Source of the DNA: a virus
Direction: 5' to 3' (one strand)
Length of the DNA stretch: 64,000 bases
IMG/VR virus record: IMGVR_UViG_3300027769_000875
Coordinates: 1 to 64,000 of that record
The position numbers were made by a program, and so were the translations under genes. How positions within the stretch are numbered: position 1 is the first letter of the stretch; every line of letters begins with the position of its first letter. Positions 1 to 64,000 of the stretch are shown here, piece by piece. The notes beneath the pieces are model-generated. The model was not told where the DNA came from. It did no database searches and saw nothing but the letters and a program-made list of their open reading frames with translations.

Positions 1-2
1 GT

Positions 3-521
3 TCTTTTGCAACTAAACATGTAAACAATAAACTTTTAGAGTTTAACCCTGAAGGTAAAATTAGAATCAGATTTAGTCTTATGCCAATACCTTATGCAAA
101 GATTTTAGAACCAAATACAAGTAAGATTATAGATAGAATTAAAGCTATCAATGATTTTATTGAAGCAGGTTATGACGTGCATATCAACTTTTCTCCTGTG
201 ATTGTCACAGATGGATGGTTAGAACAGTACAGAATCTTATTTGAGGGTGTTGATGCCTTTGTAGATAGAAAGTATAAGCATCTTGTTAAGTCAGAAGTTA
301 TCTTTCTTACACACAGCAGAGATAAACATCAGTACAATTTGGACAATGAGTTACCTGGTGAGAATCTTTTATGGCGTCCTGATATACAAGAGGATAAAAT
401 TTCTCAGTATGGAGGTGAAGCACTGCGTTACAAATCAGGTTACAAAGCAGAAAGAATCAAAGAATTTTTAGAACTAAAAGATGAAGTGATACCATGGAAC
501 AAGACGAGATACATATTTTAA
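3..521 (+). CDS. Spore photoproduct lyase (SplB)-like radical-SAM protein, C-terminal part (5' end outside window)
   Basis: The frame is open from base 3 (SFATKHVN...KIRIRFSLMP), then LEPNTS..IDRIKAINDFIEAGYDVHINFSPVI, SEVIFLTH, KISQYGG..LRY, ending RYIF. This matches the C-terminal half of the SPL family. The CxxxCxxC motif would lie upstream of the window. Confidence 0.8.
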   Translation, partial: SFATKHVNNKLLEFNPEGKIRIRFSLMPIPYAKILEPNTSKIIDRIKAINDFIEAGYDVHINFSPVIVTDGWLEQYRILFEGVDAFVDRKYKHLVKSEVIFLTHSRDKHQYNLDNELPGENLLWRPDIQEDKISQYGGEALRYKSGYKAERIKEFLELKDEVIPWNKTRYIF

Positions 522-646
522 ATGGAGTTAAAGTTGCCACTCCATATCGCAAAAAGAAAAAAGCAGAAGATACACCTGCTCAAAGACGTGAAAAACAAAA
601 GGCAAAAGTTAAAACAAAAGGGGTAAACAATGAGGAGGGTGATTAG
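494..646 (+). CDS. Small basic hypothetical protein (50 aa)
   Basis: Hand translation MEQDEIHILNGVKVATPYRKKKKAEDTPAQRREKQKAKVKTKGVNNEEGD; fills the gap between neighbours. Confidence 0.5.
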   Translation: MEQDEIHILNGVKVATPYRKKKKAEDTPAQRREKQKAKVKTKGVNNEEGD

Positions 647-670
647 TATTAATTTAAAAAATCAAAAAAA

Positions 671-1129
671 ATGAAAAGTTTATTATTAGCCTTGGCAACA
701 GTTACATTATTTACAACTACATCTTTTTCACAATGGGTGAGTAAAAAGATTGACAATGGATTTGATACTCCATATTACATAGCATATACACAAGATGGTC
801 AAGATGCATATCTTAAATTAGAAAACTATAATGGAATTGCATTCTATATGGGTGGAGTATATATCTGTGATGAAGCTGTTAATGTAGATATTTCTTTTCT
901 AGTTAATGGAGAGTATCAAAAGTATTATACAAAAGGTAATGTATCTGAAAACCGTAAAACAGTTTTTATGGTAGATGATCTTAACACAGACCCAGAGTTT
1001 TTAGCTGATTTTAAAGCTGCCTCTGTTGTGAGAATTAGAGTTAATGATACTACTTGTGATACAGAAATCTATGAATTTAAAATGACAGGCAGTACAGCAG
1101 CCTTTAATACAGTGTCTAATCAAAAGTAA
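671..1129 (+). CDS. Secreted/periplasmic hypothetical protein
   Basis: N-terminal signal peptide MKSLLLALATVTLFTTTSFS followed by Q, as is typical of Bacteroidota secreted proteins. Confidence 0.75.
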   Translation: MKSLLLALATVTLFTTTSFSQWVSKKIDNGFDTPYYIAYTQDGQDAYLKLENYNGIAFYMGGVYICDEAVNVDISFLVNGEYQKYYTKGNVSENRKTVFMVDDLNTDPEFLADFKAASVVRIRVNDTTCDTEIYEFKMTGSTAAFNTVSNQK

Positions 1130-1131
1130 TT

Positions 1132-1326
1132 GTGAAGCACTTTCTTAAATATCTAGTGGTGTGGATAAGTCAAAACTTGTCCATACCATTCTGGATGGTG
1201 GGTCATGTTCACTTATCAGTGAACGTATATGAAGACATCCATGAAATAATAGCATCATTTGGAATGAATGTGCTTGTTGCTATTGGATTTATTATTGATT
1301 ACTTAGAAAAAAGGAGAGAAAAATGA
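1132..1326 (+). CDS. Small membrane protein
   Basis: Two hydrophobic segments; GTG start; 4-bp overlap with the next gene. Confidence 0.6.
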   Translation: MKHFLKYLVVWISQNLSIPFWMVGHVHLSVNVYEDIHEIIASFGMNVLVAIGFIIDYLEKRREK

Positions 1327-1685
1327 AAATGTTTTTAGTACTATCAGGAATCTTTAGTTTATTAGGATTCAGATTTTTTGTTGTAGAAGGTACAGCAAGT
1401 TATTATGGCCAGCATTGGACAGGAAGATTGACAGCATCAGGAGAAACTTTTTATGCAGACAGTCTTACTTGTGCACACAAAACATATAAGTTTGGAACAT
1501 TGCTTAAAGTCACAGACTTAAGGACTGATTCAGTTATATATGTTAAAGTAAATGACAGACTACCAAAGTCTTCAAGGTTTATTGTAGATCTTAGCTATGG
1601 GTGTGCAAAGAAACTAAACTTTACAAAAGCTGGTATTATACCAGTATCTTTGGAAATATATGATACTGTACCCCTAAACAAGTAA
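1323..1685 (+). CDS. rlpA: RlpA-like (DPBB fold) lytic transglycosylase
   Basis: GTASYYG..GRLTASGETF..LTCAHKT..FGTLLKV..VKVNDR...IVDLS motifs and an N-terminal hydrophobic anchor. Confidence 0.85.
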   Translation: MKMFLVLSGIFSLLGFRFFVVEGTASYYGQHWTGRLTASGETFYADSLTCAHKTYKFGTLLKVTDLRTDSVIYVKVNDRLPKSSRFIVDLSYGCAKKLNFTKAGIIPVSLEIYDTVPLNK

Positions 1686-1687
1686 AC

Positions 1688-2113
1688 ATGATGATAACTA
1701 TTTTTAGAGGAACCTATATCTTATTGTTAAGTTATGATCCTTGTGATGTTTTTGACTATTTTGATGTAAATGAAATGCATGGATTGACAATATCTGAATG
1801 CATTACGCATCACAACACTCCTGACAGTTCTTATATTGCAGGATGGTGCAATTTTGTACCAAAAGAATCTGGAGATTACGGTAAGGATGACGCACGTTAT
1901 GTATTTATCAATCTTACAAGATGCAAAGATGATATTTCTACTATGGGTTTGATTATGCATGAATTAATGCATCAATCTTTTTTTATTCATGATTACAATA
2001 TGGATAGTGAAGAAGAAATTATTACATGGGCAGAAGAAGAATCCTATGAAGTGTTTAACTTAGTAAAACCTTTCAGAGGAAAAGTAGTAAAGCAAGCACT
2101 TAATCCAAAATAA
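1688..2113 (+). CDS. Putative zinc metallopeptidase (HExxH)
   Basis: IMHELMH motif followed by downstream EEE. Confidence 0.55.
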   Translation: MMITIFRGTYILLLSYDPCDVFDYFDVNEMHGLTISECITHHNTPDSSYIAGWCNFVPKESGDYGKDDARYVFINLTRCKDDISTMGLIMHELMHQSFFIHDYNMDSEEEIITWAEEESYEVFNLVKPFRGKVVKQALNPK

Positions 2114-2114
2114 A

Positions 2115-2255
2115 ATGGCAGAGATAAAAAAGAAATGTTACAATTGCCATTTAGAAAAGCCAAGATCTGAAATGCAAGAAATGGGTGTTTGGGTTTGTAA
2201 TCAATGTTTTGAAAAGTTTAGTGCACCAGTTAAAAAACCAGTTAAAACTAAATAG
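2115..2255 (+). CDS. Small zinc-finger-like protein (46 aa)
   Basis: Hand translation MAEIKKKCYNCHLEKPRSEMQEMGVWVCNQCFEKF..., two CxxC pairs. Confidence 0.55.
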   Translation: MAEIKKKCYNCHLEKPRSEMQEMGVWVCNQCFEKFSAPVKKPVKTK

Positions 2256-2432
2256 ATGAACCAAGAAACACTTGAAGAAGCAAAAGAAAGATATTTAGAT
2301 TCTCCAACACCTCATTCATATAGGTTAGCAGTAGAATTTGGTGCTAAATGGCAACAAGAACAGATGGAGAAGTTGAAAGACTTTGAAGTCTGGAAAGAAT
2401 GGAAGAACACAGGTATAATTAAATCAGAATAA
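2256..2432 (+). CDS. Small hypothetical protein of the ETLEEA...GAKWQQE type common in Bacteroidota phages
   Basis: Hand translation MNQETLEEAKERY...VEFGAKWQQEQMEK... Confidence 0.6.
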   Translation: MNQETLEEAKERYLDSPTPHSYRLAVEFGAKWQQEQMEKLKDFEVWKEWKNTGIIKSE

Positions 2433-2531
2433 GATGAGTAGTAGAAAACCAAACTTAGGAGATTTGTATGGTGATGCAGTATTAGTTATCTTAGCACCTC
2501 TGATTGTTTTATATCTAATACAAATGTTCCA

Positions 2532-2780
2532 ATGAGCGAAGACCAAAAAAAGAAAGTTAAAGTAGAAGATCCCATTGTGCTTAGCGTAATGGGAAAATTC
2601 TACAAAAGAAGTCAATTAGGTATCAAAAAGTATGGTACAATGCTCAATCGCACAGACTTGACAATGTCTGAATGGCTTACACACGCACAAGAAGAGGCAA
2701 TGGATCTTTGCTTGTATCTTGAAAGATTAAAATCAGAAGTAAAAGAGTATGAGTCTAAAATCAGAAATCATAAAGAATGA
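2532..2780 (+). CDS. Conserved phage protein, all-alpha NTP-pyrophosphohydrolase-like
   Basis: RSQLGIKKYGTML.R.DL...EWLTHAQEEAMDLCLYL, with an EExxD helix. Confidence 0.6.
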   Translation: MSEDQKKKVKVEDPIVLSVMGKFYKRSQLGIKKYGTMLNRTDLTMSEWLTHAQEEAMDLCLYLERLKSEVKEYESKIRNHKE

Positions 2781-2896
2781 CATTATTTCCAATAACAAAG
2801 ATTGGAAACTATTTAGTGACAAAATCATTAAGTCTTACATAAAGAGTAAGTACAAAGTGTCAAATTACATTATCAATAAAGTAATTAAGGAGTTAG

Positions 2897-3121
2897 ATGA
2901 CAGCAAAGCAGAAAGCAGATGAATTAGTAGATAGATTCTACTGGACATTTGGAGATGGTTATCTAGGTGAGCAACATATTCAACTTGCTTTGATTACTGT
3001 TGATGAAATGATTAAGCAATTGCCTTTTACTGACTTGAACACTTACATTGGTAAATGGTGCGAGCAGCAAAGGCAGTTCTTAAATGAAGTAAAAGGTGAA
3101 ATTTTAATGCATAAGATATGA
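2897..3121 (+). CDS. Hypothetical protein (MTAKQKADELV family of Bacteroidota phages)
   Basis: ORF with ALITVDEM..EVK pattern. Confidence 0.65.
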   Translation: MTAKQKADELVDRFYWTFGDGYLGEQHIQLALITVDEMIKQLPFTDLNTYIGKWCEQQRQFLNEVKGEILMHKI

Positions 3122-3210
3122 ATTGTAAAAAGTATCCACAGTGGTTGATCAATGTGTTACACTTATTAGCAGGGATAACCATTGGATTTTTAATCTCTTA
3201 AATTAAAGTT

Positions 3211-3429
3211 ATGTCAGATATAACTAAATGTCATGGATTTGACTGTCCAGTAAAAGAAAAGTGTAGAAGATACACAGCACAAGCAAATGATCATTGGCAA
3301 TCATACTTTTTAGAACCACCATATGAGAAAACTGATACAAGTTTTACATGTGATATGTTCTGGGGAGATAACGCAGAAGCAGTCTGGCAGGACTTAAAAA
3401 GAGCAATGGGTATCAATTTACCTGAGTAA
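3211..3429 (+). CDS. Cys-rich hypothetical phage protein
   Basis: MSDITKC.G.DCP.KEKCRRYTA...C..FW. Confidence 0.7.
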   Translation: MSDITKCHGFDCPVKEKCRRYTAQANDHWQSYFLEPPYEKTDTSFTCDMFWGDNAEAVWQDLKRAMGINLPE

Positions 3430-3431
3430 TT

Positions 3432-3670
3432 TGTCCAGTAAATTGTGCAAAAAACTGGACATTTTTCAACCTATAGGCTGATATTTTTTCAAAATTTTAA
3501 GGCTATAGGTTGACAAAATCATATTATATTGCATATAATCAGGTGTAAAAACACAAAAACTGATGCAATTGCATATAAAATCACAATATAAAGTGCATTT
3601 TAATACCCTTTCAGGTATAAATGAGTCATAAAAAGGACAATTATACCCTTTAGGGTGCATTATAAAGCAC
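3432..3670. repeat. Array of four tandem inverted repeats with self-palindromic arms
   Basis: TGTCCAGT/ACTGGACA (3432-3461); TCAACCTATAG/CTATAGGTTGA (3466-3513); TTATATTGCATATAATCAG..CTGATGCAATTGCATATAA (3524-3578); GTGC..TACCC..GGTATAA / TTATACC..GGGT..GCAC (3593-3670). Confidence 0.8.
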
Positions 3671-3788
3671 ATTAGTATTTACAAAAACCTATAACAATGA
3701 AAAAACTATTTAAACTTATGGCTTGGTTACAAGAACAAAAGATACAAGCCATGATTCATTCTAGTAGAGGTTTTAATTAATATGTATT

Positions 3789-4088
3789 ATGGAAGAACCA
3801 TTGATATCATTGCATCCAAAATCATGTCAAGAGAAACTCTTATGGGAAAAAGAAAGAGTAAAAAAATTGACTGAAGAGAACAACAAATTGTTGTCTCAAA
3901 TAAACAATTTATCTTCTCATATTGAAGATTTAAAACAACAAATGAAATTTACGCAAGTTGGTGCGTTGATTCTCAAGACTCAAAAGCAAAAACAAACCAT
4001 AGCAGACTTAGAGAATAGAAACAAAGACTTAAAGTCTAACAATGAGCAGTTAATAGTAAAATTAGGTAGACTGCAGGCTAATCGTTGA
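3789..4088 (+). CDS. Coiled-coil hypothetical protein
   Basis: Heptad-rich 99-aa ORF. Confidence 0.65.
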   Translation: MEEPLISLHPKSCQEKLLWEKERVKKLTEENNKLLSQINNLSSHIEDLKQQMKFTQVGALILKTQKQKQTIADLENRNKDLKSNNEQLIVKLGRLQANR

Positions 4089-4359
4089 TGTCAGAATCTT
4101 CTTTAAGAAATTTTGCTTTTTCTGCAATAACATTAAATATAACCATTGCAGCAGCTGAGCTAAAACATTCATCAATTTTTGTTTGTACAATATCCATAGA
4201 AACAGGGGTTGTTAGTACTTCCCCTGTTCTTAGATGTATTTTAGTTCCTGCATCAGGATTCATTACATTCACAAAAGATGTGCGTGTTATGTGTGTTATA
4301 TTGATGTGCTCAATATAATCACCATTTTCTGGATCTTTAAATAGAATAGGTAGAAACAT
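4078..4359 (-). CDS. Hypothetical protein
   Basis: ATG overlaps the stop of the upstream phosphoesterase (TAATG coupling). Confidence 0.65.
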   Translation of the reverse strand: MFLPILFKDPENGDYIEHINITHITRTSFVNVMNPDAGTKIHLRTGEVLTTPVSMDIVQTKIDECFSSAAAMVIFNVIAEKAKFLKEDSDIND

Positions 4360-5381
4360 TATACTACTATGTTATTTTCTATTTTGTAATTATCCACTGC
4401 TACTGTATTATTTATTTTGGTAAGTATACAAAATCCATGATTCCATTCATTTATTTCCATATAGTCTGGAGATAAATCACATAAGCATCCCACGCTGTAG
4501 CCATTAATTGATTTTGAATCTTCAGTTCCATAAACTCTTTGAGAACTTTGAGAACTTTTATGAAAGTGATTTACAACACAATTGGTTTTGAATCTCATAA
4601 GTGCTGTTCTTGCAGGAACTACTCCTCCAGCACCTGGAATTTTATCACCATGCTCAATAAGAAAATCACCAAATACAACTTTGGTTCTAAATGGTATATA
4701 TTCTATTCTGTGTTCTGCAACTTTAAGTATAACATCCAATCTGAACTCATCCATATCAAGGAGTTCAGCAGATTTGATTCTTAAGTATCTTTCAAATCTG
4801 TTTTCATGATTACCAGGTATAAAGTATATTGGAATATCAGGAAATCTTGAGCGTATGTATCCAAAAAATTGTTTACCTGCTTCTATTTCATCTTTAAATT
4901 TCACTTTGCGTGGATCTTTTTCATGAAAAGAAAGTTGGTAGAAATCTAATAAGTCTCCATTGATAAGAATACTGTCTACAGACTCTGACTCAATTTTGTC
5001 AAGAGCTGTTTCAACTGCATCTTCATCGTGAAATGGGACATGTAAATCACCTATAATAGCAAGTTTTTTACAACCTGTTGGGAAAGTAAATGTGCCACGC
5101 TTTTCTTTTAAAGAAGATGGCATTGTCTGAAAGTTTTGCATAATATTAGCTTTTAGTTCTTTTCTAAGATGTGAAAATTCACATTTATAATTTCTAGATT
5201 TTTTACCTTTTTGACCTCTATAATACCTAACTCTGGTATATACACTTTCAAAATCATCAAAGAATCCAGAATTTTCATTGTAAATTTTACGTGCAATTGA
5301 TTTAGAAGGCGTATCCTTAAACTTTTCTAAATATTCAATGATGATTTGTGTTGATGCTAATCTGCTTGATTTTTTTTGCAT
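4359..5381 (-). CDS. Calcineurin-like metallophosphoesterase
   Basis: GDLH, GDLLD, GNHE, HGD and HFH motifs in canonical order. Confidence 0.88.
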   Translation of the reverse strand: MQKKSSRLASTQIIIEYLEKFKDTPSKSIARKIYNENSGFFDDFESVYTRVRYYRGQKGKKSRNYKCEFSHLRKELKANIMQNFQTMPSSLKEKRGTFTFPTGCKKLAIIGDLHVPFHDEDAVETALDKIESESVDSILINGDLLDFYQLSFHEKDPRKVKFKDEIEAGKQFFGYIRSRFPDIPIYFIPGNHENRFERYLRIKSAELLDMDEFRLDVILKVAEHRIEYIPFRTKVVFGDFLIEHGDKIPGAGGVVPARTALMRFKTNCVVNHFHKSSQSSQRVYGTEDSKSINGYSVGCLCDLSPDYMEINEWNHGFCILTKINNTVAVDNYKIENNIVV

Positions 5382-5480
5382 AATCAGAATGGGTCTTCAC
5401 TAGAATATACGTATTTTAAAATACAATTACAAAAATATTTAAAGATAATCAGTCGCAATCCACAAGTATTCAACGTCAAT

Positions 5481-5825
5481 CAGATTACACCTTTTATACT
5501 TTTATAGTACAGAAATGTGTAATGTGAAGTACAAGCAATCGAGGTGGCTAAAGCCATACTGTTGACTACCAAGAATAGATTGGACTCCAAAACATTGAGG
5601 AGTATAAACAAAATATCAGCAGTAATGCTGGACGTGTTGTTCCCTTGAGAAAGGAATGCTGCATAAAAAGTGGGTAGTAAAGGTTTAAGTACCAGGACGT
5701 CCCAACAACGCGAATGAGTTCTCAGCTTGACCCTACATATGAGGGTGCTAATATGATGAGCAACTAAAAACCGTGCTAAAGGTTGCCTACAGGGAATAGG
5801 TCTGTGACACTGGGAAAGACTAGAG
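5481..5825 (+). ncRNA. Candidate large structured non-coding RNA (unassigned family)
   Basis: At least nine helices found by eye, GNRA loops (GUAA, GAGA), G-U pairs, a long-range helix 5633-5639/5706-5712 and a possible pseudoknot 5565-5570/5673-5678. Hand count gives about 43% GC for 5541-5820, higher than the very AT-rich intergenic DNA elsewhere. Confidence 0.65.
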
Positions 5826-5856
5826 TTAAATTTTTTTATTAACCAAAACAAATGCT

Positions 5857-6324
5857 ATGGCAAAAACTGTAACAAAAGTTCTTCTAGGACATGTGGCTGT
5901 GGACTCAGGTCAGTTGATGATTTGTGATCCATGCTACATTGATTCTGAATGGGAGAATGAAGATTTTGTAGATATTAGAGTCTACAAAAATGAAGAAACT
6001 GGTAAGACATTGACTTATCCTAATGATTTTAGTAATTATGAAATGAAATTACCTGAGTATGATGGTAAGACCATGAATGAATTACTCTACAAAGAAGGAG
6101 GATGGAAAGAAATGAAATCTCCAAAAGCTAAACATGGATTTAGTTACAATGCATGTGCAAAAGCAACTTTATCAGAAGATGGACATGGTGAACTTTCATT
6201 TAAAATGGGTCATACTGGTGCTGGTTTAGCATTTGGGACTGCATTTGGAGATGGAGAGTATCCTGTATACGCTCACTATGATGAAGATGGAGTTATTGTT
6301 TCTGTAACTGTTTATATGCAGTAA
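5857..6324 (+). CDS. DUF4241-like protein
   Basis: VAVDSGQLMICDPCY and TAFGDGEYPVY motifs. Confidence 0.65.
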   Translation: MAKTVTKVLLGHVAVDSGQLMICDPCYIDSEWENEDFVDIRVYKNEETGKTLTYPNDFSNYEMKLPEYDGKTMNELLYKEGGWKEMKSPKAKHGFSYNACAKATLSEDGHGELSFKMGHTGAGLAFGTAFGDGEYPVYAHYDEDGVIVSVTVYMQ

Positions 6325-6325
6325 C

Positions 6326-6508
6326 ATGGAAGAGTTTAAATTTACAGAGGAATCATTTAAAAAGTTTAAAGAGCTTTATGATAAATCTGAAAAAGACAAA
6401 GTGGAAAGCTTTGAGTTTGAAGGACACCAAGTTCTTACACTCTATGCTAAGTATGTAATTGAATATGTTGAATGGAATGACAAGGGAAGAACGAGTAGCA
6501 CAAGCTAA
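6326..6508 (+). CDS. Small hypothetical protein
   Basis: F.FEG..VL..YAKYVIEY pattern; tight packing. Confidence 0.6.
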   Translation: MEEFKFTEESFKKFKELYDKSEKDKVESFEFEGHQVLTLYAKYVIEYVEWNDKGRTSSTS

Positions 6509-6707
6509 AGAAATCCTTCGTAGAGAAGGCTATTTTGTTGACAATTTATGGCATATTGATGACATTCAGTATCGTTACAATTGTGATGATGATGAGCAAG
6601 CACATGATATACTAAACAGTGCTTTGACAAATGACGCAACTATGGAGCAAATTTGGTTTGCAATAGACATGGTAGCACAAGATGAAAGTTTAACTTTAAT
6701 AGATTAA
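6477..6707 (+). CDS. Hypothetical protein
   Basis: Probable ATG at 6477 (MTREERV...); acidic. Confidence 0.6.
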   Translation: MTREERVAQAKEILRREGYFVDNLWHIDDIQYRYNCDDDEQAHDILNSALTNDATMEQIWFAIDMVAQDESLTLID

Positions 6708-6709
6708 TT

Positions 6710-6934
6710 ATGGCAATGTTTAACGTTGATGATGAATTTGACAAAATGATGCAGGCTATTGGCCTTGGCGAAATGCCAAAAGATGACTTACAGTACACTG
6801 AAATGCGTAAAGGATTTATTGCTGGTGCTATGGTAATGTTTCAAACTGTTTTAAATTTGCAAATGCTTGATGATGATGCTGCTATGGCAGAAATCAATAG
6901 CATATCAGAGCACTTAATGACTGTAAAAATATAA
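6710..6934 (+). CDS. Hypothetical protein
   Basis: Tightly packed ORF (EMRKGFIAGA). Confidence 0.6.
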   Translation: MAMFNVDDEFDKMMQAIGLGEMPKDDLQYTEMRKGFIAGAMVMFQTVLNLQMLDDDAAMAEINSISEHLMTVKI

Positions 6935-6938
6935 TACA

Positions 6939-7247
6939 ATGGCAACTAAAAGAATACCTAGAGCCAAGCGTATAGAAAATGCTATGCTTGATTGTTACAG
7001 AGATCTCTTTGCTAACAGTACTCCAAAAGGAGATTTTGACAAGCTCATGGAAGAAGCTGAATTAAATGAATTTGGTCAAAAGGTAATACCATTTATGGAT
7101 TATGAGATTGATGAAGAAGATTTTGAAACCATTTTGGAAAAGTATATGAATGACAAATCTATCAAGTTATCAGCTTATGAAAAGCGTGGTTTTAGTATAG
7201 CAATCACTTTAGGTTGTTCTCCTAAGTTTAAACCAAAATTTTTGTAG
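6939..7247 (+). CDS. Hypothetical protein
   Basis: Tightly packed ORF ending LGCSPK. Confidence 0.65.
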   Translation: MATKRIPRAKRIENAMLDCYRDLFANSTPKGDFDKLMEEAELNEFGQKVIPFMDYEIDEEDFETILEKYMNDKSIKLSAYEKRGFSIAITLGCSPKFKPKFL

Positions 7248-7255
7248 TAAATTTG
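7248..7255 (+). promoter_or_regulatory. Bacteroidota -7 promoter element TAnnTTTG (TAAATTTG)
   Basis: Intergenic, 30 bp upstream of the ATG at 7285. Confidence 0.5.
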
Positions 7256-7284
7256 ATTTTAATAAACATCTAAAATTTAAAGTT

Positions 7285-7536
7285 ATGGCCACTGCTGTTA
7301 AAACTAAAGACTACGAACTGACAAAAGAGAATGGTTACAAAATAAAAAAAGTAACTGCTAACAATGAAATAAAGTATGCTGTTTTAGAGTACAAAACATT
7401 TTTAAGATTCTTTAAAGAATTTAAAATGTGGAATTACGTAAGAAACAAAAAGAACAAAGAAGTAAGATTGTTCAAAGATTTACGTTCTGCTCAAGCATAC
7501 ATTAACTATCAGACAAATCCTGATATGAGAAGGTAA
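7285..7536 (+). CDS. Basic hypothetical protein
   Basis: 83-aa ORF in the early cluster. Confidence 0.6.
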   Translation: MATAVKTKDYELTKENGYKIKKVTANNEIKYAVLEYKTFLRFFKEFKMWNYVRNKKNKEVRLFKDLRSAQAYINYQTNPDMRR

Positions 7537-7540
7537 TAAT

Positions 7541-7789
7541 ATGAAATGGGAATTTAACAACTTTGTAGTTGTCTCAATTTCTGATTCATCCAAAAATACA
7601 AAACCAGTAGTAAGATTAGATTTTGCAAATTGTGATGGTCCTGATTATAAAATAATGGGATACGTCATGGCGCAAGCTATGCATACTGCTGGTATTGTAT
7701 ATGATGGATGTTGGGACTCAGATGAAGACAACATGATAGCGTGGGCAGAAAGTACTGCTCATGAGATTTTTGAAAACTTTTTTATGTAA
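7541..7789 (+). CDS. Hypothetical protein
   Basis: Its C-terminal half (MG.VMAQAMH...DEDNMIAWAE..AHEIF) resembles the end of the 1688..2113 protein. Confidence 0.6.
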   Translation: MKWEFNNFVVVSISDSSKNTKPVVRLDFANCDGPDYKIMGYVMAQAMHTAGIVYDGCWDSDEDNMIAWAESTAHEIFENFFM

Positions 7790-7794
7790 AGACT

Positions 7795-8046
7795 ATGAGT
7801 AGTATACTGATTAACAAAAAACCATTTTCCAAAATAGAATATTATGATGGAGTGTATAAAACTGATATATCTGATACAGATGATGAGGCAATGATACGCA
7901 CATTTGATTTTACTGCTGAGCTTACTATAGATGCAGATAATGATCTTTTAGAGGTTACAGGAATTATATGGACTGACGAAGAACCACCAGCAAAAGAAAT
8001 TGCTGAAGACAGAATTAAAGAAAAATTTTACGATCAAATAGAATAA
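7795..8046 (+). CDS. Acidic hypothetical protein
   Basis: Tightly packed ORF. Confidence 0.6.
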   Translation: MSSILINKKPFSKIEYYDGVYKTDISDTDDEAMIRTFDFTAELTIDADNDLLEVTGIIWTDEEPPAKEIAEDRIKEKFYDQIE

Positions 8047-8047
8047 T

Positions 8048-8608
8048 ATGAACTTATCAGTAGACAAGGCAATTGCCAATTTTCAAGAGGCATGTACAGA
8101 ATTTGCCACAAATTATATGAAAGACAATGGTGAGCTACCAATGCTTGTTGCTTTTCTTGCACAAAATGAAAAAAATCAGTTTGTAACACTGTTAGCACCT
8201 AATCTTTCTAAATTACACTCGCGTGAAGACAAACCTGTGTTTGTTGAAGCAGTAAAGCAAGCAATCAAAGTAGTCAAACCTATTGCAATAGCAATGGTGA
8301 CAGAGGCATGGGTTGTAAAACATAGCAAAGAAGATGGTCCTGTTGATTTATCAATACCTCCATCTCAACAACCTACAAGAGAAGAAGTTGTTCTTGTACA
8401 GATTGAAACATACAAAAATGCGTACATCAAAATGTACGATATTATCAGAACTACAACTGGAAGCATTGAGTTAGAACTTGATAAGAAAATTAGTGGTGAT
8501 GCACTTGACAAAGAAAACACAGATGGTCTGTTTTCAAATCTCTTAAAAGAGAATTATGACAATTTCTATAAGTCTATAGAAGAAAACTTAAACAAATTTC
8601 AAAACTAA
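8048..8608 (+). CDS. Hypothetical protein
   Basis: 186-aa ORF (EAW...PSQQP.REE motif). Confidence 0.7.
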   Translation: MNLSVDKAIANFQEACTEFATNYMKDNGELPMLVAFLAQNEKNQFVTLLAPNLSKLHSREDKPVFVEAVKQAIKVVKPIAIAMVTEAWVVKHSKEDGPVDLSIPPSQQPTREEVVLVQIETYKNAYIKMYDIIRTTTGSIELELDKKISGDALDKENTDGLFSNLLKENYDNFYKSIEENLNKFQN

Positions 8609-8613
8609 AAGAA

Positions 8614-8892
8614 ATGGAAATTAACATTGCACAAAGAGTGTATGTACTTACAGAAGAGTACATCACCAAAGATGGAGACAAAGCAATTGCTAAAGTAAAA
8701 CTTAGTGTTGATGAAACAAATGGAACATTTGAAGTAGTTCCAGGTGATGGAGGTGATTCTTTTTATTACAAAGCAAGAATGAAAGGTGACTATAACATGT
8801 GGGTAGCAGTAGCAAAACTTGCTTATATGGCTGTTGAATTTGGTCAGAAGCAAATCACTAAGGAAGAAGAGTCAAACAAAGATGCTAACTGA
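8614..8892 (+). CDS. Hypothetical protein
   Basis: Tightly packed ORF. Confidence 0.6.
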   Translation: MEINIAQRVYVLTEEYITKDGDKAIAKVKLSVDETNGTFEVVPGDGGDSFYYKARMKGDYNMWVAVAKLAYMAVEFGQKQITKEEESNKDAN

Positions 8893-9166
8893 AACTGAAA
8901 GAAATCTCAGAAGCAAATTAAATACGTTAACTCAAGATTGGACGCATAAAGACTGGAAAAAAGTAAGAAACAATGATTACTTTTTTTCAGACTATATGCC
9001 AACAATACAAGCTTTAATTCACAAAATAGAAAGGATTGAATACTACAACATCAATAATGTAGTAAAACCATATTCACCACCTGTATTACAGATGCGCATT
9101 GATGAAATGGAAGATGAAATAAATAAGTATAAATCAATACTTGATCCTTCAAAAAAAATAGAATAG
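8882..9166 (+). CDS. Hypothetical protein
   Basis: Probable ATG at 8882 (MLTETER...). Confidence 0.6.
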   Translation: MLTETERNLRSKLNTLTQDWTHKDWKKVRNNDYFFSDYMPTIQALIHKIERIEYYNINNVVKPYSPPVLQMRIDEMEDEINKYKSILDPSKKIE

Positions 9167-9167
9167 C

Positions 9168-9566
9168 ATGTCACATCCTTTACACCACAGCATTTCTTCT
9201 GCTAAAAAGCATGGAGGAATGCCAGAAGATTATTTACCAATTCATAATTGGTTTGACGAAACAAAGATGCATTATCCAGATATGCGTCATAGAGCATTAC
9301 GCCACCATGCAGAAGGTATATTCTGGTGTGAAAAAGAGTTTGGCGTATACATTGTAAACTCTGATGGTAAAAAAGTACCAGTCAGAGCACTTGGCGAACA
9401 GCATTGTATTGAAGACATTGGATGGATTCCTACAATCAAAGACTATCTTGACAACATGAACATTGTTGGATGGATGTACAAGCCTGGCGAAGGGAGAAAA
9501 GTTCTCAGAGAAATCGCAAAAGATAAATCAGATTATGTTGAACAAGTAAAAACAGAATTACCATGA
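9168..9566 (+). CDS. DUF6915-like His-rich protein
   Basis: MSHPLHHSISSAKKHGG.PEDYLPIHNWFDETK...RHRALRHHAEGIF..E..FG...NSDGKKVPVR..GEQH..ED.G.IPT. Confidence 0.75.
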   Translation: MSHPLHHSISSAKKHGGMPEDYLPIHNWFDETKMHYPDMRHRALRHHAEGIFWCEKEFGVYIVNSDGKKVPVRALGEQHCIEDIGWIPTIKDYLDNMNIVGWMYKPGEGRKVLREIAKDKSDYVEQVKTELP

Positions 9567-10249
9567 AGGTAGAAGATGTAATTAAATGGTGTGATGAGCA
9601 ATCACAAGATGGCAAAGAAGTAGCAATCTGCTGGGAAGGTGGAGGAGACTCAGGATGGGTCTACATGGAAGTTGATGGAGAACAAGCAAGTGCTGAAGAA
9701 TCAGATTGGTTACTTGATAGAATGTGTGACATTCTTGATTATGGTTCTTGGGCTGGTGAGTTCAATGCATCAGGTAGAGCTACATATGATGCAGAAACCA
9801 AAGTATTTGAAGGTGATGATGTTTATTCTGAAGATAGTTCAGAAGAAGTAGAATTAAAAGAAGACCAAATTATCAAAATCAAAATACCTAAAAGATATTT
9901 CTTTGAAGGATTAAGAGTTGAATTTGATAATATTCTTGATGGTGGCAGCGTTAATATCACTCCTGTTGTAAGAAATGGTATCTTAAATTCTGAATTAGTA
10001 ACTCTATGTGAAAGCATGGAGGATGAAATTAGGGATAAAGCATTAGAAATTCTTAGTGATGCTACATCATCTGAATATTCTGGATGGCAAAATGAAGAGT
10101 TCATCATAGCAGAATTGGAAGACGAGGATCCAGAGAACCATGTCATAAACATAACCAGATTGGAATACATGGGATACACTGAAGAAATACGTGGTATCAT
10201 TGTAGATTTGAATGAATACGCAGAACAATTTAATGATGTTGAGTTATGA
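9563..10249 (+). CDS. DUF6878-like acidic protein
   Basis: WEGGGDSG motif; ATGA overlap with the previous gene. Confidence 0.55.
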   Translation: MKVEDVIKWCDEQSQDGKEVAICWEGGGDSGWVYMEVDGEQASAEESDWLLDRMCDILDYGSWAGEFNASGRATYDAETKVFEGDDVYSEDSSEEVELKEDQIIKIKIPKRYFFEGLRVEFDNILDGGSVNITPVVRNGILNSELVTLCESMEDEIRDKALEILSDATSSEYSGWQNEEFIIAELEDEDPENHVINITRLEYMGYTEEIRGIIVDLNEYAEQFNDVEL

Positions 10250-10953
10250 GTGAAGTAGAAACAACCAATTACTATTATGTAGAAAACATAAAAGTATCTG
10301 AAGAAGTTGCCAAAATGTATTGGAAAAGACTTCATAAAGATTATGACAATTTCCATAACACTGTTATAGGAGAAAATGCTCATCCAGAGATGCAAATGTT
10401 TGGTGATTTAATCAAACAAGAATGGGATAGTATTCCACATCTTACTGTGCAAAAAGCATTTGAAGAAAAGAACATTGAGGTAAGACGCTTATACTTTAGA
10501 GCTATTGGTGTAGCTGAAATGTTTCAAGAGCTTGAACCAACATTGATTGATAAACAAGTTCTTGAGAAAGAAGGTATCACATGGGATAGTGACAACAAAG
10601 AAGTCACTACTCACATGCGTGATGAGTATGAGTTGTATGAGATTCAAGGTGCAAAATTATTTCCTGAAGAATCATCTTCATGGCGTACTGCAAATGCAAC
10701 TGTATTTGCAGTAAGATGTTGGTGTAGTACAACAGGTCGTGAGTATTGGATTTATGTGCCTAGAAACATTGGACAAAAAGGTGATGCGCTTGAAGCTATT
10801 GCTTGGACTGTGCAGCTAAATATCACTAATCCTGAGTATATTTATAGACAAGGAGACGTGATATTAGCAAAGCATTCTACAACAAGCCAAGAATGCAGAC
10901 CTTATCACTTAGAAGCAAAGGATTATGTTAACCTATTAAAAGCTGAATCATGA
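10246..10953 (+). CDS. DUF6745-like protein
   Basis: NIEVRR...IG, VRCWCSTTGREYWIYVP, ALEAIAWT, RQGDV. Confidence 0.65.
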   Translation: MSEVETTNYYYVENIKVSEEVAKMYWKRLHKDYDNFHNTVIGENAHPEMQMFGDLIKQEWDSIPHLTVQKAFEEKNIEVRRLYFRAIGVAEMFQELEPTLIDKQVLEKEGITWDSDNKEVTTHMRDEYELYEIQGAKLFPEESSSWRTANATVFAVRCWCSTTGREYWIYVPRNIGQKGDALEAIAWTVQLNITNPEYIYRQGDVILAKHSTTSQECRPYHLEAKDYVNLLKAES

Positions 10954-11219
10954 TTGATAATTACACAGATGGATGGGAGTCAACAACAAAGTTGCAATTG
11001 ACACCAGGTGGAGAACCACAAAAGCACATAATGAGTGCTGATAAACCTTTTGGATACAAACACAAAACAGATCAAGCAATTGATTTAATTGTAAAGAATC
11101 CAACAACCATAACACATGATGAACATGGTAAAATGGTTTTAAAATCAGGTACTTATTCAAAGACAAATCAAATGGAGTTTGATCCATTTAACAATACAGT
11201 GTCTTACATATTTGATTAA
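10950..11219 (+). CDS. Small His-motif (HDEH) partner protein of DUF6745
   Basis: TITHDEHG..VL.SGTY...QMEFDP; ATGA overlap. Confidence 0.6.
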   Translation: MIDNYTDGWESTTKLQLTPGGEPQKHIMSADKPFGYKHKTDQAIDLIVKNPTTITHDEHGKMVLKSGTYSKTNQMEFDPFNNTVSYIFD

Positions 11220-11226
11220 ACGCAAA

Positions 11227-11256
11227 AAAGGGGGATTTTTACGTCCCCCTTTCTTT
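11227..11256 (+). terminator. Intrinsic terminator
   Basis: AAAGGGGGA-TTTTTACG-TCCCCCTTT stem followed by T-rich sequence. Confidence 0.8.
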
Positions 11257-11361
11257 GTTAAGCATCAAAAAATTACTGTATGAACAAAACAGAAAACCAA
11301 AGCTGTCTATGCAAATATAAGACGAATTAACAAGATATAAGGTTTTCTCATTAAGTTTTTT

Positions 11362-11369
11362 TAAATTTG
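11362..11369 (+). promoter_or_regulatory. Bacteroidota -7 element TAAATTTG
   Basis: Immediately upstream of the dUTPase ATG, implying a nearly leaderless transcript. Confidence 0.55.
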
Positions 11370-11373
11370 TTAT

Positions 11374-11805
11374 ATGACAAACATTGAATTAAAAATCAAA
11401 AAGCTGCATCCAGACGCAGTAATTCCCTGTTACGCCAAGACTGGCGATGCAGGTATGGACCTAGTAGCTGTCAGTGAAGAGTGGAATAAAAACAACACAA
11501 TGGTGACATATGATACAGGTTTATCTGTAGAAATTCCTGAAGGTTATGTTGGTCTTTTATTTCCTAGAAGTTCAGTAAGCAAAACAACTTTAAACTTAGC
11601 TAATTCTGTTGGCGTAATAGATTCAGGTTATAGAGGTTCTATTATGCTTAAATTTAGATATCTTGAAGAAGGTGATGTTTATGAAGTAGGAGATAGAGTG
11701 GCACAACTTGTCATTATGAAATTACCATTTGTAACGATTACAGAAGTAACTGAGTTATCATCATCTGAAAGAGGTGAAGGTGGCTTTGGAAGTACTGGAA
11801 AATGA
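11374..11805 (+). CDS. dut: Trimeric dUTPase
   Basis: AGMDL, PRSS, GVIDSGYRG, RVAQL and RGEGGFGSTG motifs. Confidence 0.95.
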   Translation: MTNIELKIKKLHPDAVIPCYAKTGDAGMDLVAVSEEWNKNNTMVTYDTGLSVEIPEGYVGLLFPRSSVSKTTLNLANSVGVIDSGYRGSIMLKFRYLEEGDVYEVGDRVAQLVIMKLPFVTITEVTELSSSERGEGGFGSTGK

Positions 11806-11959
11806 AACACATAAGCATAAAAATAGTGTTCTACTTGAAAAAGTTTGGCTTAGGCGTTACAATAGATAAAATGCCTATAGTGTTTCCTTATGCATATAAG
11901 ATAACATTTCAAATTGGATGGGTAGAATCATGTATTTTTTTGTATAATAAAACTGATTC

Positions 11960-12331
11960 ATGGAACAGATAAATGTTAATAGTGGACAAGTACAAGTAAT
12001 AGGTCCTCATGGTTCTATTTATTTGTACACACATGACAATGCAAAAACTCTTGTTGGTACTGTACATGATGTACTTTTAAGAAGAGAAAGATGGGATGAT
12101 CCTGATTATTTGACGCGTATGATCTTTTGTGCTATGGTTTCACCAGATGAGTGGGATTCTAGCAAAGGATTTGGTATTGGAACTCAATACTATATAGATT
12201 CAAATCTGTTAATTACCATTGATATACAAGAACGTTGGATTACCATTAGTAGTTTTGGTAGTGGCGTTGATAATGTAAGAATGGACATTGAAGACTTTGT
12301 ATCTAATTTCTATAATAGCGCTGAATTTTAG
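11960..12331 (+). CDS. Conserved hypothetical phage protein
   Basis: IYLYTH...RWDDPDYLTRMIF...GFGIG. Confidence 0.7.
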   Translation: MEQINVNSGQVQVIGPHGSIYLYTHDNAKTLVGTVHDVLLRRERWDDPDYLTRMIFCAMVSPDEWDSSKGFGIGTQYYIDSNLLITIDIQERWITISSFGSGVDNVRMDIEDFVSNFYNSAEF

Positions 12332-12365
12332 TATAGCTATATAGTACAAAATCTTTTATATTTAT

Positions 12366-12373
12366 TAAATTTG
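12366..12373 (+). promoter_or_regulatory. Bacteroidota -7 element TAAATTTG
   Basis: Intergenic, upstream of 12427. Confidence 0.5.
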
Positions 12374-12426
12374 TGACAAGCTTAAGTCAGTTATTTTCAT
12401 AACTTAGTTCTTTAATTTTTGCTAAT

Positions 12427-12729
12427 ATGTTATACCAGCTTCCTAATGGTAAATGTATTGAGCTGAAAGTAGAACAATATGCAGGAATGTCTGATTTAGA
12501 ATGGGAAAGAATGCTAAAGGAATTAGAGGCAGCGAATTGGGGAGAAGAGCTAAATGATCCTTTTGCAATTAGTGTTTTATATTATGGTCCATCAAAGAAT
12601 AAAAGAGCTGATGATGAAGAGGATGATGATTATTACATAATAGAAAACGAACCAGATCTAACAGACATAAGTGATATAGACAAACTAACTGACAGTGATT
12701 TCATTGACATTGACAATATAGAAATCTAA
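12427..12729 (+). CDS. Acidic hypothetical protein (MLYQLPNGK family)
   Basis: ORF with a very acidic C-terminus. Confidence 0.7.
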   Translation: MLYQLPNGKCIELKVEQYAGMSDLEWERMLKELEAANWGEELNDPFAISVLYYGPSKNKRADDEEDDDYYIIENEPDLTDISDIDKLTDSDFIDIDNIEI

Positions 12730-12748
12730 GCTTGCTAGATAAAAACGT

Positions 12749-13165
12749 ATGCAAGTAAAATTAAAGAAGTGCGCAAATTGTAATCTGGAAAAGGTTATAT
12801 GGAAGAACTATGAAGGAAAAAAATACTGCAAAGATTGTTGGTATTCAGAAAACACAGTGAAAACTCCTTCAAATAAGCGTCCAATCAAACCAAAATCTGA
12901 TAAAAAAGACGTACTTGATGTGTTATACAGCAAGATGCGTAAAGAGTTCTTAAGTGAACCTAAAAACTCTACATGTAGAGCTAAATTGCCAGGATGTATG
13001 GGTCAATTCAAGGAGAATTTGACTGTACACCACACCAAAGGAAGAGGTTTGTATTATTTAGATAAGACAACTTGGATACCTTTGTGCTTGTCTTGCCATG
13101 AATGGGTAGAAACTCATCCCTTAGAAGCAAGAGAAATGAATTTATCACAATCAAAACTAACGTGA
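12749..13165 (+). CDS. HNH/His-Me-finger nuclease-like protein (NinG-like)
   Basis: N-terminal CxxC pairs, then C....PGC...VHHTKGR...PLCLSCHEWVETHP. Confidence 0.7.
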   Translation: MQVKLKKCANCNLEKVIWKNYEGKKYCKDCWYSENTVKTPSNKRPIKPKSDKKDVLDVLYSKMRKEFLSEPKNSTCRAKLPGCMGQFKENLTVHHTKGRGLYYLDKTTWIPLCLSCHEWVETHPLEAREMNLSQSKLT

Positions 13166-13166
13166 A

Positions 13167-13466
13167 ATGAAAAAGTTTATTGGCTATTTTATTATAGGTG
13201 CGTCAACAAAGAAAGATGCGTATAATGAAAGAGGATTATTGTTATGGTCTACAAAAAAACCTAACGCAGTAGTCAGATTTTTTAACAGAGTATTACTAAA
13301 CATTAGATGGGTAGACAAAGTAAAGGTTCTTGAAGAAAAAGGCCCAAGAGAAAACAAAGAGAACAATACCCAAATGTACAAAGTTGCTCCAAAAAGAGAG
13401 AACAAATATGAAAAACCGCGAAATAATCCAAGAAGAAGCTTTAAAAGCAATAAAGGGGAAGCGTAA
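13167..13466 (+). CDS. Basic hypothetical protein
   Basis: ORF between the nuclease and the helicase. Confidence 0.55.
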   Translation: MKKFIGYFIIGASTKKDAYNERGLLLWSTKKPNAVVRFFNRVLLNIRWVDKVKVLEEKGPRENKENNTQMYKVAPKRENKYEKPRNNPRRSFKSNKGEA

Positions 13467-14514
13467 AGCAGGTTTAGGAATTTCAATGGGTGTAGGTAAA
13501 ACGTTGATAGGTTTAAAATACCTAGACAGTTTACATCTTGCATGCATGTTTAAGAAATATCTAATTGTTGCACCCAAAGTAAGTATTTATGATAGCTGGA
13601 AGGATGAATGCGTAAAACATGGTTATACCCATTTGTTACCTCATCTTGAGTTTACAACATACAGATCACTTGATAAAGCAAGTAGAGACTATGATGTTGT
13701 AATTCTTGACGAATGTCACAGTCTTAAATTCAGTCATGATTACTGGCTTGCAACCTATCCAGGTAAAATACTTGGTTTAACTGGTACACCTCCACGTTAT
13801 AAAACTTCTGAAAAAGGTCGTATGGTAAATACATTCTGTCCTATACAGTATACTTATATCATGGACAGTGCAGTAGATGATGAAATCTTAAATGATTACA
13901 AGATTGTTATACATGTACTTCCTTTAAGTTCTGAACGCAATTTACCTGTAAAGAAACGAGATGGTTCTTATTTTATGAATAGTGAACAGAAAGCTTATGC
14001 ATATTGGTCTGATCAGTTAAGAAAGATCATGTCTCCAAAAGAAACGCAAATCAAACGCATTATGCGTATGAAAGCAATTATGGCGTTTCCTACTAAAGAA
14101 AAGTATGCAAAAGAGTTGATGAACATGATTCATGAAAAATGCATTGTGTTTTGTAATACAACAGAGCAAGCAGATTGGATATGTGATCACAGTTATCATA
14201 GTAAAAATCCTGACAGTGGTGAAAATCTGGAAAGTTTCAAAGATAGTTCTATTACTAAGCTATCATGTGTTCAACAACTCAATGAAGGTGTAAATATACC
14301 AGATTTGAAAGCAGGTATAATTATGCATTCATATAGTAATGAGCGTCAGAGTAGTCAACGTATAGGTCGTTTGTTAAGACTAAACCCTAAAGACAAATCA
14401 ACCATTCATATTCTTGCGTATAAAGATACAGTAGACATGGATTGGGTTGCAGAAGCATTAAAGGATATTGATTCTGAGAAAATTGTTTACATTAATCCTA
14501 TAAATCATGCATAA
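13408..14514 (+). CDS. SF2 DExH helicase
   Basis: MGVGKT (Walker A), DECH, LTGT, EGVNIP, QRIGRLLR; probable ATG at 13408. Confidence 0.9.
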   Translation: MKNREIIQEEALKAIKGKRKAGLGISMGVGKTLIGLKYLDSLHLACMFKKYLIVAPKVSIYDSWKDECVKHGYTHLLPHLEFTTYRSLDKASRDYDVVILDECHSLKFSHDYWLATYPGKILGLTGTPPRYKTSEKGRMVNTFCPIQYTYIMDSAVDDEILNDYKIVIHVLPLSSERNLPVKKRDGSYFMNSEQKAYAYWSDQLRKIMSPKETQIKRIMRMKAIMAFPTKEKYAKELMNMIHEKCIVFCNTTEQADWICDHSYHSKNPDSGENLESFKDSSITKLSCVQQLNEGVNIPDLKAGIIMHSYSNERQSSQRIGRLLRLNPKDKSTIHILAYKDTVDMDWVAEALKDIDSEKIVYINPINHA

Positions 14515-14890
14515 CACAACAATCAAAGTGATTATAAATGGTGATGAGATAATCCCTGCGTCCAAAGAAGATGCAGGGAAACTCAAACTGTTTAACATGG
14601 GTGCTAAAAAAGGACAGGAAATAGAAGCATATCTTACTGTTCTTGATAATGACGAAAAAACAGCAGGACAACTTGCTAAAGCACATGCTCTTATAAGAGA
14701 GATTGCAAATTCTACAGGTCACACAATTGACGAAATCAAAATGATTGTAAAAGACAATACTGGACTAACTTCTAAAGAAGGAAGTACAATAGAGTATAAA
14801 TCTTTTGCAGATTGTACAAAGCAAGAAATGTCAGCTGTAATTGAATGCTGTATTGAGCTAGGACACAGCCTAGGAATCTATCTTTATTGA
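14507..14890 (+). CDS. NinB/Orf-like recombination protein (tentative)
   Basis: Q..KAHALIREIA..TGHT.DEIK...KSFADCTKQEMS..IE pattern. Confidence 0.5.
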   Translation: MHNTTIKVIINGDEIIPASKEDAGKLKLFNMGAKKGQEIEAYLTVLDNDEKTAGQLAKAHALIREIANSTGHTIDEIKMIVKDNTGLTSKEGSTIEYKSFADCTKQEMSAVIECCIELGHSLGIYLY

Positions 14891-15291
14891 TCAGATTCCT
14901 TTGCTTTTTTAGCTGCTTCTGCACGTTCTTTTGCGTCATCTTCAGCCATACGTTTTTCAGCGTTGGCCATTGCTTCTTTAAGTTCACCAATTGTCATCTT
15001 TTCAATATGACCATTTTCATGAGCTGCTTTTTCAAATTCTCTACAAAGAATTAAAAGCGTTTCATATTGAAAAATCCATGGCTCAGTGACGTTGCGAGAT
15101 GCAATAGACCTGTGGGAGTTTTCAACTTCTTTTACAGATTTACCTTCAATTAAGAATGCAATAACACTTTGAATTCTTTTGTAGTAGCCTGTACTCATCT
15201 TGATTGATATGATTGCGTCTTCTTTGATGACGTCAACTACTTCACTATCATTTCCTGATGGCACAAATGATTTTACGATTTCTTCTGACAT
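14884..15291 (-). CDS. Hypothetical protein (single minus-strand gene)
   Basis: 135-aa ORF fills a gap with no + strand alternative. Confidence 0.7.
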   Translation of the reverse strand: MSEEIVKSFVPSGNDSEVVDVIKEDAIISIKMSTGYYKRIQSVIAFLIEGKSVKEVENSHRSIASRNVTEPWIFQYETLLILCREFEKAAHENGHIEKMTIGELKEAMANAEKRMAEDDAKERAEAAKKAKESDQ

Positions 15292-15318
15292 AATGTTTAT
15301 TTATTAATAACCAAAATT

Positions 15319-16083
15319 ATGAAAAATTTCACACCTGGTCAAGTTAAACTTGATCCAAAAGAAATTGCTGACAAAATGCACAGCATGCTTAAAGCGCATG
15401 ATGTAGACAAAACCAATGGATGGAACAATCTATTGAAAGGATTCTTAGTATCTGAGGATTTTGTAAACATAATCAAAACACTAGAATCTTTAGTAAATGA
15501 TGAGCAGAGATTTACACCTCCACTTAAGATGGTTTTTAGAGCATTCTCTGAATGTCCATTTGACAAACTTAAAGTAATTGTTGTAGGGCAAGACCCATAT
15601 CCTCAACTTGGAGTAGCTGATGGTATTGCATTTAGTTGTGGTAATACTGGAAAAAAGGAAGCATCACTTAGATATATACATGGTGCAATTGCAAGAACAG
15701 TGTATGACAATAGTGATCCTAAAGAATTAAATCCTGACTTAGCAGAATGGAGTAGACAAGGCATCTTGATGCTTAATACATCACTCACTACTGAAGTTGG
15801 TAAGATAGGAAAACACTTTGCAATATGGGATCCATTTGTGAAATATCTAATTGATATGATTAATTCTTACTCTATAAACGCAAAAAAACCGATTGTATGG
15901 GTTTTACTTGGCAAAAAAGCACAAGAGTTAGAAGAATTACTTGATGATTCACAGATTGTTCTTAAAGCAAGTCATCCTGCTTCTGCTGCATATGCACGTG
16001 AAAAACAGTGGGATTGTAATGATGTGTTTAATAAGGTAAACACTGAACTTGAAGCTCTTGATTCTACCAAAATCCTATGGTAG
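15319..16083 (+). CDS. ung: Uracil-DNA glycosylase, family 1
   Basis: VGQDPYP, A.GIAFS, LMLNTSLT, SHPAS motifs. Confidence 0.92.
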   Translation: MKNFTPGQVKLDPKEIADKMHSMLKAHDVDKTNGWNNLLKGFLVSEDFVNIIKTLESLVNDEQRFTPPLKMVFRAFSECPFDKLKVIVVGQDPYPQLGVADGIAFSCGNTGKKEASLRYIHGAIARTVYDNSDPKELNPDLAEWSRQGILMLNTSLTTEVGKIGKHFAIWDPFVKYLIDMINSYSINAKKPIVWVLLGKKAQELEELLDDSQIVLKASHPASAAYAREKQWDCNDVFNKVNTELEALDSTKILW

Positions 16084-16099
16084 TTTCATATTTTTTTAT

Positions 16100-16107
16100 T
16101 ATATTTG
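16100..16107 (+). promoter_or_regulatory. Bacteroidota -7 element TATATTTG
   Basis: 20 bp upstream of the probable DnaB ATG (16127). Confidence 0.55.
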
Positions 16108-16126
16108 TTTATCAAAAAATTACTTT

Positions 16127-17152
16127 ATGCATAACAAGCCAGAGACTGTTTCTACAGCATCTCATGCGCCAGCTTCGCACATAAAACCATGGCGAAAGTA
16201 CAGTGATATATTAGAAGAAAGTCTTGAATATGTTGCAAAACGCGCAAGAAAAGAGATAGTATCTCTAAAAACTTCATGGGAAGGATTTAACACTATTGGT
16301 CTTAATGGTATAGAATGGCAATCTTTATATGTGTTAGCAGCACGTCCAGGTGTTGGTAAGACACTTGTAGCAGCAACACTTGCAAGATCGCTTCAAGAAA
16401 ACAATAAAGACCAAGATTTTATGGTTTTGCATTTTCAATTTGAAATGCTTGGTAGAAACATGGGCGTACGCGAGTTATCTGCCTCTAACAATTTAGACAT
16501 ACGTTACTTACAATCTGCTCAGGATGATGGCATGCCACCTTTATCTAAAGCTGATTATGAGAAATTGAGTAACTATGTTGGCAAACAAAAAGGACGTAAA
16601 GAATTTGTAGTTGATAGATCAATGTCTGTTATAGACATGTCCAATACTATAAAAGCATTTTACGCAGAATATAGAAAACCGTTTGTGGTAACGCTGGACC
16701 ACACACTGCTGGTTCGCCAGTCAGCTTCAGAAACCAGTAAACAAGTTACATTGCAGAATCTTGCCACAATGCTAACTGAGATGAAGAATAAGTATCCTGT
16801 GACATTTATTATTCTTACTCAGCTAAACAGAGAGATTGACAATGCTGAAAGACAAAAGCCAGGTAAGTTAGAAAATTTTCCTACTGAGGCAGATGTCTTT
16901 GGAAGCGATTATCTCTTACAGTGTGCGGACGTAATGGTGGCATATAACAGGCCAGCCAAGTACAACATAAGTAGGTATGGCCCTCAAAAGTACATCATTG
17001 GTCCTAGTGACAAGTATTTACTTGCGATGCATGTTTTGAAGAATAGATTTGGAGAAACAAGTATTCAATGGTATAAGGCAGATTATGCAAAAATGGAAGT
17101 TGTTGAAGCGTTGGAACCTGACAAAGAACCATTTACAGCGAAAAGTAAGTAA
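16127..17152 (+). CDS. dnaB: DnaB-like replicative helicase
   Basis: AARPGVGKT, FEM, LDH, LTQLNR, ADV, KNRFG. Confidence 0.88.
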   Translation: MHNKPETVSTASHAPASHIKPWRKYSDILEESLEYVAKRARKEIVSLKTSWEGFNTIGLNGIEWQSLYVLAARPGVGKTLVAATLARSLQENNKDQDFMVLHFQFEMLGRNMGVRELSASNNLDIRYLQSAQDDGMPPLSKADYEKLSNYVGKQKGRKEFVVDRSMSVIDMSNTIKAFYAEYRKPFVVTLDHTLLVRQSASETSKQVTLQNLATMLTEMKNKYPVTFIILTQLNREIDNAERQKPGKLENFPTEADVFGSDYLLQCADVMVAYNRPAKYNISRYGPQKYIIGPSDKYLLAMHVLKNRFGETSIQWYKADYAKMEVVEALEPDKEPFTAKSK

Positions 17153-17171
17153 TAATTTAAATTTTTAACAA

Positions 17172-17801
17172 ATGAGTAGTACGTTTAAAGCTACAACAGA
17201 GCCTGAAAAGAAAAAGCACATTAAGGAGATTACCACTGAGTATCAACCTTTTTGGCAGAATCTTTTCAACCACATGGGCATCTCCAGTCCAAAGTTTGGT
17301 TCAAAGCTTTGTTACATGGGCAAAGAGTTTGGAGAGGAAAGGGTAGAATGTGTACGTTTTTGGCCAAGTGAGTTATCATGTGGTCAAGATTTTTACATTG
17401 AAATGTTTGACTGGGATCAGGAACACTATGATCGCAAGAACAGAAAGTTGTACAGATTGGTGAATAATCCAAACTGGAAACTCAATCCAAAAAAGTATGT
17501 AGAAGTTGAAACAGCAGGTTCTGGCTCATCATCTATAACATATGCTGTAAGATTGAGTGACTTGGAACTTGTAAATAGTACACCTGTTACCTCAGCTTAT
17601 GCAGAAGTAGTAACATTACCAGAAGAAGCTGAAGAAGACTTATTTGCTGGTATGTATTCTGAGAAAGAAGACAGTCACTACAGCGCGATGACAATGCGCG
17701 ACTACTACTGTATTCAGCACAATGTGCCTATGTCAAATAAAGAATGGTTGAATGATTTAATTAAAAAAGGAATAACATGGCAGCAGACAAAGCAGAAGTA
17801 A
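17172..17801 (+). CDS. Conserved hypothetical protein of the crAss-like replication block
   Basis: C-terminal MTMRDYYCI....P.S.K.WLNDLIK. Confidence 0.7.
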   Translation: MSSTFKATTEPEKKKHIKEITTEYQPFWQNLFNHMGISSPKFGSKLCYMGKEFGEERVECVRFWPSELSCGQDFYIEMFDWDQEHYDRKNRKLYRLVNNPNWKLNPKKYVEVETAGSGSSSITYAVRLSDLELVNSTPVTSAYAEVVTLPEEAEEDLFAGMYSEKEDSHYSAMTMRDYYCIQHNVPMSNKEWLNDLIKKGITWQQTKQK

Positions 17802-18550
17802 AATCAGGAGGATTTGTACTTCCAATGCAAAAAGTAAAAGCTGAAATCAAGAGTCCAAAGAATCTTGTAATTTTTAGTAAACCAAAGGTGGGTAAAACTA
17901 CTTTGTTATCAGCATTAGATAACTGTCTTATTCTTGACCTTGAGGATGGTACTGATTATGTTGACGCAATAAAGCTTAAGGCAAGAACTATTTCTGACAT
18001 TGTTACCATTGGTAACATGATCACAGAAGCAGGTAAGCCTTATAAGTATATTGCATTAGACACAATCACTGCTTTAGAAACAATGTGTGTACCATATGCA
18101 GAAGAGTTATACTCTAAAAGTCTTATGGGTAAAGATTGGTTCACAAAGCATAAACCAAACTATGGTAGTATTTTGAATATGCCCAATGGTGCAGGCTATC
18201 CATGGTTACGTCAAGCTTTTGAGAAAGTTCTTAACTATGTAAAAACTCTAGCTCCTCATGTGATATTTGTAGGTCACATCAAGGATACCTTGCTAGAGAA
18301 AAATGGTGCAGAATTTAACTCACTTGATCTTGATTTAACAGGTAAATTAAAGCGCATCACAACCTCAAACTCAGACGCTATAGGTTATATCTATAGAAAA
18401 GGCAAAAAGAATGTCTTGAGTTTTTTAACAACTGACGAAATCGCTTGTGGCGCAAGGCCTGAGCACTTGAGAAATCAAGAGATTGTCATCTCTGAACCAG
18501 GAGAAGATGGCAAGATTATTACGCACTGGGATAAAGTTTATATTGATTAA
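17777..18550 (+). CDS. AAA_24 / Sak4-like ATPase
   Basis: SKPKVGKTT, LDLEDG, ALDTIT, G.GY, FVGH. Confidence 0.82.
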   Translation: MAADKAEVKSGGFVLPMQKVKAEIKSPKNLVIFSKPKVGKTTLLSALDNCLILDLEDGTDYVDAIKLKARTISDIVTIGNMITEAGKPYKYIALDTITALETMCVPYAEELYSKSLMGKDWFTKHKPNYGSILNMPNGAGYPWLRQAFEKVLNYVKTLAPHVIFVGHIKDTLLEKNGAEFNSLDLDLTGKLKRITTSNSDAIGYIYRKGKKNVLSFLTTDEIACGARPEHLRNQEIVISEPGEDGKIITHWDKVYID

Positions 18551-18567
18551 TTTAAAAAGTAAAAATT

Positions 18568-19344
18568 ATGTTTAAGTCAAGTGATTTTAAAGAAAGCAAA
18601 GGTGGAAATGGTATTTCTAAAATTCTACCTCCAGGTACTCATTACTGCAGAATTGTAGATGTAACCTTAGAAGCACCTTCATATAAGAAAGAGGCATACT
18701 TTGTAACCATTCGTTTGGAAGGTGTTGACAGAGGTGATGAATTTGAAGGACTGGATATTGATAGAAACAATCCAAGTCAAGGTAAATTCAGAGGTCAGAT
18801 TGGTAATGTAAAGTCTGGGGATTGGCCTTTTAGTACCTATACGTATGAAGGCAAAGTAATCCAAAGAGATAACCAAATCTACAACTGGATTAACAACGTT
18901 GCTAAGCAAATGGGTGTCTTGCACAAAATGAATGAGAAAGGTGTAGAAGGTGATACAATTGAAGAATACGTAACAGAAGTAAGAAAATATCTTATTGACC
19001 CAGAATTGTGGGGTTACTTTACTGTTGCAGGTTCTGAGTACTTCAATGAAGGATACAGTAATCCTAATTACAGATTGTTTTTTCCAAAAGCACAGCCTCG
19101 TAAGAACTTATATCCATTCTCTGCTTTAGAAGATGATGATAGAAAGCCTCTTAACTTTATTGAGTTTGACCAAGCAGTGCATATAATTCCTGCTAAAGAA
19201 AAACCAGAAGATGCAGTAAGCAAAGAGTCTGTTGAATCTTTTGAGCCAACTCAGTCAAAACCTACATCTCTAGCAGATGATTTCCCTACACCAGCAGAAA
19301 GCGCTGCAGCCAGCGATTTAGAACTGCCATGGGATAATGATTAA
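18568..19344 (+). CDS. Putative single-stranded DNA-binding protein
   Basis: LPPGTH..RIVDV start, acidic tail ending DLELPWDND, located after the Sak4-like ATPase. Confidence 0.55.
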   Translation: MFKSSDFKESKGGNGISKILPPGTHYCRIVDVTLEAPSYKKEAYFVTIRLEGVDRGDEFEGLDIDRNNPSQGKFRGQIGNVKSGDWPFSTYTYEGKVIQRDNQIYNWINNVAKQMGVLHKMNEKGVEGDTIEEYVTEVRKYLIDPELWGYFTVAGSEYFNEGYSNPNYRLFFPKAQPRKNLYPFSALEDDDRKPLNFIEFDQAVHIIPAKEKPEDAVSKESVESFEPTQSKPTSLADDFPTPAESAAASDLELPWDND

Positions 19345-19365
19345 TTTATTAATTAATATAAGATT

Positions 19366-19398
19366 AGGGGTGAGTGTAGTGCTCACCCTTTTTCTTTT
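19366..19398 (+). terminator. Intrinsic terminator
   Basis: GGGTGAGT-GTAGT-GCTCACCC stem followed by TTTTTCTTTT. Confidence 0.8.
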
Positions 19399-19399
19399 A

Positions 19400-19407
19400 T
19401 AGATTTG
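19400..19407 (+). promoter_or_regulatory. Bacteroidota -7 element TAGATTTG
   Basis: Directly after the terminator and 4 bp before the primase ATG. Confidence 0.55.
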
Positions 19408-19411
19408 CATT

Positions 19412-20416
19412 ATGTTTTCAAGTAGAAGGTATTTAGGGTCATTAGAAAGTATTCCAGATGCATGGATATTTAAATACTACTTGGGACTAGCGCATGATTT
19501 TACAGGTAGATCAATGAAGATTAAAAGCATATTTAATCCTAATGATAAGACACCTTCAATGTTTGTGTATGTAGACAAAGCCTCAAACAAGATAGTTTAC
19601 AAATGTCATTCCACAGGCAAATTTGGAGATGCTCGTATGTTAGTACAAGATATGTATAACATTCCTTCTGATATTGCTTGTGAGAAAATCATTAAAGATT
19701 ACCATGATTTCTGTAAGACAGGAGAATATCAAGATATAGAAATTGTTGCTTGTACAAAGCAATGGAAGATAACTGATTACAAAGTAAGAGGTTGGACAAA
19801 TCTTGATGCAAACTTCTGGTTACAGTTTAACATTGGTAGTTCTTTACTGCAAACATATGAGGTGATACCACTTGAGTATTATGAAGTAAGTGAAGTAGAT
19901 TTAGTTACAGGTGAACAATCAAATTCATTTGTAAACCATGGTAACTATATGTATGGTTATTTTGCAAATAATGAATTATACAAAGTGTATAATCCAAAAG
20001 CAAAGAAGTTTAAATTCTTTTTAGAGAAGAAAGACTACATACAAGGCTACAACCAGCTTAAAGGAGAAGACACACTTGTTATTGCATCATCTTTGAAAGA
20101 TGTAATGGCAATAAAAAGTCTTGGACTTACAGTTGATTGCATAGCACCAAATAGTGAATCAACCAAGCTTACATTTAATGATATTCTCAAATTTAAAATG
20201 CGCTATGATCATGTAGTAGTATGCATGGATAGTGACGAAGCAGGTATAAATTCCATGAAATTCTATGAAAAAGAACATGGATTACCTTTCATCTATTTGC
20301 CAAGAGAAAAAGATATCAGTGATATCATAAAGCATCATGGTAAAGAGGTTGCTCTGTATGACTTTTACCCAAAACTCCAAAGAGCAATAGAAAAATATGT
20401 CGAAAAAAATCAGTAA
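19412..20416 (+). CDS. DNA primase (TOPRIM), crAss-like
   Basis: DKTPSM..Y....YKCHSTG, SSLKDVM, APNSE, MDSDEAG, KDISD. Confidence 0.8.
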   Translation: MFSSRRYLGSLESIPDAWIFKYYLGLAHDFTGRSMKIKSIFNPNDKTPSMFVYVDKASNKIVYKCHSTGKFGDARMLVQDMYNIPSDIACEKIIKDYHDFCKTGEYQDIEIVACTKQWKITDYKVRGWTNLDANFWLQFNIGSSLLQTYEVIPLEYYEVSEVDLVTGEQSNSFVNHGNYMYGYFANNELYKVYNPKAKKFKFFLEKKDYIQGYNQLKGEDTLVIASSLKDVMAIKSLGLTVDCIAPNSESTKLTFNDILKFKMRYDHVVVCMDSDEAGINSMKFYEKEHGLPFIYLPREKDISDIIKHHGKEVALYDFYPKLQRAIEKYVEKNQ

Positions 20417-20421
20417 GTTTG
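20414..20421 (+). promoter_or_regulatory. Bacteroidota -7 element TAAGTTTG
   Basis: Overlaps the primase stop, upstream of 20439. Confidence 0.45.
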
Positions 20422-20438
20422 TACGTTAACATCAACTT

Positions 20439-20900
20439 ATGGGCAATTGGATTTATAAACCAAATGAAGGTTTGAGCATGGATATTCTATGCATTGAAGA
20501 CCTTCCAAATCATGAAGAAGCTGTTGGATTTGTTTACAAAATTACCAACACAGTTACTGGAAGATTCTACATTGGAAAAAAGAATCTATACAGTGAGAGA
20601 AAGACAAAAATCTCTAATAGAGAAAAGACACAAACAAAGACTAGAAAGACTTTTAAACGTGTCGTTAAGGAATCAACTTGGAAAACATATTATGGATCAT
20701 GTGCAGAACTCACAGAAGAGATAGCCATGACTGATAAAAAGTTTTATAAAAGAGAAATCCTTGAAGTATGTTGTTCTAAAAAGTATCTTGGCTATTGTGA
20801 GTTATCACATCAAATTAAAAATGATGTACTGACAAACAATAGTTACAATGGTAACATCTTAGGCAAGTACTTCCCATCAGATATGGAAAATTGTAATTAA
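20439..20900 (+). CDS. GIY-YIG superfamily nuclease-like protein
   Basis: GFVYKITN..TGRFYIGKK...WKTYYGS...REIL...E......YN.NI. Confidence 0.75.
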   Translation: MGNWIYKPNEGLSMDILCIEDLPNHEEAVGFVYKITNTVTGRFYIGKKNLYSERKTKISNREKTQTKTRKTFKRVVKESTWKTYYGSCAELTEEIAMTDKKFYKREILEVCCSKKYLGYCELSHQIKNDVLTNNSYNGNILGKYFPSDMENCN

Positions 20901-20906
20901 AAAATT

Positions 20907-21950
20907 ATGGGAAAATTTGTAGCAAACACGCCACTTTCTGAGCGTATTCAGAAAGAACAAGAATTTTTTGACAAAGACTTTTTAATGTCTTATTCTGGTT
21001 TGAATAAACTAGTGTTTAGTCCATCTTCATTTTACAAGCATTATGTTCTTGGACAAAAAGAAGATGTTATAGACAAAAATATGATTGAAGGTTCGCTGAT
21101 TCACTGTTTGTTATTAAAGCCTGAAGACTTTGACAATCAGTTTGTTATCAGTGTTCAAGATTTACCAAGCGATAATCCACGCAGTGTGTTACATACAATT
21201 TTTAATCATTATAAAGAATTAAAAAGAGAAGGTGATACGCGTGAAAATCTAGAAGAATTTGCAGAAGCAATTCTAGATGTATTGAAAGATATCAATTTAT
21301 ATCAGTCACTTAAAACTGATGGTCAAAGAATTGAGAAAATGATTAACTCAAAGCATATTGCTTATTGGGATTATATCAAAAAAGCAGAAGGAAGAGTTGT
21401 CATTGACCAAGACATTTATGATTTCTGCAAAGCTGTTGTAGAAAAAATTACATCTACAGTAGCTGTTATGGATGTAATGGGTTACTTTGCTGACTCATTT
21501 TCTCCAGTAGAAAAGTTTAATGAGCTAGAGCTTATCAAACTAGATGCTGAAAGTCCATTTGGATTAAGAGGCTTTATTGACAATTTGGTTATTGATAATG
21601 CTAACAAAGAAATACGTGTTAATGACTTGAAGAAAACAAGTAAAACCATTGCACAGTTTCCTGATAGTATTGAATACTATAACTATTGGATTCAAGCATC
21701 AATCTACAAGAAACTTGTAGAGCATGTGTATACATCTCAGCCAAAGTATTCTGGTTACAAGATTACTTTTAGATTTTTGGTTGTGGATCCTTTCATGCAG
21801 ATTGCACCTATTAGAATTTCTGACGAAACGCTTTCCAAATGGGAAGAAGAAACTGACAAATTACTTGATGAGGCTAAGTTTCACTTTGAACAAAAGAACT
21901 TTGAGTTACCTTACAAGTTTATTGTTAACAATAATGAATTGGTGATATGA
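20907..21950 (+). CDS. PD-(D/E)XK exonuclease (RecE/ExoVIII-like)
   Basis: SYSGL, GSLIH, GFIDNLVID...NDLKKT, Y.IQASIY. Confidence 0.78.
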   Translation: MGKFVANTPLSERIQKEQEFFDKDFLMSYSGLNKLVFSPSSFYKHYVLGQKEDVIDKNMIEGSLIHCLLLKPEDFDNQFVISVQDLPSDNPRSVLHTIFNHYKELKREGDTRENLEEFAEAILDVLKDINLYQSLKTDGQRIEKMINSKHIAYWDYIKKAEGRVVIDQDIYDFCKAVVEKITSTVAVMDVMGYFADSFSPVEKFNELELIKLDAESPFGLRGFIDNLVIDNANKEIRVNDLKKTSKTIAQFPDSIEYYNYWIQASIYKKLVEHVYTSQPKYSGYKITFRFLVVDPFMQIAPIRISDETLSKWEEETDKLLDEAKFHFEQKNFELPYKFIVNNNELVI

Positions 21951-22474
21951 TAAAAGAAATGTATAAAAAGTACTTTCAAAAATCTTATACCTTTTTGTAT
22001 CCAATGCTTGGTTTTAAAAGAACCAGAGACCCAAGGCCAGTGCAAGTATATCTGCATTGGCCATATGAGTTTCCTGATGAGGAACGCAAACTTGTTTGTG
22101 TTTATCAAAAAGAGGATACAGATCAGTGGTTGAATTTTGAGAAAAACAAACTGATGACACACAGTATGTTAGATTATGTTGTGCCTCTTTGCGATGGTAA
22201 AGTTGCATACATATTTGACATGAATCCTATGGCAAACGATTATGACTTGTTTATACAAGGCAAGTATTCTAAGTTTTCACAGAATGGCAAAAAACATATG
22301 TCTGACTATTATGGTATTCATACACCAGAATGGGTATATGTTGAATCATTTATATTTCCTAAAAAGTACTTCAAGCAATATGCAGAGATACTTTCTGTTG
22401 ATGTAAAAATGCTTCAAGAAGTTGGAGAACTTTGTGACAAGTACGACAAGGAAAAAGAAACCTTTATAATGTAA
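21947..22474 (+). CDS. Conserved hypothetical protein
   Basis: FLYPML...F.QGKYSKFS; overlaps the upstream gene. Confidence 0.7.
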   Translation: MIKEMYKKYFQKSYTFLYPMLGFKRTRDPRPVQVYLHWPYEFPDEERKLVCVYQKEDTDQWLNFEKNKLMTHSMLDYVVPLCDGKVAYIFDMNPMANDYDLFIQGKYSKFSQNGKKHMSDYYGIHTPEWVYVESFIFPKKYFKQYAEILSVDVKMLQEVGELCDKYDKEKETFIM

Positions 22475-22491
22475 TTTTTAATCTAAATAAT

Positions 22492-22938
22492 ATGAACACA
22501 AGTGTAAAAAACATGATGATTTACTCATCAAAATGGAATGAAAAACAAACATTTCGCATGATGCCAATTGATTCTAACTGTCCTTTTAATGAAGCAATCT
22601 TTGACCCAGAGCAAAAAGTTTTGGCTGTTGTCTCTAAGGACAATAAGGATAAACCTATGATGATGCCTCGTTTGAATGATCGTGGTGATTTAGTTGCTAC
22701 AAAACGTGCAAATGGTGAACAAGGCTGGCAGGAACAACGTGTAATCTTGTCTGCATACTATGAGTACTATCTTGAAGACATTAATGACATTGTTGCATTT
22801 GTAAATAGATTTGCAATCAATAATGATTCTAAAGTTTTTACTGATGCTATTCATTCTGCTGTAAATGATGAGACATTGCACACAGCATATGATTTAGAAG
22901 CAGTTGAAGAACAAAAAAAATCAAAAAAGAGTAAGTAA
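22492..22938 (+). CDS. Conserved hypothetical protein
   Basis: TFRMMP...CPF.EAIFDP..KVLAV; coupled to the polymerase gene. Confidence 0.7.
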   Translation: MNTSVKNMMIYSSKWNEKQTFRMMPIDSNCPFNEAIFDPEQKVLAVVSKDNKDKPMMMPRLNDRGDLVATKRANGEQGWQEQRVILSAYYEYYLEDINDIVAFVNRFAINNDSKVFTDAIHSAVNDETLHTAYDLEAVEEQKKSKKSK

Positions 22939-24923
22939 TGAGAAGTCGCGAATTCTGGGTAATGGACTATGAGACCATTGTCAATTGTTTCGTTGCTGTA
23001 TTTGAAGCTTATGATAGAAAAACAAGAAAAGTATTCGTCATAAGCAAGTATCAAAATGATGCTGTTGATTTTGTCAAGTTTCTTATTGAATCCAAAAACG
23101 CTAAAGATTGGCACTTTGGTTACAATAATATTGCATTTGATGCCCAAATTACTGAGTTTGTTCTTGCCAATGCAAAAGAGTTTTTAGATCCTGATGCTGA
23201 TCCTGAAGACTTGGCTAACAGGTTATATGAATATGCACAGTATGTAATTGGTAAATCTGACAGAAATGAATTTGTAGATTATCCAGAATTCAAGCTTTCT
23301 ATTAGATGTGTTGACATATTTAAATTGAATCACTGGGATAGTAACGCTAAGCGTACATCTTTAAAGTGGACACAGTTCAGTATGGATTGGGAAAACGTTG
23401 AAGAGATGCCTCATCCTCATTATGAGAGAATTGTTGACAGAGAAACGTTGGATATGGTTGTAAAGTACTGTATCAATGACGTAAGATCAACCAAGGCAAT
23501 CTTTACAATGACAGATTCAAAAGGTAATAAAGTAATGGCATCACAAATTAATCTGCGTGCCAAGCTTAGTGAAACTTACAATGTCAATCTATTATCAGCA
23601 AGCGAACCTAAAATTTCTAAAGAGATATTTCTTCACTTTCTTTCTCAGAAATTAGGTTTGGAAAAGAAAGAGATCAAAGAGATGAGAACATATCGCAAGA
23701 ATGTAGTAATACGCGATATCATTCTACCTTGTGTTAAGTTTAATACTCCTGAATTTAATGGTGTTCATAATTGGTTTAAGAATCTTGTTGTTGATACAAC
23801 AATTCTTGATACAACTGATGAGGATATCAAAAAGAAAGGACCAAAGTATAGAATGATGCACAAAGGTGTTCCTACTGATTATGCTTTAGGTGGCATACAC
23901 GGTTGCATAGCACCTGGTGTATATGAACCTAAACCAGGTAGGAAGATTCTCAGTGTTGACGTAACAAGTTATTATCCAAATCTTGCTATTAAAAACAAAT
24001 GGTCTCCAGCTCAAATACCACAAGAAGATTTTTGTGAGCTATATGAATGGTTCTTTGAAGAAAGAAAGAAGTATGACAAGTCTAATCCTTTAAATTATCT
24101 ATTTAAGATTGTACTAAACTCTACATATGGCTTAAGTAAGAGTAGATATTCATTTTTATATGACCCTGAGTTAACCTTCAGGATTACTGTCAATGGCCAA
24201 CTACTATTAACAATGCTGTATGAGATGATAACTACAAGAATTCCAAACTGTCAACCGCTTATGCAAAACACAGATGGTCTTGAGTTTGATATAGATGAGA
24301 AAGATGAAGAACTATTCTTTAAAATATGCAAAGAGTGGGAAGATTTGACACAATTACAACTTGAACCTGTTGAGTACAAGAAGATGATTATTGGTGATGT
24401 GAATAATTACATTGCAATTTATGCTAATGGTAAAACTAAATGCAAAGGTAGATTTGAGTTTGAAGAATTACCTCTTCACAAAAACAAGTCTAACTTGATT
24501 ATACCAAAAGCATGGTATGAATACTTTGTAAAAGGCGTTGATCCAAAAGATTATCTAAAGTCCAACAGGAACATATTTGACTATTGCACTGGTTCCAAAA
24601 TAAAAGGATCATGGTTCTTTGTTGAACGTGGTGTAAATGAAGGCATCTTCTATGAAAAGAAGTTGCAAAAACTTGTCAGATACTTTGTATCTAAAAAAGG
24701 TACAAAGATTATTAAATGTAATCCAGATGGAAGACAGATTCAATTAGAAAGTGGTCCAATGTTACAGACCATATTCAATAAAGCAGTAATGTTACCGTGG
24801 GAAGATTACAATATAGATGAGAAATACTATCTTGATAAAATCTATGATGAAATCAAAAAGATAGAAAGTACATCTGAAGTAATACCACAAAATATGTTTC
24901 AACAATTAAAATTAGAATTATGA
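22938..24923 (+). CDS. polB: Family B DNA polymerase, crAss-like
   Basis: Exonuclease motifs DYE, YNNIAFD, YCINDV; polymerase motifs DVTSYYPN, KIVLNSTYG, NTDG; KCKG. Confidence 0.92.
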   Translation: MRSREFWVMDYETIVNCFVAVFEAYDRKTRKVFVISKYQNDAVDFVKFLIESKNAKDWHFGYNNIAFDAQITEFVLANAKEFLDPDADPEDLANRLYEYAQYVIGKSDRNEFVDYPEFKLSIRCVDIFKLNHWDSNAKRTSLKWTQFSMDWENVEEMPHPHYERIVDRETLDMVVKYCINDVRSTKAIFTMTDSKGNKVMASQINLRAKLSETYNVNLLSASEPKISKEIFLHFLSQKLGLEKKEIKEMRTYRKNVVIRDIILPCVKFNTPEFNGVHNWFKNLVVDTTILDTTDEDIKKKGPKYRMMHKGVPTDYALGGIHGCIAPGVYEPKPGRKILSVDVTSYYPNLAIKNKWSPAQIPQEDFCELYEWFFEERKKYDKSNPLNYLFKIVLNSTYGLSKSRYSFLYDPELTFRITVNGQLLLTMLYEMITTRIPNCQPLMQNTDGLEFDIDEKDEELFFKICKEWEDLTQLQLEPVEYKKMIIGDVNNYIAIYANGKTKCKGRFEFEELPLHKNKSNLIIPKAWYEYFVKGVDPKDYLKSNRNIFDYCTGSKIKGSWFFVERGVNEGIFYEKKLQKLVRYFVSKKGTKIIKCNPDGRQIQLESGPMLQTIFNKAVMLPWEDYNIDEKYYLDKIYDEIKKIESTSEVIPQNMFQQLKLEL

Positions 24924-25723
24924 AAAGAACAGTAAGTGGCATGGATGCCTATGCAAAAATCTTATCTACTGCATTGCCAGAAAGAACAGATACTTACACC
25001 CCTATCTCACATGCAAGTGTGATTAATCGTGTGAGAAGTGAAATAACCAATGCTGGTTTTATTATCACTGGAGAAGACTACAGATGTACCAATGATGGGC
25101 AAATTGCACTAGGTACGTTAAGAATGAATTACAAAGTAGACCCAGACATAGAGTTGTCTGCTAACTTTACTAACTCGTACAACAAACAACTTGCCTTCAG
25201 ATTTAATCTTGGAGGCTTGGTAAAAGTTTGTATGAATGGGATGATGCTGAACAACAGCAAATTTGGCAAATTTAAACGCGTACACAAAGGTGCAGCAGAT
25301 CTTTTAGCAGAAGGTATTATCAGTGACTATATCAATAATGCTGGTGAATACTGGGAATCCTTAGTAGAACATAAAGATTCTATGAAAAGTATTTTACTTT
25401 CAAGCACTGCGCAACATGATGTGTTAGGTGAATTGTTTCTCAAAAGAGATATACTTAATACTATGCAACTTAACACTGTAAAGAAAGAATTGGTTAAGCC
25501 ATCTTTTGATTACAAAATTGACAGTGACTCTGCGTGGGTATTGTATAATCACATAACTTTAGCACTTAAAGACTCGCATCCTTCTGATTGGATGGAGCAT
25601 CAACTAAAGGTTCATGAATTGTTTTCTGACATGTTTGATCTTGATGCTACTCCTTCAGAAGCGTACTACGATGTTGAAGAACCTGAACTGATAAATGTAT
25701 TTGAAGATGACAGCATTTCTTGA
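24920..25723 (+). CDS. DUF932/DUF945-like protein
   Basis: YTPISH..VI, NSYN, VCMNGM, H, W.LYN..T.ALK. Confidence 0.72.
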   Translation: MKRTVSGMDAYAKILSTALPERTDTYTPISHASVINRVRSEITNAGFIITGEDYRCTNDGQIALGTLRMNYKVDPDIELSANFTNSYNKQLAFRFNLGGLVKVCMNGMMLNNSKFGKFKRVHKGAADLLAEGIISDYINNAGEYWESLVEHKDSMKSILLSSTAQHDVLGELFLKRDILNTMQLNTVKKELVKPSFDYKIDSDSAWVLYNHITLALKDSHPSDWMEHQLKVHELFSDMFDLDATPSEAYYDVEEPELINVFEDDSIS

Positions 25724-25886
25724 TGACATAATTAAAGATTCTTATTTCATTATAATGAAAAGAGAAACTACACTTGATAAGTTAGCACTCCTTAAAAGAT
25801 TTTTAAAGATGAAGTACAATATTTCAATTGGCATAGAGTCTTTGAAAAGAAGGCATCTTGAATATCAAAAGCAGAAATTCAAATAA
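25707..25886 (+). CDS. Small basic hypothetical protein
   Basis: LKRFLKMKYNISI...L.RR. Confidence 0.55.
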   Translation: MTAFLDDIIKDSYFIIMKRETTLDKLALLKRFLKMKYNISIGIESLKRRHLEYQKQKFK

Positions 25887-25891
25887 CAAAC

Positions 25892-25936
25892 TCTGTAGAA
25901 ACGAAAATCCCCCATCACTGGGGGACTTTCTACAGA
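25892..25936. terminator. Long hairpin at the convergence of the replication and lysis transcripts
   Basis: TCTGTAGAAA..TCCCCCA-TCAC-TGGGGGA.TTTCTACAGA (7-bp plus 10-bp stems). Confidence 0.7.
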
Positions 25937-25974
25937 AGAAGAAAAACCACTAAACATGTGCATAGTAGCATCTT

Positions 25975-26121
25975 TTATCGCCCTTGCCCTTTATAGCTCT
26001 TGCGATAGTTTTTTGAGTTCTTAGATCTTGATGTTTTTGTTTTTGCATGAACACCAGGTCTAGAAACTTCAGGTTTCTTCAAAAAGGATGTAGCACTACC
26101 AGTTTTAACCTTCGCTGCCAT
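25975..26121 (-). CDS. Small basic protein ending YKGQGR (48 aa), absent from the ORF track
   Basis: Hand translation MAAKVKTGSATSFLKKPEVSRPGVHAKTKTSRSKNSKNYRKSYKGQGR. Confidence 0.7.
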   Translation of the reverse strand: MAAKVKTGSATSFLKKPEVSRPGVHAKTKTSRSKNSKNYRKSYKGQGR

Positions 26122-26290
26122 CTTTCTTTTCTTTTTTGTCTACAACAGACCATACAAGACCTGCTAGAGTAATTACAGAACCTACAATTTCAGTAAGTGT
26201 AGATTCATCAATTTTGCCTCTTACAACAAGAAAACCTCCAACAAAGGTTAAAATGTGTCGTGCAATTCCTAGGATTTGATTTTGATTCAT
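26105..26290 (-). CDS. Putative holin (two TM segments)
   Basis: ILGIARHILTFVGGFLV and IVGSVITLAGLVWSV helices, charged tail; adjacent to the endolysin. Confidence 0.65.
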   Translation of the reverse strand: MNQNQILGIARHILTFVGGFLVVRGKIDESTLTEIVGSVITLAGLVWSVVDKKEKKDGSEG

Positions 26291-26293
26291 AAT

Positions 26294-26983
26294 TTATGAT
26301 TTTAGGGATTTTAACATTGCTATCATTTTTGGCTGAGGTGATATATCACTCTTATCTTTTCTATAAGAATTGTGAGTATATACTCCTGGTACAGCCTTAA
26401 GTGCGTTAGTGGATACTTTCCACATGTCTGCCTCATTATAATCTAATGGGATACCATGTATTTTATTCCAGTATACTAACAATTGACGTACAGATTCAAT
26501 CTGTGCATCAGTATATGCGTGGTAGAACTTATGTCCTTTGTAAGGAACAGAGAGTTCGCATACTTGATCTGCAGGTACTACTCTATCTACATAGTTATAG
26601 TATTTGCCATCAGATTTCAATGTAAGTGGTCCCCAGTTACATATCTCAATTCCAATAGCTAATGGATCAAGTGAGCGATAAGGAATAGCATTTGCTCTAA
26701 ACACATCTGGTTTAATACCTAAATGGTATGCCCAGAACTTAGATGAAAATGCTTGACAGATTTCTCCATCAAATGTATCTTTTGACAATCCTTTTCCTGA
26801 AATTGTAATGCATGTAGCAATACGTCCACGATCATCATTGTCCCACATTTTAATTGTGGCAGGTGCAGATGAGTTACCTGCAGTGTGATGCAAAACTATT
26901 TGCAATTTTTTAGTCTCTTCCTTTACATATTGTTTTTCAGAAAGAGGTACTTGTTTGATTTTTGACAAATCTAAATTACTCAT
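26294..26983 (-). CDS. Endolysin, N-acetylmuramoyl-L-alanine amidase (Amidase_2)
   Basis: IVLHHTAG, WAYHLG, IGIEICN, YTDAQIES, THNS...KSD..P. Confidence 0.88.
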   Translation of the reverse strand: MSNLDLSKIKQVPLSEKQYVKEETKKLQIVLHHTAGNSSAPATIKMWDNDDRGRIATCITISGKGLSKDTFDGEICQAFSSKFWAYHLGIKPDVFRANAIPYRSLDPLAIGIEICNWGPLTLKSDGKYYNYVDRVVPADQVCELSVPYKGHKFYHAYTDAQIESVRQLLVYWNKIHGIPLDYNEADMWKVSTNALKAVPGVYTHNSYRKDKSDISPQPKMIAMLKSLKS

Positions 26984-26993
26984 ACATTTACTT

Positions 26994-27344
26994 TTAGTTA
27001 GTGCTATTGTTATTTCTTCTTCTTGTTGCGGATCCCCCTACGTTGAGTTGGATCCTGATCAGCTCCCCCACAGTGTCAGACAATTCCCCAATTTTGTTTG
27101 CCATTGTTCTTATCTCATGCTGGGTAGTTTCTTCAATAAGCTGGTATTTTAATCTATGTTCTTGCTCAAGCAGTTCAATTTTACCTTTAAGTTTACCTTG
27201 TTCTTCAACATGCCTACGTGAGTCATTTTGTAATTCACCAACATCGCGAACAATGTTATTATAGGTAGTTCTTAAAAAGTATCCAATTATTGTAATGATA
27301 GTGCCTATTACAAATAATCCAATGGTTAAAACCGCTGTGTCCAT
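26994..27344 (-). CDS. Membrane-anchored coiled-coil protein (lysis cassette)
   Basis: N-terminal TM followed by a coiled coil. Confidence 0.6.
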   Translation of the reverse strand: MDTAVLTIGLFVIGTIITIIGYFLRTTYNNIVRDVGELQNDSRRHVEEQGKLKGKIELLEQEHRLKYQLIEETTQHEIRTMANKIGELSDTVGELIRIQLNVGGSATRRRNNNSTN

Positions 27345-27838
27345 TTTCCTAGTGTTAATTTGTAAGTTATATAAAGAATGATAAATCCAAAAGTTATTCC
27401 ACCAAGAACAGCAAAGAAGTTAACCCACCAAGGAATGTATTTGATTTTTTCTGCAGGTAGTTTTTTAATTACCTCTCGTGTTTTTGTTATTATTGCGCCA
27501 GGTACTTTAATGTACTGAGTTTTTACAATAGCTGTTGATGTAAGTTTGTTATTCTTTAATGCATTTTTTAAACGAGCAATGTCTCCTTCTTTTTCAGAAA
27601 GTCGTTTAATAAAAACATTACCTAATGAATCACAGTATAAACTATCAACAACAACTGTTGTATCTCCTGGAACAGTTATAGTTGTATCGCGATATACAAT
27701 AACTGTGACTGTGCTATCTTTTGATGGGCATAAGGAACAATACTTGTCTAATTTTTTTTGCAAGCGTTTCTGTACGTCACAAGACGCAAACAAAAATAGT
27801 ATTACTGTAAGTAGTACAAAATATTTTTTCATATGCAA
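27326..27838 (-). CDS. Lipoprotein with C-terminal TM, putative unimolecular spanin
   Basis: MKKYFVLLTVILFLFAS-C lipobox, beta-rich middle, C-terminal WWVNFFAVLGGITFGFIILYITY. Confidence 0.6.
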   Translation of the reverse strand: MHMKKYFVLLTVILFLFASCDVQKRLQKKLDKYCSLCPSKDSTVTVIVYRDTTITVPGDTTVVVDSLYCDSLGNVFIKRLSEKEGDIARLKNALKNNKLTSTAIVKTQYIKVPGAIITKTREVIKKLPAEKIKYIPWWVNFFAVLGGITFGFIILYITYKLTLGKWTQRF

Positions 27839-27860
27839 AATTTTGTACTCTCACCTTCCT

Positions 27861-27868
27861 CAAATATA
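27861..27868 (-). promoter_or_regulatory. TATATTTG element upstream of the lysis cassette
   Basis: CAAATATA on + strand, 23 bp from the start codon. Confidence 0.5.
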
Positions 27869-28012
27869 AGATAACACAAATATCTGAAAAATACAGGAAT
27901 ATACGTACACATTTTAAAAGTTTTTTTGTTAATTACTATTGGTACAAAGATTATAATTTACGATCTTTGTTGCCTTTCCATTTTTATTTTTAACCTTTAT
28001 AAATCTTAAATT

Positions 28013-29920
28013 ATGACAGAAACAAAAACAGATTCTGCTGTTATTCCTTGGGGTCCAGTAGGTTATGTTACTTACAAAAGAACATACTCTAGACCAACCA
28101 AGAATGGTAAAACAGAAGAATGGCATGACACTATTGAGAGAGTAGTGGATGCATGTAAAAACCAATTAGAAGTTGGATTTACAAAAACAGAAGAGGATTC
28201 TTTGCGAAGAATCATGGCAAATCTTAAAGGCACAGTAGCAGGTAGATTTTTATGGCAACTAGGTACAAAGACCGTTGACAAATTAGGACTACCATCTTTG
28301 CAAAATTGTGCATTTGTAGTATGTGATGAACCTATCAGACCATTTACATGGGCATTTGAAATGCTTATGCTAGGGTCAGGCGTAGGATTTAACATTCAAC
28401 GTGAGCATGTTTATCAAATACCTAAAGTTCTTAAGAAAGTAAAGGTAGAACGCATGGACGTAAATGATGCTGATTTTATTGTACCTGATTCTAGAGAAGG
28501 TTGGGTTGAGCTTATGAGACGTGTTCTTGAAGCATCATTTGTTACAGGTCAAGGATTTACATATGCTTGCCATCTTATACGTTCAAAAGGTTCGCCAATC
28601 AAAGGATTTGGTGGTGTAGCATCTGGTCCACAAGATTTAGTGTGGGGTATTGGAGAGATTAACAACATTTTGAATAGCAGAGCAGGAAAAAGATTACGTT
28701 CTATTGATTGTTTGGACATCATGAATATCATTGGACGTATTGTAGTTGCAGGTAATGTAAGACGTTCAGCACAAATTGCACTTGGTGATTATGATGACTT
28801 TGATTTCTTACGTGCAAAACGTTGGGATTTGGGTAACATTCCTAACTGGCGTGCGATGAGTAACAACTCAGTTATTTGTGATGATACAACAAAATTACCA
28901 GAAGAGTTCTGGGAAGGTTATAAAGGTAATGGTGAACCGTATGGTTTAATAAACCTTGATGCTTCTCGCAGAATGGGTAGAGTTGGTGAGATTCAGTATC
29001 CTGATCCAGAGGTTATGGGATTCAATCCATGTGCAGAACAATCTTTGGCTAATTTTGAGACATGTTGTTTGGCAGAAATCTATTTACCAAACATTGAGTC
29101 TTATGAAGAACTGCTTGAGGTATCACGAGTACTGTATAGAATAAACAAACACTCATTGTCAATCAAATGTGCAATCAAAGAAACTGAAGATATTGTACAT
29201 AAAAATATGCGTATGGGTATTGGTGTAACAGGTTATCTTCAAGCTACTGATGAACAGCGTTCATGGTTATCAGATTGCTATACATATCTGCGTGCTTATG
29301 ATGCTGAGTACAGCAAAATAAAAGGATTCAATCCTTCTATCAAACTTACAACAGTTAAGCCTTCAGGTACATTGAGTTTACTTGCAGGTGTTACATCAGG
29401 CGCACATCCTGCTTATTCTCAATATTATATTCGTAGAATTAGAATGTCTTCTGACAGTCCAATTGTAAACGTATGTAGAAAGAATGGATACCCAGTAGAG
29501 TTCCAGCGTAATTTTGATGGGACTGAAGATCATAGTACTGCAATAGTATCTTTTCCTTGTAAATTTCCAAAACACACACTTCTTGCAAATGACATGACAG
29601 CAGTTGACCAACTTGAGGTAATCAAAAGATTGCAAACAGAATGGTCAGACAATGCTGTATCTGTTACTATTTACTATCGCAAGCATGAGTTAGATGAAAT
29701 TAAACAATGGCTTTCTGAGAATTACTTTAATGTCAAATCAGTTTCTTTCTTGTTGCACAATGATCATGGTTTTGATCAAGCGCCATTGGAAGAAATTACA
29801 GAAGACAAGTATTTAGAACTTTCAGCATCTGTTACGCCTATTGCATCATTTGATGACATAATCAATATTGATGACATAGACATTGCAGATTGCGATGGAG
29901 GAGCTTGTCCAGTTAGATAA
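28013..29920 (+). CDS. nrdJ: Class II (adenosylcobalamin-dependent) ribonucleotide reductase, monomeric type
   Basis: YKRTYSR, QNC, VAGNVRRSA, NPCAEQ, TTVKPSGT, C-terminal CDGGACPVR; no NrdB nearby. Confidence 0.88.
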   Translation: MTETKTDSAVIPWGPVGYVTYKRTYSRPTKNGKTEEWHDTIERVVDACKNQLEVGFTKTEEDSLRRIMANLKGTVAGRFLWQLGTKTVDKLGLPSLQNCAFVVCDEPIRPFTWAFEMLMLGSGVGFNIQREHVYQIPKVLKKVKVERMDVNDADFIVPDSREGWVELMRRVLEASFVTGQGFTYACHLIRSKGSPIKGFGGVASGPQDLVWGIGEINNILNSRAGKRLRSIDCLDIMNIIGRIVVAGNVRRSAQIALGDYDDFDFLRAKRWDLGNIPNWRAMSNNSVICDDTTKLPEEFWEGYKGNGEPYGLINLDASRRMGRVGEIQYPDPEVMGFNPCAEQSLANFETCCLAEIYLPNIESYEELLEVSRVLYRINKHSLSIKCAIKETEDIVHKNMRMGIGVTGYLQATDEQRSWLSDCYTYLRAYDAEYSKIKGFNPSIKLTTVKPSGTLSLLAGVTSGAHPAYSQYYIRRIRMSSDSPIVNVCRKNGYPVEFQRNFDGTEDHSTAIVSFPCKFPKHTLLANDMTAVDQLEVIKRLQTEWSDNAVSVTIYYRKHELDEIKQWLSENYFNVKSVSFLLHNDHGFDQAPLEEITEDKYLELSASVTPIASFDDIINIDDIDIADCDGGACPVR

Positions 29921-29926
29921 TCACAA

Positions 29927-29956
29927 AGGGCTGTGTAAAAGCAGCCCTATTTTTTT
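29927..29956 (+). terminator. Intrinsic terminator
   Basis: AGGGCTGT-GTAAAA-GCAGCCCT followed by ATTTTTTT. Confidence 0.85.
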
Positions 29957-29961
29957 ACATT

Positions 29962-30198
29962 ATGGAAGAACAACAAACCAAAATCAAAAGAAACATTTAC
30001 AGATTTTTTCATCCTGAATCAGGATCTAAATTAAACATCTGGGCAGCAACTGATGAAGAAGCTATGACAATATTTAGCACTATAGTTAAGAGTGTTATAC
30101 CATGGAAGTTAAGAAAACCAGCACCATCAAGTCAAAGACATAAAAAACGATTTGAGAAACGTGCCAATAACAAAGCTGATGGAAGTCCTGTGCATTGA
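29962..30198 (+). CDS. Hypothetical protein
   Basis: 78-aa ORF. Confidence 0.55.
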   Translation: MEEQQTKIKRNIYRFFHPESGSKLNIWAATDEEAMTIFSTIVKSVIPWKLRKPAPSSQRHKKRFEKRANNKADGSPVH

Positions 30199-30430
30199 TG
30201 CTGACAAATTACCTCTTGGCGCAAAGTTAGAAGAAGGAACCACCTATACAGTTGAGTCTGAATTTGTAAACAACTTTGACCAAAGAGTTTATATTATTAA
30301 AGGTATACCCAACAAAGGACGAACTAAATTTGGTTTACCCTGGATTGGATATAGAGCAAGTAGATTTGTTCCAATAACAGAACAATCTATATCTGTAAAA
30401 CAGAAAAAACAAGAACCAATACTTAATTAA
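30179..30430 (+). CDS. Hypothetical protein
   Basis: VLCIDA...L.EG..YTV...Y.ASRF; probable ATG at 30179. Confidence 0.6.
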   Translation: MEVLCIDADKLPLGAKLEEGTTYTVESEFVNNFDQRVYIIKGIPNKGRTKFGLPWIGYRASRFVPITEQSISVKQKKQEPILN

Positions 30431-30431
30431 C

Positions 30432-31037
30432 ATGAAAGAATTCTTTGATTATTTGGTTAAGCACAAGCTTAGCCCCAATGGCTTCTACGTGTTACATTCT
30501 GCTTTTAATGGTTATAGTCACACCAATTTTATAAATGTTCGCAGTGAGCAATATAGATTGGCATTATGTGATTATATGAAAGAAGTAGAAGGCACGTATG
30601 TGTTGACAACATTAGGTAAGGGTGTGTTAAGAAATGGCCAAAAGCTATTAGAAAAAGCACCTAAACCTAAAAAAGTACCATTTGAAGAATGGGAAGAAAA
30701 CATAGTAAGGTATAATGAATACTTTCCTAAAGGTAAACGTGCTGATTCTACTTATGCATATCGCACAAATCCTAAAGAACTTTATGAGAGATTCATTTGG
30801 TTCTTCAATGAGTACCCTGAATATACATGGGACTTAGTATTTCAAGCAATTGAGCAGTATGCAAATGTGTTTAAAGAGTCTGGTGATTATCAGTATATGC
30901 AAAATTCAAAGTACTTTATTAAAAAAGAGGATAAGAATAAGCAGGTGTCATCAAATCTTGGAACCATGTGCTGGAATATTCTTGAAGGAAATGACACTGA
31001 TATTACAAATGAAGGATTTCACTATTTTGGACCATGA
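30432..31037 (+). CDS. Conserved hypothetical protein, possibly DNA-binding (wHTH-like N-terminus)
   Basis: YVLTTLGK wing-like motif; YNEYFPKG...F.WFF.EYPEY.W...YMQNS.YFI.K. Confidence 0.65.
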   Translation: MKEFFDYLVKHKLSPNGFYVLHSAFNGYSHTNFINVRSEQYRLALCDYMKEVEGTYVLTTLGKGVLRNGQKLLEKAPKPKKVPFEEWEENIVRYNEYFPKGKRADSTYAYRTNPKELYERFIWFFNEYPEYTWDLVFQAIEQYANVFKESGDYQYMQNSKYFIKKEDKNKQVSSNLGTMCWNILEGNDTDITNEGFHYFGP

Positions 31038-31309
31038 GTATGCCTAACGTTGATTATCAACTGATACACAGTTTGATAAAAGAAGGATTAAGCATTAATG
31101 AGATACACGTAAGAACAGGAGTATCAGAATCATACTTGTGTAAAAACTATTCTTGCTTTTTTAAAAAACCTGAAGTCACCAAGCTAGGTCATAAAGATGA
31201 ACCTTATTACAAGACTGAAGCTCAAATGTTAGAAGAAAAAGTTTATACTTATGAAAGTCTTAGTCCTTCTGAGAAAGCAATTTATGATGAGATGGCAGGT
31301 GATAATTAA
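31034..31309 (+). CDS. Small HTH-like protein
   Basis: GLSINEIHVRTGVSESYL. Confidence 0.5.
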   Translation: MSMPNVDYQLIHSLIKEGLSINEIHVRTGVSESYLCKNYSCFFKKPEVTKLGHKDEPYYKTEAQMLEEKVYTYESLSPSEKAIYDEMAGDN

Positions 31310-31320
31310 CCTGCCATTTT
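31292..31320. terminator. Hairpin at convergent gene ends
   Basis: ATGGCAGGT-GATAATTA-ACCTGCCAT followed by TTT. Confidence 0.7.
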
Positions 31321-31474
31321 ATTGACCCTTAAGAGTTTGCAGCTCTTCATAAATTGCAATAAGCTGCGCTTCTTTTTGTGCAATTAGCTCTTCTTGAGTA
31401 GGTTCGTCAACTTCAATAAATACTACTTCAACAAGTCCATTATCATCGTAGATTTCATTTCTTACTTGTGCCAT
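31319..31474 (-). CDS. Small protein (51 aa), possible tail-fibre chaperone
   Basis: Hand translation MAQVRNEIYDDNGLVEVVFIEVDEPTQEELIAQKEAQLIAIYEELQTLKGQ. Confidence 0.65.
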   Translation of the reverse strand: MAQVRNEIYDDNGLVEVVFIEVDEPTQEELIAQKEAQLIAIYEELQTLKGQ

Positions 31475-31490
31475 AATTGTTGATTTGATG

Positions 31491-32150
31491 TTAAAGTTTT
31501 GTCATTCTTATTAACGGTGCTCCTTGGGTTTGAAATGAGTTTGGTGCTGCAACAGTAGGTGCACCACTGCTAAAAGTAACACCAACTTGTATCCAAGAAG
31601 TTATTGGATTTCCACCATTATTTCCTATTTGCATAAGCGCTGAATTAGCAATTGCAGTAACACTTGCCCCAGTTGAATTCATTTGCAATGCTAACCAGTA
31701 AACTGTTCCTTTTGTGAAAACAAAAGAAGATGATACAGTTTTTGAACCTGTAGTTGAAAAATCTAAATCAACACTTGAATATAATAAATTTTGAGGTGTT
31801 CCATTTACTGAACTACTATAAACAGCTATTCTTCCTAGAACTCCTGCAGATGCAGCTGTTAAATTTAATGTAAATGACCCACACGTAAAATCAGTATTTG
31901 GCACAAAAGGATTGTACCAAATTTGATTTGAAGAACTAATACTACTATTACTAGTAGTATTTAATGCAGCTGAAGTTGCAAATCCAAATATTCCCCAAAA
32001 AGGTATAGCTGCATGAAATCCAGATGCACCACCACCACTACCACCAGTGTATTGTGGTATATTTAAAGTATCATTTATCAGTGTAGCTGGACCACTAGAA
32101 CCTGTAGTAGTAAGATTTATTTTTTGTCCAATATTTATACTTGTACTCAT
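31491..32150 (-). CDS. Putative tail fibre/spike accessory protein
   Basis: LTTTGSSGPATL..TLNIPQY motif, Gly linker, Ser/Thr-rich beta domain. Confidence 0.6.
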   Translation of the reverse strand: MSTSINIGQKINLTTTGSSGPATLINDTLNIPQYTGGSGGGASGFHAAIPFWGIFGFATSAALNTTSNSSISSSNQIWYNPFVPNTDFTCGSFTLNLTAASAGVLGRIAVYSSSVNGTPQNLLYSSVDLDFSTTGSKTVSSSFVFTKGTVYWLALQMNSTGASVTAIANSALMQIGNNGGNPITSWIQVGVTFSSGAPTVAAPNSFQTQGAPLIRMTKL

Positions 32151-32320
32151 TACGCTTTTTTTTCAACAACCACTTCTTCAGTTGGTATGATTTCAACTAA
32201 CTCATTAACTTTATTGATGGCCTGAACAATAGTTGATGCATCGCTCAAGCTAAATACTCCTGCTTTTGCAGATGCCTCAAGTGCTTGAACTAAGACTTGA
32301 ATTGCTTGATCCTTATTCAT
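32150..32320 (-). CDS. Small helical protein (56 aa)
   Basis: Hand translation MNKDQAIQVLVQALEASAKAGVFSLSDASTIVQAINKVNELVEIIPTEEVVVEKKA; coupled on both sides. Confidence 0.65.
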   Translation of the reverse strand: MNKDQAIQVLVQALEASAKAGVFSLSDASTIVQAINKVNELVEIIPTEEVVVEKKA

Positions 32321-32519
32321 TGATAATAGTATTAATTTGTTCTGTTTGCTTTGCTGTTAAAGCTGACGCAAACCATTCTTTATTCATCATAATACGCAGA
32401 TGCTCAACATTTCTTTCTATTGTTACTGCATCATCTTCATTACGATTGATTAAATCAACGCTGTCAAATGCAGCGGATACGCTTTGAGCTACTTGCTCTT
32501 GTGTCATTTCTGTTCCCAT
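32313..32519 (-). CDS. Putative tail-fibre assembly chaperone
   Basis: SAAFDSVDLIN...IERNVEHLRIM..KEW; directly downstream of the fibre gene. Confidence 0.55.
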   Translation of the reverse strand: MGTEMTQEQVAQSVSAAFDSVDLINRNEDDAVTIERNVEHLRIMMNKEWFASALTAKQTEQINTIINE

Positions 32520-32521
32520 GA

Positions 32522-34057
32522 TTATGCTAATAAAATTTTGTAATCTGTACCATTTATTTTTACAGACCAAGTTTTTGTACTTGATAAAGATTCTGTTGTT
32601 ACTGTTCCTGCATTAATACCTGCTGATCCTACAACAAATTGATTTCCAGCAGTTGCTGTCGCACCTCTACCAATAATAACACAACCGCTAAAATTACCAG
32701 TGTTCGTATCATTACCAATTACTGTGTTACTTCCACCAGTGGTATTGGCAGCACCTGAATAAGTTCCAATAAATATATTTCTAATTCCTGTTGTATTTGC
32801 TGCTCCAGCCTGATATCCAAAAAAATTATTATCAGTACCAGTTGTGGTATTTTCACCTGCCAAGTATCCCAATGCCACATTTATAGCTCCAGTAGTTAAT
32901 CTGTACATTGCATAATTTCCAACAGCAGTATTTTGAAATCCAGTAGTGCTTGTTCTGAGAGTAGCAGTTCCGATGCCTACATTATCACTAGAAGTAGTTA
33001 TACCACCTAAAGCATCTACACCTAAAGCTACGTTATATCCACCAGTTGTACAAGCATCTAAGGCTCCTTGTCCAATTGCTGTATTTTGTGTTCCAGTTGT
33101 GATAAGAGATGCAGAACCATGTCCAACTGCTGTATTTTGGCCACCAGTAGTTAAGGCGCTTAAACTATTGTATCCAACAGCTACATTTGACGTTGCTGTA
33201 GTTAAAGCATCTAAAGTGTCATTTCCAATTGCAGTATTGTATCCACCAGAAGTAGCTAATTTTAAAGCATTTCTACCAACTGCTACGTTAAATTGTGCGT
33301 ATGTAAGTGAATACAGCGACTGATATCCAATAGCAGTATTGGAATCACCACCTAAACATCCCCTTAATGCACCATCACCAAAGGACGTATTTGTTAAAAC
33401 GTTTCCTTTTCCATTATTCCAAACAGTAAGATCAGTTGCATTTGTCTCTACCCATGCAGGAAGACCAGATGCTGGTTTGTTTTTCCACAAAGCTGTTGAC
33501 GATTCATAAGTCAAAACATCATTGTTTGCAAGAGTTCCAGAAGATATTAAAACATCATGTAATTCGTTTAGCTCATAACCATTCTGTATAGCATACAAGA
33601 TGCGACCATTACCATTCTGACTGCGAGTAACAGTACCTATGAATACAGTATGTGCTGGTTGTACTGGTGGTGTTGTGGTCACTTGACCTGCTGTCTGGCT
33701 TAGCCATAGCTTACTACCTATGCTGTACATAGATGTATCTAAGTTATCAACTTCTCCACTGGTAACCACATAGCCTGTTGCGTTGTTAGCTATAGTCTCA
33801 TACACTGCACCAAGGGTCTTACTACTTGTTGGCTCTGTATCTGCATCAGCTAAGAGTATCTCTGGGTGTGTGCCACTTGATGAGGTAGACTTAAGATATA
33901 CAATACTCCCCTCTAGTATTGGTGAGCCTGTCTTGTTGATAACATCAACCATCTCCTTTGATGCACTCAGAACAATGCCAATATCTTGAGGATCATATAC
34001 TGATTTAAGCATGTCACCACTACCAGAACCACCACTAAGTTGTATAAAAGTGCTCAT
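32522..34057 (-). CDS. Tail fibre/adhesin with YadA-head-like beta-roll repeats
   Basis: Many 14-aa repeats N(T/V)A(I/V)G..(A/S)L...TT(G/A); Gly/Thr/Asn rich. Confidence 0.75.
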   Translation of the reverse strand: MSTFIQLSGGSGSGDMLKSVYDPQDIGIVLSASKEMVDVINKTGSPILEGSIVYLKSTSSSGTHPEILLADADTEPTSSKTLGAVYETIANNATGYVVTSGEVDNLDTSMYSIGSKLWLSQTAGQVTTTPPVQPAHTVFIGTVTRSQNGNGRILYAIQNGYELNELHDVLISSGTLANNDVLTYESSTALWKNKPASGLPAWVETNATDLTVWNNGKGNVLTNTSFGDGALRGCLGGDSNTAIGYQSLYSLTYAQFNVAVGRNALKLATSGGYNTAIGNDTLDALTTATSNVAVGYNSLSALTTGGQNTAVGHGSASLITTGTQNTAIGQGALDACTTGGYNVALGVDALGGITTSSDNVGIGTATLRTSTTGFQNTAVGNYAMYRLTTGAINVALGYLAGENTTTGTDNNFFGYQAGAANTTGIRNIFIGTYSGAANTTGGSNTVIGNDTNTGNFSGCVIIGRGATATAGNQFVVGSAGINAGTVTTESLSSTKTWSVKINGTDYKILLA

Positions 34058-34061
34058 TTAT

Positions 34062-34634
34062 TTATGCGTTATAAGTGATAATTAAATATGCCCCAGGATA
34101 ACTAACTGTGTCATAAGCAAATATACCACTAGGATAAGTATTTAAAACTGAGCCAGCATCCATATTTATACTTGTATTTGGTGGTATATCTACATATGTA
34201 ATACCAGAGTCAAAGGACACTAATGCTTTAGCTGTACCAATATTTGCAAACGATACTGAATAGATAACTTCAGATATACTACCAGTTGTGTTATTAGATT
34301 TTATGATAGTTGGATTTATTGAAATACCTGTAGCAGGTCCAGGTGCAGGAGCAGTGGGTGTACCAATTATTCCTGTTTGCTCAACGTACCATTTTTCCCA
34401 ATCTACTTGAGTATATGGAGTGCCAGTTTCATCTAAAATGTCGCCATTATCAATACTTAAGTTATAAAAAGGTTGAACTTGTGCTTGTTCTCTGTAGAAA
34501 ATGATGTCATATACCGCATCATTTAGATTTTGTTTTTTTACAAGAACATTTGATGATGATTCTTCAAATACTGTTTCACTATCATTATCAACAACAAATA
34601 TATAATTTGATGCTTTATAAACTCTATATGCCAT
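34062..34634 (-). CDS. Putative structural protein
   Basis: First gene of the fibre operon; Pro/Ala linker between two domains. Confidence 0.6.
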   Translation of the reverse strand: MAYRVYKASNYIFVVDNDSETVFEESSSNVLVKKQNLNDAVYDIIFYREQAQVQPFYNLSIDNGDILDETGTPYTQVDWEKWYVEQTGIIGTPTAPAPGPATGISINPTIIKSNNTTGSISEVIYSVSFANIGTAKALVSFDSGITYVDIPPNTSINMDAGSVLNTYPSGIFAYDTVSYPGAYLIITYNA

Positions 34635-34701
34635 TTTGGTTAATTTAAAATGTTAAAATACTCTCATTAATAATATAAAAAGAATTATGCAATAATCAAA
34701 A

Positions 34702-37700
34702 TTACTGATTACGTTTGAGAACGTCAATTCTATAATTAGGATCAAACATATCTCTAAAGTTTTTGATACCAGTAAGGTCAACAATATCTTTTACAATTTT
34801 TGCGTCACCCTTTTCATATGCTCCTGATTTTCTAGAATAGAATGCATCTTTCCAAATAGATTGATACAATTCACTATCATAGTCAGGATCTGCTTCTTCA
34901 CCACCATTCATTGTCATTGCCATACCATACTTGATACCATGATTTAGCATTTTAATAGTAGCTGAAAATTCCCGCACAAATGGAATTGCTGTAGTAAAAT
35001 TCTTAACGTATTCCTGAGAACCTTGTCCAACAGGGAACATTGATACAGTTTCACCCTTTGTACCCCAGATGACCCTAATAGCATTACCTTCAAGCATGCT
35101 GAGTTCCTCATCATCATCATCTCTACGTTTAACAAATGATAGCAACATCATACTGATGATAGTTAATAGTGTCATTGCTATTGCATCTCGTCTTGCATGG
35201 TGTACACGTTTTGCATAGAAGTCACCAACATCCTCTGTTCGTATAACTTTACCTGTCTTAGGGTCTTTGATTACATAAGTTTTTAAACCGCCAGACATTC
35301 CCATCTTAGAAAGAGTATTTGAACCTACCAAAAATTCTTTCATTGTATTTCCTACGCCAAACAACCTCATTGATCTTGCAAATGCTCTCCAGTATCCTAA
35401 TGCCATCTCTGATCCTTCCCAGTTAGGACGTAAGTATCCAAATCTGTTTAAGAATTGTGGAACTAAGAACTTTCTAAAGAAGAATACCATTTTCCCAAGT
35501 ATTCTACTTTCAAATTCTGTTTGGTCATTTCCTGCATAGTTACCTTGTGCTCTACGCATTTCTGAATAGATAATGTTTCTTACACGTTTTTCATCTTCCT
35601 TTGTATAGTTTACATCCTTTCTAATTGCAAGATTACCATTAGCATCTTTATAATAGGCTTGATGTGCAGGTATCATAACAATATTCCCACTAGCATCTCG
35701 CTTAAAAGTTTTTTCACCAGTAACAGGATCAATAGATTCTATTTCCTCAAATCTATAGTTATCCATAACTGCATACATTACTGTAACTGCAATTTCTGTA
35801 TCACCTTTATCTTGAAGCATGTATCCTAGCTCCCCAACCTGAGTAAGCTTTTCTGCCATTCTTCTTTTTCTTGAACCAGAAGAGTTTTGAAAATATTTAA
35901 TAATGTCCTTTTGCGCAGGATTCATCATTCTGTAAAGCATCGTGCTTTCACTTAAGTCAGAAAGTCTACCCCAGTCTTTTAAATAATTTGCTAGAAATCC
36001 ACTATAACCATATACTTTACCTTTTGCAAATAACCAGTTTCTTTTACTATAATGATCACTGTCATTACCACCAGCAGCAAGAAACGCTTGAACATTACCT
36101 GAAGTGTAGTTTTTTGTTTGGTTCACAACATCAAATCCAATTCTGATGAAACTAGTATACTTGAAGAAAGAGTCTACTACTTTCTTCATTTTTCTACTTG
36201 CTTCCTGAGTACTTTCAGTAATACCATATAAGTACTTACCATTTTCAAACTCAATGATCTTCAAAAGGTTATCTATTTCACCAAGCTTTGTTTCAATATC
36301 AATTTTTGTTTTTTCTCCAGTCTGTGGATCTGTTACATAGATTTCACCTTTCAAACGATCTTTTGCTAACTGATTACGTTGAAGTCTGAGAAATTCAATA
36401 AATCCTTTTGACACAGGAGCTACTTCTTGCATTGCAATATTCATGTGTGCTTCAGTGGTCCATTTCATAAATGACCCAACTGCATCAGTAGATTGTATTT
36501 CTTCATCAAGTTGATTAGAAAAACGCATACGTATACGAGCACCAATGTCACCATAGATATTCTCTGACATGTCCTGCTGACCTTCAGCTTTCAAATGTTT
36601 ATCTACAAACGCATTATACTGCTTTGCAAAACCTCTACCAAATCCTTCATTTGCTATACTCTCAACAAGACTAGCAGCAAAACCAGGAACAGTATAACCA
36701 ATTGTTCTACCTTCAATACGCTTTTGCATGCCAAAGAAAGTATCCATCATTGAATTGTAGAACTCAAACATCTGAGGATTCCTCAACAAGTCAAGATATT
36801 TAGCATTGATATTTTTTGTTGGAGCTTTGCCAGGATCAATAACAAAATGTCCTTCATCTGATACTATGATTTCTTTTGGAAGAGGAATACCATCATTACC
36901 TTTAATAAATGCAGGGTTATATGCACCTCTTTCAATTAAAAGTCTACCTGATATATTTAACTCAGTTACCTCTTCAGGATTTTCTTGCAATGCTTCAATT
37001 TCTGAATTGCTAAGTTTTCTACCATCTAATGTCCAATTACCAATACGCAAACGTTTAAGTTTATAGTATTTAGGATTAGGTACAGTTTCCATATATTTGT
37101 CAGCAACAGTGGAAGATGGAAGTCTTTCAAAGTTAAATGACTTAGGAACCTTGTTTGCTTTTATGTCATATCCAGTTGCAATACTTTGGTATTTATTGTA
37201 GTGAGTTTTCTCATACCAATTTCTAAAAGAATTTTCAACCTCACCAAATCTACGTACAGAAAATATGACATTGTTTTCTGCTTCCTCTATTTCCTCTGCA
37301 ACACCTTTTGTTCTTGCAACAGCCAAGTTAGATTGAGCATTATTCATCTCATTGAATGCAGTTTGTAATAGTCTGTACTGTGTGTCAAACTCTTCAATAT
37401 AGTTAGGGTTCAATTGAAATGAAACAAGTTTTCTAATCTCAGCAGATATTTCTGCTACCTTCTTGCGATCTTCTTTGTCAAGTGTACTCTTTTCTGTTTT
37501 CTTACCTTCAATGATATCTTCAATCTCAGCTTCAATTCCATCTAATTCTGAAATCTCTTCATCAGTAAGATACTTTGGATTAAAACGTCCTGCATTTTTA
37601 TAAGGACCCATAATCTTTTTCTTCCTATCTATAAGCTCTTTGATTGTAGGATCACTAGAAACTATTTCTGATCTTTGGTCATAAAGTTCATTGAGTTGGT

Positions 37701-40700
37701 CATACCAATCTGCAGTTGGTCTGGTCACTGTGTTATCCTTATACCACTTATCTAATTTCTCAGGACTATCAGAAAAACGCACACGTGCATTCTTTTCCAT
37801 TACCCTAAAGTAATTATCATTAGTATCAAACTCATACAAATTATCTAACTCATCAAGATACGCAGCATACTCAGGACTTCTCTCTGCAGCCTCCATGCGT
37901 AACTTTTTTGCCTCTGCGTCAAGCTCTTTCAATCTATCAAAGTCAGACTCTTCTAGTAAGACCTCATTACCTCTTCCCACGCTATATAAAATAACTTCTT
38001 GCTCAAGATATATCTCTTGCAACTTATCGCGAATATCTTCTGGTAACTTTAACTGAAGATTATAAAAAGAATCAACGTATGGTAGATTAGAATTTTCTAA
38101 CATCCATGCAATCATTGCACGTTTGTGCTCATCTCTTTCAGATTGTTTTGCTAACAACGCATCCTTTGCTTCTTGTTCAGCCTGTGCATCAGTACCAAAT
38201 TTTTCTTGGTAAAGTGAATACGCCTCATAATATTCTCTATTGAGTATTCTAAGATTTTGCTGAAATCCTCTATAAGCATTTTCATATTCTTCACTGTATG
38301 GTTTTACATACACAAGTCTACGTTGTTGCTTTATTTCTTTTGTTTTAGGGTCTTCATATGAGACAGTAATCCACTCAGAAGTAAGTTTATTTATATCTTC
38401 TAAACTAAATCCTTGATCCTGTAGTGAGCGTAACAATCTATCAAACTTTTGTAACTGAGGGTCTGACATTGTGTTAAACTCAGCTTGAGCCTTATGTTCT
38501 TTAAGCAATGTGGTAAAAGCAGACACTGCTAAATCAGAATTAGATGCTGAAGCAATTGCAGAATCCATCATCCATCCTCCAAGTATTGTATCACCACCTT
38601 CATAAGGGTTTTGCATTCCAGGATAGAATGGTGAGGTATGATCAGTAATACCATTAATGTATTTTTCCATTGCCTCTTCGCTGTACTCAAATCCATTAAG
38701 CAACATTTCAATTTGCATAATACGTTTTTCAACTCTTTGAATTTCAGCAAGAACTATATCTCCATTAGGACCCATTGCTTCTTTTACTTTCTCTTTGAAG
38801 TTTTTATTCATCAAAGAAAAAACAGAATACTTGATTTTTTTATAAATGCCCAACTTTGGATTGCTCTTCAGCATTTCAAGTTGGTTTTTAAGATTTTCTA
38901 ACTCAGGTATAAGAGCCTGACGCTTTTGTTCATTGACACCAGAGAATACTTTTTCTCCAGGTGACATGAGAACTTTAACAGCATTCATAGTACCAATACG
39001 CTTAAAGTCTGACTGTATTGACTCAACAAATATAGATAGTTGTGTTAACCTTTGTCTGACAGGACTTGTTACTGATAACTCACTACCTTCAGCAGACGCT
39101 GCTTCATTTACAACCTCATTCATGAAATCAATGATTGTTGCCAAACTTGCACTCTTGTTAAACGCAATACGTACAGCCTCAAAGTTTTTACTTTGCTCTT
39201 TGCTATCAGTTGTTCCAAGATATAATTGAGTAGCTATTTTTGAAATGTTACTCAATGTCTCTAAATCATTTTCCATCACATTCAACGCATTAAAGAAGTT
39301 TGTTGAATTTAATAGAACTGATGGATTTGTTGTTTTTAACTTTTCAGCAATTTGCTTTAAGTTATTTAGTGTGTCCCTACGTGTTTTTAATAGCTTTTCT
39401 AATTCTTTGTCACGCATTGGTTTGTTTTGAGCATCTTGGATTTCTTGATATGCTTTATCAATCTGACCATTAATGACACTCTCAAGTACAGTTACAAAAT
39501 CCTGCATATTTTTATCAGTAGGATTTATGTCAAACAATTCTTCAGGTCTTTTATTTCTGATTTCTTCTTCAGTATACTCACCTGTTGGAACCTCAATTGC
39601 TACAGCTTTTTTAAAATCTAAAACAACTTTGTTTACTGTATCAATATCGTTAAACCATACACCATCAGTAGTTAGATTAACACTACGTGCTTGGTCATAA
39701 TAATCTTGATCTTCAAATACATGAAGAACACTTCCCTTGTAAGATTTATTATCATCATCAATCTGATACATCAATGCTGATATGGTTTTATTAGCAACAG
39801 GTATATCACTTTGTAATAAGATATTTTCATATACATCCAGTTGGAGCATCCAGGTATCATACGTTGTACGTACAGGAAGTTCTCTGAACTTTTCTGCTGT
39901 ACCTGGCTTGTTTCCAATTGGAAATTCTTTTAACGCTAAACCATACAAAGCTCTATCAACATTTACTTCTTGAGCACCTGTCAATGGATTTCTTTCAACA
40001 AGATATTTTACCTTTTTAGTTTTAAAATCATAGATATGCACTTTACCAACAGCATCAATCATTAGAATATCCAAACGTCCAATGACTTTACTACCTGTTC
40101 TAGATGTACCAACAATAGTTACCTCTGGAAGAATAATATATCCACTTGCATTTTTAGAATTAACATGTGACACAAGGCCCATTGCCATTTCATACATCTC
40201 CTCTTTGGAAAGCTTATCAATATCAAATGGATTTTTCTTTGTGTAATTTTCATACACTTTGTCAAAAAACTCTTGACTATAAACCTGAGCTATTGTTTTA
40301 TTTTTTGCAATTGCCTCCTCTTGTGCAAGTTCTAAAAGTTCATGCATAAATGTACCAAACAACTTAAATGCTTCATACTCTTTAGGATCACCTTTGAATT
40401 CTGAAGAACCAATAAATTTAGACACACTTAATGTTTGTTCAACAGCAGTACCATTTTTGGCTGCTTCTATGTTGCTTTTTAAAAACTCTTGGTATGCATC
40501 ATTCATATCAATAAGCTTTTGCATTGTAGCTTTTTGATTTTTGTTTGCACGAAACTTCATTGTCTCCAAGACCTGGCGTTGTTGTACAGCCCTTGATAAT
40601 TTAAACTGATCAGATGCAAGAGAAAGTTGTTCATCCTTATCCTGAATTCTTAAGTCTTTTAATATTTGCTTTGCCTGCTCAATTGTTGGCACTTCATTGC

Positions 40701-40797
40701 CATTACGTACAAATGCAGTCATTGCATCTGCTTCACTACTCAAGGCTATCACCAAGTCTTTCCAGGCTTGGTCATTTGGATTTGGACATGCACTCAT
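34702..40797 (-). CDS. Giant virion protein (2031 aa) with N-terminal PD-(D/E)XK nuclease-like domain
   Basis: FGTFMHELLE...PEVTI...GRLDILMID..GKVHIYDFKT...QLDVY; hydrophobic helix near the C-terminus. Confidence 0.75.
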   Translation of the reverse strand: MSACPNPNDQAWKDLVIALSSEADAMTAFVRNGNEVPTIEQAKQILKDLRIQDKDEQLSLASDQFKLSRAVQQRQVLETMKFRANKNQKATMQKLIDMNDAYQEFLKSNIEAAKNGTAVEQTLSVSKFIGSSEFKGDPKEYEAFKLFGTFMHELLELAQEEAIAKNKTIAQVYSQEFFDKVYENYTKKNPFDIDKLSKEEMYEMAMGLVSHVNSKNASGYIILPEVTIVGTSRTGSKVIGRLDILMIDAVGKVHIYDFKTKKVKYLVERNPLTGAQEVNVDRALYGLALKEFPIGNKPGTAEKFRELPVRTTYDTWMLQLDVYENILLQSDIPVANKTISALMYQIDDDNKSYKGSVLHVFEDQDYYDQARSVNLTTDGVWFNDIDTVNKVVLDFKKAVAIEVPTGEYTEEEIRNKRPEELFDINPTDKNMQDFVTVLESVINGQIDKAYQEIQDAQNKPMRDKELEKLLKTRRDTLNNLKQIAEKLKTTNPSVLLNSTNFFNALNVMENDLETLSNISKIATQLYLGTTDSKEQSKNFEAVRIAFNKSASLATIIDFMNEVVNEAASAEGSELSVTSPVRQRLTQLSIFVESIQSDFKRIGTMNAVKVLMSPGEKVFSGVNEQKRQALIPELENLKNQLEMLKSNPKLGIYKKIKYSVFSLMNKNFKEKVKEAMGPNGDIVLAEIQRVEKRIMQIEMLLNGFEYSEEAMEKYINGITDHTSPFYPGMQNPYEGGDTILGGWMMDSAIASASNSDLAVSAFTTLLKEHKAQAEFNTMSDPQLQKFDRLLRSLQDQGFSLEDINKLTSEWITVSYEDPKTKEIKQQRRLVYVKPYSEEYENAYRGFQQNLRILNREYYEAYSLYQEKFGTDAQAEQEAKDALLAKQSERDEHKRAMIAWMLENSNLPYVDSFYNLQLKLPEDIRDKLQEIYLEQEVILYSVGRGNEVLLEESDFDRLKELDAEAKKLRMEAAERSPEYAAYLDELDNLYEFDTNDNYFRVMEKNARVRFSDSPEKLDKWYKDNTVTRPTADWYDQLNELYDQRSEIVSSDPTIKELIDRKKKIMGPYKNAGRFNPKYLTDEEISELDGIEAEIEDIIEGKKTEKSTLDKEDRKKVAEISAEIRKLVSFQLNPNYIEEFDTQYRLLQTAFNEMNNAQSNLAVARTKGVAEEIEEAENNVIFSVRRFGEVENSFRNWYEKTHYNKYQSIATGYDIKANKVPKSFNFERLPSSTVADKYMETVPNPKYYKLKRLRIGNWTLDGRKLSNSEIEALQENPEEVTELNISGRLLIERGAYNPAFIKGNDGIPLPKEIIVSDEGHFVIDPGKAPTKNINAKYLDLLRNPQMFEFYNSMMDTFFGMQKRIEGRTIGYTVPGFAASLVESIANEGFGRGFAKQYNAFVDKHLKAEGQQDMSENIYGDIGARIRMRFSNQLDEEIQSTDAVGSFMKWTTEAHMNIAMQEVAPVSKGFIEFLRLQRNQLAKDRLKGEIYVTDPQTGEKTKIDIETKLGEIDNLLKIIEFENGKYLYGITESTQEASRKMKKVVDSFFKYTSFIRIGFDVVNQTKNYTSGNVQAFLAAGGNDSDHYSKRNWLFAKGKVYGYSGFLANYLKDWGRLSDLSESTMLYRMMNPAQKDIIKYFQNSSGSRKRRMAEKLTQVGELGYMLQDKGDTEIAVTVMYAVMDNYRFEEIESIDPVTGEKTFKRDASGNIVMIPAHQAYYKDANGNLAIRKDVNYTKEDEKRVRNIIYSEMRRAQGNYAGNDQTEFESRILGKMVFFFRKFLVPQFLNRFGYLRPNWEGSEMALGYWRAFARSMRLFGVGNTMKEFLVGSNTLSKMGMSGGLKTYVIKDPKTGKVIRTEDVGDFYAKRVHHARRDAIAMTLLTIISMMLLSFVKRRDDDDEELSMLEGNAIRVIWGTKGETVSMFPVGQGSQEYVKNFTTAIPFVREFSATIKMLNHGIKYGMAMTMNGGEEADPDYDSELYQSIWKDAFYSRKSGAYEKGDAKIVKDIVDLTGIKNFRDMFDPNYRIDVLKRNQ

Positions 40798-40798
40798 T

Positions 40799-41380
40799 TT
40801 ATAAACACTTTATTTTATCAAGTATATCATCGTTATTGTAGTTGAGACCTCTCATGTTTGCAACAAGATCTCTAGCAGCTTTTGCGAATTGATCTATTCT
40901 CATTCTTTGACTGCTCTCACTATAAAGATACTCAATTACCGCAGGAGAAAGGTCAAGATTGGCCATTTCTTCATACATATTGTAAAGAGGATTGTCAGAC
41001 TCTGGGTTATCAAATAAGTATTCATCAGAATATTCTATACCAGCTCTTCTTGCATCTTCCTCTTGAATTGCTCTTGCTTCTATTTCATTGAATGCTTTTA
41101 GATACTCATTGTAATATATTGTAACCAAATCCTGTGATGGATTAAATACAACTTCTTGACCATCCATCATTTCTCTACGATACGCAACGTTGCCTTCAAA
41201 GAGTTTGTTGTTCTTGTTTACAATGCTTTCAGCAACTCTAAATGCTTGAGCCTTGCCACTTGGAAAAGCAGCATTGCTAATAAACAATGTATCAAAAGAT
41301 GTTTGCTGAATGTTCTTTGTTACATTAGGAGCAATTGCTTTTTTGATAATTGATCTTTTTATATCAGTTCTACATTTCAT
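40799..41380 (-). CDS. Hypothetical virion-module protein (193 aa) with Cys at both termini
   Basis: MKC...ILDKIKCL; 1-2 bp spacing to neighbours. Confidence 0.75.
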   Translation of the reverse strand: MKCRTDIKRSIIKKAIAPNVTKNIQQTSFDTLFISNAAFPSGKAQAFRVAESIVNKNNKLFEGNVAYRREMMDGQEVVFNPSQDLVTIYYNEYLKAFNEIEARAIQEEDARRAGIEYSDEYLFDNPESDNPLYNMYEEMANLDLSPAVIEYLYSESSQRMRIDQFAKAARDLVANMRGLNYNNDDILDKIKCL

Positions 41381-41382
41381 AG

Positions 41383-44300
41383 TTAACAGTTATTTTCATC
41401 TGTTGGGTCAATACTTGGTCTATTATTAGGTTTAATAATAGTCCTGTTCTGAGCAGCAAGAGCAAGTATGGCTTTTCTATTGCCATCTTCTTCACCCCAC
41501 ATCATCCTCTTATTTGTCGTCAAAGATATGATAGTATTTTTAGATGTCACTATGTATTCTGAATCTTTATAGTCTACTATCTTAGCAACCATATCAAGTG
41601 CTTTCATGTTTGCTTCAGCCACTGATATTTTAGATTTTACACCTTCTAACAATGGATTGTAAAGTTGCCATGTACCATTTGCGTTTTGCTGAGTAACAAT
41701 GTAAGTTGTGCCCTTATAATTAACATACCTTCCTCGTTGTATCTCAGGAACTTTTGGCGCATTTTCAGGTTGTGGATTCTTGCCTAATATGTTCATAAGA
41801 GCTGCAAGAGAATTTTCACCAGCATCTATCTGACTCTGGCTTACACCAGTTTCTTGATCTATACCTTCTTGTAAAACACCTGGATCATTCTTTTTTAATT
41901 GTGATTCAGAAATACCATCTGTGATAACAACATTCTCAGTAGGTTTTTTAGTCGCATCTGGTTTTTTGTTTTCATCCTTTACATCAGTCCCAACTTTTTC
42001 ACCAGCATTAGTGTCAACAATATTTGTGTTGAATACAATTGATTCTTTCTTATCTATGTATCGCTTGTATGTTTCAGCATTCTCTGTACTAAACGCAATT
42101 GGACTAAGTGCCTCTGAAGCATACTGTGATGGTATCACTTTATACTTGGCAAATGTTCCTATGTTTGAGAAGGTTGTTGTACCCATGATTGAGTCATACA
42201 AGTTTGATCCAATTGATTTTCCTTTAGAAGCATTGTTATCAATACCTTGTAGCACATACGTATTTAAACCAATGCGCATAATGCTTGGAAAAACAAATTC
42301 TACAGAATCAGGTTCTGTTATATCCTTTTGTATTCCAAACATTTTACCAAGTGTTATGTTGGCTTTTTGATTCTTACCAGAAAGATTGATGGTAAACTCT
42401 GAACCTAATGCATCAGCAATATTTATACGATCTACTTTTGCAAGATCTGTACCTTCAGGAAACTGTAAATCTAATGCATCAAGTACATAGTTCATTGCCT
42501 TGATTTTAGCTTCAGGTAAAGTTTCTTTTGTTGCCTCTTGCTTTTCATCTACGAATGCTTTTACAATAGGTTTTGAGAAATTTGGTTTCTTAGAATTTAT
42601 TGTAAACAATACACCCCTTGTATTATTCTTGTCTCTAAACTTAGGTATCTTTCTGTTATTGTTTTCTGATGCTGCAGCATACGCAATTTGATCAAACATC
42701 TCATCAAAGAATTTAACAACACCATCTTGTGATTTTTCACCAGTGTAGTTTAGCATGAATGATTTGAAATCTTCTTCAAAGTTTTTACTCTGAACAACTG
42801 ACTCAATACCTTGTATGAACTCATCAATATAACCTGATAGTGGAACTTTTAATTCTGCTGGCATATACGCCATAAATGATCCTTCTTTATACTGCAATCC
42901 TGTACGTACAAGGTCATGATAGAATAGACTTTTAACAAATTGTCTCTCATCTGTACCTCCTTGGTTGTATAAAAATGCAATATCGTCAGCTATCTTGCTT
43001 GCGTAATCACCTTTGACTTTGGCTTTGCTTATCATTGATATAAATCTTTCGCTTATACCTTGATAGCTTTTACCATTAAACAACACTGTTGCTGTGTTCT
43101 TTGATTCAGATTGACGTAGTAACTTCAAGAACTCATTGTCAGGATATTTTTCTCTAAATCTTTCTACCTGTGTAAACAAGTCATTCGTAAACCAGTACTC
43201 AGGAGTAAATGTTCTAAGTATTACCTCATCATCGTTATCTAACAATGATTGAATTGCTGGATTATTTACTTTTCTAGAACCAGGATAAGTCATTTTAAAC
43301 TTATTCAATGCCAAGAAGCTTGTAAGTGTATTTGAAATAGTCTTTGGATCTTCAAAGTATCCTTTAAACGCTGTTGTTATAGGCATAAAGAATGGCGTTC
43401 TCTCTAAGAATATTTTAGAGAACTGTTCATTAGCATCATCTAATGCCTCACTAAGAATTGACCATACTTGATTATCTCCAAATAAATCAGCTGCAGACTC
43501 TTTATCAAAAAGCTTTTCTTCATCTTTTAACTCATTGATGTTATCGCGCATTTTATCAAATGCTACAAGACTTGGATTAAGACGCTTGAATAAGTTGGTA
43601 ATACTTGCAGCTCTATTGATGGCCCATGTTTGTTGTGCTTGCTTTGCATAGTATAAAAGAAGAACAATCTTCATTTCGTTTTCAGTCAATGGTTGATTAT
43701 TATCATCATATACCATTTCAAAACCAATTGCAGATGGTGTAAGTTGATTGTTTTTCAAAGCATACAAACTCAGCTTTTTAGGTGCAAAACCAATCTTAAT
43801 CTTAAGTGGGTTATCTAAAATAACCATATCCTTAAATGACTTTGGTGTAACAACACCAGCAGCTTTCAATCTATTAAGAGCTGACTCATCTTTTTCAATA
43901 AGATCAGCAAGTTGTTCTTTTACAGCAGAGTTGTAAAACTTGTAATCTTGTTCTAAGTCTTCTGACAACGCAAACTGTGATTGCTGTACTGCTAATGCAG
44001 CCTGGCGCACTTCAGGTAAGAAGTTAAATGCTAACGCAAACTCAGGATCCAAACCAACACCAATCATTGCAAGTGTGGTACTTGCGTTTACTTCATTCAT
44101 TTGAAGAGCTGCAGGAATAGGATCTTTAGCACCATCAGCAAACATACCAAGTATATTACCAATGATTGCAATAACTCTTTGATCCTTTTCATTCATTTGA
44201 CCAAACGTATCCTTCAGTACAATTCTTCCTTCAATTGTTTGATAAGCCCATACAATTGCTTTATCAGATAGTTTTAGGTTATACTGACTAGCCAATGACA

Positions 44301-47300
44301 AAAACTTATTCATTACTGCTGTACGCCCAATACCATCCTTGTTCATGTTGTTTTCTACCTTAGACTCAATCATGTTGGTAGGAGTAAACAAGTTGGATTT
44401 TTTTGTAATCGCCTTGAGATCAATTCCAAATGCAGAAAGAATATCTTTAAACTCTTGTGTTGATGATCTTTGATTTATGTACAAGAAATTAAACACAGCT
44501 TCATTTGCGAGTATTTGCAAGCTTGCAGCAAGGTTTTTGTTCTGGTACTTTGGTGAAACCATTTCTGAAAAACCTATTTGAGAAATGTACTGTGATACAT
44601 TACTTGGTATACCATACTTAGCAAGTGTATCCATGATTGCTTGGTACTCAAATACAGAGTCCAAGTAGTTAAGCAATTCTTTTGTTTGACGTTGTTTTCT
44701 TACAGACTCTTTTCTTATTGCTTTAAGATCGCCTAGCTCTTTACCATAAACATTGCGTGTCTTTGCAAGTTCTCTATTTTCTGGATTTTGCTCAGCTATC
44801 TCTTTTGCTTTTACATATAACTCTTTAGATTCTTTTGTAAGTTCAAACATGTAGTTTGTAAAATCTAACTGTTCTGTATATTTAGATTTCAAAGCTACTT
44901 GTGTAAATGCACCTCTGAATTTTTCATCACCAAATCCTAATGCTTCCATTACTTCAAATAATGGACCCTCACCTGGCATTTCTATTGTACCTTCATTTAT
45001 AAGTTCTTGCTTACGTTGTTTTATAGCTGGTGCAATGTCCTCATGCTTAGCCATGTAATGCATAAACTCAATAAACTCACCAACTTCAGGGTTTTCATAT
45101 ATACTGTAATCACCATACAAAGAATAGTTTCCTTTACCATTCTTGTAGTATGACATCATTCTACCAAACAATGAGTCAATGTCAAAGTCAGATCCTGCTA
45201 ACAAGTGTACAAAATGTGGTACAATAATGTTATTCATTTTAGAAGAATCAGTAAAGTCAACGACCTTGAGAGCAATCATTGAACGTTTATCTTCTGTAGG
45301 AATACGTACACCAAACATTCTGGTTAAGTTATCCATGTAGAATTGTTCTTGCTGTGCATTCTCAAAGAATGGTTTAGGTACAATTGCTTCTACATAATAT
45401 AACTTTGTTCCATCTGCTTGTTCTTCAACACTAATACCAAGTGGTCTTGAGCTGTATCTTGCAGTGTTTTCAAATTCTTTTGGATTTTCTCCAATCTCTT
45501 GTGTAGTTACTACTCTATTTTCTTGAGTATCAAACAACACATTATAACCAAATGAACTTTCATGGAAGTTTTTAAATCCTGAAACCTTTTCATCTGTTAC
45601 GTTTTTACTATACTGAGCTAACAAGTAGTACTCAAGAGTAGATCGTATTAGACTAAGATTTGGACTAAATACTGGTGTACCATCTGGCTTAACAGCAAAC
45701 ATGTCAAGAATATTCTTTGGCGCATTCTGCTGTTGTAAACTATCACGTATCATTGTGAAAAGTTTACCCATATCAAAGTCATCACCTTTTCTGAGAACTT
45801 GAGTAAAGTATAATAACCTTGCTTTTGTTGCCTGGCGTAATGATAATTGATAATCATTAAGTGCAGTTTTTATATTCTGCATTGCAATGATGTCACCTTC
45901 AGAAACTGTTCTTCCTGTTTTACGTACTTCTGTTTCAATTATCTTTCTGAATTCTTCCTCATTAATGTTTGCAGGAAGTAAAAGTTTTGATTGCACAGAG
46001 TGCTTAGCTTTATCTTTAACACCACTTGTTTCAACCTGCAAATACTTTGCACTATTTGGAACATCAAGTGCTGCCATTTTTAAATTAATATACCCATCTT
46101 CTGTTCTTTCTGAGAAGAATACATCTATTGGCAGTAACGTAGCGTTTTTAGATGCAGTAGTATCCATCAACTGATCAATTTGGAAAAGCTCCATTGAGTT
46201 GAGAATATTATGCATCATCTCGCGATGTGGCATTGCTCTATAGTAAGAGTGTATGTCTCTATACAAATTCTGAATCTCAATATCAATTTTGGTTATTTGA
46301 TTTTTAGCATCTGGCATTTCTGCTGCTAATTCACGATCCTTACGTAAATCATAAACCGCCATATATAGTCCATGCAACTCATCATACACACGGGCAGTTG
46401 CATCATCAATTGACTCATCATTTTGAGGTGCAATATCAAGAATGCTTACATCTGTTCTGTCAATATAACTTTCAGATTGTTTGTGATAAACATTACGATC
46501 TGCTGTGATTGTTTTCTTGGCATTATTGACAATCTTCATTGACTCAAGGTATCGCGCTTCATCTTGCGTAATTGCTCTATAATGTTTAGCAATTAGAATG
46601 TACAAACCACGATCATCTAATCTACCAAGTGTATCATGCATATCAATTTGGTGCATCAATGATGAAATACTTTGACCATCAAAGATTTCACGCATCATGT
46701 CTGCCCATTTTACCACACGTCCATTAACATTTTCAACTGTGTTACCTTTTGCTTTTTCAAATCCTTCTAGTAACTCCTCACGAATATTATTATTAGGAAT
46801 TGTAAAGTCACTTTCAATTTGCTCTGCATTAAAGTATGGGCCATACTGAGGAAACTCTTCATGAATAAATGCTGTAATTGTATTCATGTATGCAACCTTG
46901 TGTGTTCCATTTTTCATATTAGAACCACTTGCCACAATTTTCTTTAAACGTTTGACATAGTCTTGAGCATTCTTTACGTTCAACGCCATGTCACCATCCA
47001 TTAACTGATTTAAATGAAGACCATTTCTCCAGTTATTCATGAACATGTCAAACAGCAATTTTTCAATTGGTTCAATTGCTGAAGCTTCATTAGTACCATG
47101 TGGCGTTCCATATGCATCTGTAAGTGAACGCTTGGCAAATCCTTCTTTTACAGATGTTGGTAGCATACTTGAAGAATAATACTCAGCTGGTAACAATGCT
47201 GCAACAGCTGGTCTTATTTCAGCCTTTTTATCTTTTTCATTAATAGGAAGTTTCTCTATTAAACCAAGTGTTTCAAGTTTTTCCAAGTATGTTTGGAACT

Positions 47301-50300
47301 CTTTCTGTGCGTAGTCATTTAATGCTGAAAGTAAGTCCTGCATGTCTATCTCTTCAAACGCAACTTGCTTTTTAGCCAAGTCAATTAAATCATCTCTGAG
47401 AGATTGATTATTTGGATCATCAAAGAAATCTTCCAGTATATTAAATCTATAAGCTCTTAAACTTGAGTCATCAACATTTGCTGTTACATTATCATCTTGT
47501 AGTACAGCATTGTATTTATTAATAAGGTCATTGCTTTTACCATTTTCAAAGTTAGCCTTCAAGTCAAGTCTACGATTCCATTCGCGAGATGCTCTATTAT
47601 ATTCTTGATTTACAATAGCAACAAGATCCTCAACTATTTTAAGATACTTTCCTTGATAAAGTAATTGACCTTTGTCATTGGTTTGTTTTGCTTCTTTTGA
47701 AGTAAATGGTTGGTATAATGCAGATATCAAAAAGTTTGTAGACGTAGCCTCTAACTGATGGAATGACCTTAAGTATGTAGATATTTCATTACCACCCTTA
47801 TCACGTAATACCTTTTTATCCATAAATGCAAGTACCTGCAGCATGTGCAAAGATCTTTCATCAACAGATTTAAAAGTTTGTCCTTTTTTAGTGACATCAC
47901 CAATACGTTGTTGTACACCACCAAACATTGCTACAGTAAAGTTGTCCAAAAACAATTGCATTTTTACACTATCTTCATTAGCTTCTCCTCTTAAGATTGG
48001 ACCAAGCAATGCATTGTCTTCAATGAATGCTCTTAATGTATTTTCAAAGTATGGATCATCAGCTAATGCTTCTTCTAATGTCATTGTATTCAAACGCTGA
48101 CCAAGCAATAATAATGGATTGTACTTTGTAAAACGATAGATTGGCTTACCTTCAGCATTTTTTACAACACTTGGTATTTCTGTTGGATCATACTTTACAA
48201 CATACGCTGATGCTTTTTTAAGAATAGTAAGCAATCGCTTTGCATCTTTGTTTCTAGACTTCTCATCATCAAGTATATTTCTGATTCCACTGTTTGGTTT
48301 ACCACTTTCAAGATAAGATGCATCTAAAACAATCTTCAAACTTCTGAAAAAGTCTTTTTCCAAATACTGCTCCTGACGTACAAAGTCCTCATTGACATCA
48401 TAAAACTTTTGCAGTCTCATATCAACATCAAGATTAATGTTGTTTTCAACTTTGTTTATGCCCATCAATGACAATCTTACTAATGATTTTGGAACTCTCA
48501 TTCCAATTGTAATCATAGCATTATGAATCTCATTGGTAAGTTTTTCTAACTTCATTGTTTGACCAACCATTCCATCAAGAATATCTGGTGCAGTCATAAA
48601 GTTTGTGGCAAAGTTTTTAAGATACTGAACTGCCTGTTTAAACTCATCATTATTTGCATCTGTTGAATGCTTCTTGATGAATCCTGAAATAATATCGTTA
48701 CGCTTTTTGGTAACGTCTGCATCAACAACTTTATCAAATACCCTAAAGTTTACAGACTCAGAACGTAATAATTCTTCTCCAGATGTAATATCCTCCATGT
48801 TAATTTTACGTGGAGTGGATACATTGAACATTACATTATTTAATTCAACACCATGTAGTACTTCTACAATAAGATTTAGTAATTGCTTATTGGTTTGTGC
48901 AACACCATTTGAATCTGCTTTTGTACGTGTTTGTATTTCATTAAAGATTACTTGAAGATCTTTTCCTACTTGAGCATATCCATCCTCAATCATTTGTTCT
49001 GACATAACGCCAATACTATCAATGATATTTTTTGGATTAATACCAGCTGTTATTTTTAAAAGTGTAGGAAACAATACTTGTCCATCAATCATGCGTGGAA
49101 AGTATATTCCATTCTTTTCATCAAACTGATCACTTCTTAGAGTAGAAAAGAATCTTCTTATTTGAGCTACATAAGAATCCATACGATTGTATTCTGCCAT
49201 TCCAGAATCAAAGTCATTGCTTTCTAATTCTTCTTGTGCAGATACACGCTCATCATCTTGTACCTCATTTGCATTATCGCCATTAAATGTATCTTCTACT
49301 TCTTCTGAGTCTAATGTATACTCATCATTTTCTCTTGCTATCTGTACACTGTTTGCTTTAGTATATTTATCTTTTACTAATCTTCTCAATGTTTCAAAAG
49401 AATACTGACCCATTGTGTTGTCTATAACTTCGCCATTGATCAATCTTATCTTGTTTAAGTTAGCCTTGTTGTCATACTTTGAATCACCAGTAAGATTGAT
49501 ATCATTAACGTTCAAGCCCTTCATTCTTGCACCAAGAATAAATCTGTAAGATGATATTAATGGGCCATAGTCCTTTTCAATCTGCTCTCTTGCTGCAGGA
49601 TTTTGTGCAACAAGTTTTTCCATGCTATAAACTTCATTTAGAATTTTATCTGCAGCACGTTGGAATTTAGTTTCAAAAGTATCTGACTGAACTGCATCCT
49701 GGAATATAACACCAACCATCATGTCAATCAGTTGGTTTTGTTCAGAAACGCTGAGTGTAGAGTTTTTCTTTTCTACATTGCCTTGCTCATTGTTGTTGTA
49801 TTTTACAAGACCATCAATAAGTTCATATGCAACTTGACCATTGAACACGTCAGATTTAATTGTTGCTGTTTTGTAATATCCAGTTTTTACACGGTCATAC
49901 ACAGCTTCTATCTGAGTTCTGTTTTTGACAAAAAAGTTGAGCAACTTTTTAAGCATCTCAAAGAATCTTTGTAATGCTGTTTTAGGTTTTGCTTTTCTTT
50001 CTTTGCTCATGTATTTTTGGAAACCATCAGCAAGTATCTCTTCTGCTACTAGTTCAGCAAGTGTATCGTAGTTTGTAATAGATAGATTTCTTACTCTTGC
50101 AAACTCTTTTAATGATAATGATGTAAAGTTGTCTGCATGCTTTGGATCATCCATTATTTGTTTAACCAATGCTTTGCGTTCTGTATCTGTTAAAAGATAT
50201 CTGAAGACACCGTGAAATGCTTCATGGTAGATTGTACCCTTACCAGTGATTGTATCATTTAGGTAAATGATTCTATCTTTAAACATCCCTAGAACTGTAC

Positions 50301-53300
50301 CATCAATTTTGGAAAGATTAATTAAATCTTTTAATGAACTTGTATCAAGTCCAAACTGAGGTAGGTTTTCTGCAAGCCATTGTGATTCTGTCAAGATATC
50401 TTGCTCAGTAGCAACTTCAATACCTGTACCTTCAGAAATAGAGAATGGAACATCATCGTCAGTAAAGTCAATTACATCATTGTCTTCATCATTCTGATTT
50501 TCGTCTGTAACATCTTTTTCTGTTTCAGCAGTATCATTTAAGACGATTGGCGTACTACTAACATTATCAGGTGTAATTTTTACAGGAGCATTTTCTTTTT
50601 CTGCAACATCATCCACAATAGCTTTATCTTCAAGTGTCTGGTCAAGATTTTCAGAAGTTTGATCAGCCATTGATACATTAACAGGAGATTTTGCAACAAG
50701 ATTAAATGATCTACGACCAGTAGACTCATACACTTTTACATTTTTCATGGATCTGTTGTATGAACTTCTAGCATCACTTTGAGTAGACAATGGTGAGTTG
50801 ATTTTCAAAACACGAACACCTTCGTCATTTTCTCTTGAGAATAAATCTTCTATTTGGAAATTTGTATATGGAGCAAAGTCTTCATTAAGTGCATCTAAAA
50901 ATTCACCATACACATTATCAGGATTGGCCTTGATGTATTTTGTAACAGCATCTAGTACACTTACAGTAAACTTTTCTTGTGCAATGGATACTTGTTGTGC
51001 TAGGTTTTTAACATTTAGAGATGCTGTTGGTAGTTTAGCTAATTCAAATACTGTTGTATAGAATTGTACCAAATCATCTGCCTTGGATAAATCTAATTTT
51101 GATAACGCAATGTTTTCTGATTTTACAATACCAACAAGAGACCCTTGCGTAAGAGCTTTTGATAATGTCATAATATCCTTTTCAGGAATTATAAAGTTAT
51201 ACGCATACTTAGAATTATCAGACTTAAGAATGATATTACCATAGCGAGAATCTTTTGCACCTCTGTATGGACGTATTTCTACTTGTAATGCTCTTCCATT
51301 TTTAATAGTAGATGTTGCAAAGTCAATCGTCAACTGTGGTTCTGCTTTACCTGGCATTCTTACAGGATCAAACTGATACATTGTCTTCTGCATTGCTCTT
51401 ATGTTTGCAGATTTATTTGCATTAGTTGGATCAATAATTGTTGCCATAGTTGTAATAAACTTGGCAAAGAACTCAGGGTTTTGCAATTGATATACCTGAT
51501 CAACAATAGCATAAGAGATTTCACCAGTAGATGGAAACTTCAATACAAAATGCATTGTCTTTTGAACACGTGTTAATGGTTGATTTGTTTTCATCAACTC
51601 AGTCAATCGTGAATCCTCTTCTTGAAATAATGTTTTTACCTTTTCATTTAAGTTAAGAACATCATCAATATACGTTTTCTCAGTAACAAGTTTAACTTCT
51701 CCATCTGGCATTGTTACTTTGATTCTTTCATTGGCTGCTAAAAAGGTAGAACTAACATAGTTAATGGTAGCAAACTTTGGATCAAATGTTTTGTAAAAGT
51801 AAAAAGGTAACTTACGTTCCTCTTCAGATACTGCATCTCCCTTTGCATCAATCTGCACTACTGTTACTGTCTGACTAAATTGAGGATTCTTTTCTACAAG
51901 CTCTTTAAGAGTTGTCTTTACAGGTTCTGAAGAACGCGTGTTTGTAAAGTCATACATCTGTAAGAAGTCATCAGTAACATCAACTGATGTCCCTACATTA
52001 AATGCTTCTTCAATCTTAGCTGCTATCTTGTCTTTAAATTCTTGATAGAGTTTTTGAGAAGCAACAATGGAAAGAATGTCAGAATTATTTAAGTCTTGTA
52101 TATTATTCCCTGCTCTTTTAATTGACATGTCCTGAAGCATCTTTAAATGTCCAGGATTTGTAAGATCAAGTTTTTCTGTAGAGTTATCGCTTGACACAAA
52201 TACAAAGTTGTCCATTGAGTATATGTAGAACTTTTTACCTGTTGCAAGTATCTCACCCACTAATGCAAAATCTTGTTCACTTGCTTTTGGTCTTGACACG
52301 GTAAGAACTTTACCATTTGGATTAGACTGAAGATATGCAACCTGAGTTGAGTTCTCAAAAGTTTCATAATCTCTTTTTGCAAGGCCTGCATATTCTGTTT
52401 CTGTAGCTGCAAGTTCTTTTAATCTTTGAACACGCATGTCACCAAAGTCACTCAGCTTAACAGCAGTGATTTTAACACCAGAAGATGGTGATGCCATTTT
52501 ATTTAATTCAGTAAGAACAGTCACATGATCTTCTGGATTGACAGCATCTATTGTTAATCCAGATGCAAAGAAGTCTTCTTTGAATACTTGCTTACCATCA
52601 TTTGAGTCAGACCAGTCAGCAGGTCTTGCTGATTTTTTTGCTATGATTGTTGCAGGATCAATTTCTGTAAGTGTTCCATCTTTCTCAATTTTATTAAGCA
52701 TGCCATCAAATTCAATAGCTTCAATCATAGAACCATCCTTCAATGTGACAAGGACGTTATCTAACTGAACAGCATCTGCAACAGAATCAATAGGAATATA
52801 ACTTGACTTAGGTTGTAAACTGTCAATGTAATCATCTATTGCAGAATACAACACTTGCTTGTATGATTCATCTGCTTTAGACAAATCGCCAATTACTCCT
52901 TTTAAGTCACCACGTATTTGGTCAATAGCATCTGTTCTATCTTCTATTGTGTCAAACTTATAAGTAGAAACATAATTTTTCAACAACTGAAGAACACCTC
53001 CAGCTTTTGTCAAATCTTGAAGAGTGATTAACGATTGCTTACTTAACTCCTCAATGACTTTTGATATGCCATCATAAGTTTGAGGTCTTGGTTTTTTTAA
53101 ATCAAAAAGCGTAAAAGCATTTGATAGATACTTTGCTGTATCATCAAACATGGAGTCTGTTCCAAGATTTATAATATCTAATCCTTTACCAATGTTGTAT
53201 TTCTCTTGATTTAAACCAGAAAGCCCATTGTATATATGGGCCATATTATGTAGAGCTAATTTCTTTTGCTCCTCTGTTAAATTTGCACTTAGAATGAATC

Positions 53301-53397
53301 TTGCTGCGTTATCATAGTTTGTATATACAGTTGGACTTAATCTAATTAAATTCTCTACTACAGGTATATATTGTTCAGTAGTTAAAACACATCCCAT
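41383..53397 (-). CDS. Giant virion RNA polymerase (two-barrel, crAss-like) fused to a zincin domain, 4004 aa
   Basis: GVRIPTEDKRSM and AGSDFDIDSL (DxDxD, 45175-45189), DGAKDP; YHEAFH (50212-50226) followed by EEILAD. Confidence 0.88.
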   Translation of the reverse strand: MGCVLTTEQYIPVVENLIRLSPTVYTNYDNAARFILSANLTEEQKKLALHNMAHIYNGLSGLNQEKYNIGKGLDIINLGTDSMFDDTAKYLSNAFTLFDLKKPRPQTYDGISKVIEELSKQSLITLQDLTKAGGVLQLLKNYVSTYKFDTIEDRTDAIDQIRGDLKGVIGDLSKADESYKQVLYSAIDDYIDSLQPKSSYIPIDSVADAVQLDNVLVTLKDGSMIEAIEFDGMLNKIEKDGTLTEIDPATIIAKKSARPADWSDSNDGKQVFKEDFFASGLTIDAVNPEDHVTVLTELNKMASPSSGVKITAVKLSDFGDMRVQRLKELAATETEYAGLAKRDYETFENSTQVAYLQSNPNGKVLTVSRPKASEQDFALVGEILATGKKFYIYSMDNFVFVSSDNSTEKLDLTNPGHLKMLQDMSIKRAGNNIQDLNNSDILSIVASQKLYQEFKDKIAAKIEEAFNVGTSVDVTDDFLQMYDFTNTRSSEPVKTTLKELVEKNPQFSQTVTVVQIDAKGDAVSEEERKLPFYFYKTFDPKFATINYVSSTFLAANERIKVTMPDGEVKLVTEKTYIDDVLNLNEKVKTLFQEEDSRLTELMKTNQPLTRVQKTMHFVLKFPSTGEISYAIVDQVYQLQNPEFFAKFITTMATIIDPTNANKSANIRAMQKTMYQFDPVRMPGKAEPQLTIDFATSTIKNGRALQVEIRPYRGAKDSRYGNIILKSDNSKYAYNFIIPEKDIMTLSKALTQGSLVGIVKSENIALSKLDLSKADDLVQFYTTVFELAKLPTASLNVKNLAQQVSIAQEKFTVSVLDAVTKYIKANPDNVYGEFLDALNEDFAPYTNFQIEDLFSRENDEGVRVLKINSPLSTQSDARSSYNRSMKNVKVYESTGRRSFNLVAKSPVNVSMADQTSENLDQTLEDKAIVDDVAEKENAPVKITPDNVSSTPIVLNDTAETEKDVTDENQNDEDNDVIDFTDDDVPFSISEGTGIEVATEQDILTESQWLAENLPQFGLDTSSLKDLINLSKIDGTVLGMFKDRIIYLNDTITGKGTIYHEAFHGVFRYLLTDTERKALVKQIMDDPKHADNFTSLSLKEFARVRNLSITNYDTLAELVAEEILADGFQKYMSKERKAKPKTALQRFFEMLKKLLNFFVKNRTQIEAVYDRVKTGYYKTATIKSDVFNGQVAYELIDGLVKYNNNEQGNVEKKNSTLSVSEQNQLIDMMVGVIFQDAVQSDTFETKFQRAADKILNEVYSMEKLVAQNPAAREQIEKDYGPLISSYRFILGARMKGLNVNDINLTGDSKYDNKANLNKIRLINGEVIDNTMGQYSFETLRRLVKDKYTKANSVQIARENDEYTLDSEEVEDTFNGDNANEVQDDERVSAQEELESNDFDSGMAEYNRMDSYVAQIRRFFSTLRSDQFDEKNGIYFPRMIDGQVLFPTLLKITAGINPKNIIDSIGVMSEQMIEDGYAQVGKDLQVIFNEIQTRTKADSNGVAQTNKQLLNLIVEVLHGVELNNVMFNVSTPRKINMEDITSGEELLRSESVNFRVFDKVVDADVTKKRNDIISGFIKKHSTDANNDEFKQAVQYLKNFATNFMTAPDILDGMVGQTMKLEKLTNEIHNAMITIGMRVPKSLVRLSLMGINKVENNINLDVDMRLQKFYDVNEDFVRQEQYLEKDFFRSLKIVLDASYLESGKPNSGIRNILDDEKSRNKDAKRLLTILKKASAYVVKYDPTEIPSVVKNAEGKPIYRFTKYNPLLLLGQRLNTMTLEEALADDPYFENTLRAFIEDNALLGPILRGEANEDSVKMQLFLDNFTVAMFGGVQQRIGDVTKKGQTFKSVDERSLHMLQVLAFMDKKVLRDKGGNEISTYLRSFHQLEATSTNFLISALYQPFTSKEAKQTNDKGQLLYQGKYLKIVEDLVAIVNQEYNRASREWNRRLDLKANFENGKSNDLINKYNAVLQDDNVTANVDDSSLRAYRFNILEDFFDDPNNQSLRDDLIDLAKKQVAFEEIDMQDLLSALNDYAQKEFQTYLEKLETLGLIEKLPINEKDKKAEIRPAVAALLPAEYYSSSMLPTSVKEGFAKRSLTDAYGTPHGTNEASAIEPIEKLLFDMFMNNWRNGLHLNQLMDGDMALNVKNAQDYVKRLKKIVASGSNMKNGTHKVAYMNTITAFIHEEFPQYGPYFNAEQIESDFTIPNNNIREELLEGFEKAKGNTVENVNGRVVKWADMMREIFDGQSISSLMHQIDMHDTLGRLDDRGLYILIAKHYRAITQDEARYLESMKIVNNAKKTITADRNVYHKQSESYIDRTDVSILDIAPQNDESIDDATARVYDELHGLYMAVYDLRKDRELAAEMPDAKNQITKIDIEIQNLYRDIHSYYRAMPHREMMHNILNSMELFQIDQLMDTTASKNATLLPIDVFFSERTEDGYINLKMAALDVPNSAKYLQVETSGVKDKAKHSVQSKLLLPANINEEEFRKIIETEVRKTGRTVSEGDIIAMQNIKTALNDYQLSLRQATKARLLYFTQVLRKGDDFDMGKLFTMIRDSLQQQNAPKNILDMFAVKPDGTPVFSPNLSLIRSTLEYYLLAQYSKNVTDEKVSGFKNFHESSFGYNVLFDTQENRVVTTQEIGENPKEFENTARYSSRPLGISVEEQADGTKLYYVEAIVPKPFFENAQQEQFYMDNLTRMFGVRIPTEDKRSMIALKVVDFTDSSKMNNIIVPHFVHLLAGSDFDIDSLFGRMMSYYKNGKGNYSLYGDYSIYENPEVGEFIEFMHYMAKHEDIAPAIKQRKQELINEGTIEMPGEGPLFEVMEALGFGDEKFRGAFTQVALKSKYTEQLDFTNYMFELTKESKELYVKAKEIAEQNPENRELAKTRNVYGKELGDLKAIRKESVRKQRQTKELLNYLDSVFEYQAIMDTLAKYGIPSNVSQYISQIGFSEMVSPKYQNKNLAASLQILANEAVFNFLYINQRSSTQEFKDILSAFGIDLKAITKKSNLFTPTNMIESKVENNMNKDGIGRTAVMNKFLSLASQYNLKLSDKAIVWAYQTIEGRIVLKDTFGQMNEKDQRVIAIIGNILGMFADGAKDPIPAALQMNEVNASTTLAMIGVGLDPEFALAFNFLPEVRQAALAVQQSQFALSEDLEQDYKFYNSAVKEQLADLIEKDESALNRLKAAGVVTPKSFKDMVILDNPLKIKIGFAPKKLSLYALKNNQLTPSAIGFEMVYDDNNQPLTENEMKIVLLLYYAKQAQQTWAINRAASITNLFKRLNPSLVAFDKMRDNINELKDEEKLFDKESAADLFGDNQVWSILSEALDDANEQFSKIFLERTPFFMPITTAFKGYFEDPKTISNTLTSFLALNKFKMTYPGSRKVNNPAIQSLLDNDDEVILRTFTPEYWFTNDLFTQVERFREKYPDNEFLKLLRQSESKNTATVLFNGKSYQGISERFISMISKAKVKGDYASKIADDIAFLYNQGGTDERQFVKSLFYHDLVRTGLQYKEGSFMAYMPAELKVPLSGYIDEFIQGIESVVQSKNFEEDFKSFMLNYTGEKSQDGVVKFFDEMFDQIAYAAASENNNRKIPKFRDKNNTRGVLFTINSKKPNFSKPIVKAFVDEKQEATKETLPEAKIKAMNYVLDALDLQFPEGTDLAKVDRINIADALGSEFTINLSGKNQKANITLGKMFGIQKDITEPDSVEFVFPSIMRIGLNTYVLQGIDNNASKGKSIGSNLYDSIMGTTTFSNIGTFAKYKVIPSQYASEALSPIAFSTENAETYKRYIDKKESIVFNTNIVDTNAGEKVGTDVKDENKKPDATKKPTENVVITDGISESQLKKNDPGVLQEGIDQETGVSQSQIDAGENSLAALMNILGKNPQPENAPKVPEIQRGRYVNYKGTTYIVTQQNANGTWQLYNPLLEGVKSKISVAEANMKALDMVAKIVDYKDSEYIVTSKNTIISLTTNKRMMWGEEDGNRKAILALAAQNRTIIKPNNRPSIDPTDENNC

Positions 53398-53409
53398 TTC
53401 TTTACGTAT

Positions 53410-56400
53410 TTATTTAAAACAAGAGTTTATCTTTCTCAGTTGATCTAAAATGGTCTCTTCAGAAACCTCACCCTCACTAACAAATTTACCAATTTTTTCT
53501 GAGATTTTGGCTAACTCTTTTTTGGTATCTTCTACAGTTTGAGTTGCTTTTTGTATTGCGTCATCATATTCAGCAATAAGTGTATCTAACTTTTCTACCA
53601 ATGCAGGGTTTCCTGCAAGATTTCTTTGACTAACAAGATCTTTTCTTTCTTTCTGATAGTCTGGTATAATAGCAGTTTCATAATCGTTAATGACAAACTC
53701 CAATGAATCAATGCGACTTTGTGTTCTTTTGTCTATCACAGGTTTGTTTGTGGTAATTGATTTTTGAATTGCATCTTTAATCTCAGCCAAAACTCTTTCT
53801 GTTTCAGCAACTGTAGTACGTTCAGGATATTTAATATCTGCTACAAGTTTTGCAAACGCAGTCTCATCAAAACCTTCTGGAACTTTAACATTAACTATTG
53901 TACGTCCACCACCTCTGCCAAACATGTCTTGACCCTCAATGATTACACCAAGCACTCCATTGTTGATGTAGTAATTGGTTTTACCATATCTTCTTAATTT
54001 AGATAGTTCTTCAGATTCATTGCCCATTTTTGTAGAGGCATCATCGCTGATAATACTTTCCATACCATTTTTTGTGGTAGATTGTACATTCAAATTTAAA
54101 ACTACAGGAGCTGTTGTTTGAATTCCACTTTTTTCTTTAGCATATAACTTTTTTAGTTTATCTATTACCTCTTCTTTAGTATTACCATAAACAGTCTCTA
54201 TATTTTCAAATATGCTTGCAGCATTATTTGGATCCCAATTTGGTCCAAAGTAGGTCCCTTCACCCCTAAACGCTCTATTAACTTCGTCAATGCTATATTG
54301 CATTCTCCTTTGTACATCATCTGTTGGTGCTTGTGCAGACATACTTTCAAGTCTGTCAAATAAATCTTGAACTGATTGCATAGGTAATGCAGGACCTCCA
54401 ACAAATCCTGAAGTTGTATCTTCAAAAAGATTTAATTGTTCTTGCTCTTGGCGTTCTGCCTTTTTTCTTTTTTGTTTGATTTTATCAAGAGGTACACCTG
54501 TTAGTATAGACTCTTTTATATCATCAAGATTACGTTTACCTTGTGGTATTTTGTAATACTCTTCTAAAGTTTGAATAGCAGTTTCATTTGCTTTATTGTA
54601 AGCACGTAAAGATATTTGTCCTCTACGCACCATTTGATCTACTTTATAAGTTGGATCTTCAAATGCTGTCAAGTCGCCTAGGTGCAATCTTGTCCAATCA
54701 ATATCTGTTCTTGCATTGTTAAGTTCATTTGCAAGATCATTTGCTTTTTCTTCAGATTCAATTTTCTCATCAGTAAGAGTTATTCCATTTCTAGAAACAA
54801 CGTCATAACCTTCTTCTGGATCTCCTTCAACAACAAATGGTTCTTGCTCATTCTCTGCTTTGTTTGTACCATCTTTACCAGTGCCATTAAGTTTTTCAAG
54901 TAACTCAAGTTGCGCTTGTGCTGCTGCATCAGCTGCATCTATTGTTGTGTTATCAAAGTTATCTAATGGATCTTTGGTTTCATCAAGCGTTCCTTCTGGT
55001 TGCTCAAATACTTGAGGAATTTCTTCGTCTACTGGTTCTTGCACAGGAGCATTTTCCTCTTCTGCTCTCAAACGTTCATCTTCTATAATAGACTGAATCT
55101 CAGATATTTCAGCAGCCTTTGCAGTCATAATTTCAACTTCACGTGGAGTTAAATCAATACCTTCAAGATCACGTCTTGCAATACTTTGCAATGTTATATC
55201 ATCAACTTCTTGATTCTGTTTGAAGCTTTCATACACCGTGTCTGATATTACCTCAATAGGTGTATTATTAAAATGCTCTACAACATCATCATTAGTAATA
55301 AGATTTCGCTCCATTGCCAAATTCAACACCTCATTCTCTGGCATTGCGTCAAGTTGTGCCATTTCAAATTCGCCAGTATTAACAAGAGCCTCTTTTGCTA
55401 AAGTTACTTTTGAACCATCCTGCACACCTCCATTTGCATTTTCATCAAAGTTTAAAGTTGATACAATAGAATCTACTTCATCTTTGTTAGCATTATATAC
55501 CTCACTTTGTCTATCAGACAATTGAACCTTTTGAGCAATTCTACGTGCAATAAGTGCAAGTGTATATCTTGGAACCTTTTTAGTTTTTTGAAACTCTTCA
55601 TACTGCATGTCGTTGATATCACCTGTAATGTCTTGAGTAGCATATTCATCAAGCATTTCAGCAATCTTGTCAGAAATTAAATCATTAAGTTTCTTAATGT
55701 TTTCTTGGGCAAACTTTGCGTTTTGCAAACCTGTGTTCTCATCAATACTAACTAGAACAAGATTCTTATAGTAGTCACTACTTGTAACAGCAGTAGATAG
55801 TTCCTCATATAGTTTAGCAGCAAGTTGTATTTTTTCTACAATATCTTCTAAATCTGAGTTGGAAGCTACACTTAAGATTATTTCTCGTAATCTATTATTC
55901 AGGTTATCTACAAACTCAAGTATTTCATATTTGAATCTACCATCTTGGATGTTTGTAAGTGTTTGGCGATAATACTCTGGATTAAACAACAAGTCCATTG
56001 CTTGTGTGTAGTCCTTAGAATCTTGCTCCAAACGCATGAAATCTACAACCTTATCAAGTGCATCACGTAACGATTGTTCTGATAACTGGTCTGATATGCC
56101 ATATTCTTTATTACGCAGATTGATAAATTCTCTAAATGTTTCTGCTATATCCTTATGATCTAAAGAGTAAACAGTTGTATTCTCATCAATAAGATTTCCA
56201 TCTTCATCGTAGTATTTGATAGAATTAATTGGAACTCCAACAAACGTATTATAGATTTTTTCTTTTTGATCTACTACCTCTCCTGTTTCAGTATCTTGTC
56301 TCATCGCAATAGTATCACGATCATCCCAAAATTCCATCCACTTATCATATAATTCTAATAAGCGTTTCTTATCTTTTATTTTTCCCTGTACTTGTTCTTT

Positions 56401-59208
56401 TTGTGCAGGTGTCATGTCTGTTGATTCTAAACTTTCTTCAAGAAGTTTAATGTCTGCAAGCATGTTACCTGACTCAGCTTTAAAGTTTTCAGGATTAGCA
56501 AGAACACGTAAGGCATACTCAGATGAGTTGGCCATTCCTGGGATTGCTAAAAGATCTTGAGATACTTTCTGTGCTCGCTCAGAAGCACGTGTTGCTTTCA
56601 TAGCATTAAGTGCTACAATACGAATTGCTTCTTCTTGAGCATTATGCATTATGATTGCAGTCATTTGTTCCTTTGATCCTTTTTCATACATCAAAGGATC
56701 AGGAAGATTGCGTACTTTTCTACGTATCCCATCAACAGTATCAGAATATTTTTTAACGTCTTTGGCCATTGCCTCAGTCATCTCAGCAGCAGAATTGTAT
56801 TTTGTATCTGAAAGTTTAATTCCAAATGCTGCTTCAAACTCTTCATTACTCATGGTCTTACCCATTTCACGAAGTGCTTGTTGGAAAGTAAGAATAGTAC
56901 CAGAACGATTAGCTGCCAATGCAGCACCAAGTACTGAATTATCCTGAGCATTTTGCCATTCATACTGATGACCTTTTGCTGCTGCTTCTGTCTGTGCTAA
57001 AGTAGAATCAACTTGGTTTGTAAAGTTTACAACATTGTCTTCAAACTTTTTACCTGACATCTGAGCCATGATATCATTTTGCAAATTGATATCACGTTTT
57101 AATTGCTCACGCATTTTTACATATGGATTCTCAGCAGGATTATCTTTGTACGCTCTTTCTGTTGCTTTCTCATTAAGATAACTTGTCATTTTACCAACAG
57201 TATGCGTAACAGGTCGTATCATAGATCCTGTCAATGCACCCTGTAAGAATGTTCTAAGTCCTTGTTTTGTGAACTGCTCATCAAGACCTTTATTAAAAGC
57301 TTGACCTAATGTATATTTAGTACCATTGTATTGTCCAGCATAATAGTATTTCCAACCAGCACCAGACATTTCCTGAAGGTTTTCTTGAATACCTTCAGTA
57401 ACCTCAAATTTTAGTAAGTCTTTTGCAAAAGCTTTACCTACCTCAAAGGCTGCTTGCTTTCTTCCAAAATCTTTAGCAATCTTTCCTGCCAAACCATATG
57501 TTCCAAAAAAACCTTTTTCATATGTTTTACCAAGAAGTTTGCTTGACTTCCACATTCTATTTACGCCAAGTGTGTTTTCAACACCCTCTTGTAAGATTTC
57601 TTTAGTCCATTTATTTGCTCCAATAAAACGATTAAATATAGTACCAAATTGTAATCTATTTGTGACTAGTAATAAGTTAAGATTTGTATTATAATTGGCA
57701 CTTGCTGATTTCATTGCAAGACCTTGCATTTTAGTAAACTCTTCTGCTGAAGGATTTTGACCTTCGTTGTCAGCACGATACTGCTCAACCATCATATCAA
57801 GAGTAGAACCATAAGATGTAACTGCTTCAAAGTTTGCCTCTGTAGAAGACATATTAAACTCCTGAGCCATGCGTCTCATGCCTTGCAATCCAATTCCTGT
57901 AAGCTTACCTGCATTTAATCCACCTTTAGCACCAGCTACAATCTTTTCACCATAACGTATTCCTGTACCAAGTATAGGCGTACCCTTTGCTAAATTGCCA
58001 GCAAGTTGACCAAATGATTTTGATTTGATAATGTTACGCATGTTTAGTGTGTAAATATCAAACACTTCTTTCATTGATGCACGCAATGCTTCAGAACCTA
58101 CTTTACCAGCACTACCTACAGCTTTTGCTTGATTAGCTTTCTGAGTAACCTTACCAGCTGCTGACAAAGCATCAGTAGATTGATTTGCAAATTGATATGC
58201 ACCTCTACCCATGTCAGCAACAAAATCAGTAAATCTAAATGCTGCTTGTCGTACCATTGAACCTGTACCTGCTCTAGCAGCTGTTTTAGCTCCAGCTACC
58301 GCTGCTTCTTTAGCACCAATACGTGTAGCTGTTGCACCAAATGATACAGCACCACCACCGCCAGTTGCAAATGTAATCGCTGCATCAGCAACAAGTTCTA
58401 ATCCTAATCCTGCAAATGTACCTAATGCAAAACCAGCATTACCTACAAACTCAGATACTGAACGTTTACTAAATATGTCATCTTCCTCTTCTGGTGGTAC
58501 AAACGTATAATTACGCATTGATTCTTTGTACTCTTCAAAATTAGAATCAATCATTTCACCTTCAGTGTACTTAAGCTTGTCCCAATCCCAATTCCAAATT
58601 GCTTCACCTATTCTTCCATAAGATGCAAAGTAATCTGTAAAAGTATTACCAAATCTTGTAGCAAAGCTGTCAAAACCTTTACCTAATGCGGATCCCCAAG
58701 TTTCTGCTTCAATATAACCCTTTTGCTTTTCAGGATTGAAGTAGTTAAACCCTTGAGGATCAAAATCATCTTGATATCTGAACATATCAATATCTTGACC
58801 TGCATATCTTGTTTTAGGACCAACAACTGGATTGATCTTTTCACTTAAAGTTTTTGGTTGAAATCTTTCAACAAATATCTCATTAGCATTTGAATCAATT
58901 ACTTGATTCATTGCGTTCATAAAATCACTTGGTTGGGGTGAAGGTTGTGTTGATATATTTGGTTTTGCAGGAGCAGAAGGTTGTCCAAAATTCTTTGCAC
59001 CATCCCCTGGTCCAGGAGCCACAATATTATTAATATCAAAAGATGGCGTAGATGCTTCAGACGTAGCTTGTATTTCTGCTGCGCCTAAATCTAGTGCATC
59101 TTCTACTGATAAGTTTTGCGACAAACTTGTTTCAGCACCCATACTTGCCTCAGCATTAGCAGCCATTTCTGCCAATTGCTGTGTTCCCATTTCTAGTTCT
59201 TCTGCCAT
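53410..59208 (-). CDS. Giant virion/ejection protein (1932 aa)
   Basis: Gly/Ala-rich hydrophobic segment (GFALGTFAGLGLELVADAAITFATGGGGAVSFGA), EGIQENLQ motif, helical body. Confidence 0.72.
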   Translation of the reverse strand: MAEELEMGTQQLAEMAANAEASMGAETSLSQNLSVEDALDLGAAEIQATSEASTPSFDINNIVAPGPGDGAKNFGQPSAPAKPNISTQPSPQPSDFMNAMNQVIDSNANEIFVERFQPKTLSEKINPVVGPKTRYAGQDIDMFRYQDDFDPQGFNYFNPEKQKGYIEAETWGSALGKGFDSFATRFGNTFTDYFASYGRIGEAIWNWDWDKLKYTEGEMIDSNFEEYKESMRNYTFVPPEEEDDIFSKRSVSEFVGNAGFALGTFAGLGLELVADAAITFATGGGGAVSFGATATRIGAKEAAVAGAKTAARAGTGSMVRQAAFRFTDFVADMGRGAYQFANQSTDALSAAGKVTQKANQAKAVGSAGKVGSEALRASMKEVFDIYTLNMRNIIKSKSFGQLAGNLAKGTPILGTGIRYGEKIVAGAKGGLNAGKLTGIGLQGMRRMAQEFNMSSTEANFEAVTSYGSTLDMMVEQYRADNEGQNPSAEEFTKMQGLAMKSASANYNTNLNLLLVTNRLQFGTIFNRFIGANKWTKEILQEGVENTLGVNRMWKSSKLLGKTYEKGFFGTYGLAGKIAKDFGRKQAAFEVGKAFAKDLLKFEVTEGIQENLQEMSGAGWKYYYAGQYNGTKYTLGQAFNKGLDEQFTKQGLRTFLQGALTGSMIRPVTHTVGKMTSYLNEKATERAYKDNPAENPYVKMREQLKRDINLQNDIMAQMSGKKFEDNVVNFTNQVDSTLAQTEAAAKGHQYEWQNAQDNSVLGAALAANRSGTILTFQQALREMGKTMSNEEFEAAFGIKLSDTKYNSAAEMTEAMAKDVKKYSDTVDGIRRKVRNLPDPLMYEKGSKEQMTAIIMHNAQEEAIRIVALNAMKATRASERAQKVSQDLLAIPGMANSSEYALRVLANPENFKAESGNMLADIKLLEESLESTDMTPAQKEQVQGKIKDKKRLLELYDKWMEFWDDRDTIAMRQDTETGEVVDQKEKIYNTFVGVPINSIKYYDEDGNLIDENTTVYSLDHKDIAETFREFINLRNKEYGISDQLSEQSLRDALDKVVDFMRLEQDSKDYTQAMDLLFNPEYYRQTLTNIQDGRFKYEILEFVDNLNNRLREIILSVASNSDLEDIVEKIQLAAKLYEELSTAVTSSDYYKNLVLVSIDENTGLQNAKFAQENIKKLNDLISDKIAEMLDEYATQDITGDINDMQYEEFQKTKKVPRYTLALIARRIAQKVQLSDRQSEVYNANKDEVDSIVSTLNFDENANGGVQDGSKVTLAKEALVNTGEFEMAQLDAMPENEVLNLAMERNLITNDDVVEHFNNTPIEVISDTVYESFKQNQEVDDITLQSIARRDLEGIDLTPREVEIMTAKAAEISEIQSIIEDERLRAEEENAPVQEPVDEEIPQVFEQPEGTLDETKDPLDNFDNTTIDAADAAAQAQLELLEKLNGTGKDGTNKAENEQEPFVVEGDPEEGYDVVSRNGITLTDEKIESEEKANDLANELNNARTDIDWTRLHLGDLTAFEDPTYKVDQMVRRGQISLRAYNKANETAIQTLEEYYKIPQGKRNLDDIKESILTGVPLDKIKQKRKKAERQEQEQLNLFEDTTSGFVGGPALPMQSVQDLFDRLESMSAQAPTDDVQRRMQYSIDEVNRAFRGEGTYFGPNWDPNNAASIFENIETVYGNTKEEVIDKLKKLYAKEKSGIQTTAPVVLNLNVQSTTKNGMESIISDDASTKMGNESEELSKLRRYGKTNYYINNGVLGVIIEGQDMFGRGGGRTIVNVKVPEGFDETAFAKLVADIKYPERTTVAETERVLAEIKDAIQKSITTNKPVIDKRTQSRIDSLEFVINDYETAIIPDYQKERKDLVSQRNLAGNPALVEKLDTLIAEYDDAIQKATQTVEDTKKELAKISEKIGKFVSEGEVSEETILDQLRKINSCFK

Positions 59209-61886
59209 TAATATTCTATTGTAGGGTATTGTAATAAATCTTGTTGGTCAAACTGTTCTTCCCAAATTGATGTTGCATTTTGGAAGTTAGTCCATGTTGC
59301 ATTAACCATTTCAGATATTTGTAAAAACTGAGATGGATCATTAGGATCAACCTGAAAGAATCTACTCGTACCTTCCTTTACACCTTTCTGTGGATTTAAC
59401 ATAGTAAAGTCAATGTTTACACCATACTGTCCATTATTGTTTCTTACACCAGCTGCAGTAAAGTCAAATCCAGTTGCTGTCATGCTTGCTGGAGCTTGAA
59501 CTCTTGCCATTGGGTTTCTTGCAAAGTTTTCCATAATACCATAAGAGTCAGCGACAATTGAGTTATTAGGAAGATAATTTTTAAAGCGTGTCAATGGACT
59601 ATTCTGTACGTATGAATATGGTAATTTTACACGTATTGTTTCTCCTGCTTGCAGCTTCATTGATTTTGCTTCACCACTGTCTGGATTAACTTTTAAATCA
59701 ACATAAACACTTTTACCGCCAGGATCAAAACTTGCTATAAAAGATTCTCCAAATAGTTTAACCTGACTAGCATATGGAAGATTTCCAATTGTTGATGGAT
59801 CAATTTTTTCACCATTTGATCTTGTGATAACAATATTTTTATCTGCTTTATTAAAAAACTGATAAAACTCTTCAGGTTGAGGTTTGGTCATGCTATATGT
59901 TGCTCCTACAGGGTTTGCACGATTATTAAACTCAGTACCAACAACTGTACTTAAATGCTTACGTTTTGCTTCTGACAAACCAGATAAGTCAAATATTGGA
60001 GTACCATCAGACATTCGCGATACAATTTTTGCACCTTCATAATCTGATTTTATCTTTCCTGATTTAAAGTCATATACCTTAGATGCAACTTCTCTATAAC
60101 TTTTATCAAGTTCCTTTTGCTCTTGCAATATGCCTTTCATTGATGTAATTGTACCCTCAAATGATTGAGCATATTTTCTACCTTCAGACGCTTTACCATT
60201 ATCTGAATACCACTGCAAAACTTCAGTTGCTTTATTATAAGTGTTTGATGCAAGGGTTTGTATTAACGCATCAGCACTTGATGCATTAGTTACACTAATA
60301 CCACGTCTATAACCTACAAGACTTCCATACTCTTTTAATAATTGTGTATCTTGTTCAGTGAGTTTTGCACCATTACCTTGAGCAATTCCTTGAACCTTTG
60401 ATAGTACTTGGTAATATTTAGAATGATCTCTATTTTTACCAATAACCATATTCATTAAACCATTCTGTGCACCAAACGCATTATTAAATAGTTCAGTTTT
60501 ATTTTTAGTATTTGCTGTTTTTAGAACATCAACACCTGTACTACCTGTACCAACATAATCACCAACATAAGTTTCATTAGGAAGTTTACCTTCTGCTTTG
60601 AGTTTCATCATTTCAATCTCATTGGTATTTTGCATTTTAAGCATTTCCATTTGTTGATTATCTTGATGTATTTTCCAATTTTGCGCAAGAGTAGCAGCAT
60701 GTCTTGCATTGGCTGCAGCTCTATCAAAATCAGCGATTACCTTTTGATCTGGTTTTACATCTACCTCAGCAGTAGCTTGAGCAGTACTTACACCCCAAAC
60801 TGTAGCTGCATTTTTCTTTGCTTGTCCAGAAAGTATTCCATATAAATTAGAAACAGTATAATTCTCAGGATCCTCTTCTATCTTTTTAATTTCACCTTCT
60901 GATTGAGTTTTAGATGAATTTAATTCATAACGTAATTGTAAAAGTTTTTCATACTTTTGGAGTACATCTGCTTTACCAGATGGAATACCTTGAGGATACA
61001 AATCTTTTATAGTTTGAATTTGTTGATCAACACTTGTCAGGTTAGTAGCAGTTTCTTCAACGTCAACTTGTTGAGATTTCATATAATCTCCTGATATAGT
61101 TTTTGCAACCTGTTGCGTGGCTTGTTCTCTTGACATTCCTTGACTTATCAAATCACGTATTTGATTTTCAGCTGTCACACGTCCAATAACTCCAAACTGT
61201 CTGTCAAAACGATTACCCATTGTCATTGCAGCCCAGTTACTAAAAGGAACTTCAGCATACTTACCATTGGTATATGTCATAATGTATCCTTTTCCATCTG
61301 GACTTGCAAACTTTACTTGAAGTTTTGCTTCCTTTGCTGCACCTGATAGATATTCATTGATGTCTTCAAATGGTGTAAAGTCACGTGGCTGTACAGATGT
61401 TATAGAACCATCACCACGTTTTGCTTTACGCAAATCATCCTCAGCAAACATTAAATCAAGTTTTGAATAGTCACTATATTGAGCACGTACTTTTGCATCA
61501 GTGCTGTTTTTATAACTGTCCATTAACGATTTTTGATTACCCTCATACTTAGTAAAGTACATATCATACGCAATCTCTTTATCATCAGTAATTGGATCTA
61601 GTAAAGATTGTGCACGCATAACATTTGATGGATCAGATAAATCTAATGCAGAAACATTACGAAGACTTCCTTGAATTTTTTCAAACATGTCTTGTCTAAA
61701 TTTCTGATTATCACCATTTGTCAATGGACTATTTAATACAGAATTATATAAACTCTTAACCTGATTAAATCCTTTATCAAAACGTGCTTGGGTTACACCA
61801 TAAACCTGAGATAAAAAGGACCAATCAGGAGACCATGGTTTTACCTCTGCTATTGGATTTGCATCACCTGGAACAAAATTTGCCAT
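59208..61886 (-). CDS. Large virion/ejection protein (892 aa)
   Basis: PW.PDWSFL start, helical, coupled to the next gene. Confidence 0.68.
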   Translation of the reverse strand: MANFVPGDANPIAEVKPWSPDWSFLSQVYGVTQARFDKGFNQVKSLYNSVLNSPLTNGDNQKFRQDMFEKIQGSLRNVSALDLSDPSNVMRAQSLLDPITDDKEIAYDMYFTKYEGNQKSLMDSYKNSTDAKVRAQYSDYSKLDLMFAEDDLRKAKRGDGSITSVQPRDFTPFEDINEYLSGAAKEAKLQVKFASPDGKGYIMTYTNGKYAEVPFSNWAAMTMGNRFDRQFGVIGRVTAENQIRDLISQGMSREQATQQVAKTISGDYMKSQQVDVEETATNLTSVDQQIQTIKDLYPQGIPSGKADVLQKYEKLLQLRYELNSSKTQSEGEIKKIEEDPENYTVSNLYGILSGQAKKNAATVWGVSTAQATAEVDVKPDQKVIADFDRAAANARHAATLAQNWKIHQDNQQMEMLKMQNTNEIEMMKLKAEGKLPNETYVGDYVGTGSTGVDVLKTANTKNKTELFNNAFGAQNGLMNMVIGKNRDHSKYYQVLSKVQGIAQGNGAKLTEQDTQLLKEYGSLVGYRRGISVTNASSADALIQTLASNTYNKATEVLQWYSDNGKASEGRKYAQSFEGTITSMKGILQEQKELDKSYREVASKVYDFKSGKIKSDYEGAKIVSRMSDGTPIFDLSGLSEAKRKHLSTVVGTEFNNRANPVGATYSMTKPQPEEFYQFFNKADKNIVITRSNGEKIDPSTIGNLPYASQVKLFGESFIASFDPGGKSVYVDLKVNPDSGEAKSMKLQAGETIRVKLPYSYVQNSPLTRFKNYLPNNSIVADSYGIMENFARNPMARVQAPASMTATGFDFTAAGVRNNNGQYGVNIDFTMLNPQKGVKEGTSRFFQVDPNDPSQFLQISEMVNATWTNFQNATSIWEEQFDQQDLLQYPTIEY

Positions 61887-61895
61887 AATTTTTAA

Positions 61896-63998
61896 TTAGT
61901 ATATGTCATCAAAATAAACTCCTCCAAATTCCATAGAGCCTGGAGCTGTGTACATTGTTCCTCCAAATCTTTGTTGAATAAAGTTTTGACCGTACATCTG
62001 TTGTTGTGTTTTTGTTTGTGCATTTGCTCTATTCATGTTTTGAGAAATACAAGCCTTCTGCATATTAGATGCATATTCTTCTTTAGCATCTTGAGGCATT
62101 GTTGTATCATTCTTTACTTGAGCGTATGCATCAGCATATGCTTTTGAACAATCCGCTTGTGTTGTTGCAGCAGTACCTGGAGAAACACTTGTATCAACTG
62201 CAGCTAATGGATCTTTTCCAGCACCTGACCATGCAAATGTAGGAGAAAGACGTTGTGCATGCCATGCATTTGGATACATAACTCTTAAAGAATTGTCTTT
62301 TTGAACATTGCCCCAACCTGTACCAAAAAGCATTGCACCTTGTGCATCTTTCTTATTACGTTGTCCAGCAAGCTCTTCAACATATGTCGCATACTCATTG
62401 TCAAACTTACCACGTAACATTGTATTTTTGTAATCAACATCAGTATTAAGTTGCCCTATTGTTTGAAGATAAGGATTGACAATTTTAGTTGTGTTACCTT
62501 CTTCAACATCAGCAATGTCTCTTGACAATTGTTCAAACCCTTGGTTTGCACCTGCAGTAAATGCTGTTTGAGCATCCATAGTATTCATTGCCAAATCCTG
62601 ACTTTGTTTTACTAATCCTGTAGTACCAGCAATTCTGGTAATTGGATTAATTGTATCATACCCACTATAAGCAGCATTCATTTGTCTTAACACAGGTGGT
62701 GTGTTAGGAATTATTTGACGCTCATTGGTCATGTAATTTACAATATCTGGAGCAAACCATGTGTCTGGTTGCGGTGGCTGCTTGGTTGGTGGTGGTATTT
62801 TTGTTGGTGTACCACAATTCTTAGTAGCATCGTCAGCAGTTTCATACTGAGTAGCCTTGGTAACTGTTTTACCATTTATCTCACCACTTGGTGCAACAGG
62901 TTGTTCACCTTCTTTGTAAGTAACCGTTTTAGTTTCTTTTGTACCATCAGAATACTCAACACAATAAAATGTATTTTTTTCACCTGGTTTTGTTTCAGGT
63001 GGAGGTGGATTCAGATTATAACCAAGTCTTTCCTCTAATGTTGTGTTAGTACTGTACCTGTCAATTCCAGATACTTGACCTTGAATATCAAATACAGTTT
63101 CATCATTTACACCAGTTTGTTTATGACTAGCTAGTCCTTGAAAATCTGGATTATTTAAAAGAGCACGTCTATAAGAAATGTATGTACCTTGTCCTAATTC
63201 ATTTTTAGAAAAATCAATGTCACTAAGATTTACCTTACCATCTTTAGCTTGATTATCTACGATAATTTGTCTGGCTTCTTTGTTTACGTAATTACCTTGA
63301 TAATCAGAAAGTGTTGGATCTCCTTTTGCAGCAACATTCTGACCAGCTTTAAAGTTAGGATCTGACCATGGACCTGTTCCTGATGTTCTATCACCATAAC
63401 CAAACGCTGCCATTCTTGCATTATTCTCTTCAAATTGCATCATTGTATTAATGATTTTTTCAGGATCTGCTGCAAGTGCTTTTACGTCTGCGCCATATAA
63501 ATCTGAAAACTTTTTTCTTGTGTTTCTGTCTTTACCAGTGTACATTCGTAGCTCTGGATCTGCGACATCTGCTTTATACTGAGTTACAATAGCATCTCTA
63601 AATTTAGTATTTAATCGTATTTGATTATTTGCATTCTTAAAGTCAAGATATGCTTGTGTATTACCATTCCATCTTGATTCAATTTCCTTTTTCTCAGAAG
63701 CATTGAGATTGTCTGCTTTTATCCAGTCATAAGAACTACGAGTTATTTCTACTCCTGCAGGAATAGCTTCTTTAGTTGTTTCATTTCTTCTAACAATGAC
63801 ATTACCAGTGGCTTGATCTTCTAAAACTTGTACTACAGTATTATGATTTGGATCACCATCACTACCTTTATAAGTTATTGTATAAGCATTCATTGGTTTA
63901 CCACCATTTTTGTTTGGATCAGTTACCACTTTTACCTCACTCGTAACTGGTTCTCCTCCACCACTTGTTCCACCACCTGGATATTTAGGTAAAACAGA
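61896..63998 (-). CDS. Large virion protein (5' end outside window)
   Basis: Frame stays open to the window edge (SVLPKYPGGG...); C-terminal RFGG/MEFGG motifs. Confidence 0.7.
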   Translation of the reverse strand, partial: SVLPKYPGGGTSGGGEPVTSEVKVVTDPNKNGGKPMNAYTITYKGSDGDPNHNTVVQVLEDQATGNVIVRRNETTKEAIPAGVEITRSSYDWIKADNLNASEKKEIESRWNGNTQAYLDFKNANNQIRLNTKFRDAIVTQYKADVADPELRMYTGKDRNTRKKFSDLYGADVKALAADPEKIINTMMQFEENNARMAAFGYGDRTSGTGPWSDPNFKAGQNVAAKGDPTLSDYQGNYVNKEARQIIVDNQAKDGKVNLSDIDFSKNELGQGTYISYRRALLNNPDFQGLASHKQTGVNDETVFDIQGQVSGIDRYSTNTTLEERLGYNLNPPPPETKPGEKNTFYCVEYSDGTKETKTVTYKEGEQPVAPSGEINGKTVTKATQYETADDATKNCGTPTKIPPPTKQPPQPDTWFAPDIVNYMTNERQIIPNTPPVLRQMNAAYSGYDTINPITRIAGTTGLVKQSQDLAMNTMDAQTAFTAGANQGFEQLSRDIADVEEGNTTKIVNPYLQTIGQLNTDVDYKNTMLRGKFDNEYATYVEELAGQRNKKDAQGAMLFGTGWGNVQKDNSLRVMYPNAWHAQRLSPTFAWSGAGKDPLAAVDTSVSPGTAATTQADCSKAYADAYAQVKNDTTMPQDAKEEYASNMQKACISQNMNRANAQTKTQQQMYGQNFIQQRFGGTMYTAPGSMEFGGVYFDDIY

Positions 63999-64000
63999 AC

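Follow-up and report, generated by a model that had tools for sequence, protein, structure and literature searches.

Introduction

No phages are more abundant in the human gut than crassviruses. The way in which they package and inject close to a megadalton of protein, the enzyme that initiates infection included, is treated as an open question in the published text available (PMC10172136; PMC13434306). A 64,000-nucleotide stretch of the viral record IMGVR_UViG_3300027769_000875, referred to here as the window, raises a related question: what are six cysteines doing in four consecutive proteins, each of them beside an end that faces a neighbour? The distribution of these residues was followed through related viral loci, through gene splits and fusions, and into ejection systems of other phages.

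Terminal cysteines in four consecutive proteins

The four minus-strand proteins A, B, L and Z (1932, 4004, 193 and 2031 aa; Table 1) contain six Cys in 8,160 residues. Every one of the six neighbour-facing termini has a single Cys, and none occurs internally or at the two outer termini. A first-pass annotation, made from the sequence, had reported this count, the terminal positions, the Cys codon of A at 53419-53421 and the ends ILDQLRKINSCFK, MGC, DENNC, MKC, ILDKIKCL and MSACPN; retranslation confirmed the observation in full, including the lack of Cys at the N-terminus of A and the C-terminus of Z. All six codons are TGT. Background Cys frequency is 1.38% (344 Cys in the 25,002 aa encoded by ORFs of the 118,973-bp genome, with the 34-62 kb block set aside), at which about 112 Cys would be expected in 8,160 residues and the probability of six or fewer is 2.5e-40. 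The chance that six randomly placed Cys land one per facing four-residue zone is about 1e-17.

Two further proteins, each with 0 Cys, flank the set. No Cys occurs in the 25,739 aa of the 29 unique homologues of the 892-aa protein; homologues of the 190-aa protein in relatives have 0-6 internal Cys. Because BLASTP gave no match between the 892-aa protein and crAss001 gp45, its correspondence to crassvirus cargo proteins is by position only.

Table 1. Chain proteins, cysteine codons, motifs and flanking genes in the window
Feature	Coordinates	Strand	Remarks
Chain protein A, 1932 aa, 215 kDa, first in chain	53410..59208	-	Sole Cys is Cys1930, three residues from C-terminus; no N-terminal Cys
Cys1930 codon of A, TGT	53419..53421	-	
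Chain protein B, 4004 aa, 453 kDa, second in chain	41383..53397	-	Only Cys are Cys3 and Cys4004 (last residue)
Cys3 codon of B, TGT	53389..53391	-	
Cys4004 codon of B, TGT	41386..41388	-	
HEAFH, zincin-type metallopeptidase motif, B residues 1058-1062	50212..50226	-	Motif only
DFDID, catalytic Asp triad motif of crAss virion RNA polymerases, B residues 2737-2741	45175..45189	-	
Link protein L, 193 aa, 22 kDa	40799..41380	-	Only Cys are Cys3 and Cys192
Cys3 codon of L, TGT	41372..41374	-	
Cys192 codon of L, TGT	40805..40807	-	
Conserved C-terminal module of L, residues 126-193, ending ILDKIKCL	40802..41005	-	Alignment, BLAST, model
Chain protein Z, 2031 aa, 233 kDa, last in chain	34702..40797	-	Sole Cys is Cys4; no C-terminal Cys
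Cys4 codon of Z, TGT	40786..40788	-	
PD-(D/E)XK nuclease-like domain, Z residues 140-291	39925..40380	-	Pfam PF12705
892-aa Cys-free protein, directly upstream	59208..61886	-	Outside Cys chain
190-aa Cys-free protein, directly downstream	34062..34634	-	Outside Cys chain

A putative RNA polymerase and other domains

Protein B was described in the first-pass annotation as an RNA polymerase, and this identity is supported by the invariance of its DFDID motif and by similarity to annotated crAss polymerase subunits; B probably carries a crAss-like virion RNA polymerase. Residues D2737, D2739 and D2741 are invariant among 29 and 16 aligned homologues, and the corresponding motif of phi14:2 gp66 is 1361-DFDID-1365 (10.1101/2020.03.07.982082). 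Residues 2380-2780 of B match 80 phage records in tblastn, all at less than 60% identity and with E values down to 9e-17; among them are crAss002, Carjivirus communis gp44 and crAss001 proteins annotated as putative RNA polymerase. The polymerase gene itself had no megablast match in the phage collection.

Because fold searches returned no structural support, the polymerase assignment is based on the motif and the tblastn matches. Whole B gave 0 matches to PDB sequences in phmmer, as did the catalytic region in a profile search; the fold sought was that of the phi14:2 gp66 polymerase (PDB entry 6VR4). An AlphaFold2 model of residues 2380-2790 had a mean pLDDT of 60.3. With this model, a Foldseek search of the PDB had no hit reaching E 0.001, and a wide VIA-align search returned single long-helix matches only, at Z 5.5 or less.

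The other domain assignments are few. H1058, E1059 and H1062 of B are invariant in 29 aligned homologues, and Pfam gave no match in support of this zincin motif. The only Pfam match above cut-off in the four chain proteins is the PD-(D/E)XK domain of Z (E 4.9e-07; 30.4 bits, the cut-off being 22), in which D257 and K259 are invariant (alignment A3). PHROGs contained no family for any of the four, and tblastn of L against the phage collection found nothing. Homologues in crAss001 and phi14:2 have been detected in virions by mass spectrometry (PMC10172136; 10.1101/2020.03.07.982082), and the phi14:2 polymerase is reported to enter the host (10.1101/2020.03.07.982082). By homology, the window proteins would likewise travel inside the virion and be delivered to the host by ejection.

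Conservation of terminal cysteines in related loci

A count across orthologous loci, as proposed in the first-pass annotation, covered, with no rule assumed, all neighbouring same-strand ORFs of 150 aa or more in 78 related viral loci, taken in pairs. Of 227 unique adjacent gene pairs, 219 were concordant, 83 having both a C-terminal Cys in the upstream protein and an N-terminal one in the downstream protein and 136 having neither, and 8 were discordant (Fisher p 6e-52, uncorrected for shared ancestry, the counts not being phylogenetically independent). Two of the eight are first-ATG start miscalls in which the second ATG gives MSC, three arise where a small Cys-rich gene interrupts the chain, one concerns a chain protein separated from its partner gene, and two involve unrelated small genes.

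Position in the chain predicts which end carries the residue. Unique homologues of A have an N-terminal Cys in 0/30 and a C-terminal Cys in 34/34 cases, those of Z in 42/42 and 0/40, respectively, and free homologues of L in 6/6 at both ends. C4 of Z is invariant in 18/18 rows of alignment A3, and C192 of L in 18/18 rows of alignment A2. Homologues of B, spanning 95% to 26% identity, have a Cys within the last four residues in 66/66 cases and at positions 3-7 in 62/66. The remaining four include one 5' fragment and two single-Cys proteins of 4772 and 4967 aa with L-like ends, which we read as fusions starting the chain. The suggestion that each C-terminal Cys is matched by the N-terminal Cys of the next protein was thus upheld, and the pattern persists to about 23% identity. 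Removal of other Cys is less complete, with 7 internal Cys in p-crAssphage gp44 and up to 8 in some relatives.

The rule is also kept in classified crassviruses. In crAss001, the sole Cys of gp47 is Cys2339, at position -3, and that of gp49 is Cys5; gp50 has Cys5, 1334 and 2404, the C-terminal one lying 9 residues from the end. In phi14:2, g067 has a single Cys at its last residue (Cys1797), g066 carries Cys3 and Cys2179 and no other, and g065 Cys3 alone; all three proteins are annotated from MS/MS of virions. p-crAssphage follows the rule with a set of two proteins. The crAss001 gp47 gene lies on the strand opposite to gp50 and gp49, and the order of the chain therefore follows homology and not gene order as such. 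The concatenation in gene order that was first proposed is to be amended accordingly.

These counts bear on the simplest alternative, in which there is no link at all. Cys would have been purged as in N4-like phages, and the terminal residues would be leftovers or by-products of gene boundaries, for instance of translational coupling. Cys suppression in ejected proteins is indeed documented (PMC11445570), and the window genes lie 1-12 nt apart. However, the N4-like proteins described there lack terminal Cys, and in the present loci Cys occurs at 100% of facing ends and 0% of outer ends, against about 13% expected for a 10-residue end at background. The pattern also outlasts inserted genes (L074, L078), strand changes, sequence divergence and the use of two Cys codons (TGT/TGC 61/22 at C-terminal and 70/13 at N-terminal sites). 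A translational-coupling artefact was rejected on the opposite strands in crAss001 and the use of both codons. The absence of any link is already contradicted by the 227-pair test and the chain-position counts, and we regard it as highly improbable.

Gene splits, fusions and the link protein

The terminal cysteines are strictly tied to gene splits: a Cys pair stands at every split seen and is absent from the fused proteins examined. For instance, no Cys lies between the two BLAST homology blocks of nine ORFs in which the link module is fused to the polymerase protein. Another example is the fusion of the first two pieces (L038, L049, L058, L059, L061 and L073), which has no N-terminal Cys and 0-1 internal Cys. 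In crAss001-type genomes the thread is split just after the zincin region, with a Cys pair at that break, and the window proteins have no Cys at this point. These arrangements agree with the early proposal that fission and fusion would be tolerated.

Conservation of L is limited to roughly its last 70 residues. This module occurs either free, in proteins of 193-744 aa, or, in many relatives, fused to the polymerase protein as its C-terminus, which agrees with the earlier description of L as an insertable link. In an AlphaFold2 model of L the module forms three helices (pLDDT 81-95), and helix 183-191 stops just before Cys192, the last two ten-residue blocks having mean pLDDT 80-84. An ILD...K..C helix had been thought to be common to the C-termini of A and L. 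The model supports the helix in L, but a module shared with A received no support, hhalign giving a probability of 3% with an internal segment as the best match. Complex prediction of L with Z residues 1-400 (alignments A2 and A3) scored 0.19 and 0.28, where the mark was 0.32, a result that speaks neither for nor against the pairing.

Two other functions for terminal Cys were considered and rejected. Split inteins or protein trans-splicing would need more than the 0-9 residues found beyond each terminal Cys, which are too few for an intein half, and with an E threshold of 0.1 Pfam matched none of the four proteins to an intein or Hint domain. A lipoprotein signal or other N-terminal modification was rejected on the location of the Cys merely 3-7 residues from the start.

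A proposed disulfide chain

The nature of the bond is suggested by a phage outside this group. In the cryo-EM structure of the pre-ejectosome of cyanopodophage A4 (Anabaena phage A-4L), Cys1715 of gp27 forms a disulfide with Cys5 of gp26, the C-terminal helix of gp27 sitting in a cleft of gp26 (PNAS 2025, PMC12002296). By analogy with A4, we infer a disulfide between the paired terminal thiols of the window proteins.

The thiols could instead act as ligands, either of a metal ion shared by two ends, a clasp that the first-pass annotation had allowed for, or as anchors to the portal or inner capsid wall. Several acidic C-termini (DENNC, DSEDPLKC) could supply carboxylate ligands; however, one Cys per end provides two thiolate ligands only, anchoring to a third party leaves the Cys-less outer ends and the loss of both Cys in fusions unexplained, and the equivalent signature in A4 is a disulfide. 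Such ligand roles are unlikely. Terminal disulfides with a different topology are, in our judgement, slightly less likely again: B and L would each close on themselves, and A and Z would pair with each other or form homodimers. The numbers of N- and C-terminal Cys fit self-closure as well as they fit a chain, and remain balanced when a middle protein is fused or split. The bond in A4, however, is heterologous, and in two-protein sets (L049, L058, L059, L061, L073, p-crAssphage and A4) only a heterologous C-to-N bond or homodimers could form. Homodimers leave unexplained why first proteins lack an N-terminal Cys (0/30) and last proteins a C-terminal one (0/40), whereas a single rule, a Cys pair at each break, covers every arrangement.

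It is therefore the head-to-tail arrangement that we consider probable, in which the four proteins are a virion cargo set joined by three intermolecular disulfides. The chain would run from A through the polymerase protein B and the link L to Z, by the bonds Cys1930-Cys3, Cys4004-Cys3 and Cys192-Cys4, giving a joined species of about 8,160 residues and 924 kDa. Because each Cys stands 1-9 residues from an end, the joined chain would be nearly as thin as a single polypeptide. Such a chain would fit equimolar co-packaging of separately translated pieces and could pass the tail as a single, partly unfolded strand. Other Cys may have been purged so that wrong cross-links cannot form, and once inside the host, the reducing cytoplasm would open the bonds. 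A purpose in packaging, ejection order and reductive release is something that we only infer.

A bolder version of the head-to-tail chain is possible, although we would not count on it. The cargo may be one continuous thread, 6,000 to 8,000 residues long, which evolution has cut at various points and whose cuts terminal Cys pairs mend after translation. The stitched unit (about 0.92 MDa) would then be packed, ejected through the tail in fixed order and unhooked by the host cytoplasm, which would also set the moment at which the RNA polymerase is released or activated. A preprint on phi14:2 describes fused polyproteins as "likely cleaved into individual components" (10.1101/2020.03.07.982082); if so, continuity is not always needed.

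Formation of the bonds has to be considered as well. Virion cargo proteins are made in a reducing cytoplasm. No phage-encoded thioredoxin was found in the genome, Pfam identified no redox enzyme among ten Cys-containing window ORFs, and an Erv1/Alr search, with no match in any control genome, carries no information either way. Inter-subunit disulfides are described in the crAss001 particle, in the tail barrel, the fibre hubs and gp57; gp47, gp49 and gp50 are not resolved in that reconstruction (PMC10172136).

A conserved end-to-end link, if true, would explain the equal loading of separately made pieces, their fixed exit order and the freedom with which the genes split and fuse. The terminal-Cys signature also offers a way to find ejected protein sets in uncultured phages.

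Comparison with known ejection systems

Phage A4 shares with the window consecutive large ejection proteins, a lone C-terminal Cys in the upstream protein and a lone N-terminal Cys in the downstream one. In the A-4L record, the 1717-aa protein has no Cys besides Cys1715 and the 1114-aa protein none besides Cys5, and the pair is kept in 3/3 other Saffermanviridae genera examined (Pf-WMP3, Pf-WMP4 and TR020). A4 has one link between two proteins, however, whereas the window would have three links among four proteins that include the RNA polymerase, and the A4 bond is located in a folded ring and not in an obvious thread. In the available text of the A4 study, the bond is treated as a local stabiliser and no general rule is drawn (PMC12002296). 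Homology to the A4 proteins was rejected (hhalign probabilities of 0.7% between the Z N-terminus and gp26 and 0.2% between the link module and gp27; no BLASTP match). Since no sequence homology was detected, the window would resemble A4 in its working while belonging to a different protein family. The signature recurring in unrelated cyanophages suggests that podophages reached end-to-end linking more than once.

A head-to-tail disulfide between ejection proteins bearing this signature is seen in the A4 structure and is thus already known as a kind. The first-pass annotation knew of no description of such a system; this does not stand for the single link of A4 (PMC12002296) or for Cys suppression in N4-like phages (PMC11445570), both published, but no description of the crassvirus chain was found. 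Neither the crassvirus terminal-Cys rule nor a multi-link chain through the RNA polymerase appeared in the literature searched. Overall, the earlier interpretation is partly supported.

The closest relatives are the cargo sets of crAss001 and phi14:2, which have homologous proteins, the DFDID motif and the same terminal-Cys topology. The window differs from them in that its thread is split into four proteins at other break points, the zincin region lying in its second protein and in gp47 of crAss001. In the accessible text of the two studies, terminal Cys go unmentioned and the word "cysteine" occurs 0 times (PMC10172136; 10.1101/2020.03.07.982082).

Schitoviridae such as N4 and DEV also eject giant proteins, including a virion RNA polymerase, that contain almost no Cys (PMC11445570; PMC13434306). 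DEV gp71 homologues have 0.00075% Cys against 0.865% overall, which has been explained by passage through the periplasm (PMC11445570), and published work sets the N4 polymerase apart from that of crAss phages in structure (PMC13434306). The Schitoviridae-type absence of Cys, termini included, does not extend to the window, with its six conserved terminal Cys. An N4-like polymerase is one Cys-free chain of roughly 3,500 residues that keeps no terminal Cys, whereas the window chain is split into genes with a conserved Cys pair per break. A stitched thread would be the split-gene counterpart of that single N4 polymerase chain.

Cysteine Distribution in Four Consecutive Proteins

Translation confirms that the 8,160 residues of four consecutive proteins, named in chain order A, B (the putative RNA polymerase protein), L (the link protein) and Z, contain six Cys, all terminal, as claimed in the first-pass annotation, whose end sequences and quoted codon are also correct. 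All six are encoded by TGT. The 892-aa protein upstream of A and the 190-aa protein downstream of Z contain no Cys. In the ORFs of the 118,973-base viral record, with the 34-62 kb block left out, Cys makes up 1.38% of residues (344 in 25,002), a background that predicts about 112 Cys in the four proteins; P(≤6) is 2.5e-40. If six Cys were scattered at random, the chance that every facing four-residue zone, six in all, received one would be ~1e-17. The terminal pattern is far beyond chance.

Coordinates of the chain proteins and of other features in the window, its full genome (G000) and related loci (L074, L078, L083)
Feature	Source	Position	Strand	Remarks
Protein A	window	53410-59208	minus	1932 aa; Cys1930 only
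Protein B	window	41383-53397	minus	4004 aa; Cys3 and Cys4004 only
Protein L	window	40799-41380	minus	193 aa; Cys3 and Cys192 only
Protein Z	window	34702-40797	minus	2031 aa; Cys4 only
PD-(D/E)XK domain near N-terminus of Z	window	39925-40380	minus	D257 and K259 invariant
Protein upstream of chain	window	59208-61886	minus	892 aa
A residues 1665-1688	window	54244-54315	minus	resemble C-terminal motif of L
SegE-like GIY-YIG endonuclease	window	20439-20900	plus	E 4.7e-26; replication module
B12-type ribonucleotide reductase	window	28013-29920	plus	replication module
Giant ORF outside window	G000	69743-74542	minus	1599 aa; Cys-free
Two ORFs	G000	94606-97494		542 and 407 aa; Cys-free
Inserted small genes	L074, L078	5286-6356 (L074), 10447-11772 (L078)		3, 4 and 5 internal Cys; no terminal Cys
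Thioredoxin and truncated thioredoxin (annotated)	L083 (p-crAssphage, Carjivirus communis)	24459-25726

Identity of the Proteins

A PHROGs search with the four proteins gave no match, and the sole Pfam domain found in them is a PD-(D/E)XK nuclease at Z residues 140-291. Database searching recovered 66 homologues of B, with identities from 95% to 26%. In an alignment of 29 B homologues, the invariant columns include G-S-D-x-D-x-D (DFDID, B residues 2737-2741) and H1058, E1059 and H1062 of an HExxH motif. A preprint on phage phi14:2 assigns the catalytic role in gp66, the crAss virion RNA polymerase, to a DFDID motif, and describes a zincin-like domain in a neighbouring protein (10.1101/2020.03.07.982082). 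In tblastn, B residues 2380-2780 match 80 phage records, every one below 60% identity, among them crAss002, Carjivirus communis gp44 and crAss001, annotated RNAP subunits. As a check of the polymerase fold, a PDB sequence search with B and a PDB profile search with its catalytic region returned 0 matches, and Foldseek against the PDB gave nothing at E 0.001 or better with an AlphaFold2 model of the catalytic region, a low-confidence query (mean pLDDT 60.3). VIA-align matched a single long helix of the region, at Z 5.5 or below. Because of the DFDID motif and the matches to annotated RNAP subunits, B is taken as the putative polymerase-bearing protein of a crAss-like phage. The four proteins are likewise taken as presumptive virion cargo, by homology with crAss001 gp47/gp50/gp49, which are reported in virions (PMC10172136), and phi14:2 g067/g066/g065, which are virion-detected by record annotation.

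Residues 1719-1815 of crAss001 gp47, the first chain protein of that phage, resemble Z 179-270 (E 1e-4 in a tiny database). The PD-(D/E)XK domain lies in the last protein here and a similar segment in the first in crAss001, so domains move along the thread. In precomputed lists, some B homologues (P0031, P0036, P0046, P0051, P0054, P0056-P0058, P0061) carry extra enzyme domains from Pfam: RNase H (PF00075), PF08719 (the YbiA/DUF1768 ADP-ribosyltransferase family by one source's naming) and PF13532. P0058 and P0061, carriers of the latter two, have 4-5 internal Cys. The 892-aa protein occupies the usual place of crassvirus cargo proteins; its 29 unique homologues contain 0 Cys in 25,739 residues, and it has no BLASTP match to crAss001 gp45.

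Conservation Across Relatives

A C-terminal Cys lies within the last four residues in 66/66 B homologues, and an N-terminal Cys at positions 3-7 in 62/66, with 0-5 internal Cys per ~4,000-residue protein. The exceptions are one 5′ fragment, one homologue with a possibly wrong start and two long proteins of 4772 and 4967 aa, which have a single Cys and ends like the link protein; these two are read as probable fusions that begin the chain, like that of related locus L038.

An alignment-based scan of viral contigs yielded 78 distinct related loci, with best-segment identity down to ~22-25%. Their plus-strand ORFs were listed with Cys positions and matched to the window proteins by BLASTP, and every adjacent pair with both ORFs of at least 150 aa entered a test built without an assumed rule. 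In this check of orthologous loci, suggested in the first-pass annotation, 219 of 227 unique pairs are concordant, 83 with both facing Cys and 136 with neither (Fisher p 6e-52, a value that ignores shared ancestry). Two of the 8 discordant pairs (L051, L053) are start-codon miscalls: read from the second ATG, the proteins begin MSC, the start given in the p-crAssphage annotation; three stem from insertions of small Cys-rich genes among the L074 and L078 chain genes, one involves an L056 chain protein with a non-adjacent partner gene, and two are unrelated small genes. The chain Cys pair is retained across the inserted genes in L074 and L078.

Sorted by class, A-like proteins have an N-terminal Cys in 0/30 cases and a C-terminal one in 34/34, Z-like proteins in 42/42 and 0/40, free link proteins in 6/6 and 6/6, and B-like proteins in 40/60 and 60/66. 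The 20 B-like ORFs lacking the N-terminal Cys comprise 14 chain-first proteins and six p-crAss-like start miscalls; these six are chain-last and also lack the C-terminal Cys, matching the rule's prediction. The class counts and concordant pairs uphold the proposed logic of C-terminus facing the next N-terminus. Across 159 unique chain ORFs, N-terminal Cys lie at positions 3-7 and C-terminal Cys at -1 to -9, and internal Cys number 114 in 412,105 residues (0.028%). Both Cys codons occur at the terminal sites; conservation therefore acts on protein.

Gene Splits and Fusions

Lineages differ in where they cut the thread, and Cys pairs follow the cuts. A conserved module covers the last ~70 residues of L, up to ILDKIKCL; it closes either a separate protein (193-744 aa) or the polymerase protein itself, in keeping with the link role ascribed to the 193-aa protein. 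Pairs were expected to appear at splits and vanish at fusions. They are seen at cuts, and nine fused B+L ORFs have no Cys between the B- and L-homologous parts. Fusions of the first two pieces (L038, L049, L058, L059, L061, L073) lack an N-terminal Cys and have 0-1 internal Cys. The crAss001-type first protein ends just after the zincin region, a point inside the window's B; the break carries a Cys pair, and the window has no Cys there. L040 is cut inside the Z-like N-terminal region, where a pair is also present.

The pattern is pure in phi14:2 (g067 only Cys1797; g066 only Cys3 and Cys2179; g065 only Cys3). p-crAssphage has a two-protein form (gp45 Cys1956 of 1957; gp44 Cys3) with a weaker purge, of 2 internal Cys in gp45 and 7 in gp44. 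In crAss001, gp47 (only Cys2339) is on the strand opposite to gp50 (Cys5, 1334, 2404) and gp49 (only Cys5), so the pattern is independent of adjacency or translational coupling.

A residues 1665-1688 resemble the C-terminal motif of L with Lys replacing Cys (hhalign probability 3%), and the first proteins of several relatives stop aligning nearby. The segment may mark where an earlier break once lay, or the resemblance may be accidental.

Proposed Mechanism

In the simplest reading, the C-terminal Cys of each protein would bond the N-terminal Cys of the next. Such head-to-tail disulfides probably join the cargo proteins, a chemistry held likely because of the analogy with cyanopodophage A4. 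Less probably, the middle proteins close on themselves, N- to C-terminal Cys, with which the counts of Cys-bearing ends are compatible. Under head-to-tail joining, candidate purposes would be equimolar co-packaging, passage out of the particle as a single thin thread of ~924 kDa, and release by reduction. In a structure model, L residues 183-191 form a confident helix directly before Cys192.

In favour of a disulfide chain, the crAss001 structure paper describes inter-subunit disulfides elsewhere in the particle; its map does not resolve the homologous cargo proteins (PMC10172136). The cytoplasm is reducing, and thioredoxin, looked for in the window's 118,973-base genome, gave no match; both points count against the chain, as does the proposal in the phi14:2 preprint that fused forms are cleaved (10.1101/2020.03.07.982082). 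The internal Cys tolerated in some lineages count against a strict purge.

Comparison with Known Systems

The first-pass annotation was sound on the logic of terminal pairing and on the 193-aa protein as a link, and incorrect in holding that nothing like it was known: a head-to-tail disulfide between two A4 ejection proteins and Cys suppression in N4-like ejected proteins are already in print. A literature search covering main-text passages, for phi14:2 those of the preprint, found no account of a two- to four-link Cys chain that takes in the virion RNA polymerase, of terminal-Cys conservation across Crassvirales or of Cys pairs tracking gene splits.

Ejected proteins of N4-like phages are described as almost Cys-free, the published reason being passage through the periplasm (PMC11445570). 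They share the internal Cys loss of the window proteins but keep no terminal Cys, and for this reason those retained here stand out.

The cryo-EM report on A4 describes a disulfide from gp27 Cys1715 to gp26 Cys5, the gp27 C-terminal helix being lodged in a gp26 cleft (PMC12002296). The 1717-aa and 1114-aa proteins of the A-4L record contain no other Cys, and the pair is retained in Pf-WMP3, Pf-WMP4 and TR020. BLASTP and hhalign find no sequence similarity between the A4 and window proteins, which therefore points to the same device in a different family. Both have a lone C-terminal Cys upstream and a lone N-terminal Cys downstream, and in A4 a bond was seen. A4 has one bond between two proteins, whereas the crassvirus chain would have two to four links via the virion RNA polymerase.
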